Of a DNA stretch of 64,000 nt, positions 1-64,000 are shown one piece after another (the first letter of the stretch is position 1; every line of letters starts with the position of its first letter). The notes under the pieces are model-generated. The model saw only the letters and a list, made by a program, of their open reading frames with translations, did no database searches and was not told the origin of the DNA. The position numbers were made by a program, and so were the translations under genes. Source of the stretch: Vicinamibacterales bacterium. Its GTDB lineage: Bacteria > Acidobacteriota > Vicinamibacteria > Vicinamibacterales > Vicinamibacteraceae. Location: contig CAWIBS010000036.1 of assembly GCA_963834365.1 (NCBI GenBank), positions 277,439 through 341,438 of the forward strand, in the 5' to 3' direction.

Positions 1-426
1 GGGTCCGCCGGGGCCCATCCGCTGATCGTCGTGGACTTCGGGACCGCGACCACCTTCGACGCCGTGTCCGCCGCCGGCGAGTATCTCGGCGGCGTCATCT
101 GTCCCGGCGTTCAGATCTCGGCCGATGCGCTGTTCCAGAAAGCCGCGCGCCTGCCACGCGTCGAGGTCCGCAAGCCACCGGCGCTCATCGGCCGGACGAC
201 TGTGGGGTCGATGCAGTCGGGACTGTTCTTCGGACAGGTCGCGATGGTGGAGGGCATCCTGCGCCGGATGCGAGTCGAGCTCGACGCCGAGTCGCCCCAG
301 CGGGTCGTCTGCATCGCGACCGGTGGCATGGCACGTACCATTGCCGAGGAGATCGACGCCATCACGGCAGCCGACGAGGACCTCACCCTGCAAGGTCTGA
401 GAATCGTCTGGGAGCGCCAGGGCTGA
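1..426 (+). CDS. coaX: Type III pantothenate kinase (CoaX), C-terminal part; 5' end outside window
   Basis: ORF 31..426 stays open to the left edge. Translation ...DFGTATTFDAVSAAGEYLGGVICPGVQIS...IGRTTVGSMQSGLFFG...VCIATGGMA is the C-terminal half of the ASKHA-fold type III PanK family. Confidence 0.8.
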   Translation, partial: GSAGAHPLIVVDFGTATTFDAVSAAGEYLGGVICPGVQISADALFQKAARLPRVEVRKPPALIGRTTVGSMQSGLFFGQVAMVEGILRRMRVELDAESPQRVVCIATGGMARTIAEEIDAITAADEDLTLQGLRIVWERQG

Positions 427-430
427 GACC

Positions 431-629
431 AGCTACGAGTTACGAGTTACCAGTTACCAAAAAGACCAAAGACCAAAGACCAAAGACCAAAGTGAGCTTC
501 CAATGCACGCCGGACCTAAAGGTCCGGCCTACCAGTGAGGCCGCGGCAAGATCGGTAGGGCGGGGCTTCAGCCCCGCCGACGGGGACCGAAGACCGAAGA
601 CCAAGACCGAAGACTGAAGACTGAAGACC
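431..629. repeat. Composite intergenic repeat cassette: heptamer arrays flanking two palindromes
   Basis: Read directly: GCTACGA GTTACGA GTTACCA GTTACCA (432-459), AAAA, GACCAAA x4 (464-491). Then hairpin GCCGGACC-TAAA-GGTCCGGC followed by CTACC (509-533), and GGTAG followed by hairpin GGCGGGGC-TTCA-GCCCCGCC (554-578). Then GACCGAA/GACTGAA x6 (585-629), ending on the ATG at 630. Confidence 0.9.
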
Positions 630-1391
630 ATGCCGTCCCCTCCCGCCGACTACTGCCGGCAGATCGAGGCATACCTGTGCCGGAAGAACGACGGGCACCT
701 GATTCGCATCGTCGGACCCGCGTTCGACAAGGTGCGAGGCTGGGAAGATCGCGGCATTCCGATCAAAATCGTGCTGCAGGGGATCGACCGCACGCTGGAG
801 CGGCGCGCAGGATCGCGCATGAAGCCGCGGCGGCCCGTTCGCATCGAGTTCTGCGAAGCCGACGTCCTCGACGCGTTCGATGCCTGGCGGCGGGCAGTCG
901 GCGTGGTCGCGGCGGCCGGTTCGGTCGATCCGGTTGACGCGGGCGGACCGTCGGCTGACGACGAGACGGAGGTCGTCCTGCCGGTGTCGCTCCGGCGCGC
1001 CGCCCCGCTCCAGCGACACATCGACCGGGCGATGAGCCGGCTGACGCAGCGGCGGCTCGACCCGGCGCTGCCGGCGCATCTCTCCGAGGCGATTGACGTC
1101 GCACTCGCGGCGCTCGACGGCCTCCGGGCGCGCGCGAAGGGGGCCCGGGGCCACGCCCGTGACGAAGTACGGTCGGCGCTGGCGGCGATCGATGCCAGCT
1201 TCACCCGTGCGGCGGCCGACGGTCTGGCACCGGACCAGCGCGCGCAGGTCGAACGCGAGGCCCGCCGCGAGCTCCAGCCCTTCCTGGCTCGGATGCCGGC
1301 CGACGCCCGGTCGCGGGCCATCGCCGCGGCGACGGAGCGGCTGGTCAGGACTGAGCTCGGCCTGCCTGACCTCGCCGGGGGGCTCCCTTGA
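630..1391 (+). CDS. Hypothetical protein (Arg/Ala-rich, no recognisable family)
   Basis: 253-aa ORF from ATG 630 with the same G/C third-position bias as neighbours; overlapping opposite-strand ORFs look like GC shadows. N-terminus CRQIEAYLCRKNDGHLIRIVGPAFDKVRGWEDRGIP. No Shine-Dalgarno; the ATG abuts the GACYGAA array. Confidence 0.5.
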   Translation: MPSPPADYCRQIEAYLCRKNDGHLIRIVGPAFDKVRGWEDRGIPIKIVLQGIDRTLERRAGSRMKPRRPVRIEFCEADVLDAFDAWRRAVGVVAAAGSVDPVDAGGPSADDETEVVLPVSLRRAAPLQRHIDRAMSRLTQRRLDPALPAHLSEAIDVALAALDGLRARAKGARGHARDEVRSALAAIDASFTRAAADGLAPDQRAQVEREARRELQPFLARMPADARSRAIAAATERLVRTELGLPDLAGGLP

Positions 1392-1430
1392 GAAAATTCG
1401 TCGGGTTCTGGGCTAGGCTGAACCGGGTCC

Positions 1431-2348
1431 ATGCTGGCTGACGCACCAGGATCGCTCGGGGCTGTCCACGGAACGGTCGTCAGCGCTGCTGACGCGGCCT
1501 CCCTCCACGAGCGTGCGGGCGCCGCACAGTGGGGGGTGTCGATCGATCGCTTTCACGAGGCGCTCGAGCGCACCGTCGCCAAGACGTTCGCCGACCACGG
1601 ACCTCCGCCGGGCTCGCTGGACGAGTATCTCGCGGCGCTGCACATCGAGGACCTGGCGCTGGCGGTCGGCTGCGCCGATGGCGCGGATTCGGCGTGGGAA
1701 GCGTTCATCGCACGCCACTGGGCCGACCTGACGCGGTCGGCGCAGGCGATGGCCGGTGCGGCGGAAGGCGATGAGATCTGCAGTGCGTTGATGGCCGACC
1801 TGTTCGCTCGCAGCGCGGATGCGTCAGCGCGGCGGCCGCTGTTCGATTACTTTCACGGCCGCAGCCGGATATCCACGTGGCTGCGCGCGCTGGCGTCGCG
1901 ACGACATGTGGACCGCCTGCGCGCCACGAAACGGCTCGAGCCGCTCGACGACGACGCGGCGGAGCGAGGAGCCGTGGACCGCGTCGATCCGGATCCCGAC
2001 GCGTCGCGGCTGGTCGAGGCTCTGCGGGCGGCCCTGCGACGAGCGGTGGCCGATCTGCCGTCGCGCGATCGCCTGCGCCTCGCGTATTACCATGCGGACG
2101 GCCTGACGCTTGCAGCCATCGGACGTCAGTTCGGCGAGCACGAAGCGACCGTCTCTCGAAAGCTCCACCGTACGCGCGAACGGCTGAGAGCGGACGTGGA
2201 CGAGGCGCTTCGCCAGGCCTATAACCTGGGACCGGACGAGATGGCGCAATGCTACGAAGACGCCATTGCGGCGGGCGGCATCGATCTGGGGATGCTGCGC
2301 CCTGATACAGTGGATCCGCAAGTTCCGGTATCGGCGAACGTTCCCTGA
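1431..2348 (+). CDS. Sigma-70 family (ECF-like) RNA polymerase sigma factor with N-terminal extension
   Basis: 305-aa ORF. The C-terminal LRLAYYHADGLTLAAIGRQFGEHEATVSRKLHRTRERLR is a region-4 helix-turn-helix, and FDYFHGRSRISTWLRALASRRHVDRLR resembles region 2. The stop TGA 2346-2348 directly abuts the anti-sigma ORF. Confidence 0.75.
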   Translation: MLADAPGSLGAVHGTVVSAADAASLHERAGAAQWGVSIDRFHEALERTVAKTFADHGPPPGSLDEYLAALHIEDLALAVGCADGADSAWEAFIARHWADLTRSAQAMAGAAEGDEICSALMADLFARSADASARRPLFDYFHGRSRISTWLRALASRRHVDRLRATKRLEPLDDDAAERGAVDRVDPDPDASRLVEALRAALRRAVADLPSRDRLRLAYYHADGLTLAAIGRQFGEHEATVSRKLHRTRERLRADVDEALRQAYNLGPDEMAQCYEDAIAAGGIDLGMLRPDTVDPQVPVSANVP

Positions 2349-3494
2349 TTGGACATGGTACGCCTCGACCCGAATCTTGCCATCGGCGGCCTGGCAGCCC
2401 GTGAGCTCGGCGCTCCACGCAGGGGCAGCGATCCGACGGGGGCCGCGGGTCTGTGTCCCGATGCGGAGCAGCTGGCCGCATATGTGGACGACGGCCTCAC
2501 GGACACGCAGCGCGAGGGAATCGAAGCCCATCTGGCGGCGTGCACTGCATGCCGACGTCTGATGGCGGCGCTCGTGCCCGCCGACGAGCCCCGCGCCGAG
2601 CCCGCCGACGTGCTGCGTCCGGTCTTCCGCGTGGACTGGAAGTGGCTGTCGATGGCGGCGATGGTCGTGCTCGCGGTCGGCGTCTGGTATGCGATGCGGC
2701 CGGCTCTGCCACGGCCGCCCAGTCAGCCCATGGCTCAAAGCGCGCCTGCACGACCCGATGCGGGAGAGGTCGCGGTGGCTGACACGCCGCGGCCCCGCGC
2801 CGCCGAGCCGCCACGGGCCGCGGCAAAGCCTTCGCCGCCGCCGGGACAGGCTGCGAGTGAGGTCGCTGACTCGTCCAACCGTCAAGCGACCGCGTTCACG
2901 ACCGAACAATTCCGACAACAGCAGGAGGCGGAACGCCGCCTCAAGAATCAGACGGAAGCAGCGGCGGCGAAGCGGCGCGAGTCCGCCGAAGGGGCAAAGG
3001 CCTCAGTGCAGGCGGCGCGCGCGGAGGCGCCAGTGCCTGCGCCGTCTCCGGCCGCCGCGGCCGCAGCCGCCGGCAGCGGGCGCGCCAACGTCGCCGCCGC
3101 CGCACCTCCCGAGGCCATCCTCACGGCGGCGCCGGCGTCGGCCGGGAGCGTCTTCGCCGATCCGGAGCGCCGGCTGCTGTGGCGGATTGTCGGCGGCAAC
3201 CGCATCGAATCGTCGAGCGACGCCGGGGCGACGTGGACGTCGCGTCATCGCGAGCCATCGGCGCGGCTGGTGACGGGCAGCGCGCCGTCGATCGAAGTGG
3301 CATGGGCGGCCGGCGCGCGCGGCGTCGTCCTTCGTCGAGTCGTGCCGGGCGGGTGGGTACGCGTGCCGGCGCCGGTGATCGAGACGCTCGTGTCGATCGA
3401 GGCGTCGGGCGCGAGTCACGCCGTCGTGTCCACCGCATCCGGCCAGCGATTCGCCACGCGCGACGGCGGGGCGACCTGGACCCTCGTTCCCTGA
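2349..3494 (+). CDS. Anti-sigma factor (zf-HC2), single-pass membrane protein with Asp-box C-terminal domain
   Basis: Starts TTG 2349 (or ATG 2355) right after the sigma stop. It has the zf-HC2 motif CPDAEQLAAYVDDGL...EAHLAACTACRRL and one hydrophobic span WLSMAAMVVLAVGVWYAM. An Ala/Pro-rich linker leads to two SxDxGxTW Asp-boxes (SSDAGATWT, TRDGGATWT). Confidence 0.7.
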   Translation: MDMVRLDPNLAIGGLAARELGAPRRGSDPTGAAGLCPDAEQLAAYVDDGLTDTQREGIEAHLAACTACRRLMAALVPADEPRAEPADVLRPVFRVDWKWLSMAAMVVLAVGVWYAMRPALPRPPSQPMAQSAPARPDAGEVAVADTPRPRAAEPPRAAAKPSPPPGQAASEVADSSNRQATAFTTEQFRQQQEAERRLKNQTEAAAAKRRESAEGAKASVQAARAEAPVPAPSPAAAAAAAGSGRANVAAAAPPEAILTAAPASAGSVFADPERRLLWRIVGGNRIESSSDAGATWTSRHREPSARLVTGSAPSIEVAWAAGARGVVLRRVVPGGWVRVPAPVIETLVSIEASGASHAVVSTASGQRFATRDGGATWTLVP

Positions 3495-3501
3495 ACCCAA
3501 A

Positions 3502-4801
3502 ATGGTGCCGCTCACACAGGGCGCGATCGTCGAGTTGACGATCGATCGACCCGTCGCGGGCGGGCGCATGCTCGCGCGGCTGGGGGGCCACGTCGTGCTC
3601 GTGACCGGCGCGATTCCCGGCGAGACGGTCCGCGCCCGCATCGAGCGCGTGGGCCGCGTCGTCCTCGCGAGCGCGTGCGACATCCTGACGCCGTCATCGA
3701 GCCGGCGCGCGCCGGCATATGACGCCTCCTGTGGAGGCGCGGCTTACGCCCACATCGCCTACGAGGCGCAACCCGCCCTCAAGGAGGCCGTGATCGTCGA
3801 TGCGCTGCGACACGGCGCGCGCATCGCCTGGACGACCGCGATTCGGGTGCACACCTCACACGAGCGCGGCTACCGGATGAAAGCGCGGCTGCGGGTGCGC
3901 GGCGCGCGGCCCGGGTTCCTGCGTGAAGGTACCCACGAGATCTGCAACGCGGCCGATACGGGACAGCTCCTCGAGGGCACGATGCCGGCGGTCGAGGGCT
4001 TCCTGCACGCGCTTCCTCGCCCGGTGCTCGAAAGCCTCGACGCGATCGAGCTCGCCGAGAATCTGCCGGGAACCGAGCGCGTGCTGCATCTCTCGTGGAT
4101 GGAGCGCTCACGCGTGCCGCGCGTGCTCGTCGAAGCCATCCGCGTGGTTGATGGCGTGACCGGCGTCACCGTGACCGATCGGGCGACGGGACTGCCGGTG
4201 CCCGTGGACGGCCGCGCGTTCGTCGCTGACCAGGTGCGCGCCTTCACGGAGGCACCGACGGGGGAGGGGAGCGGCGCCGTGCTTCAACGGCATGCGCCGG
4301 CGTTCTTCCAGGCGAACCGCTTTCTGCTCCGCGAGTCTCGTCGCTGCGGTGCTGCGGCAGGTGCCCGACGGGCCGGTGGTCGATCTGTACTCGGGAGTGG
4401 GCCTGTTTGCGATTGCCCTCGCCGCCCGCGGCCAGCCCTCGGTGACCGCGGTCGAAGGCGATCCCGTGTCCGGTTCGGACCTGTCCGCGAATGCGACAGC
4501 GTTCGGCGCACGGATCACGGTCCATCGCGAGGGCGTCGAGTCATGGAGTGCACAGGAGCGGCTCGACCGGGAGGCGACGATCGTTCTCGATCCGCCGCGG
4601 ACCGGACTCTCACGACCGGCGCTCGATGGCCTGCTGGCGCTGCGCGCTCCGCGACTGGTGTACGTGTCGTGCGACGTCGCGACGCTGGCGCGCGACGTCC
4701 GCCTCGCGACCGGCGCCGGCTATCGGCTCACGCACCTCGAAGCCTTCGATCTCTTTCCGAACACGGCGCACGTCGAGACACTGGCCGTGCTCTCGCGGTA
4801 G
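3502..4801 (+). CDS. TRAM-domain class I SAM-dependent RNA (uracil-5) methyltransferase, RlmD/TrmA family; one apparent frameshift
   Basis: ORF 3502.. gives the TRAM-like N-terminus (GAIVELTIDRPVAGGRMLARLGGHVVLVTGAIPGETVRARIE) through ...HAPAFFQANRFLL. The SAM-binding half (VVDLYSGVGLFAIALA, IVLDPPRTGL, YVSCDVATLARD, LEAFDLFPNTAHVE) continues in another frame (ORF 4292..4801). The frame change lies near 4335. Confidence 0.75.
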
Positions 4802-4831
4802 CGTGCACGGAGCGCCAGCCCGCGACGTGCG

Positions 4832-5518
4832 TCACATCGACTGCGCGGCGCGCACGAATCCCGCGAACAACCCGTGGAACTCGTCGCCCGTGCGGAAATT
4901 CTCCGGATGCCACTGGACGCCGACGCAGAACCGCGACGCCGGCCGCTCCACCGCTTCGATGACGCCGTCGGATGCCGTGGCCGTGACGACGAGACCCGCC
5001 GCGGGCGTCTTGATCGCCTGGTGGTGCCGGCTGTTCACGTCACATCGGCCCTGCGCGTCCACAACGCCGTCGAGCAGGCCGGCGAGAATGGAATCTGCCG
5101 CGACCGCGATCGCGTGAGCGATCGTGTCCTTGGGAATGGTTGACGGCAGGCCGTGGGTCAGCGGGTGCGGCACCTGGCTCGGAATGTCCTGCACCAGCGT
5201 CCCGCCCAGGGCCACGTTCAACACCTGGAGCCCGCGGCAGATCGCCAGCACGGGCAGGTCGCGGGCGACGGCTTCGCGCGCCAGCGCGATTTCATACTCG
5301 TCGCGGCCTTCGACCGCCGGCACGAACGTCGAATGCCGCGGTTCGCCGTAGTGGCGCGGATCCACGTCCGCGCCGCCGAGCAGAATCAACCCCGTGACGC
5401 TCCCGACCACCTCCGCGGGATCATGGCGACCGTAGTCGAGCAACAGCGTGTCCGCACCGGCCGCCTTCAGCGCGGCCAGGTAGTCGTCCATGTGATTGGC
5501 GGGAGCGATGGCAATCAT
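4832..5518 (-). CDS. Class I glutamine amidotransferase / peptidase C26 (gamma-glutamyl-GABA hydrolase family)
   Basis: Intact 228-aa ORF with nucleophile elbow LAICRGLQVLN, then NSRHHQAI and GVQWHPE (His-Glu of the triad). Confidence 0.8.
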   Translation of the reverse strand: MIAIAPANHMDDYLAALKAAGADTLLLDYGRHDPAEVVGSVTGLILLGGADVDPRHYGEPRHSTFVPAVEGRDEYEIALAREAVARDLPVLAICRGLQVLNVALGGTLVQDIPSQVPHPLTHGLPSTIPKDTIAHAIAVAADSILAGLLDGVVDAQGRCDVNSRHHQAIKTPAAGLVVTATASDGVIEAVERPASRFCVGVQWHPENFRTGDEFHGLFAGFVRAAQSM

Positions 5519-5530
5519 CGGGCGGGTCCG

Positions 5531-7554
5531 CTACATCCTGGCCGGGACGCCGGCCCCCATCAGATCGAGGGCGCGAGTCAGTTGCCGGCGGAAATAGCTC
5601 ACGACCGCGGCGCGCCAGATCCGATGCTCGGCCCGTTCTTCCGCGAGGATCGGGTACTTGTGATAGAGCCCGTTGAACGCCTGCGCCAGCGTGAACGCGT
5701 ACTTGGCGAGGCCTGCCGGCTCGAGCGCGCGCACGGACTGGACGGTCACCTCGTCGAGGCGCGCCGCCTCCAGCGCGAGATGCCACAACTCGTCGCCTTC
5801 CTCACCGGGTTCGAGCGGCGCCGGCGAGGTTTCGGCCAGCCGGTCGAGCAACGCCTGCTCGGACAGGCCTTCCCGCGCCTCGAGCTTGGCGAAGATGTTC
5901 TGTGCGCGAACGACCGAGTACTGCAGGTAGGGACCGCTCTCGCCCTCGAAGCTCAGCGCCTCGTCGATGTCGAAGGCGATGATCTTCGTGCGGGTGAACT
6001 TCACCAGGAAATAGCGGACCGCGGCGACGCCAATCATCTCCGCCGTGCGTCGCGCCTGTTCGGCCGGCATGTCAGGATTGCGGGCCGAGACCTCGGCGAG
6101 AGCCTTCTCGATCAGCCGATCGAGCAGGTCATCAGCCTTCACCCCCAGTCCCTTGCGCCCGGACACTTCGACGAACGGCTTGCCATCGTCAAACCCTTCG
6201 TAGCCGAGCTCGCGGGCCGTGCGATGCGTGAGCGCCACCATCCCGTAGGAGAAGTGCGTCGATCGCTCGGACTCGCGCTGGTGGCCCAGCGTCGCCAGCG
6301 CCTGCTTGAGCAGCTTCTGCAGATACGCCTGCCGCGTGTCGATCACGTTGTAGACGGCGGCCGCGCGACCGAACGCTGGACGTTCGCCGGCGTCCTCACT
6401 CGTGGCCGTGCTGGTCGTCGCCCAGAGCGTGCCGCCGCCGAGCCGCGTGGCGAAGGGGCGGTAGTGGAAGTCGCGCCCCAGCAACCCGAACTTCCAGGTA
6501 CCTGGTACGCGATGTCCTTGCCGACGTAGGTAACGGTGCCATCCGACCGCACGATCACCTTCTCACGCTGCTCGCCCTCGTCCGCGTCGTCTTCGGGCGC
6601 GTCGGCAGCGGCGTCGCCGCCGACGTGTTCGTCGATCGGCATCACCCAGCAGCCGGCCAGCTTGCCCTCGGTCTGCCGGAACAGCGCGCCGCTGTCGCGG
6701 AGGATGTCGAAGGCGGTGGCCCAGAACTTCAGCCGCAGGATGTCGCCTTCCCAGCTCAGAAGGTCGTAGTCCACGTTGAGCCGTGCCATCGTCTTCAGAT
6801 GGGCGCGGACGATGCGATCCGCGATCACGGCGCCGATCGCCGCCGTCTCGCTGCCGCCGTGCTCGATCGCGTGCAGCGTCTGCCGGCGCACGTCCAGTCG
6901 CGAGCGGTCAGCCTCGTACCACTCGGTGACCCGCGCGTAGAGGTCCCAGCAGTAGTAGTCGAAGCGGGTCGCGTCGGCGAGGGCCCGCACCTCCGCGAGC
7001 GACTTGCCCTCGAGCCGTTCGAACCCGACGACGACGTCGGCGACCTGCACGCCGGTGTCGTCGATGTAGTTCTGGACCTCGACCGGCACCCCGCACGCCC
7101 GCAGCATGCGCACGAGCGTGTCCCCGAGCGTCGAGTTCCGCAGGTGGCCGATATGCGCCGCCTTGTTGGGATTGATCGCGGTGTGCTCGACGATGGTCTT
7201 CTCGCGCGGCAGGCCGACGTCGGCCGCCGCCGTGGTGGCGTCCGGGCCGAGCGCGCCGCGCAGGAACGCGGCGCGATCGAGGAAGACGTTCACATAGCCG
7301 TTGGCGGTGGCGTCGAACCGCGCGACACCCGGGACGTGCGGCAGCGCCGCGACGAGGTCCTGCGCGATGGCGCGCGGGGCCTTGCGCAGGTGGCGCGCCA
7401 GCTCGAAGGCGACCGGGCAGGCCAGGTCGCCCAGCGCGCGGCTGGGAGGCTGCTGCAGGACGACGGCCGGCAGGGCGGCGGGATCGAGCCCGAAGCGGGA
7501 GGTCAGCGTGTCGCGAAGGGCCGAGCGAACGGCCGCGTGAAGGGCCAGCAGCAT
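5531..7554 (-). CDS. argS: Arginine--tRNA ligase; one apparent frameshift
   Basis: ORF 6343..7554 holds the N-terminal and catalytic part (HIGH motif as NPNKAAHIGHLRN; ...VTYVGKDIAYQ). ORF 5531..6484 holds the anticodon-binding end (...YFRRQLTRALDLMGAGVPARM). The junction ...YQV-WKFGLLGRDFHY needs a 1-nt correction at about 6497. Confidence 0.9.
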
Positions 7555-7671
7555 GGGGCGTGGTGTCGGATCAGGGTCTCGCCAGCGAGCGGTGCGGCGC
7601 GTCGAGGGCGTGAGCGCGTCAACCTCGTCGCGGTTTGACTGGGCCGTGTCGCTGCGTTACGATGCGCCGCA

Positions 7672-8302
7672 TTACGCTCGGTCCGCCAGCGCGCAGGCAC
7701 GGTCGTAATCCTGCGGCGTGTTCACGTTGGACAACATGATGTGCTCGGGGTCGAATCCGGCCATCGTCTCCGGTCCGATCTCGGCGACGCGCACCTCGCG
7801 CAGCAGATCGACGACGGCCAACCGGCCCCTCGCGAGGTGCTCCCGTACCGTGGGAAGCACGGTGCCCGAGTAGGCGGCGCACAGCGGATGGAAGCCCTCC
7901 GCCGATCGAGGGACCGCCACCTCGACCTCACCAACCGTCGCGACCAGATGCTCCAGGAACGGCGCCGACAGGAACGGCATGTCGCAGGCGACGATGATTG
8001 TGATCGCGGCCTCGCTTCGCAGCAGAGCCGTGTAGATGCCACCCAGCGGACCGTGTCCCGGCATCGCGTCGGGCACGACCTCGACCGCGCCGGGTTCCTC
8101 CGGCATGCCAGGCGCGCGAATCGAAGGCGCTCCGATCGTCGCCGCCGGCGATCAGGAGCACGGTGGGCACGATCTGGTGGAGCACCGCCAGCTGGCGCGA
8201 CAGAATCGTGCGGCCGCCGACGACGAGGCGACTCTTGTCGGCGCCGCCCAGGCGGGATGCCCGGCCTCCGACCAGGATCGCCGCCCCGTACGCACGCTCC
8301 AT
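7672..8302 (-). CDS. mobA: Molybdenum cofactor guanylyltransferase MobA; one apparent frameshift
   Basis: From ATG 8302: MERAYGAAILVGGRASRLGGADKSRL (nucleotide-binding loop)...LLIAGGDD. The C-terminal frame is ORF 7672..8106 (GHGPLGGIYTAL, IVACDMPFL). The frames join near 8107-8112. Confidence 0.75.
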
Positions 8303-8389
8303 GGGTCTCGTGATCGGCTCGCTCGCTCCGGCGACCGAAGCGCCGACCACCTCGCGCGATCGCCGAACGGTCGCTAACGTTACCAGAAA

Positions 8390-9002
8390 ATGAGCGAACC
8401 GAAAATCGGCCGACTCGTCGTCGCCAGCTTGCATCAGGCCATCGCCGAGCGGCTGCCGATGCGAATCGAATTCTACGAAAACTGGTTGAAGCCACTCGGC
8501 CTGCTGGTCGAGGGGCGGACCATCGGTGCCGCGTCCTTCTCGGCGGCCTTGAGCTTCCTCCGGCGCGAAGATCCAGCCTCGCTCTATGGGGAGATCACGC
8601 GTCGGGCCGGCGTGCTGGCGGCCGAGTGGGCCTTCGACGACGTGGGCTGGGCACAGCGGCGCTGGAATCGGATGCTGCCGCTGACTCTGCGCACGCGATC
8701 GGCGTTGCGTACGGCGAGTCGTGTGGCGCGCGCGGCGTACCCTGGCAGCCGGGTGACGTTCCGCGCTCGACAGGGAACGCGCCGCGATCGAGGTCCGGTC
8801 GTCGATTTTCTGCCAGGTTCGCGAAGCCGTCGAGTCGCCGCTCTGCGGCTTCTACGAGGGCCTGGTCCACCGGCTGCTTGCCGAGTACGGACTCGACGGC
8901 CGGGTTCGCATCGTCAAGTGCCGCGCCTCGGGTGGCCAGACCTGTGATCTCGAGCTCGCAGAGCTGGGGGATGCCGTGCGCCCTGGCCACGGAGGTCGCG
9001 TC
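8390..9002 (+). CDS. Hypothetical protein with V4R-like (COG1719-type) cysteine-containing C-terminal domain; frame and stop unresolved
   Basis: ORF 8390..8947 N-terminal part is MSEPKIGRLVVASLHQAIAERLPMRIEFYENWLKP.... From about 8800 a different frame reads SIFCQVREAVESPLCGFYEGLVHRLLAEYGLDGRVRIVKCRASGGQTCDLEL, the C...C...G...C..G..C pattern of V4R domains. That frame has no stop before the next gene, so the 3' boundary is uncertain. Confidence 0.4.
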
Positions 9003-10620
9003 GTGAAAGGCCTCACCACGGTGTGCGCGGCACTGACGGTGTGCGGGCTCACTGCGGCCGCGAGCGCGCAAGTGACGCCCGGGACGACCCGCATCGTCGT
9101 CATGCCGTTCGAGACCACCGACCGTGACCCGCACAGCCTCTGGCTGGGCGAGGCGGCGGCCGTGCTCATCGGCGACACGCTGCGCGCCGTGGGCTTGCCG
9201 GCGCTGACGCGTGCCGAGCGCGTGAGCGCGTTCTCGGAGGTGAATCTGCCGTCGGACGCCACGCTCAGCTATGCCAGCCTGATCCGCGTCGGACAGATCG
9301 TGGCGGCGAGCGACATCATCGTGGGTACCTTTCGCGTGAGCGGCGGGGAGATTGTCCTCGACGCGCGTCGCATCCGGCTCGACACCGGCCGCGTGCAGGA
9401 GCAGACGACCGATCGCGCGCCGCTGCGCGATCTGTTCGTGTTGCACGATCGGGTCGCACGGCGGCTGATGGGCGTCAAGACAGCGCCCGCCGCCGCGCCG
9501 GCCGACAGCCCGCCGCTCGAGGTCTTCGAATTGTTCGTGAAGGGGCTCATCGCGGAACAGAACGAGACACGGATTCGATTCCTGCAGCAGGCGCTCGCGG
9601 CGCATCCCCGATACGATCGCGCGCAGCTGGGGTTGTGGGACGCCTACACCGAGCAGGGCGATCACGCGCGGGCGCTGGCGGTCGCCCAGGCCGTGGCGCC
9701 GACGTCGCGGCTGAGTCGTCGCGCGCGATTCAACGCCGGACTGTCGCTCGTCGAGCTGCGGCGGCTGGACGACGCGTTCACGGCATTCAAGGCTCTGATG
9801 GACGAGCAGCCCGCGGCCTCGATCTACAACAACCTGGGCGTCATCCAGGTGCGCCGCGCCGCGGTGCCGTCAGTCGGGCCGCGCGACGTTCTACTTCAGC
9901 AAGGCGTCCGAGGTCGATGCCGAGGAGCCCGATTACTTCTTCAATCTCGGGTACGCCTACTGGCTCGATCGCGACGTGCCCGCGGCCGTCTACTGGCTGC
10001 GCGAAGCGGTTCGGCGCAACACGGCCGATGGCGATGCGCACTTCGTGCTGGGCGCCGCGCTCCAGGCGATGGGGACGCCGGCGGAGGCCGCGCGCGAGCG
10101 GGAGCTCGCTCGACAGCTGTCGTCGAAGTACGGGGAGTGGGAGAAGCGCTCGCCGGGGGCGGCGGACCCCGTGCCTCGCGGTCTCGAGCGCCTGGCCCCG
10201 GATCTCGAGCACCTCCACGGCGCGCGCCTGGACGTCGCGGCGCTCGGCGCCGCGCAGCGCGAGCAGGCGCAGCTGGCCGCGTTCCATCTCGAGCGCGGCC
10301 AACGGCTCTTCGATCAGGAACAGAACCGGGAAGCCCTGGCGGAGCTGCGCAAGGCGGTCTACCTCGCGCCCTACAACGCGGCCACCCACCTGCTGATCGG
10401 CCGGATCTATCTCCGGACGGGCCGGCCGCGCGAAGCCATCGACACCCTGCGCGTCGCGCTCTGGAGCCAGGAGACCGCGGCTGGCCGGCTGACGCTGGGT
10501 GAAGCGCTGCTGGCGGCAGGCGACCCGGTGGCCGCCCGCGTCGAGGCGCGACGGGCGCTCGAGCTCGAGCCGTCGAATGCCGAGGCTAAAGCTCTGCTCG
10601 CTCGGCTCGATAAACGATAA
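9003..10620 (+). CDS. Secreted TPR-repeat protein; one apparent frameshift
   Basis: GTG 9003 gives a signal-like MKGLTTVCAALTVCGLTAAASAQ. The body switches frame near 9877 into ...ATFYFSKASEVDAEEPDYFFNLGYAYWL... (ORF 9976..10620 extended upstream). TPR-like hairpins include ATHLLIGRIYLRTGRPREAIDTL and LTLGEALLAAGDPVAARVEARRALELEP. Confidence 0.7.
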
Positions 10621-10667
10621 CGGACCGACTTTCACACTCTGCTACGATTCTGTTTATCGAGAGCCGT

Positions 10668-11513
10668 ATGACGACAGAGGCCCGCTACGCGTCCGACGCC
10701 GACGACGGATTTCACGAAATCCAGTTGAACGGCAAGCAGCTCGTGTTCCTGGGGATGACGACGACGATCGTGTCCGTCGTGATCTTCCTGTGCGGCGTTC
10801 TCGTGGGACGGGGTGTTCGGCCGCTCGAGCCCGTCGCCGAGGCCGCCAGCGTGGTCGCCGCGGTGGCCGACCCTGCGCCGCAGCCTGCCCCCACGACGCC
10901 CGATCCGCAACCGGTCGCCGAAGCGGTGCCGCCGGCCAGCCAGCCAACTCCGGCGCCCGCGCCGGACGCGACCCCGGCTCCGCCAGCAGCGGCGGCAGCC
11001 ACGCCGTCGCCCGGCCCACCGACGCCTCCAGCGGCCAGCGCGGCGTCCAAGCCCGCGACCGACACTCGTGCGCCGGTCGCCACGACTGCGGCGGCCGCGC
11101 CGCCGCCGGCGAAATCTGCGGCCCCGAAGCCCCAGGAGCCGAAACCCGTCGAGTCGAAGCCCGTCGAGCCGCGACAGGCCGAAGCCCGGACCCCCCCACC
11201 CGTGGCTGAACCGGCGCCCGATGCGGACCCGGTGCCCGCGTCAGCGCCGGTGGCGAGCGACGCGCCGGTCCCCGCGGCCTCGAGTGGTGCCATTGCCGTC
11301 CAGGTCGCCGCGCTCAGCAGCCGGACCGATGCCGAGGCAATCGCCCGTCGCTTGAGCGGGAAGGGTTATGCCGCTTACGTGCTCGAGACCGGCGCCGGCG
11401 GCAAGTCCGTCTACAAGGTGCGGGTTGGGAACTACGCGAGTGCCGACGAAGCCGAGCGCGTGAAGCGCCGTCTCGCGCAGGAAGAGAAGCTGAAGCCCTG
11501 GGTGACCCGCTGA
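10668..11513 (+). CDS. SPOR domain protein (single TM, Pro/Ala-rich linker)
   Basis: Intact 281-aa ORF with TM LVFLGMTTTIVSVVIFLCGVLVG and a long PA-rich linker. The C-terminal IAVQVAALSSRTDAEAIARRLSGKGYAAYV...YKVRVGNYASADEAERVKRRL matches the SPOR fold pattern. Confidence 0.8.
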   Translation: MTTEARYASDADDGFHEIQLNGKQLVFLGMTTTIVSVVIFLCGVLVGRGVRPLEPVAEAASVVAAVADPAPQPAPTTPDPQPVAEAVPPASQPTPAPAPDATPAPPAAAAATPSPGPPTPPAASAASKPATDTRAPVATTAAAAPPPAKSAAPKPQEPKPVESKPVEPRQAEARTPPPVAEPAPDADPVPASAPVASDAPVPAASSGAIAVQVAALSSRTDAEAIARRLSGKGYAAYVLETGAGGKSVYKVRVGNYASADEAERVKRRLAQEEKLKPWVTR

Positions 11514-13058
11514 GTCTCCTGACCGGCATCCTGCTGGTCCTGAGCTTTCCGAAGTTCGGCCACCCGGCGTTCGGCTGGGTGGCTCTCGTCCCCCTACTCG
11601 TTTCGCTCGTGCTCCTGCAGGCGTCCGGTCGAGCCGCGACATCTGGCGCGCTCTATCGCGGGTTTGCGGCAGGCCTCGTGTACTTCGCCGGCACGTTGTA
11701 CTGGCTGCCCGACGTGATGGTGACCTTCGGCGGGCTGCCGTACCCGCTAGCCCTCCTCGCGGCTCTGCTTCTCATCGCCTATCTTGCGTTGTATCCGGCG
11801 ATCTTCGCCGCAGTGGTGATGATCGCGCTCGCCCGGGTGGGACGGCGAGCGCTCTGGCTCGCGCCGTTCATCTGGATCGCGACGGAGTACGGGCGGGGGC
11901 ACGCCCTCACCGGGTTCCCGTGGGTGCCGCTCGGCAACAGCCAGATCGACACGACGTCAATCGCACAGGTCGCGTCGATCGTCGGTGTCTACGGGTTGTC
12001 GGGGCTCGTCGCCGGCGTGTCTTCGGCGATTGCGTTCGTCGCGAGCACCTGGACGAGCGACGCCGCCGCGGGCGCCAGTGGACCACGGTCGCGGCCGATC
12101 GTCCCGATCGTGGCAGTCGCGGCCGCAATCGTCATGGCGGTGCTCTGGGGGCATCGTCGGGTCAGCGCCGGCGAGCTGGTCCGCGCTGGTTCGCCGGTGC
12201 GCATCGGGCTCGCCCAGGGCAACGTGGCGCAAGGGCAGAAATGGGATCGCGCGTTTGCGGGCACCATCATCAGCCGCTATCTCGCGCAGTCCCGCGAGGC
12301 GGCCGCCAGCGGGGCACGGTTGATCGTGTGGCCCGAGTCGGCGACGCCGTTCGCGTTCGAGGCCGATCCCGCCGCTGCCGGGATCGTGCAGCGACTGGCG
12401 CGCGAGACCGGCGCCTCGCTGCTGGTCGGGAGCGATCAGATCGAGCGGACCGAGCCGCCGCGCTACTACAACAGCGCTTACATGCTGCAGCCGGACGGTG
12501 AGGTGAGTGGCGTCTACCGCAAGATGCACCTGGTGCCGTTCGGCGAGTACGTGCCCTTCCAGCGCGCGTTGTTCTTCGTCGGGCCGCTCGTCGAGTCGGT
12601 CGGCGGCTTCTCCGCCGGCGAGACGCTGACCGTTTTCAGCGCGGCCGGGGGCACGCTCAGTACCGGCGATCTGCTACGAAGTCGTGTTTCCCGAGCTCGG
12701 CCGCCAGGCCGTGCTGCGGGGCAGCCAGCTCCTGTCCACCATCACCAACGACGCCTGGTACGGCCGCAGTTCGGCGCCGTGGCAGCATTTCGCCCAGGCG
12801 CGCATGCGCACGATCGAACAGGGCCGATATCTCATTCGGGCCGCGAATACGGGCATCAGCGGCATCGTCGATCCCTATGGCCGCGTCGTCGCCCGGACGA
12901 ACCTCTTCGAGGAGGCCGTCATCGTCGGCGACGTCCGGTTTCTCGAGGGGCTGACCGTCTACGCTAGAATCGGAGACGCGGTGGCGTTCGCGTCCATCGC
13001 TCTGACCATCCTGATCGCCGCGCGCGGGCTCCCTTTCAGGCGTACGGGGGGTCAGTGA
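11510..13058 (+). CDS. lnt: Apolipoprotein N-acyltransferase; one apparent frameshift, start codon uncertain
   Basis: The multi-TM N-terminus (LSLLTGILLVLSFPKFGHPAFGWVALVPLL... is already in frame upstream of the listed GTG 11579) is followed by a CN-hydrolase domain (ARLIVWPESATPF, YRKMHLVPFGEYVP). The frame changes at about 12665 into ICYEVVFPEL...NDAWYGRSSAPWQH (ORF 12684..13058). No canonical start codon is visible near 11510. Confidence 0.85.
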
Positions 13059-13067
13059 GCGGTTGTC

Positions 13068-13131
13068 TACTTCCGAATTCCACTTCCACCTTCCGACGTC
13101 CAACTTTCCGACTTCCGACTTCCAAACTTCC
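13068..13131. repeat. Heptamer tandem array (ACTTCCR-type, about 9 units) between lnt stop and prfB start
   Basis: Read directly: ACTTCCG AATTCCA CTTCCAC CTTCCGA CGTCCAA CTTTCCG ACTTCCG ACTTCCA AACTTCC, ending 3 nt before the prfB ATG. Confidence 0.85.
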
Positions 13132-13133
13132 CT

Positions 13134-14274
13134 ATGCCTCTCGAACGTGAAGATCTGCTTCGTCGCTACCAGGATCTCGTCAAGCGCGCGTCCGCGCTGC
13201 GGAGTTATCTTTGACGGCTCACGCCCCGCTGAAGAACTGACACGAATCGAAACGCGCGTCGCCGAGCCCGACTTCTGGAAGGACCAGAGTGAAGCGCAGC
13301 GGCTGCTCCAGCGGCGCCGGCGCCTCGAAGAGGACGTGACGTTGCGCGAGTCGCTCGCCCGGCGGGCGGGCGACCTTGCGGTCCTCGCCGAATGGCTGGA
13401 AGGCGGCGAGCCGGTCGAGGACGACCTCGCCCGAGGGCTCGACGAACTGGCGGCGGAGGTCGACGCCGGCGAGATCAAGAAGATGCTCGGCGGCGAGCAC
13501 GATCGCCGCAACGCCATCATCACCGTGCATCCCGGGGCCGGCGGTACCGAATCGCAGGACTGGGCCGAGATGCTCCTGAAGATGTACCTGCGCTGGGCCG
13601 AACGCCGCGGCCTGTCGATCGAGCTGATGGACCATCAGCCCGGCGACGAAGCCGGGATCAAGTCGGCCACCGTGGCCGTCAACGGCGAGTACGCGTACGG
13701 CCTGCTGATGGCCGAAGCCGGTGTGCATCGTCTCGTCCGCATCTCGCCGTTCGACCAGGCCAAGCGCCGGCACACGTCGTTCGCGTCGCTGTACGTGTGG
13801 CCCGAGATGCCGGACGATGTGGACCTCACGATCGAGGACAAGGATCTGCGCGTCGATACCTATCGATCCAGCGGGGCCGGCGGCCAGCACGTCAACGTCA
13901 CCGACTCCGCGATCCGCCTCACCCACATTCCGACCGGCATCGTCGTCTCGTGCCAGAACGAGCGATCCCAGCACAAGAACCGGGCGTCTGCGATGAAAGT
14001 GCTGAAGGCCCGGCTCTACGATCGGAAGTTGAAGGAGCAGCAGGAGGCGCTCGAGAAGCTGGGCGGCGAGAAGAAGGACATCGCCTTCGGCAGCCAGATC
14101 CGCAGCTATGTGCTGCAGCCCTACCAGATGGCGAAGGACCACCGGACGAAGGTCGAGATCGGCGACGTCGAGCGGGTCCTCAACGGCGACCTCGACGGCT
14201 TCATCAAGGCGTATCTGATGGCGAAAGCCTCAGGCACTCTCGGCCAGGCCGTGGATGCCGGCGACGATGCGTAG
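13134..14274 (+). CDS. prfB: Peptide chain release factor 2, translated via programmed +1 frameshift (13134..13211 joined to 13213..14274)
   Basis: The zero frame is ATG 13134 MPLEREDLLRRYQDLVKRASALRSYL, ending at in-frame TGA 13212-13214. The +1 frame from 13213 continues DGSRPAEELTRIETRVAEPDFWKDQ.... Downstream are the RF2 SPF tripeptide (VRISPFDQ) and the GGQ motif (SSGAGGQHVNV). Confidence 0.95.
13200..13215 (+). promoter_or_regulatory. RF2 autoregulatory +1 frameshift site
   Basis: CGG AGU UAU CUU UGA C: the slippery CUU followed by UGA-C, with an internal SD-like GGAG (13201-13204) 4 nt upstream. This has the same architecture as the classical prfB site. Confidence 0.9.
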
Positions 14275-14283
14275 GCCGAGGCT

Positions 14284-15495
14284 CTACCTGGCGAACTTGA
14301 CGCAGACCGGCTGGCCTACGGTCACCGGCTCGCCCACGGGATCGAGGGCACCCGTCGCCTGATCGATGCGGAAGACGGCCAGCGTGTCGGTGTCCTGATT
14401 GGCGGCGACGAGCCAGCGGCCGCTGGGATCGATCCCGAAGTTGCGCGGCGTCTTGCCGCGCGTCGGTTCGTGCTCGACGGAGGTGAGCTTTCCGGTCGCC
14501 GCGTCCAGAGCGAACACCGCGATGGTGTCGTGACCGCGATTCGAGCCGTAGACGAACTTCCCTGAAGGGTGGACCTGCACTTCAGCGGTGGAGCTGGGCC
14601 CGCCTGCCGGCGCCCCCGCCGCGGGAGCCGGCAGCGTCGAGACGGTCTGCACGGTCGTCAGCACGCCCGTATCCGCCTTCCAGGCGAATGACGTCAGCGT
14701 GGACGCCAGTTCGTTGATCGCCAGGGCAAACCGGCCGTCGGGCGTGAACGCGAAATGCCGCGGCCCGGCCCCCGGATCGGTGGACGTCGAAGGCGGCGCG
14801 TTCGCCGACAGCGCTCCCGTCGCCGCGTCGAACCGATAGACGAGCAGCTTGTCGATGCCCAGGTCCGCGGCGACGGCGAAGCGATTCGTCTGGTCGACGT
14901 TGATCGAGTGCGCGTGTGGACCTTTCTGCCGCTGCGCGTTCGGCCCCGAGCCCTCGTGCTGGACGACCGACACGGCCTCGCCCAGGCTGCCGTCCTTGCC
15001 AATCGGCAGCACGGCGACGTTCCCGCCCGTGTAGTTCGCCACGAGCACGAACTTGCCGGACCTGTCGATCACGATGTGGCAGGGAGCGCCCCCTTTCGAG
15101 GCACGCTGATTGATCAAGGTGAGCCGGCCCGTGGCCCCGTCGCGTCTGAAGGCGCTCACCGCTCCGCTCTTCTGCTTCTCGAACTCGCCGACCTCGTTCA
15201 CGGCGAAGAGGAACTCGCCGTTCGGGTGCAGTGCCAGGAAGCTGGGATTCGACGACTCCGCGACGAGCCCGATCGGCGTCAGCGCGCCGCTGGACGGGTC
15301 GAACCGCAGCGCGTGAATGCCCTTGCTCGTGCTCTTCGGACCGGTATATGTGCCGATGTAGACCGTCAGCGACGCATCCTTGGCGGTGGGCTGTGCAGCG
15401 TTGGCCATCATGGAGATCTGTTGAAGCGCCGCGATGGCGATGAAGATAACGACCAGCCGAAGGCGCGAGGTGCGCGCGAGGGGAGTCTCGATCAT
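14284..15495 (-). CDS. Lactonase family 7-bladed beta-propeller (6-phosphogluconolactonase-like), secreted
   Basis: Intact 403-aa ORF with a signal-like N-terminus (LRLVVIFIAIAALQQISMMANA). Repeated blade motifs include NPSFLALHPNGEFLFAVNE, PCHIVIDRSGKFVLVANY, PRHFAFTPDGRFALAINE, HPSGKFVYGSNRG and PRNFGIDPSGRWLVAAN. Confidence 0.8.
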   Translation of the reverse strand: MIETPLARTSRLRLVVIFIAIAALQQISMMANAAQPTAKDASLTVYIGTYTGPKSTSKGIHALRFDPSSGALTPIGLVAESSNPSFLALHPNGEFLFAVNEVGEFEKQKSGAVSAFRRDGATGRLTLINQRASKGGAPCHIVIDRSGKFVLVANYTGGNVAVLPIGKDGSLGEAVSVVQHEGSGPNAQRQKGPHAHSINVDQTNRFAVAADLGIDKLLVYRFDAATGALSANAPPSTSTDPGAGPRHFAFTPDGRFALAINELASTLTSFAWKADTGVLTTVQTVSTLPAPAAGAPAGGPSSTAEVQVHPSGKFVYGSNRGHDTIAVFALDAATGKLTSVEHEPTRGKTPRNFGIDPSGRWLVAANQDTDTLAVFRIDQATGALDPVGEPVTVGQPVCVKFAR

Positions 15496-15601
15496 GCGGC
15501 CATTCTATGACGACGGGTCGTGCTCGCCCACAGCACTGGATCATCAGCGGCAGATCGCGTCCACAATCAGCCAGGGTCACCGCAGCCCTCCGTGCGGCCG
15601 G

Positions 15602-15720
15602 CCAGCCCGCCCAGGGCTGGCTGATCGCCGCGCGGATTCAAGGGCTGCCGCGACGGCCGCTGAGGGCGGCTGTCGCCAAAGTTACTGCCGCGACGGCCGC
15701 TTGAGGCCGGCCGTCGCCAG
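15602..15720 (-). terminator. Three stem-loops just 3' of the PBP gene (two are tandem copies of one ~35-nt unit)
   Basis: GCCAGCCC/GGGCTGGC (15602-15622). CTGCCGCGACGGCCGC-TGAGG-GCGGCTGTCGC (15646-15677, one G-T pair). CTGCCGCGACGGCCG-loop-CGGCCGTCGC (15686-15718). No T-tract, so function is inferred from position only. Confidence 0.45.
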
Positions 15721-15722
15721 GA

Positions 15723-17960
15723 CTACTTGAACTCCCCGCCCGGCTGCGTGCCCGAAATGAAGGTCTCGCGGATCGCGCCGGGCACCTCGGTGTCCACCCG
15801 CGCGCCGGTGGCCCGATCCACCGCGAGAAAGACGATGTTGCCCGGTGGCGTGAAGTCGGGACGCTCCTTGCGATCGCCGATCCAGGCTTTCATGACGTCC
15901 AGCCACACCGGCAGCGCCGCCGCGGCGCCGCTCTCGCCAGGCCCGAGCGTCTTCTTCCTGTCGTGCCCCATCCAGACGCCAATCGTGATGTCGGGGTCGA
16001 AGCCGACGAACCAGGCATCGGTGAAGTCGTCGGTCGTTCCGGTCTTGCCGGCGACCGGCCAGTCGAGCGACGCCGCGCGCGCAGCCGTTCCGCGTTCGGT
16101 GACGCCGCGCAGCAGGCTGGTCATCACGAACGCCGTGTCGGCGCGCAGCGCTTCCGCCGGTGACGGCCGGTTCTCCTCCAGCACGTTTCCCTGCCGATCG
16201 ACGATGCGCTGCACCTCGTACGGCCGCATGCGCACCCCCTGGTTCGGGAAGGCAGAAAACGCGCTCGTCACTTCGAGCAGCGTCGCTTCGCTCGATCCGA
16301 GCGCCGACGAGAGAAAGGGCTGCACCTTCGACGAGAATCCGAGCCGTTCGGCGTAGCTGATCACCTGCGAGGGGCCGACCTGTTCCATGAGCCGCACGGT
16401 CGGGACGTTGCGCGACTGCTCGAGCGCGCGGCGCAGGGTGATCGGGCCCTCGAACTGCTTGTCGTAGTTGAGGGGCGAGTACGGTGGCTGGCCTGGGCCC
16501 ACGGGATACGCGACGGGACTGTCCTGCAGAATCGACACCGGGGTGAATCCCCGATCGATGGCGGCGGCAAAGACGATCGGCTTGAACGTCGAGCCGAGCT
16601 GCCGCATCGCCTGTGTGGCGCGGTTGAAGCGGCTCCGTTCGAAGCTGCGGCCGCCGACCATCGCCAGCACCCGTCCGGTGCGGTTCTGTACGGCGACCAG
16701 TGCCGCCTCGGCTTCGGGAGTCTGTTCGAGTGTGCCGGCAATCCGGCCGGCGCGGCGTCACCTCGGTGATGCGCAGTTCGAGGAGATCCCCGACCTTGAG
16801 GAACGACGCCGACGTTCGCCCGGTCCATGCGTACGATTCCCGCGAGAGCTCGCCGGTGAGCGTGCCGACGCGCACGGCAGCGCGCGAACCATCGAGGCTC
16901 GTGACGACAGCCGGGACGATCGCGCCGACCTGCGGCGTCGTTCGCCACGCGGGCGTGCTGTAGCCGGCAACGGTCTGCCCCTGGGCCAGCACGTTCGGCG
17001 GCCGACGGAATCCGCGCCGCTTGTCCAGCCGCCTCAGTCCGTCGTCCACCGCTTTCTCCGCCGCGCGTTGCAGCCGGACGTCGAGCGACGTGTAGACGGC
17101 CAGGCCGTTCTCGTAGAGCTGACGTGCGCCGAACTTCTCCTCCAGGTGCTGCCGGACGAGCTCGACGAAAAACGGCGCGTCGGCGTCGAGATCGGGGCGT
17201 CCCGTGGTGACGACGGGCTTCTGCCGGGCCGCTTCGGCCTGCGCCGCCGTGATGAAGCCGGCGTCCGCCATCTGGGACAGCGCATAGTTGCGCCGGCGCA
17301 GCGCGTTCTGGGGGTTCACATAGGGGCTGTGCCGGGCGGGCGCCTGAATGATGCCAGCCAGCAGCGCCGCTTCTTCGAGCGTGACCTCCTTCGCGCGCTT
17401 GTTGAAGTAGAGACGCGCCGCGGCTTCCACGCCATACGTGCCATGCCCCAGGGGATCTGATTGCAGTAGAGCGTGATGATCTCGTTCTTGGTGTAGCGCT
17501 TCTCAATCTGGATGGCGAGGAGCGCCTCCTTGATCTTGCGCTCCCATGTCTTCTCGTCGGTGAGGAACAGCTTGCGCGTGAGCTGTTGTGTGAGGGTGCT
17601 CGCGCCGGCGCGTTCTCCCTTGACGATGTCCTTCGCGAGCGTCACGACGATCCGCGTGATGCTCAACCCCATGTGCGTGTTGAACCCGGAGTCCTCGGCC
17701 GCCATGATGGCCTGTCGCAGCAGCGGCGAGATCTCGTCGTAGGTGATGACGATGCGGCGCTGCGTCGCAAACTCCCCGAGGACTTCGCCGCCGCCCGCAA
17801 ACACGCGCGTGATGGTGCTTGGCGAGTAGTCGTCGAGCGCCGAAACCTGCGGCAGATCGCTGGAGAAGATCGCCAGTACGCCGCTGACCGCGCCCGCCAC
17901 CGCGGCGAGCAGGAAGAGCAGCACGACGGTGAGGTGGCGCAGGCGGACGGCGGCCTTCAT
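15723..17960 (-). CDS. mrcA: Class A penicillin-binding protein (PBP1A-type transglycosylase/transpeptidase); two apparent frameshifts
   Basis: Three ORF pieces make one gene. 17316..17960 has the TM plus GT51 motifs EDSGFNTH, GASTLTQQL, RKIKE. 15682..17430 has LGHGTYGVEAAARLYFNK after correction. 15723..16670 has the transpeptidase motifs GSTFKP, SRN and KTGTT. Junctions are at the GGGG run 17451-17454 and near 16755. Confidence 0.9.
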
Positions 17961-17979
17961 GTCGAAGATTGTACTGTCA

Positions 17980-18050
17980 GGAGGGCGCCCCTTCAGGGGC
18001 GCCGAACGAGGGGCCGACGTCGCCGCGGCGGGGCTGAAGCCCCGCCCTCC
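17980..18050. repeat. Inverted pair of REP-like hairpins
   Basis: GGAG-GGCGCCCC-TTCA-GGGGCGCC (17980-18003) and GGCGGGGC-TGAA-GCCCCGCC-CTCC (18027-18050). They lie between the DUF6600-like gene stop and the PBP start. Confidence 0.85.
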
Positions 18051-18068
18051 TTGGAGTGGCGACGAGGG

Positions 18069-19941
18069 TTACGGGTGCCGCCTGGCCGCTCCGCCGCTGC
18101 GGCTGCCCCCGTCGCTCCCGCTTCGCGATCCGCCGCCGCGGCTGCCGCCGTCGCCGTCACCGCCCCGCGGCCTGGCGTACCCGCCCGGGGCACCGCTCGT
18201 GCCGGGACGTGGGCCTGACGCGTCGGGCGGCCGAGACATGCCGGGCGACGCGTCGGGTGAGCGGCGCGGCGCCGCGTAGCCCGGGGACCGCGATCCGGAG
18301 TTGCCATCGCCGTCATCGTTGCGGGAACGGGGAACATAACGTGGACTGTCGTTGGCCGGAGGCCTCGACGCTGCGCCGCTGTCGCCATCGTCGCGCCGGT
18401 AGCCTGGCGCGTTCGGCGATCGCCAGGGCGCCGCCTGGTTGCGGGGGTTCATGAACGGCCTCGCGCGCTCATAAGGTGAATCGCTCGGATTCTGCTGCCC
18501 ATTGGGCGTGGTGCCGGAGGGCCGGGTGCTCATCCCCGGTCTGGCGGCCGCGGAAGACCGCGGCACAGCGGTGCCCGGGTTGCGATTCGTCCAGCCGTCA
18601 GGGTAGGCGTCGGTGGTGCGACCGGCGCGCGGCGCGGTCGACAACCCCGCACGTCGTCCGGGCGAACGGTCCGCGTAGCGGCCGTACGGTGATCGCGGCG
18701 GCGCGTAACCGGGCGGGACATGCTGCATCGCGAACGAGGGCCGGTCGCGATCGAGACGCACCCGGTCGATCCGATGGAGCGGCACGTGGCCCCGACCGAA
18801 GCGATCGTGCGACACGAAGGTCCACGCCCGCCACGGATCGCGCCCCCGGTATCGATAGGAATGTCCGTAAGACGTGAACACGTTGAGGACCGGGCGGCCG
18901 TTCCATCCGAGCGGGCACCAGCCGACGTAGCCGGGCGAGGTCGCCCAGTAGACCCACGCCGAGCCCCAGCTGCGGGAGGGGATCCAGAACCACGATCCCC
19001 GCGCGCTGATGTGCCAGCGTCCGTAGTGGTGTGTGGGCCAGCCCCAGGGATCGTGAGCGATCCACGTCCAGCCCCAGCGCGGGGCATGGTGCCATCGGCC
19101 GCGATAGTACGGCCGCCAGTCCACGGCCACCGTCGGATACCACACCGAGCCGTAGGTCGCATCCACCTGCCAGCTTCCGTAGCTGGTCGAACGTGGAGCC
19201 GTAGCTCACGAGCTCGGCGGGCAGATAGTTCCGTGACGTCGAAGGCGCCCGCCACGTGGCGATGCGCTCGTCCGCCCACCGCTCGAGCGCCGTGTCGCCC
19301 GACGCGGCGAGCCATTGCGGCGCCGAGGGCGCCTCACCCTCGACGACGCGCGACTCCTCGCCGGAATTGAGGGCGACGGCACCGCCGTCGTTCGACAACT
19401 GGGCGGATCCGCGAATGACCGCGAGCACGACCTCGACGCGATCAGTGCCGCCGACCGTCAGTCGATATTGGCCAGGCTGGTCGATCCGCACCGACGCGCC
19501 GGGGGCCTCGAGGGAGATGCGTGTCGCGTTCGTCTCCCCGATCGTGGCGAGGAGCCGGCCGCGCGACAAGTGGAGCACGGTGTCCGCCACGAGGTCCACG
19601 TCGGCGAAACGATCGAGATGGACGACGCTGCCATCGGCGAACGTGACTTCGACGCGGCCGTTCTCGGCGCGGAGTCGATCACCGGCGGCCACCGGCATGC
19701 CCGACTCGAGCACCTCGCTGCGGCCTTCGCGGTCGATCCGGGCGGCGCCATCAACGGCAGAGACGTAGGCCGGTGGGTTGGCCTGCCCGCCCTCGGCTGT
19801 GACGGCTCGTTCGCCGGTCTGGCCCGCCGCCGCGACCGGCAGCACGACGAACGCCACGACCGCGACCGCCAACGGCCACGCCTGGACGCGCAGTCGTCGG
19901 CCGCACACCCGACCGTGGGCGCCGGAACCGGGAGACATCAT
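18069..19941 (-). CDS. FecR-domain protein fused to a Trp-rich (DUF6600-like) domain and an R/G/S/D/P low-complexity tail; one apparent frameshift
   Basis: ORF 18598..20007 (from ATG 19941) gives a signal peptide and a FecR-like beta region (VSAVDGAARIDREG...GDRLRAENGRVEVTFADGSVVHLDRFADV). ORF 18069..19166 gives YGSVWYPTVAVDWRPYYRGRWHHAPRWGWTWIAHDPWGWPTHHYGRW.... The junction ...STFDQ-YGSWQVDATYGSVWY lies near 19183. Confidence 0.7.
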
Positions 19942-20031
19942 CGATCCTCGCTGACTCGACCCGAGGCGCAACGCGCGCCGCGAGGGACACTGGCAGGCTG
20001 GCTTCACGAGTATAGCACCGTCGGGCTAACA

Positions 20032-20103
20032 CTTGACAAATCCTGCCCTTCGCGGCTTTTGGGGCAGGCCAGCATTGACATGATGTATGCTCACATTTCA
20101 TAC
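20032..20103 (+). promoter_or_regulatory. Candidate dnaK promoter region (AT-rich island with two TTGACA boxes)
   Basis: TTGACA at 20032-20037 and 20074-20079; CATACT at 20098-20103 lies 18 nt after the second box. This is the only clearly AT-rich stretch for kilobases, 43 nt upstream of the dnaK ATG. No experimental support. Confidence 0.35.
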
Positions 20104-20106
20104 TAA

Positions 20107-22057
<1,951 letters not shown>

Positions 22058-22160
22058 GGACGATGACGAATGACGAAGGTCCGGCGCCGACATGCGGCCG
22101 GCGGGGCCTCGACAGCGTTGGCTCTCGTCATTCATCGTCACTCGTCGTTCGTTCGTAGAC

Positions 22161-23255
22161 ATGACGTTCTACTTCACCCTGGGCGTGCGGCCGGGCGCGA
22201 CGGTTGGCGAGATTCGCCGCGCGTTCAGGCGACTCGCGCGCCGCCATCACCCGGAGCTCAACCCGGGAGACGAGGACGCCGCACAGCGCTTCCGCCGCAT
22301 CGTCGAGGCGTACGAGACGCTCGTCGATCCGGATCGGCGGCGGCGGTACGACGCGGGCGATGTGCCCGCCGCCGCAGCGTTCGGGCCGTCTGACGCCGCG
22401 TTCGCGTTCGAGGGCTTCGACTTCACCGCGCGGGTTCAGGGTGCGGCGGCGTCGACGTTCGGCGACCTGTTCGCGGACGTCGTGCGCGCGGCGGCGGAGT
22501 CGGCCGTCGAGGGCGTGAGCGGATCGGACCTGCATGTCGACGTGCAGGTGCCGCTCGAGGGTGCGATTCAGGGGGTGGTGGCGCATCTGACCGTCACCCG
22601 CCGCGATCGCTGTCCGGGATGCGCGGGCAGCGGGCGGATCGAGAGCTTCGGTGCGTCGTGCCCCGACTGCCGCGGGGCGGGAGCGATCAAGACCGCCCGC
22701 GGGCACATGCTGTTCACCAAGACGTGCGGGCGATGCGACGGCGTCGGGGCGCTGCGCCACGCCGACTGCCGCGCCTGCGGCGGGGAGGGCGTGACCATCC
22801 GCAGCGACGACGTCGCGGTGAAGCTTCCGGCGGGCGTGCGCGATGGGGACACGCTGCGCCTTCCGGGTCAGGGCAACGCCGGACGCCGGGGTGGGCCGGT
22901 CGGCGATCTGCACGTCAAGGTCGTGGTCGAGCCGCATCCGTTGTACACGCGGGACGGCGACGACCTGCACCTCGACCTGCCGGTGGCCATTCACGAGGCG
23001 GCGTTCGGCGCGAAGATCGACGTCCCGTCGCCGTCCGGGACGTGCCGGGTGCGCGTGCCGCCGGGCACGCAGTCGGGGCAGCGCTTCCGGCTGCGCGAGC
23101 GTGGCGTGCCGTCGACGCGGGCCGGGCGCCCCGGTGACCTGATCGTGACCGTGCGTGTGGTTCTGCCGCCGCTCGCGGACGAACGCTCGCGGGCGCTGGT
23201 GCGCGAGCTCGCGTCGGCGTATCCCGACGATGTGCGCAAGACCTTGCGGATGTGA
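22161..23255 (+). CDS. dnaJ: Co-chaperone DnaJ (J-domain, four CxxCxGxG zinc-finger motifs)
   Basis: From ATG 22161: MTFYFTLGVRPGATVGEIRRAFRRLARRHHPELNPGD (J-domain, HPE in place of HPD). It carries CPGCAGSG, CPDCRGAG, CGRCDGVG and CRACGGEG, followed by C-terminal beta domains. Confidence 0.9.
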   Translation: MTFYFTLGVRPGATVGEIRRAFRRLARRHHPELNPGDEDAAQRFRRIVEAYETLVDPDRRRRYDAGDVPAAAAFGPSDAAFAFEGFDFTARVQGAAASTFGDLFADVVRAAAESAVEGVSGSDLHVDVQVPLEGAIQGVVAHLTVTRRDRCPGCAGSGRIESFGASCPDCRGAGAIKTARGHMLFTKTCGRCDGVGALRHADCRACGGEGVTIRSDDVAVKLPAGVRDGDTLRLPGQGNAGRRGGPVGDLHVKVVVEPHPLYTRDGDDLHLDLPVAIHEAAFGAKIDVPSPSGTCRVRVPPGTQSGQRFRLRERGVPSTRAGRPGDLIVTVRVVLPPLADERSRALVRELASAYPDDVRKTLRM

Positions 23256-23261
23256 GGGACG

Positions 23262-23738
23262 ATGGCAGCCAAGGCGACGAGCAAGGCGTACTACATGATC
23301 AGCGTGGTCGCGCAGCGCTACAACATCCATCCGCAGACGCTGCGCCTCTACGAGCGCGAAGGCCTGCTCAAGCCGTCTCGTACCGAAGGCAACACGCGCC
23401 TGTATTCGGACGAAGACCTCGAGCGCCTCGAGACCATTCTGTCGCTGACCCGCGATCTCGGCGTCAACCTGGCCGGCGTCGAGATCATCCTGAACATGCG
23501 GGAACGCATCGAGCAGATGCAGGGCGAAGTCAACGAGTTCATGCAGTACGTCAAGCGTGAGATGGTCAAGGGCCTTGGCGACTGGGAGCAGCGCCTCAGC
23601 ACGGCGCTCGTCAAGTCCACACCAGGCGGCCTCGTCCGTGCCGAGCCTCGACCCTCGTCGCCGGCCGGGCCATCCAGCGCCGCCGCCGCGGGCGGTGGCG
23701 GAGTGACCGTCGCCCGCAAGACGACGCGCGACCGGTAG
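23262..23738 (+). CDS. hspR: MerR-family heat-shock repressor HspR
   Basis: YMISVVAQRYNIHPQTLRLYEREGLLKPSRTEGNTRLYSDEDLERLETI is a MerR-type wHTH. It sits immediately downstream of dnaJ, as in dnaK-dnaJ-hspR operons. Confidence 0.8.
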   Translation: MAAKATSKAYYMISVVAQRYNIHPQTLRLYEREGLLKPSRTEGNTRLYSDEDLERLETILSLTRDLGVNLAGVEIILNMRERIEQMQGEVNEFMQYVKREMVKGLGDWEQRLSTALVKSTPGGLVRAEPRPSSPAGPSSAAAAGGGGVTVARKTTRDR

Positions 23739-23817
23739 GCGCAGCCGACATCCTCGCCGGCGACAAAGCCGGCGCGCGTCCACCGCCGCCTCGGGGTATC
23801 CTCACACCGCTCGTCGC

Positions 23818-24759
23818 ATGCGCATCCTCGTCACCGGTGGCGCCGGGTACATCGGAACGCTCGTCTGTCCGGCCCTGCTCGCCTCGGGGCACCGGGTCAC
23901 GCTCCTCGACCGCTTCCTGTTCGGGGTGCAGCCGATTCTGCACTTCGTGACCCATCCGAACCTGCAGGTGGTCCACGGCGACATTCGCGATGCGACCGTC
24001 GTCCGCCATGCCGCGTCGCAGGCTGACGTCATCCTGCACCTTGCCGCGATCGTCGGTCATGCGGCGTGTGCGGCCGACCCGTTGACCGCCGAGTCCACCA
24101 ACGTCACCGGCACCAGGAACCTCGTGGACGCCGCCGCGGCGTCCCAGCCGATCGTCTATGCGAGCACAGGCAGCGTCTATGGACGGTGCGAAACCATCGC
24201 CACCGAGGACACGGCCCCCAACCCACTGACGCTATACGCGCGTACCAAACACGACGCAGAGCGCCTCGTCGTCGAGGCTGGTGGCATCGGCCTGCGGTTC
24301 GCGACGGTCTTCGGGCTCAGCCCGCGGCTGCGTCTCGACCTGCTCGTCAACGACTTCTGCTATCAGGCGTACCATCACAAGCAGATCGTCCTGTTCGAGG
24401 GCCATCATCGTCGGACGTTGCTGCACGCGAGGGACGCGGCCGCGGTCTATCCGTTCGCCGTCGGGCACCTGGATGCGATGAAGGGCGATGTCTACAACGT
24501 CGGTGCGTCAGAGCTGAACTACACCAAGATCGACGTGGCGCGGGCGGTCCAGAAGCACCAGCCGTTCTACCTGCACGAAGCCGAGGTGGGGGAGGACCAG
24601 GACAAGCGGAACTACGAGGTGTCGTATTCGAAGATCAACGCGCTCGGCTATGGGGCGACGGTCTCGCTCGAGGACGGGATCACGGAGTTGCTGAGGGTGA
24701 TGCCGTTCGTTGCCCAGCGATCGCCCTGGCGGAATGCGGGGTGGCTGTCGGGCGGGTAG
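23818..24759 (+). CDS. NAD-dependent epimerase/dehydratase (extended SDR)
   Basis: Intact 313-aa ORF with the Rossmann motif MRILVTGGAGYIGT, plus ...YASTGSVYG... and YARTKHDAE (YxxxK). Confidence 0.8.
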   Translation: MRILVTGGAGYIGTLVCPALLASGHRVTLLDRFLFGVQPILHFVTHPNLQVVHGDIRDATVVRHAASQADVILHLAAIVGHAACAADPLTAESTNVTGTRNLVDAAAASQPIVYASTGSVYGRCETIATEDTAPNPLTLYARTKHDAERLVVEAGGIGLRFATVFGLSPRLRLDLLVNDFCYQAYHHKQIVLFEGHHRRTLLHARDAAAVYPFAVGHLDAMKGDVYNVGASELNYTKIDVARAVQKHQPFYLHEAEVGEDQDKRNYEVSYSKINALGYGATVSLEDGITELLRVMPFVAQRSPWRNAGWLSGG

Positions 24760-24772
24760 CAAGCCGATGCAA

Positions 24773-24799
24773 GACAGGGCTGAAGCCCTGTCCCACCTC
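24773..24799. repeat. REP-like hairpin between convergent genes
   Basis: GACAGGGC-TGAA-GCCCTGTC followed by CCACCTC. It has the same loop and a similar flank to the other copies, but a different stem. Confidence 0.75.
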
Positions 24800-24828
24800 A
24801 TAGCCCTTGCCCTGCCGAAGGGAGCCCG

Positions 24829-26194
24829 TCACGGGGCGCGATCGACGGCGGCGCGCTCGGTGCCGGTTTCAGCCGACGCCCGGCCGAGCGCCACGTACGT
24901 CACACCGGGTGCCGAGGCCAGGCCGCGGGCATGGCGCCAGCAGTCAATCACGACGAGCGGCCGGTCACGGCCGAGGAGCGAGCTCGCGGTCAAGGAAGCG
25001 AACGCAGGGTCGGGCGTCGCGATGACCAGCGTGTCCGCGGCCTCGAGACAGTCGTCGACGTCGCCGACGATGCGGAGACCTTCGACGTCCGGGACCTCGC
25101 GCACCAGCGGATCGAAGCCGATCACGTCGTGCCCGCGCTCGCGGAGCAGCCGCGCCAGCGCGACGCTCTGGGAGGCCTCGATGATGTGCGACCTGGGCTT
25201 GAAGGCGAGCCCGAGGATGGCGATGGTCGATCCGGGCGCGGCCAGCGCCGAGACGCGATCGGCGACCCGCTGCGGAATCCCGGCGTTGATCGCGTCGGTG
25301 CTCCGCGGGAGCATGGCCTGCTCACCCACCTCCTGGGCGAAGAAGCGCGAGCGCGACGTTGTCGCGCGGGAAGCACGGGCCGCCGTAGCCGAGCCCGCCG
25401 TTGAGGTAGCGGTCGCCCGACCCGGCGATCGGCGCCCACCGCGTGCGTCACGACGTCCACGTCGCCGCCGGGGATGCGCTCGCAGAGCGCCGCCAGCATG
25501 TTGGCGAACGTGATCTTCATGGTCACGAAGGAGTTGATCGGCGATCTTGGCGAGCTCGGCGTTCTCGAGGCTCATGCGCTTGCAGAGCGGCGAGTTCGCC
25601 ATGACCTCCGCATAGTAGGCCTCGAGGTAGTCGCCCGAGCGCGCGGTCGAGCTCGCCGATCAGCGTGAAGTCGGGATTCAGGAAGTCGCGGATGACGATG
25701 CCGAGCGCGATGAACTCGGGGCTGTAGCACAGCCCGAAGTCCGGGCCCGCGCGCTTGCCCGATTCCGCTCGAGAATCGGCAGCAGTGCGCCGCGGGTCGC
25801 GCCGGGCAGCACCGTGCTCGTCAGCACGACGATGTGGTACGTCGGCTTGGTCGCCAGCGCGCGCCCGATGCCGTCAACGCACGTGACGCGTGCTCGAGGG
25901 TGACGGCGCCGCGCGTCGTCGACTCGGCGTCGGCACGATCACGAAGGTGATGGACGAGTGCTTGACCGCGTCGCCGACGTCGAGCGTGGCGCGGATGCGG
26001 GCCATGTTCGCCTCGAGCGTCGACGTCGAGGTTGTGTCTCCTGCACCGGCGCGCGGCCGGCGTTGACGAGCATCGACGGCGTCGGGATTGGCATCGACGC
26101 CGACGACCTCGCCGCCACGCGACGCGATGGCCGCCACCATGCTGGCGCCAAGCTTCCCCAGACCGACGACCGACACAGGAGGAATCGTGACCAT
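24829..26194 (-). CDS. UDP-glucose/GDP-mannose dehydrogenase family protein; at least five apparent frameshifts
   Basis: From ATG 26194: MVTIPPVSVVGLGKLGASMVAAIASRGGEVVGVDANPDAVD (NAD-binding). Further homologous pieces are scattered over three frames: ...NAGRAPVQE..., ITFVIVPTPS, YSPEF..., AELAKIA.NSFVTMKITFANMLAALCE. The C-terminal ORF 24829..25602 has IAILGLAFKPRSHIIEASQSVALARLLRERGHDVIGFDP. Confidence 0.8.
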
Positions 26195-26495
26195 GATGTT
26201 GTGATCCTGCCGGCCGCGCGCCCGGCTGCGGTGCGAACGCCTGCCGTCTCGACCGGCCGCCCAGGCTGTCTGCGAAGCGTGCGGCAGCCCGTCCGTGCGT
26301 CTGGCTTTGACCAATCGCCCGTGGCCCGGACTCCGTGCGTGCGATCATACGATGCGTTCGAGCAGATCGAGCGACCTGCCGCCGGCCGGCGGACGAACCC
26401 GCCTCGGCGCGGCGCGCCGCCATCCCCATTGACCCCGGCGCTTCGAGGCGCGAAGATGGTGGGCCCGCAGCTCCGCGCGCATCGCCGATCGGATC

Positions 26496-27350
26496 ATGTC
26501 TCCCTGTCCTCATTGCCACGATTCCGGCTGGAAGCTGCTCGATGTCGACGGACGTACGACCGTCATCCGCTGCGACTGCTTCCGCGACACGCTCACCGAG
26601 CGCCTCACGAGCGACGCGCGCATCCCGCGCCGCTACACGCACTGTGACCTTGATCGCTTCGTGACCTACGGCAACGAATCGCTCGATCAGGCCCTGCTGC
26701 AGGCGCGATCGCTCGTCGATCGGTTCCCCGTGGTCAGCAAGGGCCTGTTCCTGCTCGGGCCGCCGGGCGTCGGGAAGACGCATCTGGCCGTCGCGGTGCT
26801 GCGGCTGGTGATCGGCAGAAGGGCGCGCGGGGAGTCTTCTATGACACGCGCGAGCTGCTGCGGGTCATTCGCAGCACCTACGCGCCCGACTCGGCCTCGC
26901 GCGTCAGCGAGAGCGACGTGCTTCGCCCCGTCGTCGAGGCGGACGTGCTCGTGCTCGACGACCTCGGCGCCGAGAAGCCGTCGGAGTGGGTGGACGAGAC
27001 GCTCAACTAGTCGTCAACGGCCGATACAGCGAGCGCCGGCTCACGATCTTCACGTCGAACTACGACATCACCGACGACCTGACGGATCCGGACTCGCTGC
27101 CCGTGCGCGTCGGCCTGCGCATGTACTCGCGGCTGCACGAGATGTGCGAGTTCCGCCATCTCGACGGCGCCGACTACCGCGAGCTGCCGGTCAACGGTGG
27201 CGTCGACGACCTCAAGGCGCTCTGGAAGTGCGCCGGCGCCGCCGGCGGCGCCGTCCCGCAGCGTGCCCAGCCGCTCGACCCGTCAGCTTCGGGCGCGCCT
27301 GCCCGATGGTGTCGCGGACCTCAAGTGGTCGGGAGGCAAAGCTGGGACCT
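26496..27350 (+). CDS. DnaC/DnaI/IstB-like AAA+ ATPase with N-terminal Cys-rich zinc-ribbon; about three apparent frameshifts
   Basis: MSPCPHCHDSGWKLLDVDGRTTVIRCDCF, Walker A LLGPPGVGKTHLAVA, Walker B VLVLDDLGAEK, then RRLTIFTSNY. The pieces lie in three frames (junctions near 26820, 27005 and 27230). The most plausible stop is TGA 27348-27350. Confidence 0.6.
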
Positions 27351-27362
27351 GAAGAGAGGTGT

Positions 27363-27387
27363 GAAGGAGGAAGGAGGAAGGAAGGGA
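27363..27387 (+). repeat. GAAGGAG x3 tandem heptamers (three stacked SD-like motifs) upstream of hemW
   Basis: Read directly: GAAGGAG GAAGGAG GAAGGAA GGGA, 30 nt upstream of ATG 27417. Confidence 0.8.
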
Positions 27388-27416
27388 CACTGCGTGGCTC
27401 CCTCCCACTGGAGCGC

Positions 27417-28535
27417 ATGCTCGGCCTCTACGTCCACATCCCTTTCTGTGCCGCGATCTGCAACTACTGCAACTTCAATCGCGGACTCTCGACGCGCCGC
27501 TCAAGGACGCGATACGTCGCCGCGCTCGTCGAAGAGATCCGGCGCGCGGCCGACGGCGCCCCGGCCGACACGATCTATTTCGGCGGCGGCACGCCGTCGC
27601 TGCTGGAGCCCGCCGAGATCGGGCGCGTCATCGAGGCCTGTCGCGCAGTCGTTCGGGTCACTCGCGATGCCGAGGTGACGCTCGAGCTCAACCCGGAGAC
27701 GGTCACCGCCGATCGGCTGGACGGCTTTCTTGCAAGCAGGCGTCAATCGTCTCAGCATCGGCGTCCAATCGTTCCGGGACGAGGAACTGCGGCGGCTGGG
27801 ACGGGTGCACGACGCCGACGCAGGCGCTCGAGGCGGTGCGCCTGGCACGGGACGCCGGCTTCGACAACGTCAGTCTCGACCTGATGATGTGGCTGCCGCA
27901 GCAGACCGTGTCGCAGTGGCTCGAGTCCGTCGATGTGCTCGTCGAGCAGCGCCGTTGATCACGCATCGCTCTACCTGCTGGAGCTCTATCCGAACGCGCC
28001 GCTGCGGGACGAGATGGCGCGCGGGCGGCTGGTCGCAGGCGCCGGACGACGACGCCGCGGACATGTATCTGGGCGGGCTCGAGCGTCTGGACGCCGGCGG
28101 CTTACGCAGTACGAAATCTCGAACGTCGCCCGCGGGACGCATCTCCCGGCACAACGTGAAGTACTGGACAGACGGCGAGTGGATGGCCTTCGGCTGCGGC
28201 GCGCACGGCACGCGCAACGGCCGCCGCTGGCGCAACGTGTCATCGACGACCGACTACGTGGCGCGGGTGATCGACCGGCGGGAGGTGGTCGCCGAGGCGC
28301 GAATCCTCGATCCAGCGACCGGGCCGAAGAAGCCCTCTTCACGGGCCTGCGGCTGACGGCCGGACTCGACCTTCGGGTGGTCGAGGAACGTTACGGGGTC
28401 GATGTCTGGAAGCGCTACGGCGATGCACTCGCACCTTTTGTCGAATCACGCGTCCTGGAGTACACTCCGCCGGTCTTGCGGCTCACGCGCGCGGGCATGT
28501 TGCTTGCAAATGAGGTGTGCGCTGTTTTCGTGTAG
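27417..28535 (+). CDS. hemW: Radical SAM heme chaperone HemW (coproporphyrinogen III oxidase-like); at least five apparent frameshifts
   Basis: MLGLYVHIPFCAAICNYCNFN (CxxxCxxC), ADTIYFGGGTPSLL, LQAGVNRLSIGVQSFRDEELRRLGR, AGFDNVSLDLMMWLPQQT, SLYLLELYPNAPL, YEISNVAR, NVKYW and the C-terminal EALFTGLRLTAGLDL...RLTRAGMLLANEVCAVFV are spread over all three frames. Confidence 0.8.
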
Positions 28536-28592
28536 GATGCCAGTTCCGCCTCGACCGTCGCTGACGGGTGGCGTTCCGTACTGGAGGAGAAA

Positions 28593-29141
28593 ATGAAGGT
28601 GGGTACGATGTTCGGACGAGTGATCGCGCCCCTGGCGCTCGCAGTCGTATTCGCGGTCGGTTCCGCCAGCGTCGCCGGTGCGCAGCAGTCGGCCGCTCAG
28701 CCCGCGCAGCAGCCGCCGGCCTCGCAGCCACCCGCGACCCAGCCTCCCGCGGCCCAGCCGCCGGCGGCGGCTCCTGCGGAAGCCACCTTCTCGGGCACCG
28801 TGGGTGTCCTGCTGGTTCAGATCAAGACGGATCAGACGGCCGCCTACGAGGGCCTGCTGAGCAAGCTGAAGGAAGCGCTCTCGAAGAGCGACAAGCCGGA
28901 GCGCAAGCAGATGGCCGCGGGGTGGAAGGTCTACAAGTCGGCGGAAGCGCAGGGCGGGAACACGCTCTACGTCCACATCGTGGACCCCGTCGCCCAGGGC
29001 CAGAACTACCTCGAGACCTACAAGCTGATCGCGGAGACGTTCCCGAGCGAAGTGCAGGACCTCTACGCCAAGACCAAGGAAGCTTTCGTGACCGGCGGTC
29101 TCGGGCGCCTGAACCTCACGCTCGTCACCGCACTGCAGTAG
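28593..29141 (+). CDS. Secreted hypothetical protein with Pro/Ala/Gln-rich spacer
   Basis: Intact 182-aa ORF. A signal peptide (VIAPLALAVVFAVGSASVAGA) and a QPPA-type spacer precede a ~120-aa globular part with no motif I recognise. Confidence 0.5.
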   Translation: MKVGTMFGRVIAPLALAVVFAVGSASVAGAQQSAAQPAQQPPASQPPATQPPAAQPPAAAPAEATFSGTVGVLLVQIKTDQTAAYEGLLSKLKEALSKSDKPERKQMAAGWKVYKSAEAQGGNTLYVHIVDPVAQGQNYLETYKLIAETFPSEVQDLYAKTKEAFVTGGLGRLNLTLVTALQ

Positions 29142-29176
29142 CAGGGACGGGGACTGGCGCCCCGCTCCGTTTATCG

Positions 29177-29218
29177 GGGTCAGGACTTGCCGTTTGTGCG
29201 ACGTGGCAGTCCTGACCC
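29177..29218. terminator. Strong hairpin between convergent genes (bidirectional terminator candidate)
   Basis: GGGTCAGGACTTGCC (29177-29191) pairs with GGCAGTCCTGACCC (29205-29218). The stem is 14 bp with one bulge, and the loop is 13 nt. Confidence 0.55.
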
Positions 29219-29226
29219 GTTTCCCG

Positions 29227-29709
29227 TCAGAATGCGAGATTCACGCCCGCATAGAACCGGTGGACTCGCGAGTAGAGCGGGTCGCCGCGCAGCGTGAGCA
29301 TCCGGTAATCGAGCCGCGCCCGCAGCGGACCCGCCAGGGTCACTTTGGCGCCGCCGCCGATGTTGCCCACGAAGCTCGTCTCCGAGCGTTCGAGCAGCTG
29401 TTCGCGATAGACCCCGCCGCCAATCGTCCCGTAGAACTGCCATCCCGCGAGCGGGATGGGCGTCTGCAGGAGGACGTTCCCCATCCCTGTCCGCACTGAC
29501 GGGCACGCGCTCCGGGCGTCCTCGCTGATGTCGCAATACTCGAACTCGAAGCCCACGATGAGGAGGCCTCCGCCGAATGCAACCCCCTTGGCCAGATGCC
29601 GCTCGGGGCTCGGGCTGAGCCCGATGAACGCGGTGAGGTCGGCCGAGGCCGGCGCTGCGAGCGCGAGGACGAGCGCCATGGCCGAGATCGCGGGTCCGGG
29701 ACGGAACAT
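29227..29709 (-). CDS. Small outer-membrane beta-barrel protein (OmpW/OmpA-barrel-like)
   Basis: Intact 160-aa ORF with a signal peptide (AISAMALVLALAAPASA). It has alternating hydrophobic beta-strand periodicity and a terminal aromatic residue (...YAGVNLAF). Confidence 0.6.
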   Translation of the reverse strand: MFRPGPAISAMALVLALAAPASADLTAFIGLSPSPERHLAKGVAFGGGLLIVGFEFEYCDISEDARSACPSVRTGMGNVLLQTPIPLAGWQFYGTIGGGVYREQLLERSETSFVGNIGGGAKVTLAGPLRARLDYRMLTLRGDPLYSRVHRFYAGVNLAF

Positions 29710-29728
29710 GTCCGTATACTAACTAACC

Positions 29729-29752
29729 GGCGGGGCTGAAGCCCCGCCCTCC
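29729..29752. repeat. REP-like hairpin
   Basis: GGCGGGGC-TGAA-GCCCCGCC-CTCC, 30 nt upstream of the acyl-CoA dehydrogenase ATG. Confidence 0.85.
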
Positions 29753-29781
29753 TGGCGAGAGCAACGCGCCGCCGCATCCCC

Positions 29782-30921
29782 ATGGACTTCCGACTGTCGG
29801 ACGAGCAGCAGATTCTCCGTCGCAGCGTGCGCGAGTTCGCCGAGGCCGAGATCCGTCCGCACGTCATGGTGTGGGACGAGGCGCAGGCGTTCCCCGAGAC
29901 GCTCGTCCGTCAGATGGCCGACCTCGGCCTGATGGGCGTGCAGATGCCCGAGGCACTCGGGGGTCGGCCATGTCGGCCGTGGACTACTGCATCTGTATCG
30001 AGGAGCTCGCGCGGGTCTGTCCCGCCGTCGCGCTCAGCGTGGCCGCGCACAACGGCCTGTGCACAGCCCACCTGTTCAGGTTCGGCAGCGCCGCGCAGCG
30101 CGAGCGTTTCATTCCTCCCCTGGCGCGTGGCGAGCTGCTGGGGGCGTGGGGCCTGACCGAGCCGACGGCCGGCAGCGATGCGGCCGGGACCCGCACGGTC
30201 GCCGTCCGGGACGGCGAGACGTGGGTGATCAACGGCGCGAAGACCTTCATCACGCACGGCAGCACGGGCGGCGTCATGGTCGTCATGGCCGTCACCGATC
30301 GCAGCCAAGGGCAACCGCGGCATCTCCGCGTTCGTGGTCCCGCGGGGAACCCCGGGCATGCGGCCGGGAAAGAAGGAGAACAAGCTGGGGATGCGCGCGA
30401 GCGACACGAGCGAGGTGATCTTCACCGATTGCCGGGTCCCGCACGACGCGCTGGTCGGCGAGGACGGTCTGGGCTTCGTGAACGCGCTGCAGGTGCTCGA
30501 CGCCGGCCGCACGGGTATTGCGGCGCTGTCGGTCGGGCTCGCACAGGGCGCCTTCGAGGCCGCCGTCAAGTATGCGAAGGAGCGGCGGCAGTTCGGGCAG
30601 CCGATTGCCGCATTCCAGGCCACGCAGTGGAAGATCGCGGATCTGGCGACCCGCATCGAAGCGGCGCGGCTGCTGACGTATCGCGCCGCCCACCTCAAGG
30701 ATCGCGGTGAGCGGGTGACGCGTGAGTCGGCGGAGGCCAAGCTGTTTTCGAGCGAGGTCGCCGTCCGCGCCGCCGACGAGTGCGTGCAGATTCACGGCGG
30801 CTACGGGTTCGTCAAGGACTACCCTGCGGAGAAGTATTTCCGCGACGTCAAGCTCCTCACTATCGGCGAGGGGACGAGCGAAATCCAGCGGCTCGTCATC
30901 GCCCGCCAGCTCCTCGCGTGA
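29782..30921 (+). CDS. Acyl-CoA dehydrogenase; two apparent frameshifts
   Basis: [24 protein letters not shown]..., [40 protein letters not shown] and the C-terminal [39 protein letters not shown]. Junctions are at the G5 run 29959-29963 (needs G6: [14 protein letters not shown]) and near 30302. Confidence 0.9.
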
Positions 30922-32382
30922 ACGACTCGCTCGTCAATCGTGTGCTCGCCGGGAACCCGCGTGCGCTCGCGCGGGCCATCTCGCTCATCGAGGACGGAGC
31001 CCCGGCCGGCAGCGCGCTCGTACGCGAGCTGTTTGCGCGGGCCGGTCGGGCGTACCTCGTCGGGGATCACAGGACCGCCGGGAGCGGGGAAGAGCACCCT
31101 CGTCGATCAGCTCGTCCGCCATGCCCGTCAGGAAGGCCGGACGGTCGGGGTGATTGCGGTGGATCCGACGAGCCCGTTCACCGGCGGCGCGATTCTCGGC
31201 GACCGGGTCCGGATGCAGGCGCACGCCGGGGACGCTGGCGTCTTCATCCGCAGCATGGCCACGCGAGGCCAACTCGGCGGGCTGGCGCGTGCGACGAGCG
31301 AGGTCGCGGTCGTCCTCGACGCGGCCGGTCGCGATCTCGTCGTCATCGAGACGGTGGGCGTCGGGCAGGACGAGATCGACATCGTCCGGACAGCCGATGT
31401 GTCGGTGGTCGTGCTGGTGCCGGGCACCGGCGACGAGGTGCAGGCGCTCAAGGCCGGCATCATGGAGATCGCCGATATCTTCGTCGTCAACAAGGCGGAT
31501 CGGGAGGGCGCCGACCGGATGTGCACCGCGGTCGAGGCCGTGCTGGCGCTCCACGAGCTGCCGGGCGGCGCATGGCGGCCACCGGTGCTGCGGACGGAGG
31601 CCACGACGGGTCGCGGGATCCCCGAGCTCATGGCCGCGATCGAAGCGTTCCGCGCGCAGCAGCCGGAGGGAACCGTCGCACGACGACGGAGCCGTGCGGG
31701 GTGGCGAGTGCGGGAGCTGCTCGCCGAGGGTTTCCTGCGGCACGTGGAAGAGAAGGTTCTCGGCGCCGGCGAGCTGGAGCAGGTCGCGGATCGGATCGCG
31801 GCGCGCGAGGTGGATCCCTACTCCGCGACCGACGCCATCATGGCGCGGGCGATACCGGGGACGGGAGCCTCCCCAGTGGCAATCGAGGCTCCCGTCCCCG
31901 TTCCCGTCATGCCGGTCGCATCCGTGCAGGTTCCCGTCCCCGACCATATCGGCATCGCCGTCTCGGACATCGAGGCGGCGCTTGCGTTCTACCGCGACGC
32001 GCTGGGTCTTCTCGCGGTGGACCCGCCCGAAGACGTCGTGTCGCAGCGGGTGCGGGCGCATTTCATCCGCGCAGGGGAGACGACGCTCGAGCTCCTGGAG
32101 GCGACGGCTCCGGAGTCGCCGATTGCGAAGTTCCTCGAGAAGAGGGGGCCCGGGCTCCACCATCTCACGTTTCGCGTGGACGACATCGAGGAAGCGCTCG
32201 ACCGCCTGAAAGCCAGGGGCGTTCGCCTGATCGACGAGACCGCGAGGCCCGGCGCGCATGGCGCGCTCGTCGCGTTCATCCACCCGTCGTCGGCGCATGG
32301 GGTGCTCGTCGAGCTGATGCAGCCAGCTCAGGGATCAGGGATCAGGGACCAGGGATCAGGAAGGTCTGCACATGGCCCGTAG
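30918..32382 (+). CDS. meaB: MeaB/ArgK-type G3E GTPase continuing in frame into a methylmalonyl-CoA epimerase (VOC) domain; one apparent frameshift
   Basis: GTG 30918 overlaps the ACAD stop (GTGA). Removing one G from GGGG 31062-31065 restores ...[18 protein letters not shown] (P-loop), followed by [26 protein letters not shown] and VVNKADR. After a Pro-rich linker comes the epimerase domain [23 protein letters not shown]...[16 protein letters not shown]...[15 protein letters not shown]. An internal ATG at 31909 is an alternative start for the epimerase part. Confidence 0.8.
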
Positions 32383-32494
32383 CCTGCAGCCCGTAGTCCG
32401 TAGCCCAATTTGACGAACATTGACAACCAAAGACCAAAGACCAAAGACCAAAGACTAGACAAGACCGAAGACCGAAGACTGAAGACCAGCGACC
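32329..32494. repeat. Three consecutive heptamer arrays (CAGGGAY, CCCGTAG-type, GACCAAA/GACCGAA)
   Basis: CAGGGAT CAGGGAT CAGGGAC CAGGGAT CAGGAAG (32329-32363, inside the 3' end of the preceding ORF). CCCGTAG CCTGCAG CCCGTAG TCCGTAG CCC (32376-32406). AACCAAA GACCAAA x3 GACTAGACAA GACCGAA x2 GACTGAA GACCAGC GACC (32426-32494). Confidence 0.9.
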
Positions 32495-32536
32495 GGCCAA
32501 GCTCCTTTCACTCCCATCGCAGGCAAATACGCACCC

Positions 32537-33400
32537 ATGTCCATTCGAATCGGCGTCATCGGCGGCAGCGGACTCTACGACATGGCCGAGTTGACCGGCC
32601 GTCGGGACGTGTCCGTCGACACGCCCTTCGGTCCGCCGTCCGGGCCTTTCATCGTCGGGTGTCTGGCGGGCCGCGAGGTGGCGTTTCTCGCCCGGCACGG
32701 CCCGGGCCATCGCCTGACTCCCTCCGAGCTGAACTTCCGCGCCAACATCTACGCGATGAAGACGCTGGGCGTCGAGCGCATCCTGTCGGCGAGCGCCGTC
32801 GGCAGCCTCAAGGAGGAGTACGCGCCGCTCGATCTCGTCGATTCCCGATCAGTTCGTCGATCGCACGCGCGGCCGCGTCAGCACGTTCTTCGGCGACGGG
32901 CTCGTCGGCGCACGTCGCCTTCGCGCATCCGTTCTGCCCCGACCTCAGTGCCGCCGCCTACGACGCCGCGGTCGGCGGCGGGCGCGAGCGTCCACAAGGG
33001 CGGCACCTACGTCTGCATGGAGGGACCGCAGTTCTCGACGCGTGCCGAGTCCCTGCTCTATCGCCAGTGGGGGATGGACATCATCGGGATGACCAACCTC
33101 CAGGAGGCCAAGCTCGCGCGGGAGGCCGAGATCTGCTACACGACGATTGCGCTCGTCACCGACTACGACTGCTGGCATCCCGAGCACGACTCGGTGACGA
33201 CCGAGATGATCATTGCGAACCTGGTGCAGAACGCGAGCATGGCGCAGAAGGTCATCGCGGCGGCGATCGCGGCGCTCGACACGGGCGCGCGCACCTGCAG
33301 TTGCGCCTCCGCGCTCGCCGCCGCGCTCATCACGCGTCCCGAACACGTGCCCGAGGCCACCAAGCAGAAGCTGGCGCCGATCATCGGCAAGTACCAATGA
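32537..33400 (+). CDS. mtnP: S-methyl-5'-thioadenosine phosphorylase; internally frame-scrambled segment
   Basis: MSIRIGVIGGSGLYD...FLARHGPGHRLTPSELNFRANIYAMKTLGVERI and YVCMEGPQFSTRAESLLYRQWGMDIIGMTNLQEAKLAREAEICY are in one frame. Between about 32835 and 32990 the homologous text (IPDQFVDRTRGRVSTFFGDG, AHVAFAHPFCPDLSAAAYDA) is in other frames, implying at least three compensating indels. Confidence 0.85.
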   Translation: MSIRIGVIGGSGLYDMAELTGRRDVSVDTPFGPPSGPFIVGCLAGREVAFLARHGPGHRLTPSELNFRANIYAMKTLGVERILSASAVGSLKEEYAPLDLVDSRSVRRSHARPRQHVLRRRARRRTSPSRIRSAPTSVPPPTTPRSAAGASVHKGGTYVCMEGPQFSTRAESLLYRQWGMDIIGMTNLQEAKLAREAEICYTTIALVTDYDCWHPEHDSVTTEMIIANLVQNASMAQKVIAAAIAALDTGARTCSCASALAAALITRPEHVPEATKQKLAPIIGKYQ

Positions 33401-33425
33401 CGTGAACGCGACCAGTCGCTCCGCA

Positions 33426-33449
33426 GGAGGGCGCGGCTTCAGCCGCGCC
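33426..33449. repeat. REP-like hairpin
   Basis: GGAG-GGCGCGGC-TTCA-GCCGCGCC. Confidence 0.85.
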
Positions 33450-33528
33450 AGGCTCCCGCGGCCAGACGGCCGGGCTGAACGCCACGAACCCTACCTGTCC
33501 GAGATCTGGACTAGCCGCAGCGCTTCAC

Positions 33529-34482
33529 ATGAAAATCATCGTCACCGGTTCGATTGCCTTCGACTACCTGATGTCGTTCCCCGGCTCGTTCGTCGAGCAG
33601 TTTCTGCCGGACCACTTGTCCCGCGTGAGCCTGAGCTTCCTCGTGGACTCGATGGACAAGCGGCGCGGCGGCTGCGCCCCGAACATCGCCTATTCGCTCG
33701 CCCTGCTCGGCGAGCGGCCGTACCTCATGGCGACGGCCGGCCAGGACTTCGGCGACTACCGGCAATGGCTCGAAGCCGCCAATGTCGACACCTCGCTGGT
33801 GCGTGAGGTCGAGGGCAAGTTCACGGCGTCGTTCTTCTGCAGCACCGACAAGGACAACAACCAGATTGCGTCCTTCTACACGGGCGCCATGGCCAATGCC
33901 GGCGAGCTGTCGTTCCGGAGCGTGGCCGGATGCGACGTGGCGATCATCTCGCCGAACGATCCGGGCGCGATGACGCAGTATGCGGAAGAGTGCCGCGTGC
34001 TGGGCATCCGCTTCCTGTTCGACCCGGGGCAGCAGTGCGCGCGGATGTCGGGGGATGAGCTGCGTGACGGGCTGACGGGGGCTCACGTGCTGATCTGCAA
34101 CGACTATGAGCTGGAGCTCATCCGCGAGAAGACCGGGCTGAGCGACGCCGATCTCCTCGAGCACTGCCATGCGGTCGTCGTGACGAAGGGGGCGGATGGC
34201 TGCAGCGTCGTCCTGCCCGACCGGCGGATCGATGTGCCCGCGGTGCCGCCGTTTCAAATCGTGGATCCGACCGGCGTCGGAGATGCCTATCGCGGCGGGT
34301 TCCTGAAGGGTCTGGCCGTGGGCGCCGACTGGGAGCAGTGCGCCCGCCTCGGGAGCGTTGCCGCCGCGTACGCGCTCGAGCATCTCGGCGGCCTGAGCCA
34401 CGCCTACACCTGGCCGGAATTCGCCAGCCGCTACGAGCAGCATTTCGGACCGCTGCGGCTGCCGCAGGCCGCATCCCGGTGA
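33529..34482 (+). CDS. PfkB-family carbohydrate/nucleoside kinase (adenosine-kinase-like)
   Basis: Intact 317-aa ORF. It has GGCAPNIAYSLALLG, NDYELELI and DPTGVGDAYRGGFLKG (PfkB signature 2). A position next to mtnP suggests purine/MTA salvage (inference). Confidence 0.75.
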   Translation: MKIIVTGSIAFDYLMSFPGSFVEQFLPDHLSRVSLSFLVDSMDKRRGGCAPNIAYSLALLGERPYLMATAGQDFGDYRQWLEAANVDTSLVREVEGKFTASFFCSTDKDNNQIASFYTGAMANAGELSFRSVAGCDVAIISPNDPGAMTQYAEECRVLGIRFLFDPGQQCARMSGDELRDGLTGAHVLICNDYELELIREKTGLSDADLLEHCHAVVVTKGADGCSVVLPDRRIDVPAVPPFQIVDPTGVGDAYRGGFLKGLAVGADWEQCARLGSVAAAYALEHLGGLSHAYTWPEFASRYEQHFGPLRLPQAASR

Positions 34483-34483
34483 G

Positions 34484-34994
34484 GTGCCGGCGATGGGCAC
34501 GGCCGCGCGTCGTGTGGCGTTCGCCTTCGTCGCCGCCGCGAGCGCGGCATGGCTGGCCGCCCTCGTCGCGGCGCCGATGACCCTCGCCCGTCCGGACGCG
34601 CCGCTGAGCGCGCGCGGCACGGCGCTGGCCGTGCACGTCGCCGGCGGATTCGTGTGCCATCAGCTCCCGCATCGGAGCTTTCACATCAGCGGCGTGCCGA
34701 TGCCCGTGTGCGCGCGCTGCACCGGGCTGTACGTCGGGTCCCTGCGTCGGGCTGCTGCTCGGCGGGACCTCGACGCGCATCGGACGCCGGGCCCTCCAGT
34801 CGCCCGCCGCATGGCTGGCAATCGCGGCGCTCCCGACGCTGGGATCGGTCGTGGTCGAATGGGGAACGGGCCTCACGTCGGCGATCTCGCGCGCGGGCGC
34901 AGCCATACCGCTTGGCGCCGGAGTGGCGGCCATCGTCGCGGCAGCGCTGCAGCCGCAGCCGGCCGCGGCGAATCGGTCTGCTACACTACCCTGA
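34484..34994 (+). CDS. DUF2085-like membrane protein; one apparent frameshift
   Basis: VCHQLPHRSFHISGVPMPVCARCTGLYVG is the DUF2085 Cys motif. After about 34750 the hydrophobic continuation LLLGGTSTRIGRRALQSPAAWLAIAALPTLGSVVVEWGTGL...PLGAGVAAIVAAAL reads in another frame and ends at TGA 34992-34994. Confidence 0.55.
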
Positions 34995-35035
34995 TTCGCG
35001 CGGGCTGTCCGCGCTGACGAGCGCGGTGTGAGGAC

Positions 35036-35441
35036 ATGCGGGCAGTAACGGCCGACGTGGCGACCATGGATCCGGGACGACGGGCGTTGATCTGCGTGGC
35101 GGCCTGGGCGGTGCCCGGCGCCGGCCACGTGCTGCAGCGGCGGACGCTGAGCGGTGTCGTGTTCTTCGCCGTGCTGCCGGCGATGTTCGCGCTCGGACTG
35201 CTGCTCGACGGCGCCGCTCTTCCCGCTGGCGCCGCTGTCTCAGTCGGTCCTGACGACCGCCGCGGCGCTTGCCGAGCGCTGCCTCGGAGCGCCGTGGCTC
35301 ATCGCCGCCGCTCTCGGCGCGGGCCGCGGCGATGTCGTCTCGGCCACCTACGAGTATGGGTGGGTGCTCATGGTCGTCGCCGGGCTGCTCAACTGTCTCG
35401 TCATCCTCGACGCCTTCGATATCGCGATGGGACGGAAGTAG
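35036..35441 (+). CDS. Small hypothetical membrane protein; one apparent frameshift
   Basis: ORF 35036.. (possible start ATG 35066) gives ALICVAAWAVPGAGHVLQRR...VVFFAVLPAMFALGLLLDG. It continues in ORF 35154..35441 (...YGWVLMVVAGLLNCLVILDAFDIAMGRK). The junction is near 35215. Confidence 0.4.
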
Positions 35442-35689
35442 CGTACCAGCCGCTGATCCCAGCCGCCCAGTCCATCGCGCCAGCCACTGTCGCTCATGCT
35501 GGTCACTCTTCTGTCTCGTCATCTTCGCCGTCCTCGTCTCGACGGTGTTCGCGGTGATCCAGAAGGACACGCCGCGCGAGCAGCGTCCGGCTGGCGCTCG
35601 TGATGACTCGCGGCCTTCGTCGGATTCGCCATCCTGGCCGGCTGGATGATGCTCGCGTTCCCCTCTGGTAGCGTAGCGCCGCGGTCTGC

Positions 35690-36051
35690 GTGCCCTGTGG
35701 GGCGCCCGTCGTCGCCTGGGCCGCCCTCATCTTCGTGCTCTCGTCGTTCTCGAGGCTGCCCGCGCCGCCCGGGCAGATCACCGACAAGCACGCCCACTTC
35801 GTCGTCTACGCCGTGCTTGCCGCGCTGCATCGTGCGCGCGCTCGTCGCGGCGCGCGTGCGCGGCGTGACCGCGCGGGTCGCGGTCGCGGCGCGGTTGCTC
35901 GCGGCGCTCTACGGCGTGACCGACGAGTTGCACCAGCGCTTCGTGCCGGGCCGTCGCGACGTCGACGACCTGCGCCGATCCGTGCGCTGCCGCGCGATGC
36001 GGCTCGGCGCGCGCGCTCGCCGGCCGGCGCTGCTGCGGGCGTGGGCTATAA
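35690..36051 (+). CDS. VanZ-family membrane protein; about two apparent frameshifts
   Basis: [20 protein letters not shown]...[15 protein letters not shown], then in another frame ...[25 protein letters not shown] (VanZ signature). The plausible stop is TAA 36049-36051. Confidence 0.5.
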
Positions 36052-36065
36052 TCCGGCGCCGTCGC

Positions 36066-36898
36066 ATGACCTACGAGAACCTGCTCATCGAGCGGGACGA
36101 GGCGGTCGCGACGATCACGTTCAACCGCCCGGCGGTGCTGAACGCGCTCAACCAGGCGCACGCTGGACGGAGCTCGGACGCGGCGTTCGACGCCCTCGGC
36201 GCGGACGCGGCGTGCGCGCGATCCTGCTCACCGGCGCGGGCGAGAAGGCGTTCGTCGCCGGCGCCGACATCAACGAGCTGGCGCGGCAGACGCCGGTCGG
36301 CGGACGCGAGCTGGCGCTGCGCGGGCAGGCGCTCTTCACGCGCATCGAGCACGCTCGGCAAGCCGGTCGATCGCCGTCGATCAACGGGTTCTGCGCTCGG
36401 CGGCGGCTGCGAGCTCGCGCTGGCGTGCACGTTCCGCTTCGCCGCCGACACCGCGCAGATCGGCCAGCCCGAGATCAACCTCGGGCATCATGCCCGGCTA
36501 CGGCGGGTCGCAGCGCCTGCCGCGGCTCGATCGGCAAGGACGCGCGCGATGGAGCTGATTCTGACCGGCCGCCGCGTCGGCGCCGACGAGGCGCTCGCGC
36601 ATCGGGCTGGTCAACGCGCGTCGTGCCGGCCGCGTCGCTGCTGGACGAGGCGCGGGCGCTTCGCGCGCGAGCTCGCGGCGAAGGCGCCGATCGCCGCTGC
36701 GCTACGCGATGCAGGCGATCAACGGCGGCCTCGAGATGCCGCTCGAGCAGGGCCTGGCGTTCGAGGCGACGCTGTTCGGCCTGGTCGCGGCCACCGAGGA
36801 CATGCGGAAGGCACGCGCGCGTTCCTCGAGAAGCGCAAGCCGTGCGGTTCACGGGGACGCTCGACTACGCGACCGCGGATTGCGCGCCCGACCGATGA
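36066..36898 (+). CDS. Enoyl-CoA hydratase/isomerase (crotonase) family; at least twelve apparent frameshifts
   Basis: [155 protein letters not shown] and [10 protein letters not shown] are all present, but they alternate among the three frames. Confidence 0.8.
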
Positions 36899-37396
36899 TC
36901 AGGACTCGCCGGAGAACTCGAAGTTGCCCGACGCGCAGCGGCCTGCGCTTCGCGCTCGTCGTGTCGCGCTTCAACGACGCGTCACCGACGCGGCTGCGCG
37001 ACGGCGCGCTCGAGGCGCTGACCGTGGCCGGCGCGGCGCCGACGCGATCGAGACGTTCGAGGTGCCTGGCGCGTTCGAGATCCCGTTCGCGGCGCAGGCG
37101 GCGGCGGCGACCGGCCGCTTCGACGCCGTCGTGTGCCTCGGCTGCCTGATTCGCGGCGACACGCCGCACTTCGAGTACATCGCCGTCGGCCGTCGCGCAC
37201 GGCATCATGGCCGCGCGCGGCCGAGACCGGCGTGCCGATGGCCTTCGGCGTGCTGACGACCAACACGCCGGAGCAGGCGCTCGAGCGCGCCGCGATGGAT
37301 CGCACCAACAAGGGATGGGAGGCCGCGGTGGCGGCCATCGAGATGGCGCACCTCGTGCGCCGGCTGTCCGGCGACGCGGACGAGACGCGCGCGTGA
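36895..37396 (+). CDS. ribH: 6,7-dimethyl-8-ribityllumazine synthase; several apparent frameshifts
   Basis: ATG 36895 overlaps the hydratase stop (ATGA). [59 protein letters not shown] and [23 protein letters not shown]...[15 protein letters not shown] lie in different frames. Confidence 0.8.
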
Positions 37397-37839
37397 GCGC
37401 CGCGATGCCGCCGCGCGAGCTCCGGCATCGCGCGCGCGAGCTGGCGCTCCAGTGGCTGTATCAGTGGGAGATCGGCGCGCCTGCGATCTCGACGAGGTGT
37501 TCGACGCCCGGCCGGCAGGTGAGCTCGCGCACGCCGGACGACGGATCGCGATCGCTGCGCCGAGGCGATGGTGCGCGGCACGGCGCGAGGAGCTCGGCGC
37601 AGATCGATCGGCTGATCGCCGATCACGCCAACAACTGGCGGCTCGAACGCCTCGCCGGTCATCGATCGGCTGGTGCTGCGCCTCGCCATCTACGAGCTCC
37701 TCTGCGAGCCGCGAGACGCCGCCGGCGGTGGTCATCGACGAAGCCCTCGAGCTCGCCCGCGCCTTCAGCAGCGAAGAGGCCGTGCCGTTCGTCAACGGCG
37801 TGCTCGACGCGCGTCCGGCGGACGTTGCAGGAGACATGA
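37393..37839 (+). CDS. nusB: Transcription antitermination factor NusB; several apparent frameshifts
   Basis: GTG 37393 overlaps the ribH stop (GTGA). [34 protein letters not shown], ...RLAIYELL.., and [31 protein letters not shown] are in alternating frames. The likely end is ...RRTLQET with TGA 37837-37839. Confidence 0.75.
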
Positions 37840-37847
37840 CGCATGAG

Positions 37848-37931
37848 GCTACGGACGACGGACTACGGACGCGGACTACGGGCCTGTACGTCTTGCAAGC
37901 CCTGCAGCCGCAGCCCGTAAGCCCGTAGCCC
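37848..37931. repeat. Inverted heptamer arrays forming a long hairpin 3' of nusB
   Basis: Left arm GCTACGG ACGACGG ACTACGG ACGCGG ACTACGG GC (37848-37883). Right arm CCCTGCAG CCGCAG CCCGTAA GCCCGTAG CCC (37900-37931). CTACGGG pairs with CCCGTAG. Confidence 0.85.
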
Positions 37932-37959
37932 ATCAGGTCGCAGATTCACGTCTCGATCC

Positions 37960-39472
<1,513 letters not shown>

Positions 39473-39593
39473 GATGGTCGTGCTCGAGCGCGGCTGCAAG
39501 CTGCGGCCTCCTGCGGCTGGCAGCGGTCGCGGCGCGAGACGCATCCGCAGGAGCGCCGGGCTGTCAGCCCGAGCCATGTCCGTAGCCCGATCC

Positions 39594-40826
39594 ATGCCTT
39601 TCGAGCTGTTCGTCGCCTTCCGCTATCTCGTCGCCCGCCGGCGGCAGGCGTTCATCTCGCTGATCTCGTTCGTGTCGGCGCTCGGCGTGGCCGTGGGCGT
39701 GACGGCGCTCGATCATCGCGCTCGCGCTGATGACCGGCCTGCAGGGCGAGCTGCGCGACCGGATGCTCGGCTCGACGCCGCACATCTACGTCTCCAAGCT
39801 GGCCGACGGCGGCGTCGACGATCCCGAAGGCGAGATCGCGCGCCTGCGGCAGGTGCCGCACGTCGTGGGCGCGGCGCCCGTGGTGCTCGGGCAGGCGCTC
39901 GTCCGCACGGCCGAGAAGACGGCGTTCGTCACGCTCAAGGGCGTGGATCCGGCAGCTCGAGGCGCAGGTGACCGAGATTGGCCGGCGCGATGAAGAGCGG
40001 GCAGCCTCGACGCGCTGAGACCGCCGGCGAGGGCCCCGACGGGATCGCGCTCGGCCACGATCTCGCGCGCACGCTCGGCGTCACGGTCGGCGACTCGGTC
40101 ACCGTGCTGACGCCCGAAGGGACGCTCACGCCGATGGGCATCGATGCCCCGCGCACGCGACGCTGCGGGTGGTCGGCATCTTCGCGCTCGGCCTCTTCGA
40201 GTTCGACCGGCCTACGCGGTCGTCTCGCTGCCCGTCGGCGCTGCGGCTGATGGGGAAGATCGCATCCCGACTTCATCCAGCTGCGCGTCAACGACATCTA
40301 CGACGCGCCGGCGGTCGCCGAGGACGATCCTCGAGCGGTTCGGCCGGGCTATCTGGTCGCAGGACTGGGCCGACATGAACCAGTCGCTGTTCTCGGCGCT
40401 CTGGCTCGAGAAGATGGCGATCTCGATCACCATCGGCCTCATCGTGATGGTCGCCGCGCTCAACATCGTCGCGTCGCTGGTGCTGCTGGTCATGGAGAAG
40501 AGCCGCGACATCGCGATCCTGAAGACGATGGGCGCCTCGGCGCGGAGCATCATGGTGATTTTCATGCTGCAGGGCGTGCTCATCGGCGCGGTCGGGCACG
40601 ATCGCCGGCGCGGTGCTCGGGCGCGGCGCTGTCGTGCGTGCTCGACCGCTACAGGCTGATCGCATTCCGACCGAGGTCTATCAGATCTCCTACATGCCGT
40701 TCCGGATCGAGACCGGCGACTTCCTGATCGTCGCTCGCGCGGCGATGGCTGATCTGTTTCGTCGCGACGCTCTACCCGTCGCGTCAGGCCGCCCGGCTCG
40801 ATCCGGCGGAGGCGCTGCGATACGGG
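39594..40826 (+). CDS. lolE: Lipoprotein-releasing ABC permease (LolC/LolE, FtsX-like); many apparent frameshifts, stop not identifiable
   Basis: [154 protein letters not shown] and [21 protein letters not shown] are in alternating frames. The last frame runs on without a stop. Confidence 0.75.
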
Positions 40827-40887
40827 TACGGCTGGACGCCCGACAGTATCCGCGAGCCCTGCAGCCGATGCAGCCCTGAGCCTCTCA

Positions 40888-41572
40888 ATGATTCCTCGTT
40901 GCACCCGGCCTTGTCGAAGTCCGATCGCCGAGCCCGTCGCGGCCCCTCCCGCGTGCTGCGCGATCTGTCGCTGTCGGTCGAGCGCGGCGAGATGGTCGCG
41001 ATTGTCGGGGCGTCGGGCGTCGGGAAGAGCACGCTGCTGCACGTGCTCGGCGGGCTCGACGCGCTCGACGGCGGCGAGGTCGCGCATCGACGGCGCGGAC
41101 GTCGTGTCCGCGATGAGCGACGCGGAGCGCGTCGCGTTCCGCAACCGGCACGTGGGGTTCGTGTTCCAGTTCCATCACCTGCTGCCGGAGTTCTCGGCGC
41201 TCGAGAACGTCGAAATGCCGCTGCGCATTGCGCGGCGGCCGGCGGCGGAGGTCGCGGCCGCGCGCCGAGGCGCTGCTCGGCGCGGGTCGGGCTCGGCCGA
41301 TCGGCTCGCACACCGTCCGGGGCTGCTGTCGGGCGGCGAGCAGCAGCGCGTGGCGGTGGCGCGGGCGCTGGCGATGCAGCCCGCGCTGCTGCTGGCGGAC
41401 GAGCCGACGGGCAATCTCGACGAGCACACGGCCGAGACGCTGCACGACCTGCTGCGCGAGATGCACCGCGAGCACGGGCCTGACGTCGGTCATCGCCACC
41501 CACAACCCGCGGCTGGCGGCGCTCTGCGATCGCGTGCTGCGGCTCGAGGACGGACGCCTGCGCGCGGCCTGA
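40888..41572 (+). CDS. lolD: Lipoprotein-releasing ABC transporter ATP-binding protein; about three apparent frameshifts
   Basis: [36 protein letters not shown] (Walker A), [33 protein letters not shown] (signature), [12 protein letters not shown] (Walker B), and the end [31 protein letters not shown]. The start is taken as ATG 40888 with an indel just after it. Confidence 0.85.
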
Positions 41573-41800
41573 CCGCGCACAGCCCGGCGATCCGTACGCC
41601 CGGTTCCGAATCCAATCGTCTGAACTGACTGTTCGACGGTCGAAGTGTCGATAGACCGGGAAAAGGCCGGGTGGTGCACGGGTTTGCGTATAATGAAGGT
41701 CATCGAGTCGATGCCATGCGCCTCGATCTCTCGACGGGCCCGATGAACGGGTCGGATCTTGTCGTCCAGGGTCGCAGGTCCAGATCTCAGGGTAACGCGG

Positions 41801-44258
<2,458 letters not shown>

Positions 44259-44432
44259 GTTCCTGTACACTGGTGGCTTCGCACGTCGGGCCGGGTCCGC
44301 CCTGAATCGAGGGACGCGTGCCTGGTGGCCGTCAAGGTTGGGCTGCACGGACTGCCGCAGCGGCGCGCCCCGGGAATCGGGCTCCGAAGCCGGCCCAAGG
44401 AACCGGCGCTCTGCCGCCGGATACTCTCGCGC

Positions 44433-47242
44433 ATGGTGAGTTCACGACTCGTTCTGTTGACGATTTTGGCCCTGGGTTCGGGCCTGGGGCTGGTTGCCGC
44501 CCAGCCGGCGCAGCGACAAGCCCAGCCGGCGCCGCCGCAGGCCCCGCCGGCGCAGCCCCAGACCCCGCCGGCCACCCCGCAGGCCCCTCCTTCACAGGTC
44601 CGGCCCGAACAGCCCGCACCGGTGCCCCAGCCCGTTCTCCGCCAGCCGGCACCTGGTCAGCCACCCGCCGGCCAACCCGTGGCCGCGCCGGCCCCGGAGC
44701 CGTCCGTACCGACCGCGCAAACGCCATCCGCGGCTCGAAATCCGACCACCTTCTGCGGGCAGCCCATTCCGCCGCCGGCGCGGCTGCCGCCGGCAGGGTC
44801 GGGGCCCGTGATCTTCCTGCTCGGCCCGTGCTTCGAGAAGCAGGGCAACGTGTCGTCGGTGGAACCGGCCACCTACCTCTATTACATCCGCACGAAAACA
44901 GTCGCTGCCGTCGCAGAACGCCTGGACCCCGTATGACGCGGCGGCAGAAGATCAGCTCGTCAAGGACTTCAAGCATCTGTGGGCGACCAACTTCCTCGAA
45001 GACCTCTCGATCGAGGTGACCGACTACGTGTTCTCGAACGGGGTCGTCGGCAAGCTGGTCAAGTACGACATGGAGGAGCGGCAGCGAATCAAGGTCATCG
45101 AGTACACGGGCAGCAAGCAGCTCGAGACCACGAAGATCGACGAGAAGCTCAAGGAAGAGAACGTCGCGATCCGCATGGACTCGTTCGTTGACGATGGCCT
45201 GGTGCGGCGGGTCAAGGGGATCGTCAAGAGCATGCTGTCGGAGAAGGGGTATCTGGACAGCACGGTCACCCACGACGTGGTGGCCATTCCCGGCGGCCCC
45301 AAGCTCGTGAACCTGGTCTTCACGATCACGGACGGGCCGAAGTACAAGATTCGCAACATCGACTTCGTCGGGAACACCCAGATTGGCGACGGGACGCTGC
45401 GCCGCAAGATGAAGGAGACGAAGTCGCTCTGGCCGTTCTCGTTCATCACCGGTCGCGGAACCTACAAGGAAGACAAGTACGCGGAGGACGCGGAGAAGGT
45501 CGTCGGCCACTATCGCGACAACGGCTATCTGCGCGTGCGCGTCGACAACCCGGAGGTGCGGACGCTCGCGGACAGCAGCGACGGGAAGACGCGCTTCGTG
45601 GAACTGCGGATTCCGGTCAGCGAGGGCTCGCGCTACAAGGTCGGCGAAGTGACGGTGGCCGACAACAAGGTGGTGAAGGCCGAGGCGCTCACCGAGATCT
45701 TCCGCCTGAGGAAGGGCGAGGTACTATTCCGAGAAGGGCGTTCGCAAGGGGATGGAGAAGGCGCGTGAGCTGTACGGCTCGATTGGCTACTTCGAGTTCA
45801 CGGCCTACCCCGAGTTCAAGTTCCGCGATCTGCCCGAGGATCAGCAGGGCGGTGCGAACCCGCCGCCGCCGACTCCGGCGGCGACCAACGGCCACAACAC
45901 ACCCGCCGGACCGGCGATCGTCGATGTCGTCCTCCACATGCAGGAGGGTGAGCAGTACTTCGTCAACCGCATCACGTTCCTCGGAAACACGACGACGCGC
46001 GACAACGTGATCCGGCGCGAGTTGCGGCTGGTCGAGGGCGGTGTCTTCAACACCGAAGCGCTCAAGTTCAGCGTCAAGCGGCTCAATCAGCTCGGGTACT
46101 TCAAGCAGCTCGAAGGCAACGAAGGCATCGACGTCCAGAAGACGCCGAACGAGAAGAACAAGGTCGACGTCAAGCTGAAGCTCGAAGAGCAGAACCGGAA
46201 CCAGCTCACCTTCGGCGCCGGTGTCTCGCAGTTCGAGGGCGCCTTCGCGCAGTTCGCCTTCCAGACGTCGAACTTCCTCGGTCGCGGCGAGACGCTCTCG
46301 CTCTCGGTGCTGGCTGGCAAGCGCTACAAGGACTACCAGGTCTCGTTCACCGAGCCCTACCTGTTCGACCGCCCGATCACCGGCGGCGTCAACATCTTCA
46401 ACCGGACGATCAAGTACATCGGCGCGTTCACCCAGGAGTCGCTGGGCGGCAACATCCTGTTCGGCTTCCCGCTGGCCGACTTCACCCGAGCCTTTGCTTC
46501 CTACAGCTACGAGAGCGTCGGCATCAGCGACCTGAACGAGTTCTACAACGATCCGGCGGTCATCGATCGCAACCCGTTCCTGAAGGACGCGCTGCTCATC
46601 GCGCAAGGCGGCAGGCGCACGATCAGCAAGGTCACGCCGAGCGTGGTGTACAACACGGTCGACAATCCAATCTTCCCGACGACCGGCAAGCGCGTCTCGG
46701 CGACCGCTGACCTGGCAGGCCTCGGTGGGAACACCGCGTTCTACAAGCCCAGGCTCGAGGCCATCGCCTACTTCCAGCACACGCGGCGCACGTCGGTGGG
46801 CATGCGCGGGCAGTTCGAGTTCGTCGCGCCGTATCAGCGCACGCTCGCCCTGCCGATCTTCGAGCGCCTGACGCTCGGCGGCGAGTACAGCATCCGCGGC
46901 TACGACATCCGGACGATTGGCCCCCGCGATCCGCTTTCCGGGCTCGTCATCGGCGGCAACAAGAGCCTGCTGTTCAACGGCGAGTATCTCATCCAGATCG
47001 CCGGGCCGGTCCGGCTCGTGGGATTCTTCGACGCTGGCCAGGTGCGCGCCGAGACCCAGTCCTTCGCGATGGATCAGTTCATCGCGTCGACGGGTGCCGA
47101 GATCCGGTTCTTCATGCCGGTGCTGAACGTGCCGTTCCGCCTGATCTTCGCGCGCAACATCAACTACGAGGACATCCTCACCAACAACTACGAGCCCGAG
47201 AAGAAGTGGCGGTTCCGCTTCGCGGTGGGATCGACCTTCTGA
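44433..47242 (+). CDS. bamA: Outer membrane protein assembly factor BamA with ~90-aa Pro/Gln/Ala-rich N-terminal spacer; two apparent frameshifts
   Basis: ATG 44433 gives MVSSRLVLLTILALGSGLGLVAA (signal), then POTRA-type repeats (IKVIEYTGSKQL, IRNIDFVGNTQI, YKVGEVTVADNK, VNRITFLGNTTTRDNVIRREL). The C-terminal barrel ends ...WRFRFAVGSTF. Junctions are at AAAA 44895-44898 (needs AAA) and 45720. Confidence 0.9.
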
Positions 47243-47249
47243 CGCGACG

Positions 47250-47271
47250 CCGGCAGCCGTGCGGCTGCCGG
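47250..47271 (+). terminator. Hairpin 3' of bamA (9-bp stem, 4-nt loop)
   Basis: CCGGCAGCC-GTGC-GGCTGCCGG, 8 nt after the bamA stop. It has no T-tract, so it could be an attenuator or stabiliser rather than a full terminator. Confidence 0.45.
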
Positions 47272-47392
47272 ATCGACGCGTTTCGTGTAAGCTAGAGCGT
47301 TCGAACGGGCCCGAGTGGCCGGGCCGGGCTGAGCGGGCGTGCGGGAGCATGCCGCGTTGGCCGATAGACAACCGAGAAGGATCCAACCGACC

Positions 47393-48037
47393 ATGAACTC
47401 ACGCCTCGCCCTCGCGGCCGTCGGCCTTGCGCTGACAGCTGGTCCCCTGTTTGCGCAGCAGCCGCCGCCGAAGCCGGCCCCGACGCCCGCGCCGACGACC
47501 CCGGCGCCAACGACCCAGGCTCCGGCGACCCCGGCCCCCGCGGCCACGCAGCCCGCCCAACCGCCGCGGCCGTTCCCGGAGGGGGCGAAGTTCGCCTACG
47601 TGAACGTCCAGCGCATCGCGCAGGAATCCACCGAGGGCAAGGCCGCGACGGGCCGGATCAACGCGTTGCGCGAGAAGAAGGAGAAGGAGCTGCAGGAGAA
47701 GAACATGCAGCTCGAGGCGGCGCGCAAGAAGCTCGAGACGAGCGCCTCGGTCATCGCCGACGCGGCCCGCGCCCAGCAGCAGAAGGAAGTCGAGCGCCAG
47801 CAGGTGGATCTGCAGCGGGCCACCCAGGACGCCCAGGCCGAGGTCGAGGAGCTGCAGCGCGAGCTGCAGATGGAGTTCCAGCGCAAGCTGCTGCCGCTCA
47901 TCGAAGAAGTGCGGGCGGCGAAGGGCCTGTTGATGGTCTTCAGCAGCCTCGATTCCGGCATCCTCGCGGCCGACACCGGCCTCGATATCACGGCCGACGT
48001 CATCAAGCGTCTCGACAGCACGCCCGCGAAGAAGTAG
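47393..48037 (+). CDS. skp: OmpH/Skp-family periplasmic chaperone
   Basis: ATG 47393 gives a signal peptide (LALAAVGLALTAGPLFA), a PAPT-rich spacer, and then a coiled-coil region (INALREKKEKELQEKNMQLEAARKKLE...ELQRELQMEFQRKLLPLIEEV). It lies directly after bamA. Confidence 0.8.
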   Translation: MNSRLALAAVGLALTAGPLFAQQPPPKPAPTPAPTTPAPTTQAPATPAPAATQPAQPPRPFPEGAKFAYVNVQRIAQESTEGKAATGRINALREKKEKELQEKNMQLEAARKKLETSASVIADAARAQQQKEVERQQVDLQRATQDAQAEVEELQRELQMEFQRKLLPLIEEVRAAKGLLMVFSSLDSGILAADTGLDITADVIKRLDSTPAKK

Positions 48038-48121
48038 TCTCCGCCGGACGGGGCGAGGAAACGGCCGTGCCCCGGTGCGTCTCTGCCGTGCGCAGCCCAA
48101 TTTCGCCCGTCACTCGACCGG

Positions 48122-48529
48122 CTCTCCTTCCGCTACCCACTGCCGCTCGTCGACGCCATCGTCGAGCACGACCGCGGAGTGCGACTGGCCGCCATCAAGG
48201 CCGTCACGGTCAGCGAGGAGTTCTTCCAGGGCCATTTCCCCGGCGTGCCGCTCATGCCCGGGGTCCTGATGATCGAGTCCCTGGCGCACGCGGCAGCCAT
48301 CCTGCTGTTCGATCGCGAGCGCGAGCCCTCGGCGAGCCGCGCGTTCCTGCGCGGCGTGGACGGAGCGAAGTTCCGCCGCCAGGTCGTGCCCGGCGACATC
48401 GTGCGCCTCGAGGTGCGCTTCCTCCGCGAGCGCCTGGGCCTCGCCTCGATCCGCGGCCAGGCGCTTCGTCGAGGGTCAGGTCGTGGCCGAGGCCGACCTG
48501 CTGCTCGCCGTCGTGCGGGAACGCGTTGA
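48122..48529 (+). CDS. fabZ: 3-hydroxyacyl-ACP dehydratase FabZ; start unresolved, one or two apparent frameshifts near the 3' end
   Basis: LSFRYPLPLVDAIVEHD...AIKAVTVSEEFFQGHFPGVPLMPGVLMIESLAHAAAIL (hotdog active-site His). The C-terminal FVEGQVVAEADLLLAV reads in the lpxA frame from about 48465. The original frame has TGA at 48527-48529. Confidence 0.75.
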   Translation, partial: LSFRYPLPLVDAIVEHDRGVRLAAIKAVTVSEEFFQGHFPGVPLMPGVLMIESLAHAAAILLFDREREPSASRAFLRGVDGAKFRRQVVPGDIVRLEVRFLRERLGLASIRGQALRRGSGRGRGRPAARRRAGTR

Positions 48530-49346
48530 CATCCATCCGTCGGCCACCGTCGCCCCGGGCGCCGAGATCGGCGCGGGCACCCTCGTCGGGCCGAATGCGG
48601 TGGTCGGACCGCAGGTGCGGATCGGCCGCAACTGCAGGATTGGCGCGTCGTCGGTGGTGGACGGACGGACCGACATCGGCGACGGCTCCGAAGTCTTCCC
48701 GTTCGCGTCCATCGGGCTGATTCCGCAGGACCTCAAGTTCCGCGGCGAGGACACGAGCCTCGTCATCGGCCGCCGGAACATCTTTCGTGAGTTCGTCACG
48801 ATCCATCGCGGGACGGCGGGCGGCGGCGGCCTGACGACGATCGGCGATCGCAACGTGTTCATGGCGTATGCGCATGTGGCGCACGACTGCCACATCGGCA
48901 ATGACACGATCTTCGGCAACGGCGCCACCCTCGGCGGCCACGTGACGGTGGAGGACTACGCGACGATCAGCGCCTTCTCCGGCGTGCACCAGTTCTGCCG
49001 CATCGGTCGGCACGCGTTCATCGGCGGGTTCTCGGTGGTGACGAAGGATGCGCTGCCGTTCGCCAAGACGGTCGGCAACCGCCCCGCCCGCAGCTACGGG
49101 CTCAATACGGTCGGCCTGGTTCGCCGGCGCATGCCCGCCGACGTCGTCTCCAAGCTGCGGCGGGCGTATCGCTACCTCCTGACCTCGAAGCTGAACACGT
49201 CGCGGGCGCTCGTGCAGATCGAGCAGGACCCCGGCCTCCAGTGTGAGGAGGTCCAGCACCTCGTCGGGTTCATCCGCACGTCCTCGCGCGGCGTGGTGCT
49301 GCGACGGGCGTCGCGACGGCTCGAGGAAGTGGTCGCCGACGAGTAG
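48513..49346 (+). CDS. lpxA: Acyl-ACP--UDP-N-acetylglucosamine O-acyltransferase
   Basis: GTG 48513 gives [44 protein letters not shown] (hexapeptide repeats). It also has [14 protein letters not shown] and the C-terminal helical domain LRRAYRYLL. Confidence 0.9.
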
Positions 49347-49359
49347 TCGCGAGGCGCGC

Positions 49360-50184
49360 GTGCCACCGCTGGGTCTCATCGCCGGAAACGGGCGCTTTCC
49401 CTTCCTCGTCCTGGATGCCGCACGCGGCCTGGGGCGCGATGTGACGGTCGTGGCGATTCGCGACGAAGCGGATCCGTCGCTCGAAGCGGCCGCCGCCGCG
49501 CGGCGGGCGGATGTGCACTGGGTGTCGCTCGGTCAGCTCGGCCGCTGCATCTCCGTGCTGAAGGACGCGGGCGTGTCCGAGGCCGTGATGGCGGGCCAGG
49601 TCAAGCACGTCAAGATCTTCTCGGATTTCGTCCCGGACCTGACGCTCCTCTCGGTGATCCGCCGTCTCAAGGCGCGGTCCACCGACGCGCTGATCGCCGC
49701 GGTGGCCGACGTGTTGCGCGAGAAGGGGATCACGCTCATCGACTCCACGACCTTCCTCAAGCCGCTCATGGCCGGGACCGGCGTGCTGTCACGACGCCAG
49801 CCCGACGATCGCGTACGGGCGGACTTCGAATTCGGCTATCGCATGGCGGACGTGATCGCGGGACTCGACGTGGGCCAGACGATCGTGGTGAAGGATCGCG
49901 CCGTCGTCGCCGTCGAGGCGATGGAAGGTACCGACGAGACGATCGCGCGCGCCGGGCGCCTCGCCGGGCCGGGCACGGTCGTCATCAAGGTCGCCAAGCC
50001 GAATCAGGACATGCGGTTCGACGTACCCGTCGTCGGCGTCTCGACCATCGGCGCCATGGCGTCCGCCGGCGCCGTCGCCCTGACTGTCGATGCCGGCCGG
50101 ACGCTCCTGGTCGATGGCGGGGCCGTCGTCACGGCGGCCGACGAGGCCGGCATCGTCCTCGTTGGAAGGGCCGCGGCGTCATGA
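49360..50184 (+). CDS. lpxI: LpxI-family UDP-2,3-diacylglucosamine hydrolase (DUF1009)
   Basis: GTG 49360 gives [53 protein letters not shown] and [20 protein letters not shown]. Confidence 0.8.
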
Positions 50185-51128
50185 GCGCGGCCAGCACCCT
50201 GCGCGTCGCCGTGATTGGCGTCGGGTACCTCGGGCGTCATCATGCACGCATTCTGTCTGCGCTCGACGGAGTGACGCTCGTCGGGGTCGTCGATCGCGAT
50301 TTCAGCCGCGCGAGCGAGATTGCCGCGGCCCACGGCACGACCGCCTTCGCCAGCGCGGCCGGGATGCCGGACGTGGACGCGGTGACGATCGCGGTTCCCA
50401 CCGAGTCGCACGCCGCCGAGGCGCGTCCGTTCCTCGAGCGAGGCGTGGCGGTGCTCGTCGAAAAGCCGCTCACTCGCACCGTGGCTGAGGCCGACACGCT
50501 GCTCGAGACCGCCGCCGCCGGTGGGGGGGTGCTGGCCGTTGGTCACACCGAGAGGTTCAACCCCGCCCTGACGACCGCGCTGCCGCACATCTCGAGGCCC
50601 GGCTTCGTCGAGGTCCACAGGCTCGGCACGTTTCCCGATCGGAGTCTGGATATCGATGTCGTCTTCGATCTGATGATCCATGATCTCGATGTGCTGCTGG
50701 CGTCGGTGGACGGGGAGGTGACGGCCATCGAAGCCGTGGGGGTGCCGGTCCTGACCTCACGCGTCGACATCGCCAACGCGCGGCTGCGCTTCGCCTCGGG
50801 GTGCATCGCGAACCTCACCGCGAGCCGCATCAGCCGCGATCGGGTGAGGAAGGTCCGATTCTTCCAGCCCCAGGCCTACGTGTCGATCGACTATGCCAGC
50901 CAGGAAGTCGAGTGCTTCCGGCTTCTCCCCGGGGGCGGCGCGCCGGTCATCGAAGGCGGGAAGCTCGACGTGCCCAGGGATGAGCCCCTCCGGCTCGAGC
51001 TCACCGACTTCGTGGACGCAGTTCGAACGGGTCGGCGTCCGCGCGTGAGCGGGGAAGACGGGCGGCGGGCGCTGGCGCTCGCGCACCGCATCGTCGAGCG
51101 GATGGGTGAAGGACCTCCCGGGACGTAA
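50181..51128 (+). CDS. Gfo/Idh/MocA-family NAD(P)-dependent oxidoreductase
   Basis: ATG 50181 overlaps the lpxI stop (ATGA). It has [16 protein letters not shown] (Rossmann) and AVLVEKPL (EKP motif). Confidence 0.8.
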
Positions 51129-51260
51129 GCTCCGGGGCTGCGCGGTTGAAGAACGCGACTGAGGGCCGGGACGTCAACATTCACGCGTAGCCGCGCAACT
51201 TCAATTCCGGGCGCCGCGCCGGGCGGGCTCGCCGCTGCAGGCCCGGGTGCTACACAGATC

Positions 51261-52148
51261 ATGTCCACGTCACTCGAGGAACTGTCGGCACGAATCAAAG
51301 AGGGGCAGCGCCCGACGAACGCCGAGGTGCGAGCGATCCTCGATACGCCCGATCTGGTGTCGGTGGGGATGCTGGCCACCGACGTCCGGCGTGCGAGGGT
51401 CGGCGATCGCGTGACCTTCGTTCGCGTGGCCGAAGTCGGCCACGGATCTCCGCTCCCGGATGCCTTCCCGTCAGCGACCGGCGAAATCCGGCTCACCGGC
51501 CGGCCGTCATCGGCCGAGGCCGCGGTGGCGCGCGCATGGGCGGTCGCCGAACGGGCGTCGGGCGTGGCTGTTACGGCGTGGTCCCTCACCGATCTCGTCG
51601 AGCTCGGTGGAGGCGACGACGGCCTCGTGTCGCTTGCGCGGGCGCTGCGCGAGGCGGGAGTGCATGGACCGGCGGAAGTGCTGCTCGACACACTGCCCGA
51701 CCTGACGGCCGTACATCGCGTGCTGGACGTGGGGCTGGCCGTGCCCGTCGCCGGCTGGCGCAAGGTGCCCGCCGATCCCGTGTCCGCATTGCGGCGCGTG
51801 CACGATTTGCAGACCGCCACCAACGCCCTGCAGGCGTTCGCGGTCCTGCCGACGAGCGTGAGCGGTGGCACGCCGTCCACCGGCTATGACGACATGAAGC
51901 TCGTGGCGCTCGCACGTGTCGTGCTCGACAACGTGGCGCACATCCAGGTGGACTGGACTGCGCATGGCCCCAAGCTCTCGCAGGTGGCGCTGCTCTTTGG
52001 CGCGAGCGATCTCGATCGGGTGCCCGCGTCGGACGACGCGCCGCTCGGCCCGCGCCGCGCGCCGCTCGAAGAGGTCCGTCGCAACATCGAGTCCGCATCC
52101 CTCCAGCCGGTCGCGCGCGACGGCCGCTTCGCGCGGCTGCCCGAGTGA
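51261..52148 (+). CDS. Cysteine-free paralogue of the MqnC/MqnE (CofH-like) radical-SAM fold; function unknown
   Basis: Intact 295-aa ORF with no Cys at all. Its ends align with the radical-SAM gene at 54646: LSARIKEGQRPTNAEVRAIL...GMLATDVRRARVGDRVTFV versus LARKVDAGTRLDAEDALALY...GRLADGVRARKHPERIVTYI, and GYDDMKLVALARVVLDNVAHIQVDWTAHGPKLSQVALLFGASDLD versus GVDYLRTLALARIVLDNFDNLQASWVTQGGKVGQMSLAFGANDMG. Its stop overlaps the mqnA start (GTGA). Confidence 0.55.
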   Translation: MSTSLEELSARIKEGQRPTNAEVRAILDTPDLVSVGMLATDVRRARVGDRVTFVRVAEVGHGSPLPDAFPSATGEIRLTGRPSSAEAAVARAWAVAERASGVAVTAWSLTDLVELGGGDDGLVSLARALREAGVHGPAEVLLDTLPDLTAVHRVLDVGLAVPVAGWRKVPADPVSALRRVHDLQTATNALQAFAVLPTSVSGGTPSTGYDDMKLVALARVVLDNVAHIQVDWTAHGPKLSQVALLFGASDLDRVPASDDAPLGPRRAPLEEVRRNIESASLQPVARDGRFARLPE

Positions 52149-52966
52149 CTGCCTCGTCCACGCCTGGCCTGGCCTCGCTGACGCGGCTCGGCGCGGTGAG
52201 CTATCTGAACACCCGCCCGCTCGTCTACGGGCTCGAGCACCGGCCGGAGTTGCTGCTGCGCTTCGACGTCCCGTCGCGGTGCGCCGATCTGCTCGCCGGC
52301 GGCCTGGTGGATCTGGGGTTGATCCCCGCGTTCGAGTTCGCGCGTCACGGCGGCTACGCGATCGTCCCCGATGTGTCGATTGCGTCGCACGGTGCGGTCG
52401 ATTCCGTCGCGCTGTTCACGCGTCGTCCGATCGGCGACGTGCGATCCATTGCGCTCGATGCCAGCTCGCGCACGTCGGCCAACCTCGTGCGCCTGCTGTG
52501 CGCGCGTCAGTTCCGTATCGCCCCGGTATTCGTGGACGCAGCGCCCGACCTGCCGTCCATGCTGGCCCGATGCGATGCTGCGCTGCTGATTGGCGATCCG
52601 GCGCTCTTCACCGACCCGGCCGCGTTCGACAGCGAGAAGATCGATCTGGGTGCCGCCTGGACCGACCTGACGGGCCTGCCTTTCGTCTGGGCCTTCTGGG
52701 CGGGGATTCCAGGCGCCGCCTCTCCCGCGGTGTGCCGTCTGCTTCGTGACGCGCGCGATCGGGGCGTGGCGGAAATCGACGTGATCGCCTCCCGCGAAGC
52801 ACCCGATGATCCGGCGCGCCGTGCTCGAATCGCGCGCTATCTCCGCGAGTCGATCGCCTACGATTTCGAGGGATCGCTGGTCCGGGGTGTGTCGCTCTTC
52901 TTCGGCCTGCTCGAGGAGGAAGGGCTCGTCAGTCGCGCCCCCGCCCTGACCTTCTACGATGCGTGA
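52145..52966 (+). CDS. mqnA: Chorismate dehydratase MqnA (futalosine pathway)
   Basis: Intact 273-aa ORF. LGAVSYLNTRPLVYGL, DLGLIPAFEFARH and PFVWAFWA match the MqnA/VitK2 periplasmic-binding-like family pattern. Confidence 0.8.
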   Translation: MTASSTPGLASLTRLGAVSYLNTRPLVYGLEHRPELLLRFDVPSRCADLLAGGLVDLGLIPAFEFARHGGYAIVPDVSIASHGAVDSVALFTRRPIGDVRSIALDASSRTSANLVRLLCARQFRIAPVFVDAAPDLPSMLARCDAALLIGDPALFTDPAAFDSEKIDLGAAWTDLTGLPFVWAFWAGIPGAASPAVCRLLRDARDRGVAEIDVIASREAPDDPARRARIARYLRESIAYDFEGSLVRGVSLFFGLLEEEGLVSRAPALTFYDA

Positions 52967-53061
52967 TCCGGATGGGGACTGTCCCCCTGTGGAAGACTTT
53001 GTGGAAAATGGTGACGGTGGGGCGACAGGTGGCAAGTTCTGCCACTAGACTCTGCGGGACC

Positions 53062-54649
53062 GTGTCGCGCCGCCTCGCACCGCTCACTCACGCGTCGTTC
53101 GACGTCCTGATCATCGGCGGCGGCATCGTCGGTGCCGGGATTGCGCGTGACGCGGCCCTGCGCGGCCTTTCGGTCGCGCTCGTCGAGCAACACGACTACG
53201 GCAGCGGCACCACGGCGGGCTCGACGCGCCTGATCCATGGCGGTCTCCGCTATCTGGAGATGTTCGACTTTCCCCTCGTGCGTCTCGACCTGCGCGAGCG
53301 GGAAACGCTGCTTCGGATAGCGCCGCATCTCGTCAAGGCGCTGCAGTTCGTCCTGCCGTTCTATGACGAGCGCCTGTTCGCACGCCTGCGGCTGCGCGCC
53401 GGGATGTGGCTGTATGACGCGCTCAGCTTCGACAAGAGCCTGCCGCGCCATCGCGTACTGTCGGCGTCCGGCGTCCGCGCGCTCGAGCCGGCGTTGAACG
53501 CCGACGGCCTCGTCGGCGGCGCCACATATTTCGATGCCCAGGCGGCCATGCCCGAGCGGCTCTGCCTCGAGAACGTCCTCGACGCGTGCGACCTCGGGGC
53601 GGTGGCGGCGAACTACGCGCGGGCCGTGGACGCCAGGCGGGTCGGCGAGGCGCTGTCGCAGGTCACCGTCCGCGACATGCTCGGCGATGACGAGGTGGAG
53701 GTTCGGACGCGGCTGATCGTGAACGCGACCGGCGCGTGGCTCGATCGTGTGAACACCCAGGTGCTCGCCGACCGCCGGGCACGCCTGCGGACGACCAAGG
53801 GCGTGCACCTCGCGTGTCCGCCGACCGTGTCGCGGGCGCTCGCGGTACCGTCTGCGGTGGATGGCCGGCTCGTGTTCGTCATTCCCTGGCTCGGCCACAC
53901 CTGGATCGGGACGACCGACACGGATTTCGACGATGACCCGGCGCAGGCGCGTGCGGACGCGGCCGACGTCAGCTACCTGCAGGCGTCGGTTCGACGCTAT
54001 GTGCCAGCGCTCGCCGACGCTCCCGTGCACTTCACCAACGCCGGCGTTCGGGCGCTCGTGCGGCAGTCCGGACACGAGTCGTCGGTCTCCCGCAGCCACG
54101 ACCTCGTGGACGGCGATCGGGACGGACATCCGCACCTGATCGAGGTGGTTGGCGGCAAGCTGACAGGCTACCGTGCCATTGCCGAGGAAGTGACCGATCT
54201 GCTCTGTCGCAAGCTCGGGTCGTCGGAGCGGGCGACGACGGGGCAGCGGCTGCTGCCGGGGGCTGGAGCGTCCGAGGGGGCCTCGGGACTCCCGATCGAG
54301 GCGCTCGAGCCGGTCTATGGGCGTCGGGTCGGGCGGCTCGCGGCGCTCGCCGCCGCGGACCCGGCGCTGGGCCAGCAACTCGCCCCCGCCTATCCAGACA
54401 TCGGCGCCCAGGCTGTGCTGGCGGCGCGCGAGGAGCACTGCGCCACCCTCGCCGATTTCCTGCTCCGGCGGACGCAGGCTCGGGTTCACGGCCGATCAGG
54501 GATGGGCGGCCGTTCCGCGCGCAGCCGATCTGCTGGCGCGGGAACTGGGGTGGAGTCCCGTCCGCCGGGACGCGGAAGTCGCCGCCTATCGAGCCGCCAT
54601 CGAATCGACGCAGGCCTGGCGACACGGGATGATAAATTCAGATCGATGA
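53062..54649 (+). CDS. glpD: FAD-dependent glycerol-3-phosphate dehydrogenase; one apparent frameshift
   Basis: GTG 53062 (ATG 53008 also possible). It has FDVLIIGGGIVGAGIARDAALRGLSVALVEQHDYGSGTTAGSTRLIHGGLRYL and KGVHL. An extra A at 54476 breaks ...DFLLRRT-RLGFTADQGWAAVPRAADLLARELGW.... The corrected frame stops at TGA 54647-54649. Confidence 0.85.
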
Positions 54650-55872
54650 CGATCGACGCCCTCGCCCGCAAGGTGGACGCCGGCACACGCCTCGACGCCG
54701 AGGACGCGCTGGCGCTCTACACGCAGGCGCCGACGGCTCTGCTGGGCCGTCTGGCCGACGGCGTGCGCGCCCGGAAACATCCGGAGCGGATCGTCACCTA
54801 CATCATCGACCGCAACGTCAACTACACGAACATCTGCGTGGCGCGCTGCAACTTCTGCGCCTTCTACCGGCCGGTGGGGCACGGCGACGGCTACGTCCTG
54901 TCGTTCGACGAGATCTTCCGGAAGATCGACGAGACGATCGCGGTCGGCGGCGTGCAGTTGCTGCTGCAGGGCGGACACAATCCGGACCTGCCGCTGCAGT
55001 GGTACGAGGATCTGTTTCGCGCCGTGAAGGCGCGCTACCCGGACTTCAAGCTGCACGCGCTGTCGCCGTCGGAGGTGCTGCACATCTCGCGGCTCTCGCG
55101 GCTGTCCACGCCCGAGGTGATCGCCCGGCTCATCGACGCCGGGCTCGACAGCATCCCCGGCGGCGGCGCCGAGATCCTCGTCGATCGCGTGCGCAAGCTC
55201 CTCAACTGCTACAGCAAATCCACCGCCGACGAATGGCTGCGCATCATGGGCGAGGCGCACGCGGCGGGGCTGCGCACCACGGCGACGATGATGTACGGCA
55301 GCGTCGAGACGATGGCCGAGCGCGTCGAGCATCTGGTGCGGCTGCGCGAGCTGCAGGATCGCACCGGCGGCTTCACCGCCTTCATTGCCTGGAGCTATCA
55401 GCCGGAGCACACCGAGCTGGGCCTGCACGAAGCCACCGGCGTGGATTACCTGCGCACACTCGCGCTCGCACGCATCGTCCTCGACAATTTCGACAATCTG
55501 CAGGCCTCGTGGGTGACGCAGGGCGGCAAGGTGGGTCAGATGAGTCTTGCCTTCGGCGCCAACGACATGGGCAGCGTGATGATCGAGGAGAACGTCGTGC
55601 GGGCGGCGGGGGCGAGCTACTGCATGGACGAAGTCGAGATCGTCCGCAACGTGGAGAACGCCGGCTTCACCGCGCAGCGTCGCAACATGCACTACGAGAT
55701 ACTCGGCAACCCGATCTTCCGCGAGCGCGCCATGCCGCGCCGCTTGTCGCTCGACGTCGCCAAGGCCGAGGGCGACGCGCTCATGCCCGACGAGCTGTCA
55801 GGCTACGCCGCGCGCAGCCGCGGCGCCCGCGAGCGCCGCACGACCGTCCCGACGAGCGATCGCGTGCACTGA
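54646..55872 (+). CDS. mqnC: Radical SAM futalosine-pathway enzyme, probably MqnC (MqnE not excluded)
   Basis: ATG 54646 overlaps the glpD stop (ATGA). It has NYTNICVARCNFCAF (CxxxCxxC), LLLQGGHNPDL, PGGGAEIL, TGGFTAFIAWSYQPEHT and FGANDMGSVMIEEN. The FIAW/QGG pattern leans towards MqnC/CofH rather than MqnE. Confidence 0.8.
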   Translation: MTIDALARKVDAGTRLDAEDALALYTQAPTALLGRLADGVRARKHPERIVTYIIDRNVNYTNICVARCNFCAFYRPVGHGDGYVLSFDEIFRKIDETIAVGGVQLLLQGGHNPDLPLQWYEDLFRAVKARYPDFKLHALSPSEVLHISRLSRLSTPEVIARLIDAGLDSIPGGGAEILVDRVRKLLNCYSKSTADEWLRIMGEAHAAGLRTTATMMYGSVETMAERVEHLVRLRELQDRTGGFTAFIAWSYQPEHTELGLHEATGVDYLRTLALARIVLDNFDNLQASWVTQGGKVGQMSLAFGANDMGSVMIEENVVRAAGASYCMDEVEIVRNVENAGFTAQRRNMHYEILGNPIFRERAMPRRLSLDVAKAEGDALMPDELSGYAARSRGARERRTTVPTSDRVH

Positions 55873-55882
55873 TTCGGTAGAT

Positions 55883-56074
55883 CAGTCTTCGGTCGTCAGT
55901 CTTCGGTCCGTGGTGCACACTCGCCGGACCTGAAGGTCCGGCCTACCGTTTCCATAGTCCGGCCTCCCGTTTCCATAGACGTTCGGTAGGGCGGGGCTTC
56001 AGTCCCGCCGCAGGCCGGGCGCAGCCCGGCACAAGCCCCGAAGACCGAAGACCGAAGACCGAGGACCAAAGACC
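55883..56074. repeat. Second copy of the composite repeat cassette, with inverted heptamer arms
   Basis: Left arm CAGTCTTCGGTCGTCAGTCTTCGGTC (55883-55908, reverse complement of GACCGAAGACTG...). Hairpin GCCGGACC-TGAA-GGTCCGGC followed by CTACC (55923-55947). A 21-nt tandem duplication TCCGGCCT(A/C)CCGTTTCCATAG (55937-55978). GGTAG followed by GGCGGGGC-TTCA-GTCCCGCC (55984-56009). Hairpin GCCGGGC-GCA-GCCCGGC. Right arm GAAGACC x3 GAGGACCAAAGACC (56039-56074). Confidence 0.9.
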
Positions 56075-56159
56075 CTTTCTGGCGTTTGACTTTCCCCGAT
56101 GGCCTGGATTCTACTTTTCCCGGTTTCGACCGTTCGGTTCGATCGGTTCCGGGGATCCC

Positions 56160-56963
56160 ATGGCTGATGTGCAGGTGGTGGCGCGGCGGGGGTTCGGGGA
56201 GACGACACGCCGCGACGCCTGGTGGGTGATCCCGGTCTCGGTCTTCCTCGGGCTTTCGACGTTCGTTGTCTATTCCACGTGGGCCGCCTTTCAGGGCGAG
56301 CATTACACCCACGGTCCGTATCTCTCGCCGTTCTACTCGCCCGAGCTCTTCGGCGACTCGCCGCACGCGTGGTTCGGACCGAAGCCGGGATGGTGGCCCG
56401 GATGGCTGCCGTTCTCGCCGGCGCTGTTGATCCTGTGGGCGCCCGGCGGGTTTCGCTTCACCTGCTACTACTACCGCGGCGCCTACTACAAGGCGTTCTG
56501 GGCCGATCCGCCGGCCTGCACGGTGGGCGAGCCCCGCCCGCAGGCCTACCGCGGTGAAGCATCGTTCCCGCTCATTCTGCAGAACGTGCACCGCTACTTC
56601 CTCTACCTGGCGCTGGGCTTCGTCGTCCTGCTGGCGTACGACGCGTGGAAGGCGCTGTGGTTCGTCGATGCGGCGACGGGCCGTGAGTCGTTCGGCATCG
56701 GCGTCGGCTCGCTCGTGCTGGCGGCCAACGTCGTGTGTCTCGCCAGCTACACCTTCGGGTGCCACTCGCTGCGGCACCTGGTCGGCGGCCGCGTCGACTG
56801 CCTGGCGGGCGCGCCGGGCCAGCACGCCTGCTACCGCGGCGTGAGCGCATTCACCCGGGCGCACCAGCGCTGGGCCTGGATCAGTCTGTTCATCGTCGGC
56901 TTTTCCGATCTCTACGTGCGCCTCTGCTCGATGGGTGTCTGGACCGACTGGAGGCTGCTCTGA
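56160..56963 (+). CDS. sdhC: Succinate dehydrogenase/fumarate reductase membrane anchor (single large cytochrome b-type subunit)
   Basis: Intact 267-aa ORF with about 5 hydrophobic spans and conserved His residues (HYTHGPY, NVHRYFLY, GCHSLRHL). It lies immediately upstream of sdhA with a TGATG overlap. Confidence 0.7.
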   Translation: MADVQVVARRGFGETTRRDAWWVIPVSVFLGLSTFVVYSTWAAFQGEHYTHGPYLSPFYSPELFGDSPHAWFGPKPGWWPGWLPFSPALLILWAPGGFRFTCYYYRGAYYKAFWADPPACTVGEPRPQAYRGEASFPLILQNVHRYFLYLALGFVVLLAYDAWKALWFVDAATGRESFGIGVGSLVLAANVVCLASYTFGCHSLRHLVGGRVDCLAGAPGQHACYRGVSAFTRAHQRWAWISLFIVGFSDLYVRLCSMGVWTDWRLL

Positions 56964-58789
56964 TGGCAGCCTGGCAGACCCACGACTACGATGTGCTCAT
57001 CATCGGCGCGGGCGGAGCGGGACTGAGGGCGGCGATCGAAGCATCCGCGGCCGGCGTCTCCGTCGGCGTGGTCTGCAAGTCCCTTCTCGGAAAGGCGCAC
57101 ACGGTGATGGCCGAGGGCGGCATCGCGGCGGCGCTCTCGAACGTCGACGATCGCGATGGCTGGCAGGTGCACTTCGCCGACACGATGCGCGGCGGCCAGT
57201 ACGTCAACAACGCGCGGATGGCCGAGATTCACGCCCGGGAAGCGCCCGCGCGCGTGCGCGAGCTCGAAGCCTGGGGGGCGCTGTTCGATCGCACGGCCGA
57301 CGGCCGGATCCTGCAACGCAACTTCGGCGGCCATCGGTATCCGCGCCTTGCGCACGTCGGGGATCGGACCGGCCTGGAGATGATCCGCACGCTCCAGGAC
57401 CACGGCGTCCACCAGGGCATCACGTTTCACATGGAATGCACGGTCACGCGCCTGCTGACGTCGGGCGAGGGCATCGTCGGCGCCTTCGGCTACGACCGTG
57501 AGAAGGGCCGGTTCCGCGTGTTCACCGCCAGGGCGGTCGTGCTGGCGACGGGCGGGATCGGCCGGGCATTCTCGGTGACGAGCAACAGCTGGGAGTACAC
57601 GGGCGATGGCCATGCCCTGGCGTACGACGCGGGCGCGGACCTCATCGACATGGAGTTCGTTCAGTTCCATCCGACCGGCATGGTCTGGCCGCCGAGCGTC
57701 CGCGGCATCCTCGTCACCGAGGGCGTTCGCGGCGAGGGTGGCGTGCTGCGCAACCGGGACGGCCGCCGCTTCATGTTCGATCACATTCCCGATCTGTACG
57801 CGACCCAGACGGCGACCGACGAGGAAGAGGGCTGGCGCTACTGCCAGGGCGACAAGAGTGCCAACCGGCCGCCCGAGCTCCTGACCCGCGACCACGTCGC
57901 GCGCTGCATCGTCCGCGAGATCCGCGAAGGGCGGGGGAGCCCGCACGGCGGGGTGTTCCTGGACATCTCGTGGATCAAGGCGCGGGTGCCGAACGGCGAG
58001 GATCACATCCGCCGCAAGCTGCCGAGCATGTACCACCAGTTCAAGGAGCTCGCGGGCATCGACATCACGAAAGAGCCGATGGAAGTTGGACCGACGACGC
58101 ACTACGTGATGGGCGGGGTGCGGGTGGATGCCGAGACGCAGATGTCGTCGGTTCCCGGACTGTTCGCCGCTGGCGAATGCGGCGCCGGCCTGCACGGGGC
58201 CAACCGCCTCGGCGGCAACTCGTTGTCGGACCTGCTCGTGTTCGGCAAGCGGGCCGGCGAGCACGCCGCCGCGTTCGCCCGCTCGCGGGGCGAGACCGAG
58301 ACCCGCGTCGACGAGTCGCAGGCCGACGCGGCCGCGCGCGCGGCGCTCGAGCCGCTCGAGCGCCAGGGGAGCGCCGACACGGGAAATCCCTTCCGGATCC
58401 AGCACGATCTGCAGTCGATGATGCAGAAGCTCGTGGGGATCGTGCGCCGCGAGGACGAGATGCGCGAGGCGCTCGACGGGCTCCGGCTGTTGCGCCAGCG
58501 CGCGACCCAGGCCATCTCGCCGGGGAACCGGGAATACAACCCGGGTTGGCACACCGCGCTCGATCTCGACAACCTGCTGACGGTCTCCGAGGCCGTCACG
58601 CTGGCGGCGCTCGAACGGCGGGAGAGCCGTGGCGCGCAGTTCCGCGACGACTATCCGGACAGGGATCCCGTCTTCGGCAAGCTGACGATCGTCGTCCGCA
58701 AGGGCGCCGATGGCACGATGCACGTCGTGCGCGAGCCGATTCCGGAGCTGAGCGCCGAGCACAAGGCGATCGTGGAGGCGAACAGGTGA
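56963..58789 (+). CDS. sdhA: Succinate dehydrogenase/fumarate reductase flavoprotein subunit
   Basis: YDVLIIGAGGAGLRAAIEA (FAD), SLLGKAHTVMAEGGIAA (covalent-FAD His region), HPTG, HYVMGGV and GANRLGGNSL. Confidence 0.95.
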   Translation: MAAWQTHDYDVLIIGAGGAGLRAAIEASAAGVSVGVVCKSLLGKAHTVMAEGGIAAALSNVDDRDGWQVHFADTMRGGQYVNNARMAEIHAREAPARVRELEAWGALFDRTADGRILQRNFGGHRYPRLAHVGDRTGLEMIRTLQDHGVHQGITFHMECTVTRLLTSGEGIVGAFGYDREKGRFRVFTARAVVLATGGIGRAFSVTSNSWEYTGDGHALAYDAGADLIDMEFVQFHPTGMVWPPSVRGILVTEGVRGEGGVLRNRDGRRFMFDHIPDLYATQTATDEEEGWRYCQGDKSANRPPELLTRDHVARCIVREIREGRGSPHGGVFLDISWIKARVPNGEDHIRRKLPSMYHQFKELAGIDITKEPMEVGPTTHYVMGGVRVDAETQMSSVPGLFAAGECGAGLHGANRLGGNSLSDLLVFGKRAGEHAAAFARSRGETETRVDESQADAAARAALEPLERQGSADTGNPFRIQHDLQSMMQKLVGIVRREDEMREALDGLRLLRQRATQAISPGNREYNPGWHTALDLDNLLTVSEAVTLAALERRESRGAQFRDDYPDRDPVFGKLTIVVRKGADGTMHVVREPIPELSAEHKAIVEANR

Positions 58790-59526
58790 ACGCCACGTTC
58801 CGGATCTGGCGCGGGGACGCGAGCGGCGGCGCCCTGAAGGACTATCGCACCGAGGTGTCGGAAGGCATGGTCGTGCTCGACGCCGTGCATCAGGTGCAGG
58901 CGGAATCGGCGCCCGATCTCGCGGTCCGCTGGAATTGCAAGGCCGGCAAGTGCGGCTCCTGCTCAGCCGAGGTCAACGGTCAGCCGAGGCTGATGTGCAT
59001 GGCGCGGCTGAGCGATCTCGACCTGACGCAGCCGGTCACGATCGAGCCGATGCAGGCCTTTCCGCTGATGCGCGATCTCGTGAGCGACGTATCCTGGAAC
59101 TTCGCGGTCAAGCAGAAAATCAAACCCTTCACGCCGCGGCAGCCGGACGCGCCCGACGGCACCTGGCGGATTGCTCAGGCCGACGTCGACCGCGTGCAGG
59201 AGTTCCGCAAGTGCATCGAGTGCTTCCTCTGCCAGGACGTGTGCCATGTCCTCCGGGACCATCACCGGCACGAGGCGTTCATCGGGCCGCGGTTCCTCGT
59301 CTACGCCGCCGCGCTCGAGATGCACCCGCTCGACGTGGAGGACCGCATCGAGGACCTGAAATCCACCCACGGCGTGGGCTACTGCAACATCACCAAGTGC
59401 TGCACGAAAGTCTGTCCGGAGCACATCACGATCACCGACAATGCGATCATTCCGTTGAAGGAGCGCGTGGTGGACCGGTTCTACGATCCGCTCACGCGCC
59501 TGCTGCGGCTGGTGAAGCCAGCCTGA
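58786..59526 (+). CDS. sdhB: Succinate dehydrogenase/fumarate reductase iron-sulfur subunit
   Basis: GTG 58786 overlaps the sdhA stop (GTGA). It has CKAGKCGSCSAEVNG (2Fe-2S), CIECFLCQDVC and CTKVCP (4Fe-4S/3Fe-4S clusters). Confidence 0.9.
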   Translation: MNATFRIWRGDASGGALKDYRTEVSEGMVVLDAVHQVQAESAPDLAVRWNCKAGKCGSCSAEVNGQPRLMCMARLSDLDLTQPVTIEPMQAFPLMRDLVSDVSWNFAVKQKIKPFTPRQPDAPDGTWRIAQADVDRVQEFRKCIECFLCQDVCHVLRDHHRHEAFIGPRFLVYAAALEMHPLDVEDRIEDLKSTHGVGYCNITKCCTKVCPEHITITDNAIIPLKERVVDRFYDPLTRLLRLVKPA

Positions 59527-59535
59527 GGAGACCTC

Positions 59536-60048
59536 ATGTTTGCGCTGAAGCGGCTGTCGCCCGACGCGATCCCGGCGGCGCTCGAGCGAGCCGAGCGTTA
59601 CCGGTTGCTGAACGAGCCGATCGATGCCGAGAGCATCTGTGAGGACGTGCTCGCGATTGCGCCCGGCCATCAGGGCGCGCTGGTCATGCTGCTGCTGGCG
59701 TTGACCGACCAGTTCGGGGAGCGCCTCGGCCCGGCGCTGGCGCGCTCACGGAGCGTGCTCGCGCAGATCGAGGATTCGTATTCCCGGTTGTACTATTCGG
59801 GCCTGCTGGCGGAGCGAGCGGCCAAGGCACACCTGCGCCGTGGCGGGTTCGCGTCCGGGCACGTCGCCTACGAGCTCGCGTCCGAGGCCATGGCCGCGTA
59901 CGAGCAGGCCGCCGCCCAGGCGCCCGCGGGCAACGACGAGGCCACGTTGCGCTGGAATACGTGCGCGCGCCTCATCGACGCCAATCCGAACATGGTGCCC
60001 GCGCCGCGCGAGCGGGAAGAGGCGATGCTGGACGCGCGGGTCGACTAG
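59536..60048 (+). CDS. Hypothetical helical protein, fourth gene of the sdh operon
   Basis: Intact 170-aa ORF, 9 nt after the sdhB stop, on the same strand and with the same codon bias. It looks all-helical and TPR-like (ALERAERYRLLNEP...AMAAYEQAAAQAP). I cannot name a family. Confidence 0.5.
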   Translation: MFALKRLSPDAIPAALERAERYRLLNEPIDAESICEDVLAIAPGHQGALVMLLLALTDQFGERLGPALARSRSVLAQIEDSYSRLYYSGLLAERAAKAHLRRGGFASGHVAYELASEAMAAYEQAAAQAPAGNDEATLRWNTCARLIDANPNMVPAPREREEAMLDARVD

Positions 60049-60049
60049 C

Positions 60050-60205
60050 CAGCGACCAACTCCAACTACCAACTACGAACTACCAACTACGAACTACGAA
60101 CTACGAACTACGAACTACGACCAACGACACGACGATCGTTCGTACCTGGTAGCTGGTAGACTGGTGCCTAGCGTAGCTGGTAGCTGGTAGCTGGTAGCTG
60201 TCTAG
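60050..60205. repeat. Opposed heptamer arrays around a short palindrome, between convergent genes
   Basis: Left arm CAACTCC AACTACC AACTACG AACTACC AACTACG x5 (60050-60128). Centre ACGACGATCGTTCGT. Right arm GGTAGCT GGTAGAC TGGTGCC TAGCGTA GCTGGTA GCTGGTA GCTGGTA GCTG (60144-60205). GGTAG pairs with CTACC, so the arms are partly complementary. Confidence 0.9.
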
Positions 60206-61086
60206 GTCCCTGCGATCGGCGTGACGACGACTTTCCGGAACCACACCTTGCCGTGGTCGCCCTGGAGCATGATCGGGCCGGGCTCGGTTTCGTTCGCATC
60301 GAGCGCGCCGCCCGTGATCGCCGGAATCGCGACGTTGTCCTGCACCGTCTGCCCGTTGAGCACGACCGTCACGTGATTGCCGACGATCGTCGCCTCCATC
60401 GCCTGCCACTCGCCCGGCGCCTTGCTGGCGTTCACCTTCGGCGCCACCCACGCGTAGAGCGACATGTGCCCGTGGCTTTCGGGCGGCTTGCCCAGGTCGT
60501 CGAGCACCTGCAGCTCGTAGCGCCCGCGCAGGTAGATGCCGCTGTTGCTGGCCTTTTCCAGCTTGTACTCGGCTTGAATACGGAAATCCTTGAAATGCTG
60601 CTTCGAGACCAGGTTGTTGGCCTTGGCCTCGTTCGTCATGGCGCCGTCCGCCATGGTCCAGCCCGACGGACGCTCTTTGTGCTGGACGTCCCAGGCGTCG
60701 AGCGACGTCAAATCGACGGCCTTGCCGAAGGCGTGGCGCGCGTTGGCGTTCGCGTCCTTCCACGCGGGCGGGCGGACGCCGACCCACGTGATGGCCGCGC
60801 CCTGCGCCGTCGTCGTGCTTCCAATCAGTTTCCCGCCTTCGAGCTTCGCGCGATGCTCGGGAGCCGTCCGGCCCTGACCCGCGGCAGGACGGAACACGAG
60901 CTCGGGGCCCTCGATCTTGATCTCGGGCAGCGCGACCGGGCTTCCGCCGCGATTGAGGAACTTGCCACTGAGCTTGCCGCCGTCCTCTTTCACCTCCAGC
61001 CAGTAGACCTGGCCCGCGGCGTCACCAGTGCCGGTGAGATTCCAGCGGCCGAGAAATCCCGAATTGTCGGCCTGCAGCGACGCCAT
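60202..61086 (-). CDS. DUF1080 (3-keto-disaccharide hydrolase-like) domain protein; signal peptide probably lost to an upstream indel
   Basis: NSGIYLRGRYELQVLD and GPIMLQGDHGKVWFRKVVV are the DUF1080 jelly-roll motifs. Upstream, ATG ~61131 plus a 1-nt shift would add ...VLAALLACSAMASLQ (lipoprotein-like signal). Confidence 0.7.
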   Translation of the reverse strand: MASLQADNSGFLGRWNLTGTGDAAGQVYWLEVKEDGGKLSGKFLNRGGSPVALPEIKIEGPELVFRPAAGQGRTAPEHRAKLEGGKLIGSTTTAQGAAITWVGVRPPAWKDANANARHAFGKAVDLTSLDAWDVQHKERPSGWTMADGAMTNEAKANNLVSKQHFKDFRIQAEYKLEKASNSGIYLRGRYELQVLDDLGKPPESHGHMSLYAWVAPKVNASKAPGEWQAMEATIVGNHVTVVLNGQTVQDNVAIPAITGGALDANETEPGPIMLQGDHGKVWFRKVVVTPIAGT

Positions 61087-61251
61087 CGCAGAACAGGCGA
61101 GCAGAGCGGCGAGTACAGGATCGTGGTGACATCAGGCACTCCAAGCAGAAATGCGGTCGCGTTCTTATGCCAGAATCCTAACTGATTTCTGGCGGCGCAG
61201 GGCTCGAGGCTCGCGTCGTCCGATCCGATCATTCCGCGCCCAGATCCCTCC

Positions 61252-62457
61252 GTGTCCCTGGTGCTCCGCGCCCGCTGGGTCCTTCCGATCACGGCACCTC
61301 CCGTTTCAGACGGGTGGGTCCACGTCCGGCGCGGTCGCGTCGTCGCGCTCGGCGGGGGAACGCCACCGCCGCTTCCGGGCTCGGACGAGCGCGATCTCGG
61401 CCATGCCGTGCTGCTCCCCGGGCTCGTCAACGCGCACACGCACCTCGAACTGTCGTGGCTCTGGGGCAAGGTGCCGCCGGCTGCATCGCTGCCGGCATGG
61501 GTGGGGTCGCTGCTTGCCCGACGCGCCGAGGCTGCCGCCGACGATGTGGCGGCGATGCGGCAGGCGATCGTGGACGCCGAGGAAGCGGGAACGGCTGCGG
61601 TCGGCGACATCTCGAACACGCTGGCCTCCGTGCCGTGCCTGGTGAAGAGCCGGCTCCATGCGGTCGTGTTCAAGGAGATCATCGGGTTCAGCCCCGGCGA
61701 TGCCGACGCGACGGTGGCCGATGGGGAAGCGGCGATCGACCGGATGCCGCGGCCGTCGCGGCTGCGGATCGTGCTCGCGCCGCATGCGCCGTACTCCGTG
61801 GCGCCGTCACTCATCTCGGCAATTGCGGCCTCGGCGGCACGGCGTGAGGCCGTTACGAGCATCCACCTCGGAGAATCGCCGGAGGAGGTGGCGTTTCTCG
61901 CCGACGGAAGCGGTGCCTGGCGGGCGCTGCTCGAAGCACGTGGCGCGTGGAACCGGGCCTGGGCGCCGCCGGCCTGCGGGCCGGTCGAGTATATCGATCG
62001 CCTGGGGGCCCTCGGGCCGCGCACGCTGGTCGTGCACGGCGTGCAGTGCTCGGATCGGGAGCTCTCCCTGATCGCGACCCGGGGCGCCACGCTCGTCACG
62101 TGTCCGCGGAGCAACGTCTGGGTGGGCGTGGGAGCGCCGCCGGCCTCTCGTTTCTTCGCGTCGGGGGTGCGTGTCGCCATCGGCACGGACAGCCTGGCGA
62201 GCGGCACGGACCTCAACGTGTTCTCCGAAGTCTCCACGCTCCATCACCTGGCGCCGGAGGTGCCGCCGGCGCGGCTCCTGCACAGCGCGACCCGCGCTGG
62301 CGCCCTGGCGCTCGGCCTCGATCGTCTGGGCGCCATCGAGCCCGGCGCCGTGGCGCGGCTCATCACCGTGGACCTGCCGATGGGCGTACGGGACGTCGAG
62401 CGATACCTGGTCGAGGGCGTCGATCCCGGGCAGATCGCGTGGGCTCCCAGCGCTTGA
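61252..62457 (+). CDS. Amidohydrolase-superfamily metallo-deaminase/chlorohydrolase-like protein
   Basis: Intact 401-aa ORF with LLPGLVNAHTHLELS (HxH metal site), APHAPYSV, HLGES, VVHGV and AIGTDSLAS (Asp). Confidence 0.75.
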   Translation: MSLVLRARWVLPITAPPVSDGWVHVRRGRVVALGGGTPPPLPGSDERDLGHAVLLPGLVNAHTHLELSWLWGKVPPAASLPAWVGSLLARRAEAAADDVAAMRQAIVDAEEAGTAAVGDISNTLASVPCLVKSRLHAVVFKEIIGFSPGDADATVADGEAAIDRMPRPSRLRIVLAPHAPYSVAPSLISAIAASAARREAVTSIHLGESPEEVAFLADGSGAWRALLEARGAWNRAWAPPACGPVEYIDRLGALGPRTLVVHGVQCSDRELSLIATRGATLVTCPRSNVWVGVGAPPASRFFASGVRVAIGTDSLASGTDLNVFSEVSTLHHLAPEVPPARLLHSATRAGALALGLDRLGAIEPGAVARLITVDLPMGVRDVERYLVEGVDPGQIAWAPSA

Positions 62458-62493
62458 GGCCGATCAGCTTACGAGGTACACTGTCAAGTGCAT

Positions 62494-62574
62494 GGCGCGG
62501 CTGAAGCCGCGCCCTCCTGCGGTCGCTGGCCGGCAATCGCATGGACCGCAGGAGGGCCGGGCTTCAGCCCGGCC
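62494..62574. repeat. Convergent pair of REP-like hairpins forming a larger inverted repeat
   Basis: GGCGCGGC-TGAA-GCCGCGCC-CTCC-TGCGG (62494-62522) and CCGCA-GGAG-GGCCGGGC-TTCA-GCCCGGCC (62546-62574). The flanks CCTCCTGCGG and CCGCAGGAGG also pair. Confidence 0.9.
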
Positions 62575-62611
62575 GCTCCGTACGGGCCGATCCCCTCCTC
62601 GAGGTCACACC

Positions 62612-63436
62612 ATGGAAGCCGTCACCGGATCGTCGCCGACAGACTACGCCTATCGGACCTACCGTCCAGGCTCGCGGGAATGGCACTTCTACCACGACCG
62701 CATCGTCGGATCGACAGTCGATGTCACCCAGACCCTGCGTCGGCGGTTCCTCGATACGCGCCCCATGGAGATGACCATGCGTCAGGCGCTCGAGTACTAC
62801 AACGACATCGTGGACGAGTCCGATCCCGACATGGACTCGGAGCCGCAGGTGATCCACGCCATCCAGTGCGCGCTCGGAGCGAAGGCGGCGGGCCTGCCCG
62901 AGTGGGCGCTCGTGATTGGCTTCATTCATGACGTCGGCAAGCTGCTCGTCAAGCTCGGCCTCCGCCAGCCCTTCGTGGTCGGCGACCAGTGGCCCGTGGG
63001 CTGCGCGCCGTCCACGAAGATCGTCTGCTCGAACTTCTTCTCCGAGAATCCCGACACGCACCACCCGGTCTACGGCACGCGCCTCGGGATGTACGAAGCC
63101 GGGTGCGGGCTCGACCGGCTGGTGATGGCGTTCGGCCACGACGAGTACCTCTATCGCGTGCTGCTCGACGGGGTGAAGGACGGCGGCTCCACGCTGCCGC
63201 TCGAGGCGCTGCATCCCGTGCGCTATCACTCGGCATACGTCATTCACACGGCGGGCGAGTACGACTACTTCCTGACCGATCACGATCGGGCGTGGATGCC
63301 CCTCCTCCACGCGTTCCGTGACCACATCGACCTCTACACCAAGCGCGGCGACACCGCGGGCCTCGAGGACCACCTGCCGGGGATCTGGGAGGTCGTGGAT
63401 CGCTACATCCGGCCGGACTACAAGTTCCGTTGGTAG
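62612..63436 (+). CDS. Myo-inositol oxygenase (MIOX) family HD-domain diiron oxygenase
   Basis: Intact 274-aa ORF collinear with animal MIOX: [54 protein letters not shown] and IDLYTK, ending ...YKFRW. Confidence 0.8.
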
Positions 63437-63447
63437 GGGCTGCACCC

Positions 63448-64000
63448 GTGGAGTCGCGTGCGGGCGCTCGCTCGCCGGGGGAGCTCGTCCGCACCTACGC
63501 GTCCTTCATTCGCGTCGGCCACTCGGTCTTCGCGCTGCCGTTCGCGCTGGTCGGCGCGCTGCTCGCGGCGCTCGAGCGGCCGCTGACCTGGTCCCGCCTC
63601 GGCTGGATCGTCGTGGCGATGGTGACCGCCCGCAGCGCGGCCATGGCCTTCAACCGCATCGTCGATGCGGAGTTCGACGCCCTCAATCCGCGGACGGCGA
63701 ATCGCGAGCTGCCCACCGGCCGGCTGTCGCGCCGCCAGGCGATTGGCATTCCTCGTCGTGACCACGGTCGCGTTCGTCGCCAGCACGTGGCCGCTCGGCC
63801 CCGTGTGCGTCGCGCTCTCCCCCGTGGCCCTCGCGATCGTGTTCTGGTATTCGCTGGCCAAGCGCGTCACCGACTACACGCAGCTGTTCCTCGGGCTGGC
63901 GATGGCGGTGGCGCCGGTGGGCGGCTGGCTCGCCGTCGGCGCCGGTTTCGACTGGCCCCCGGTCCTCCTGGGACTGGCGATCGGCGCATGGGTCGGCGGG
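63448..64000 (+). CDS. UbiA-family aromatic prenyltransferase (MqnP/4-hydroxybenzoate polyprenyltransferase-like), 3' end outside window; one apparent frameshift
   Basis: GTG 63448 gives ...[24 protein letters not shown]...[31 protein letters not shown] (NxxxDxxxD). After about 63745 the hydrophobic continuation [57 protein letters not shown] is in another frame. It is not in the ORF track because it has no stop inside the window. Confidence 0.8.

Follow-up and report, generated by a model that had tools for sequence, protein, structure and literature searches.

Why tandem heptanucleotide arrays should fill so many spacers in a 64-kb stretch of DNA (hereafter the window) from a Vicinamibacterales-like soil acidobacterium (Acidobacteriota) with a 69% GC genome, and what might keep them there, is the question raised by this locus. 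Every 7-nt array listed in the original prediction was recovered by Tandem Repeats Finder, and the raw sequence concurred. In total, 13–14 arrays lay in nine intergenic spacers or across the 3′ end of a gene, including a ninth locus (22058–22160) absent from the first list, and the proposed restriction of STRR-like heptamer arrays to spacers was supported. A self-match scan of the window (21-nt window, at least 18 matches, periods 4–12) gave seven runs at period 7, covering 341 nt, and none at periods 4–6 or 8–12; period 7 remained on top at looser thresholds. In an unbiased set of 647 kb from relatives, 52 runs had period 7, 21 period 8, 12 period 9, and any other period at most one. Heptamer arrays were present at orthologous spacers in the independent assemblies of relatives L119, L343, L120/L121 and L052, which excludes the assembly artefact considered at the outset. 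Indel errors of 1 nt are frequent in the assembly of the window, so some of the following start and stop assignments are approximate.

428–459, plus strand: (GTTACGA/GTTACCA) array, 4.6 copies (Tandem Repeats Finder), beginning 2 nt past the coaX stop (424–426)
461–492, plus strand: perfect (AAAGACC) array in sense orientation, 4.6 copies (Tandem Repeats Finder)
510–578, no strand assigned: pair of REP-like GTAG-hairpin modules (510–533, in reverse orientation, and 554–578) between arrays of one spacer
585–629, plus strand: (GACCGAA/GACTGAA) array, 6.6 copies (Tandem Repeats Finder), adjoining ATG 630
13069–13131, plus strand: (ACTTCCR) array, about 8 copies, between an lnt-like stop (13058) and the prfB ATG (13134), which lies 2 nt past it
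22058–22160, plus strand: inverted (ATGACGA)n...(TCGTCAT)n hairpin (z −2.9) spanning the whole spacer from stop 22057 to ATG 22161
27363–27385, plus strand: short SD-like (GAAGGAG) array, 3 copies (Tandem Repeats Finder)
32328–32360, plus strand: (TCAGGGA) array, 4.7 copies, in place of the final codons and original stop of the MeaB-epimerase ORF
32375–32406, plus strand: (CCCGTAG/CCTGCAG) array, 4.6 copies, source of the current in-frame stop (32380–32382)
32426–32488, plus strand: sense array passing from GACCAAA through GACCGAA to GACTGAA, 8.6 copies, in the MTA phosphorylase leader (ATG 32537)
37849–37881, plus strand: (CTACGGA) array, 4.6 copies, 5′ arm of the nusB-lysS hairpin (z −2.4), beginning 9 nt past the nusB stop
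37908–37931, plus strand: (CCCGTAG) array, 3.3 copies, 3′ arm of the nusB-lysS hairpin, its end 28 nt upstream of the lysS ATG (37960)
55873–55908, plus strand: GTCTTCG-type array, 5′ arm of a large hairpin, immediately past stop 55872
55909–56037, no strand assigned: core containing four small hairpins, with REP-like modules 55924–55947 and 55985–56009 among them
56038–56074, plus strand: (CGAAGAC) array, 5.3 copies, 3′ arm pairing with 55873–55908
60055–60135, plus strand: (AACTACS) array, about 11 copies, beginning 7 nt past stop 60048
60142–60200, plus strand: (GTAGCTG) array, 8 copies, partly complementary arm, ending 1 nt short of the stop (60202) of a convergent minus-strand gene

The reported distances were reproduced, with arrays ending 0, 42 and 85 nt upstream of the ATGs at 630, 32537 and 56160 and beginning 2–10 nt past the stops at 426, 37839 and 60048, and some array pairs were complementary arms as described. 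It had also been proposed that unit type follows position; this was only partly borne out and not supported as worded, the features that tracked position being strand composition and pairing. The array at 55873–55908 (GTCTTCG) is the reverse complement of 56038–56074, the two being arms of a single hairpin with a 130-nt core, and therefore a GACCGAA-class array also immediately follows a stop. Furthermore, CCCGTAG arms adjoin starts, and the same spacers in relatives hold unrelated units (GGCTCAA/TTGAGCC in L120, CAGGCAG in L148). The site at 37848–37931 is not convergent and separates co-directional genes (nusB then lysS). The stop at 32382 lies within the CCCGTAG array, and the array at 27363–27385 consists of only three copies of SD-like GAAGGAG. 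One reading frame was indeed affected: the MeaB-epimerase ORF no longer has a stop of its own and reads on into the arrays, which encode its C-terminal tail.

Copy number and unit composition varied as anticipated, with arrays gained, lost, unit-swapped and copy-changed among relatives at 79–96% identity. The window and L119 (93% nt identity) differed by 29-nt and 18-nt indels, (TCAGGGA) numbered 4.7 copies in the window and 8.6 in L119, and the GACYRAA array of L343 had a different unit order. At the spacer orthologous to 27363–27385, L119 carried (GGAGGAA)3 and L120 a hairpin of (AAGTACG)/(CGTACTT). The MeaB-MTAP spacer was 154 nt in the window and 4 nt in L120, and the nusB-lysS spacer, 5 nt in L144, L146 and L151, was array-bearing and 120–152 nt long in the window clade. 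In the window, 128 nt containing a REP-like element separated MTAP from pfkB, compared with 18 nt in L343 and 141 nt of arrays in L119. The data support an ancestral spacer length of 4–5 nt, and also genome-specific units with fast turnover, about 45 distinct units being found among the 52 arrays of the relatives. Many relatives had no array at all in 20 kb, indicating that the arrays are dispensable.

Such swapping could suggest dispersed MITE- or REPIN-like mobile elements with heptamer-array ends, placed in spacers by a transposase, since whole spacer contents were exchanged between relatives at least 92% identical and unit families recur at unlinked spacers (in the window, GACYRAA at three and CTAC/GTAG units at four; in relatives, AAAATKC in L133 and AGCAGGC in L148). 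Two spacers hold arrays plus REP-like GTAG hairpins. However, loops and cores were unconserved among copies and phyla, neither target-site duplications nor fixed ends were visible, and no transposase gene has been associated with the arrays. The units of L119 grade by single-base steps (CAACTAC, CAACGAC, GACCGAC, GACCGAA), as expected from in-place evolution, and a mobile origin is thought improbable.

The slippage over short timescales implied by the original prediction was not seen: between L120 and L121 (99.97% identical over 20.5 kb) there was no gap and no mismatch within any array, which makes phase variation unlikely. Contingency loci of this kind, where frequent copy-number change toggles expression of the neighboring gene, would suit a 7-nt unit not divisible by 3, the copy-number differences among species-level relatives and the single altered ORF tail. 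Nevertheless, the neighbors are housekeeping genes (coaX, prfB, MTAP, nusB, lysS) and the arrays lie between stop and start, outside promoters and early coding sequence, so that we regard this explanation as very improbable indeed. In Haemophilus influenzae, phase-variable heptanucleotide SSRs (hmw1A promoter) tune expression by copy number (PMC8262952, PMC12721329). They resemble the window arrays in having 7-nt units that lie in untranslated sequence; those SSRs are single loci before surface adhesin genes of a host-adapted pathogen and hypervariable within strains, whereas the arrays here flank housekeeping genes and showed no strain-level variation (L120/L121).

RNAs of four single arrays folded at only −1.3 (leader 585–650), −2.6 (13069–13131, structure-free), −10.2 (MTA phosphorylase leader with array 32426–32488, against −56 for random windows) and 0.0 kcal/mol (60055–60135 on its own), compared with −25 to −56 kcal/mol for length-matched random windows; of 150 random windows, none reached the openness of the array leaders. 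The A-rich, often C-rich, sense strand of single arrays cannot pair. The sense strand had A>T in 32 arrays vs 8 (p = 2e-4), or 23:8 once duplicate units were dropped (p = 0.011), with a mean A-T skew of +0.14 in arrays vs 0.003 in adjacent coding sequence. Among relatives, folding was weaker on the sense than on the antisense strand for 20 arrays, with the reverse for 10. An SD-like motif was found upstream of 2 of the 12 starts checked.

Sense C>G occurred in 28 arrays vs 13, falling to a weak and non-significant 20:13 without duplicate units. This tendency bears on termination, under which C-rich, G-poor, open post-stop arrays would be Rho loading sites and the hairpins terminators; 60055–60135 and the reverse complement of 60142–60200 are indeed C-rich, G-poor and unstructured, both facing convergent genes. 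Besides the loss of significance, no hairpin is followed by a U-tract, a scan for consensus terminators returned zero at the arrays, and most arrays sit within co-directional clusters, where terminating would harm. A role in termination is accordingly judged quite unlikely.

An inverted partner lay no more than 160 nt away in 17 of 59 arrays (29%), the 5′ arm adjoining the stop and the 3′ arm the start. Fold z-scores of these hairpins ranged from −2.4 to −8.9; the element at 55870–56078 folded at −105 kcal/mol (z −6.0), and for that at 60055–60200 z was −5.2 (plus strand) or −7.1 (minus strand). The arms of the nusB-lysS hairpin co-vary, with CTACGGG/CCCGTAG in the window replaced in L120 by the GGCTCAA/TTGAGCC pair, and its antisense strand was the more stable in three genomes. 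Folding of sense against antisense strands showed no consistent sense advantage in hairpins, so maintenance at the DNA level or neutral maintenance fits equally well as RNA function.

Neutral slippage debris, i.e., mutational by-products tolerated in any non-coding DNA without RNA-level selection or function, would account for this lack of asymmetry as well as for quick gain, loss and replacement among close relatives, the diversity of units and the numerous array-free genomes. It sits poorly with the 32:8 excess of A over T beside flanks of zero skew, the extreme openness of leaders and the share of arrays with inverted partners. Moreover, GACYRAA hairpins nearly always run 5′-(GTCTTYR)n...(GACYRAA)n-3′ (23 to 4). 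We therefore consider it a serious but rather unlikely explanation.

The same orientation, seen in many phyla and also at 55873–56074 in the window and in L052 and L120, speaks for putative site arrays for a cold-shock-domain protein (Csp), which on the first-transcribed GUCUUYG arm might hold the hairpin open and so permit antitermination or translation of the gene that follows. Complementary to (GACCAAA)n is (GTCTTTG)n, a tandem of the optimal Bacillus subtilis CspB heptamer, whose consensus is 5′-GTCTTTG/T-3′, with one protein per heptamer, position 3 being C and positions 2, 4 and 6 being T (PMC1904285; PMC4679880). Yet this match was spotted post hoc, Csp has weak sequence specificity, and most unit families (CTACGGG, AACTACG, TCAGGGA, ACTTCCG, GGCTCAA) do not resemble the site. 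In mRNA, single arrays were GACYRAA in 22 cases and GUCUUYG in 13, and in viral contigs GACCAAA arrays (8) did not outnumber permuted controls (12 and at least 120). Csp binding is accordingly held to be doubtful in the extreme.

With moderate confidence, and from sequence, we favor the view that the arrays are slippage-born insertions kept solely in RNA-compatible forms, either open leaders or loop-out hairpins that preserve coupling. Replication slippage of 7-nt units would create and remodel arrays, arm-to-arm template switching or selection may maintain the likeness of inverted arms, and persistence would be limited to forms that leave operon expression undisturbed. Single arrays, A-rich and often C-rich in sense, would yield almost structure-free RNA despite the 69% GC genome, giving open leaders before starts mostly without a Shine-Dalgarno motif, or open tails past stops. 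Inverted pairs would form imperfect hairpins of 30–70 bp, with a base that begins a few nt past the upstream stop and ends a few to about 30 nt short of the downstream start; by looping the insertion out they would keep stop and start close and thereby preserve translational coupling, and they may protect the upstream 3′ end, as REP elements do. The unit sequence would not be the functional determinant. That the spacers are transcribed, that translation is coupled and that the arrays bring a benefit is inferred.

The window arrays are true simple-sequence arrays with heptanucleotide units and belong to the STRR/long-SSR kind, a class already known but poorly understood (cyanobacterial STRR, Mrazek's long SSRs, Xanthomonas GGGAATC, Beggiatoa TAACTGA). 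The STRR2 unit is reportedly TTGGTCA (Mazel et al., 1990), one base from TTGGTCT, the complement given for GACCAAA. Like the STRR of heterocystous cyanobacteria, these are 7-nt tandem units scattered intergenically and able to form hairpins between genes; they differ in occurring in a 69% GC acidobacterium, in having many unit families where STRR has three canonical ones, and in units that change even between close relatives. The claim that no function or layout had been described was not supported, as the STRR, Beggiatoaceae and Xanthomonas papers describe layouts and the STRR literature proposes roles. STRR heptamer hairpins lie between co-transcribed genes (hupS-hupL), with transcript stabilization or translational coupling proposed (PMC2670836). 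Among long SSRs with 5–11 nt units, heptamers are the dominant class and intergenic (Mrazek et al., 2007; PMC4692102); for a period of 7, the account on offer is a conjecture by Mrazek, cited in PMC4679880, that invokes polymerase slippage. The GGGAATC units of Xanthomonas and GGGGAYT units of Nostoc (Rehm et al., 2015, PMC4692102) are likewise heptamers, and Xanthomonas has inverted pairs whose length varies at orthologous positions (PMC4692102). Long SSRs and Xanthomonas share heptamers, intergenic location and inverted pairs with the window, but Xanthomonas and Nostoc units are G-rich and quadruplex-capable, whereas the sense strands here are A/C-rich and structure-free. Both surveys (Mrazek 2007; Rehm 2015, PMC4692102) are not known to single out Acidobacteria, and our literature search found no report of heptamer arrays in this lineage.

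TAACTGA direct repeats occur in marine Beggiatoaceae, some Cyanobacteria and Bacteroidetes (MacGregor, 2015, PMC4679880). In Beggiatoaceae, sense arrays just upstream of starts, housekeeping genes included, replace the Shine-Dalgarno sequence, and a translation role with Csp/S1 binding was proposed (PMC4679880). Sense heptamers at starts of housekeeping genes are common to both systems; TAACTGA is one main unit, nearly always direct (one inverted case), compared here with many units and roughly 30% of arrays in hairpin pairs. Geobacter metallireducens carries GGGACCG x4 at 49 sites and MTYCTGA x5, suggested to be regulatory (PMC2700814). These are also genome-specific tandem heptamer families at many loci, but of fixed copy number (4–5), partly intragenic and GC-rich, unlike the window arrays. 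Intergenic hairpins within operons are a further likeness, to REP/BIME elements. REPs are fixed 20–40 nt palindromes with a GTAG head, moved by RAYT transposases, whereas the window arrays are variable-length tandem 7-mers. In enterobacterial operons REP/BIME hairpins reportedly can stabilize upstream mRNA and, when near a stop codon, can alter how the upstream gene is translated (Newbury 1987; Liang 2015). REP-like hairpins and heptamer arrays coexist in the window.

All heptanucleotide arrays listed in the original prediction were recovered by Tandem Repeats Finder and were plainly visible in the raw sequence. A self-match scan (21-nt window, ≥18 matches) returned seven strict runs of period 7, covering 341 nt, and none of periods 4–6 or 8–12; period 7 remained on top at looser thresholds. 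In this DNA of 68.9% GC, nine spacers per 64 kb bore arrays, all of which lay between stop and start codons or ran over the 3′ end of a gene. The proposed spacing was confirmed, with arrays ending 0, 42, and 85 nt before the ATGs at 630, 32537, and 56160, and starting 2–10 nt after the stops at 426, 37839, and 60048; the start of prfB was corrected to the ATG at 13134. Two other placements stood only in part. The stop at 32382 is present, but sits within the CCCGTAG array rather than before it, because the MeaB-epimerase ORF lost its original stop and reads into the arrays. The arms at 37848–37931 do form a hairpin, but between co-directional rather than convergent genes. Two more fold-back structures were as follows:

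22058–22160, (ATGACGA)n/(TCGTCAT)n fold-back, absent from the original prediction, occupying the whole gap between the stop at 22057 and the ATG at 22161
55873–55908, reverse complement of 56038–56074, the two pairing as the outermost stem of an element of 209 nt with several hairpins (-105 kcal/mol, z -6.0)

The 21/42-nt tandem repeats at 44499–44587 (GCCCAGCCGGCGCAGCCACAA-like) look like a coding Pro/Ala/Gln-rich repeat and are unrelated to the heptamer arrays.

The arrays are heptanucleotide simple sequence repeats (SSRs). As in long SSRs of the Mrazek type, a unit of 5–11 nt is repeated head-to-tail in tandem over a length greater than chance, and units that are not a multiple of three are kept out of coding sequence. 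Among the long simple repeats of free-living bacteria, heptanucleotide arrays are the most common. The arrays described here belong to this known class of heptanucleotide long SSRs and work alike. The class includes the Geobacter heptamer elements (PMC2700814), the Xanthomonas GGGAATC heptamers, which form inverted pairs and vary in length at orthologous positions (PMC4692102), and the Beggiatoaceae TAACTGA repeats, which lie directly upstream of starts (PMC4679880). The papers searched gave no description of repeats of this kind in Vicinamibacteria or Acidobacteria, and the present loci extend heptanucleotide arrays to the Vicinamibacterales, an abundant, barely studied soil lineage.

The STRR repeats, to which the arrays had been likened, share with them the 7-nt unit and the many dispersed intergenic copies per genome. 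However, the canonical STRR1–3 units (CCCCAGT, TTGGTCA, and CAACAGT) are approached only by TTGGTCT (6/7 bases), and the other units in the window are unrelated. STRR come from heterocystous cyanobacteria, whereas the closest homologues here, those of the MTA phosphorylase (MTAP, ATG at 32537) among them, were named Vicinamibacterales or Luteitalea. Because units and taxon differ, the arrays are not STRR in the strict sense. The likeness extends to predicted hairpins between co-directional genes here, and between co-transcribed genes in STRR (PMC2670836). CRISPR and iteron readings of the arrays were rejected. Rfam gave no match at or above gathering score in the window, and no promoter consensus was found at the arrays.

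Syntenic loci in other assemblies were compared with the window:

L119, 93.0% nucleotide identity over 21 kb
L343, 88–96% identity, mosaic
L120 and L121, recovered from two JGI samples, ~79% identity

In addition, a Vicinamibacterales MAG (locus L052) had 76% nucleotide identity to the gene at 56160. Heptamer arrays were present in all four syntenic loci, several at the same spacers as in the window, and the arrays are therefore not assembly artefacts, a reading excluded by these independent assemblies. Small assembly errors are another matter. Between window positions 22532–43495 and L119 there were ~190 indels, mostly of 1 nt, affecting single G/C bases inside genes, which look like errors left over from long-read assembly. 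They account for the many broken ORFs of the window; lysS (37960–39472) and nusB, for instance, are split or frame-scrambled in the window and intact in L119 and L120. Gene calls were therefore taken from the syntenic loci, and ORF boundaries in the window, some of them approximate, need care. At 52963–55872, a single ORF of 969 aa joins a part resembling FAD-dependent glycerol-3-phosphate dehydrogenase (DAO, DAO_C) to a part resembling radical-SAM CofH/MqnC. Either this fusion is genuine or an assembly indel has run two genes together.

Comparison of orthologous spacers demonstrated that the arrays are insertions into tight operon spacers. The MeaB-MTAP spacer measured 154 nt in the window vs. 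4 nt in L120. The nusB-lysS spacer was 5 nt long in three relatives and 20–37 nt in four, was a heptamer hairpin of 120–152 nt in the window, L119, L343, and L120, and consisted of 145 nt of unrelated direct arrays in the relative L148. Among relatives at least 92% identical, the MTAP-pfkB spacer had three states: 18 nt in L343, 128 nt including a REP-like hairpin in the window, and 141 nt of arrays in L119. Exactly at this spacer (L343 10861–10886), the identity of L343 to L119 rises from 92% to 96.4%, a possible sign that recombination broke at a spacer bearing repeats.

Remodelling between species was rapid. Copy number and unit order differed among the window, L119, and L343, as anticipated; units in L119 graded into one another by single-base steps (CAACTAC, CAACGAC, GACCGAC, GACCGAA), and the two nusB-lysS arms had changed together, being CTACGGG/CCCGTAG in the window and GGCTCAA/TTGAGCC in L120. 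The suggested comparison of sister strains gave no copy-number change: L120 and L121 were 99.97% identical over 20.5 kb, with 0 gaps and 0 mismatches in any array. Turnover is therefore fast between species, and not hypervariable within a strain. Phase variation, in which the arrays would act as contingency loci, is unlikely. Phase-variable SSRs vary in copy number among close strains and are found at promoters, or in the 5′ coding part, of genes for surface or virulence factors, whereas these arrays were identical in L120 and L121 and flank housekeeping genes. One reading frame is altered by the arrays, as had been proposed. In all relatives the MeaB GTPase carries a fused domain of glyoxalase fold (methylmalonyl-CoA epimerase-like). 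In the window and L119 this ORF no longer has its original stop, and heptamer arrays encode its C-terminal tail, so that tail length depends on array copy number:

Window 30940–32382, MeaB-epimerase ORF, 480 aa
L119 8379–9950, MeaB-epimerase ORF, 523 aa
L120 8584–9996, MeaB-epimerase ORF, 470 aa

Gene callers are misled by such extension of ORFs through arrays, the 523-aa call in L119 being an example.

Relatives were also sampled without bias (647 kb of metagenome sequence around MTAP, together with L119 and L120), and here 52 strict runs had period 7, 21 period 8, and 12 period 9, with at most one at any other period. Array density was 0.8 per 10 kb and very uneven among genomes. About 45 distinct units were found, and units are thus genome-specific; GACYRAA (GACCAAA/GACCGAA/GACTGAA) was seen only once, although a few unit families did recur at unlinked spacers within one genome. 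The arrays probably arise through replication slippage. Mrazek conjectured, as quoted in PMC4679880, that the 7-nt unit is tied to the polymerase. Period-8 arrays were the second commonest class in relatives L123–L202 (21 strict runs vs. 52), and given these, the slippage preference may be for 7–8 nt rather than strictly 7.

The arrays took two configurations, single arrays and inverted pairs, and carried a strand bias. Among single arrays between co-directional genes, the sense strand had A>T in 32 vs. 8 (p = 2e-4), or 23:8 after removal of duplicate units (p = 0.011). The mean A–T skew of single arrays was +0.14, vs. +0.003 in flanking coding sequence, and C>G on the sense strand was a weak tendency only. 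Because A and C cannot pair, the array RNA is almost structure-free in a GC-rich genome. Predicted folding energies were -1.3 (585–650), -2.6 (13066–13150), -10.2 (32418–32550), and 0.0 kcal/mol (60050–60135), compared to -25 to -56 kcal/mol for random windows of the same length, 0/150 of which were as open as the arrays; the antisense strands of the window arrays would fold 4–19 kcal/mol better. In relatives, sense strands had less structure than their antisense counterparts in 20 arrays vs. 10 (p = 0.02), and less than random windows in 25/31. An SD-like motif preceded only two of the 12 starts checked, and A/C-rich open leaders would keep such SD-less start codons accessible. At prfB (RF2), a classical programmed +1 frameshift site, CTT TGA C, lies at 13208 with an internal GGAG before it; anti-SD pairing therefore works, though most checked genes lack an SD motif.

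A reverse-complement partner lay within 160 nt of 17 of the 59 arrays (29%). These inverted pairs fold as long imperfect hairpins (z -2.4 to -8.9), in which the 5′ arm begins 0–25 nt past the upstream stop, the stop sometimes falling inside the arm, and the 3′ arm ends 2–30 nt short of the next start. Sense-strand folding energy in hairpins had no consistent advantage over antisense, and G–U asymmetry, as a test of RNA-level selection on hairpins, gave a mixed result. Template switching of the quasipalindrome type is a way of homogenising inverted arms, and either this or selection may have homogenised the arms here. The fold-back hairpins would loop the insertion out and hold stop and start adjacent, favouring translational coupling. 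Like REP elements, they may also shield the upstream 3′ end. For STRR hairpins, both roles, translational coupling and transcript protection or stability, have already been put forward (PMC2670836). Persistence would then be limited to configurations that operon expression can accommodate. That the arrays are pure neutral debris is a serious rival to this reading, although the strand bias and the pairing bias argue against it. A role as Rho or terminator signals is unlikely: a consensus scan of 55500–61500 found no intrinsic terminator at the arrays, no U-tract (T-run in the DNA) followed the hairpins, and most arrays lie inside co-directional clusters.

An exact GACYRAA ×3.4 scan of 185,579 genomes gave at least 118 loci, the matches listed including Acidobacteriota, Bacteroidota, Planctomycetota, Chloroflexota, Gemmatimonadota, Proteobacteria, Nostocaceae, and others. 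Period-7 runs at these loci numbered 196, and those of any other period at most 20. Special abundance of GACYRAA was not supported: (GACCAAA)3 had 8 matches in viral contigs, vs. 12 and at least 120 for permuted controls, and since permuted heptamers were as common or commoner, no such claim is made. Among the matches listed, orientation relative to flanking genes showed a weak sense excess (29:20 overall, 22:13 for single arrays), and an inverted partner, where present, preceded the GACYRAA arm on its 5′ side in 23 loci and followed it in 4. With few exceptions, then, the hairpin reads 5′-(GTCTTYR)n-loop-(GACYRAA)n-3′, on both strands alike; both orders give the same duplex, and only the first arm differs. 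This order places the A-rich arm beside whichever start codon follows. Loops were not conserved among the 23 hairpins, which are thus not one mobile element. For the arrays in general, the lack of a conserved core and of fixed ends makes a mobile element unlikely; MITEs have a conserved core, fixed-end terminal inverted repeats, and a target-site duplication, whereas the arrays had unconserved loops and cores and no duplication was seen.

The arm order is also predicted to put a tandem GUCUUUG array first in the transcript. The optimal heptamer of Bacillus subtilis CspB is 5′-GTCTTTG/T-3′, with one protein per heptamer (PMC1904285), and the complement of GACCAAA is exactly this optimum. A link between Csp and the GTCTTYG arms, as read from sequence, would be a lead only: the match was spotted post hoc, it suits just one unit family, and single arrays mostly put the other strand in the mRNA (22:13). 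The order 5′-(GUCUUYG)n-loop-(CRAAGAC)n-3′ was common to Acidobacteriota, Bacteroidota, Chloroflexota, and other phyla (23 vs. 4, among the matches listed). That such hairpins form a widespread class of RNA switches titrated by cold-shock proteins is a long shot. If so, the first-transcribed arm would be a tandem of optimal Csp heptamers, Csp abundance would decide hairpin formation between operon genes, and the Csp level, dependent on temperature and growth state, would govern coupling, or read-through, into the gene downstream. In a broader form of this reading, slippage-born heptamer arrays would be a quick evolutionary way for high-GC bacteria to reach RNA spacers of zero or maximal structure.

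Three regularities are testable: sense-strand A-richness giving structure-free leaders before SD-less starts, frequent fold-back pairs bridging stop to start in spacers ancestrally 4–5 nt long, and the fixed GTCTTYG/CRAAGAC arm order across phyla. The A bias, the structure-free leaders, and the arm order are the features worth following. If selection underlies these regularities, operon spacers can grow hundred-fold without breaking expression, and the arrays would be natural parts with which translation could be tuned in high-GC hosts.

The stop right before the 5′ arm of GTCTTYR hairpins was TAG in 9 of 13 readable cases, often as part of the first unit (L001, L013, L033, L052, L057, L065, L088, L099, and L103), which suggests that arrays overwrite gene ends and themselves supply the stop. 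Some spacers in other phyla held nested hairpins of two or three heptamer families (L013 ~4100–4370, L068 1600–1900, L076, and L097); in L013, outer (TGAATNG)n/(CNATTCA)n arms enclose inner (TTTGGTC)n/(GACCAAA)n arms.

REP/REPIN elements are defined by an imperfect palindrome of fixed form, present in many copies and headed by a conserved GTAG/GGAG. The arrays lack these traits, whereas a second, separate intergenic family in the window has them, a REP-like hairpin of the form (A/G)GGAGGGC-GGGGCTTCAGCCCC-GCC with a GTAG/GGAG head. Its copies were:

554–578, REP-like copy
18027–18051, minus strand, REP-like copy
29729–29753, minus strand, REP-like copy
33423–33450, REP-like copy
55985–56009, REP-like copy
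62493–62518, minus strand, REP-like copy
62548–62575, REP-like copy
510–533, further REP-like copy
55924–55947, further REP-like copy
L068 1975–2012, further REP-like copy outside the window

The stems carried compensatory variants (GCGCGGC..GCCGCGC and GCCGGGC..GCCCGGC), and two copies formed an inverted, REPIN-like doublet at 62493–62575. The family was also present in another Vicinamibacterales MAG.
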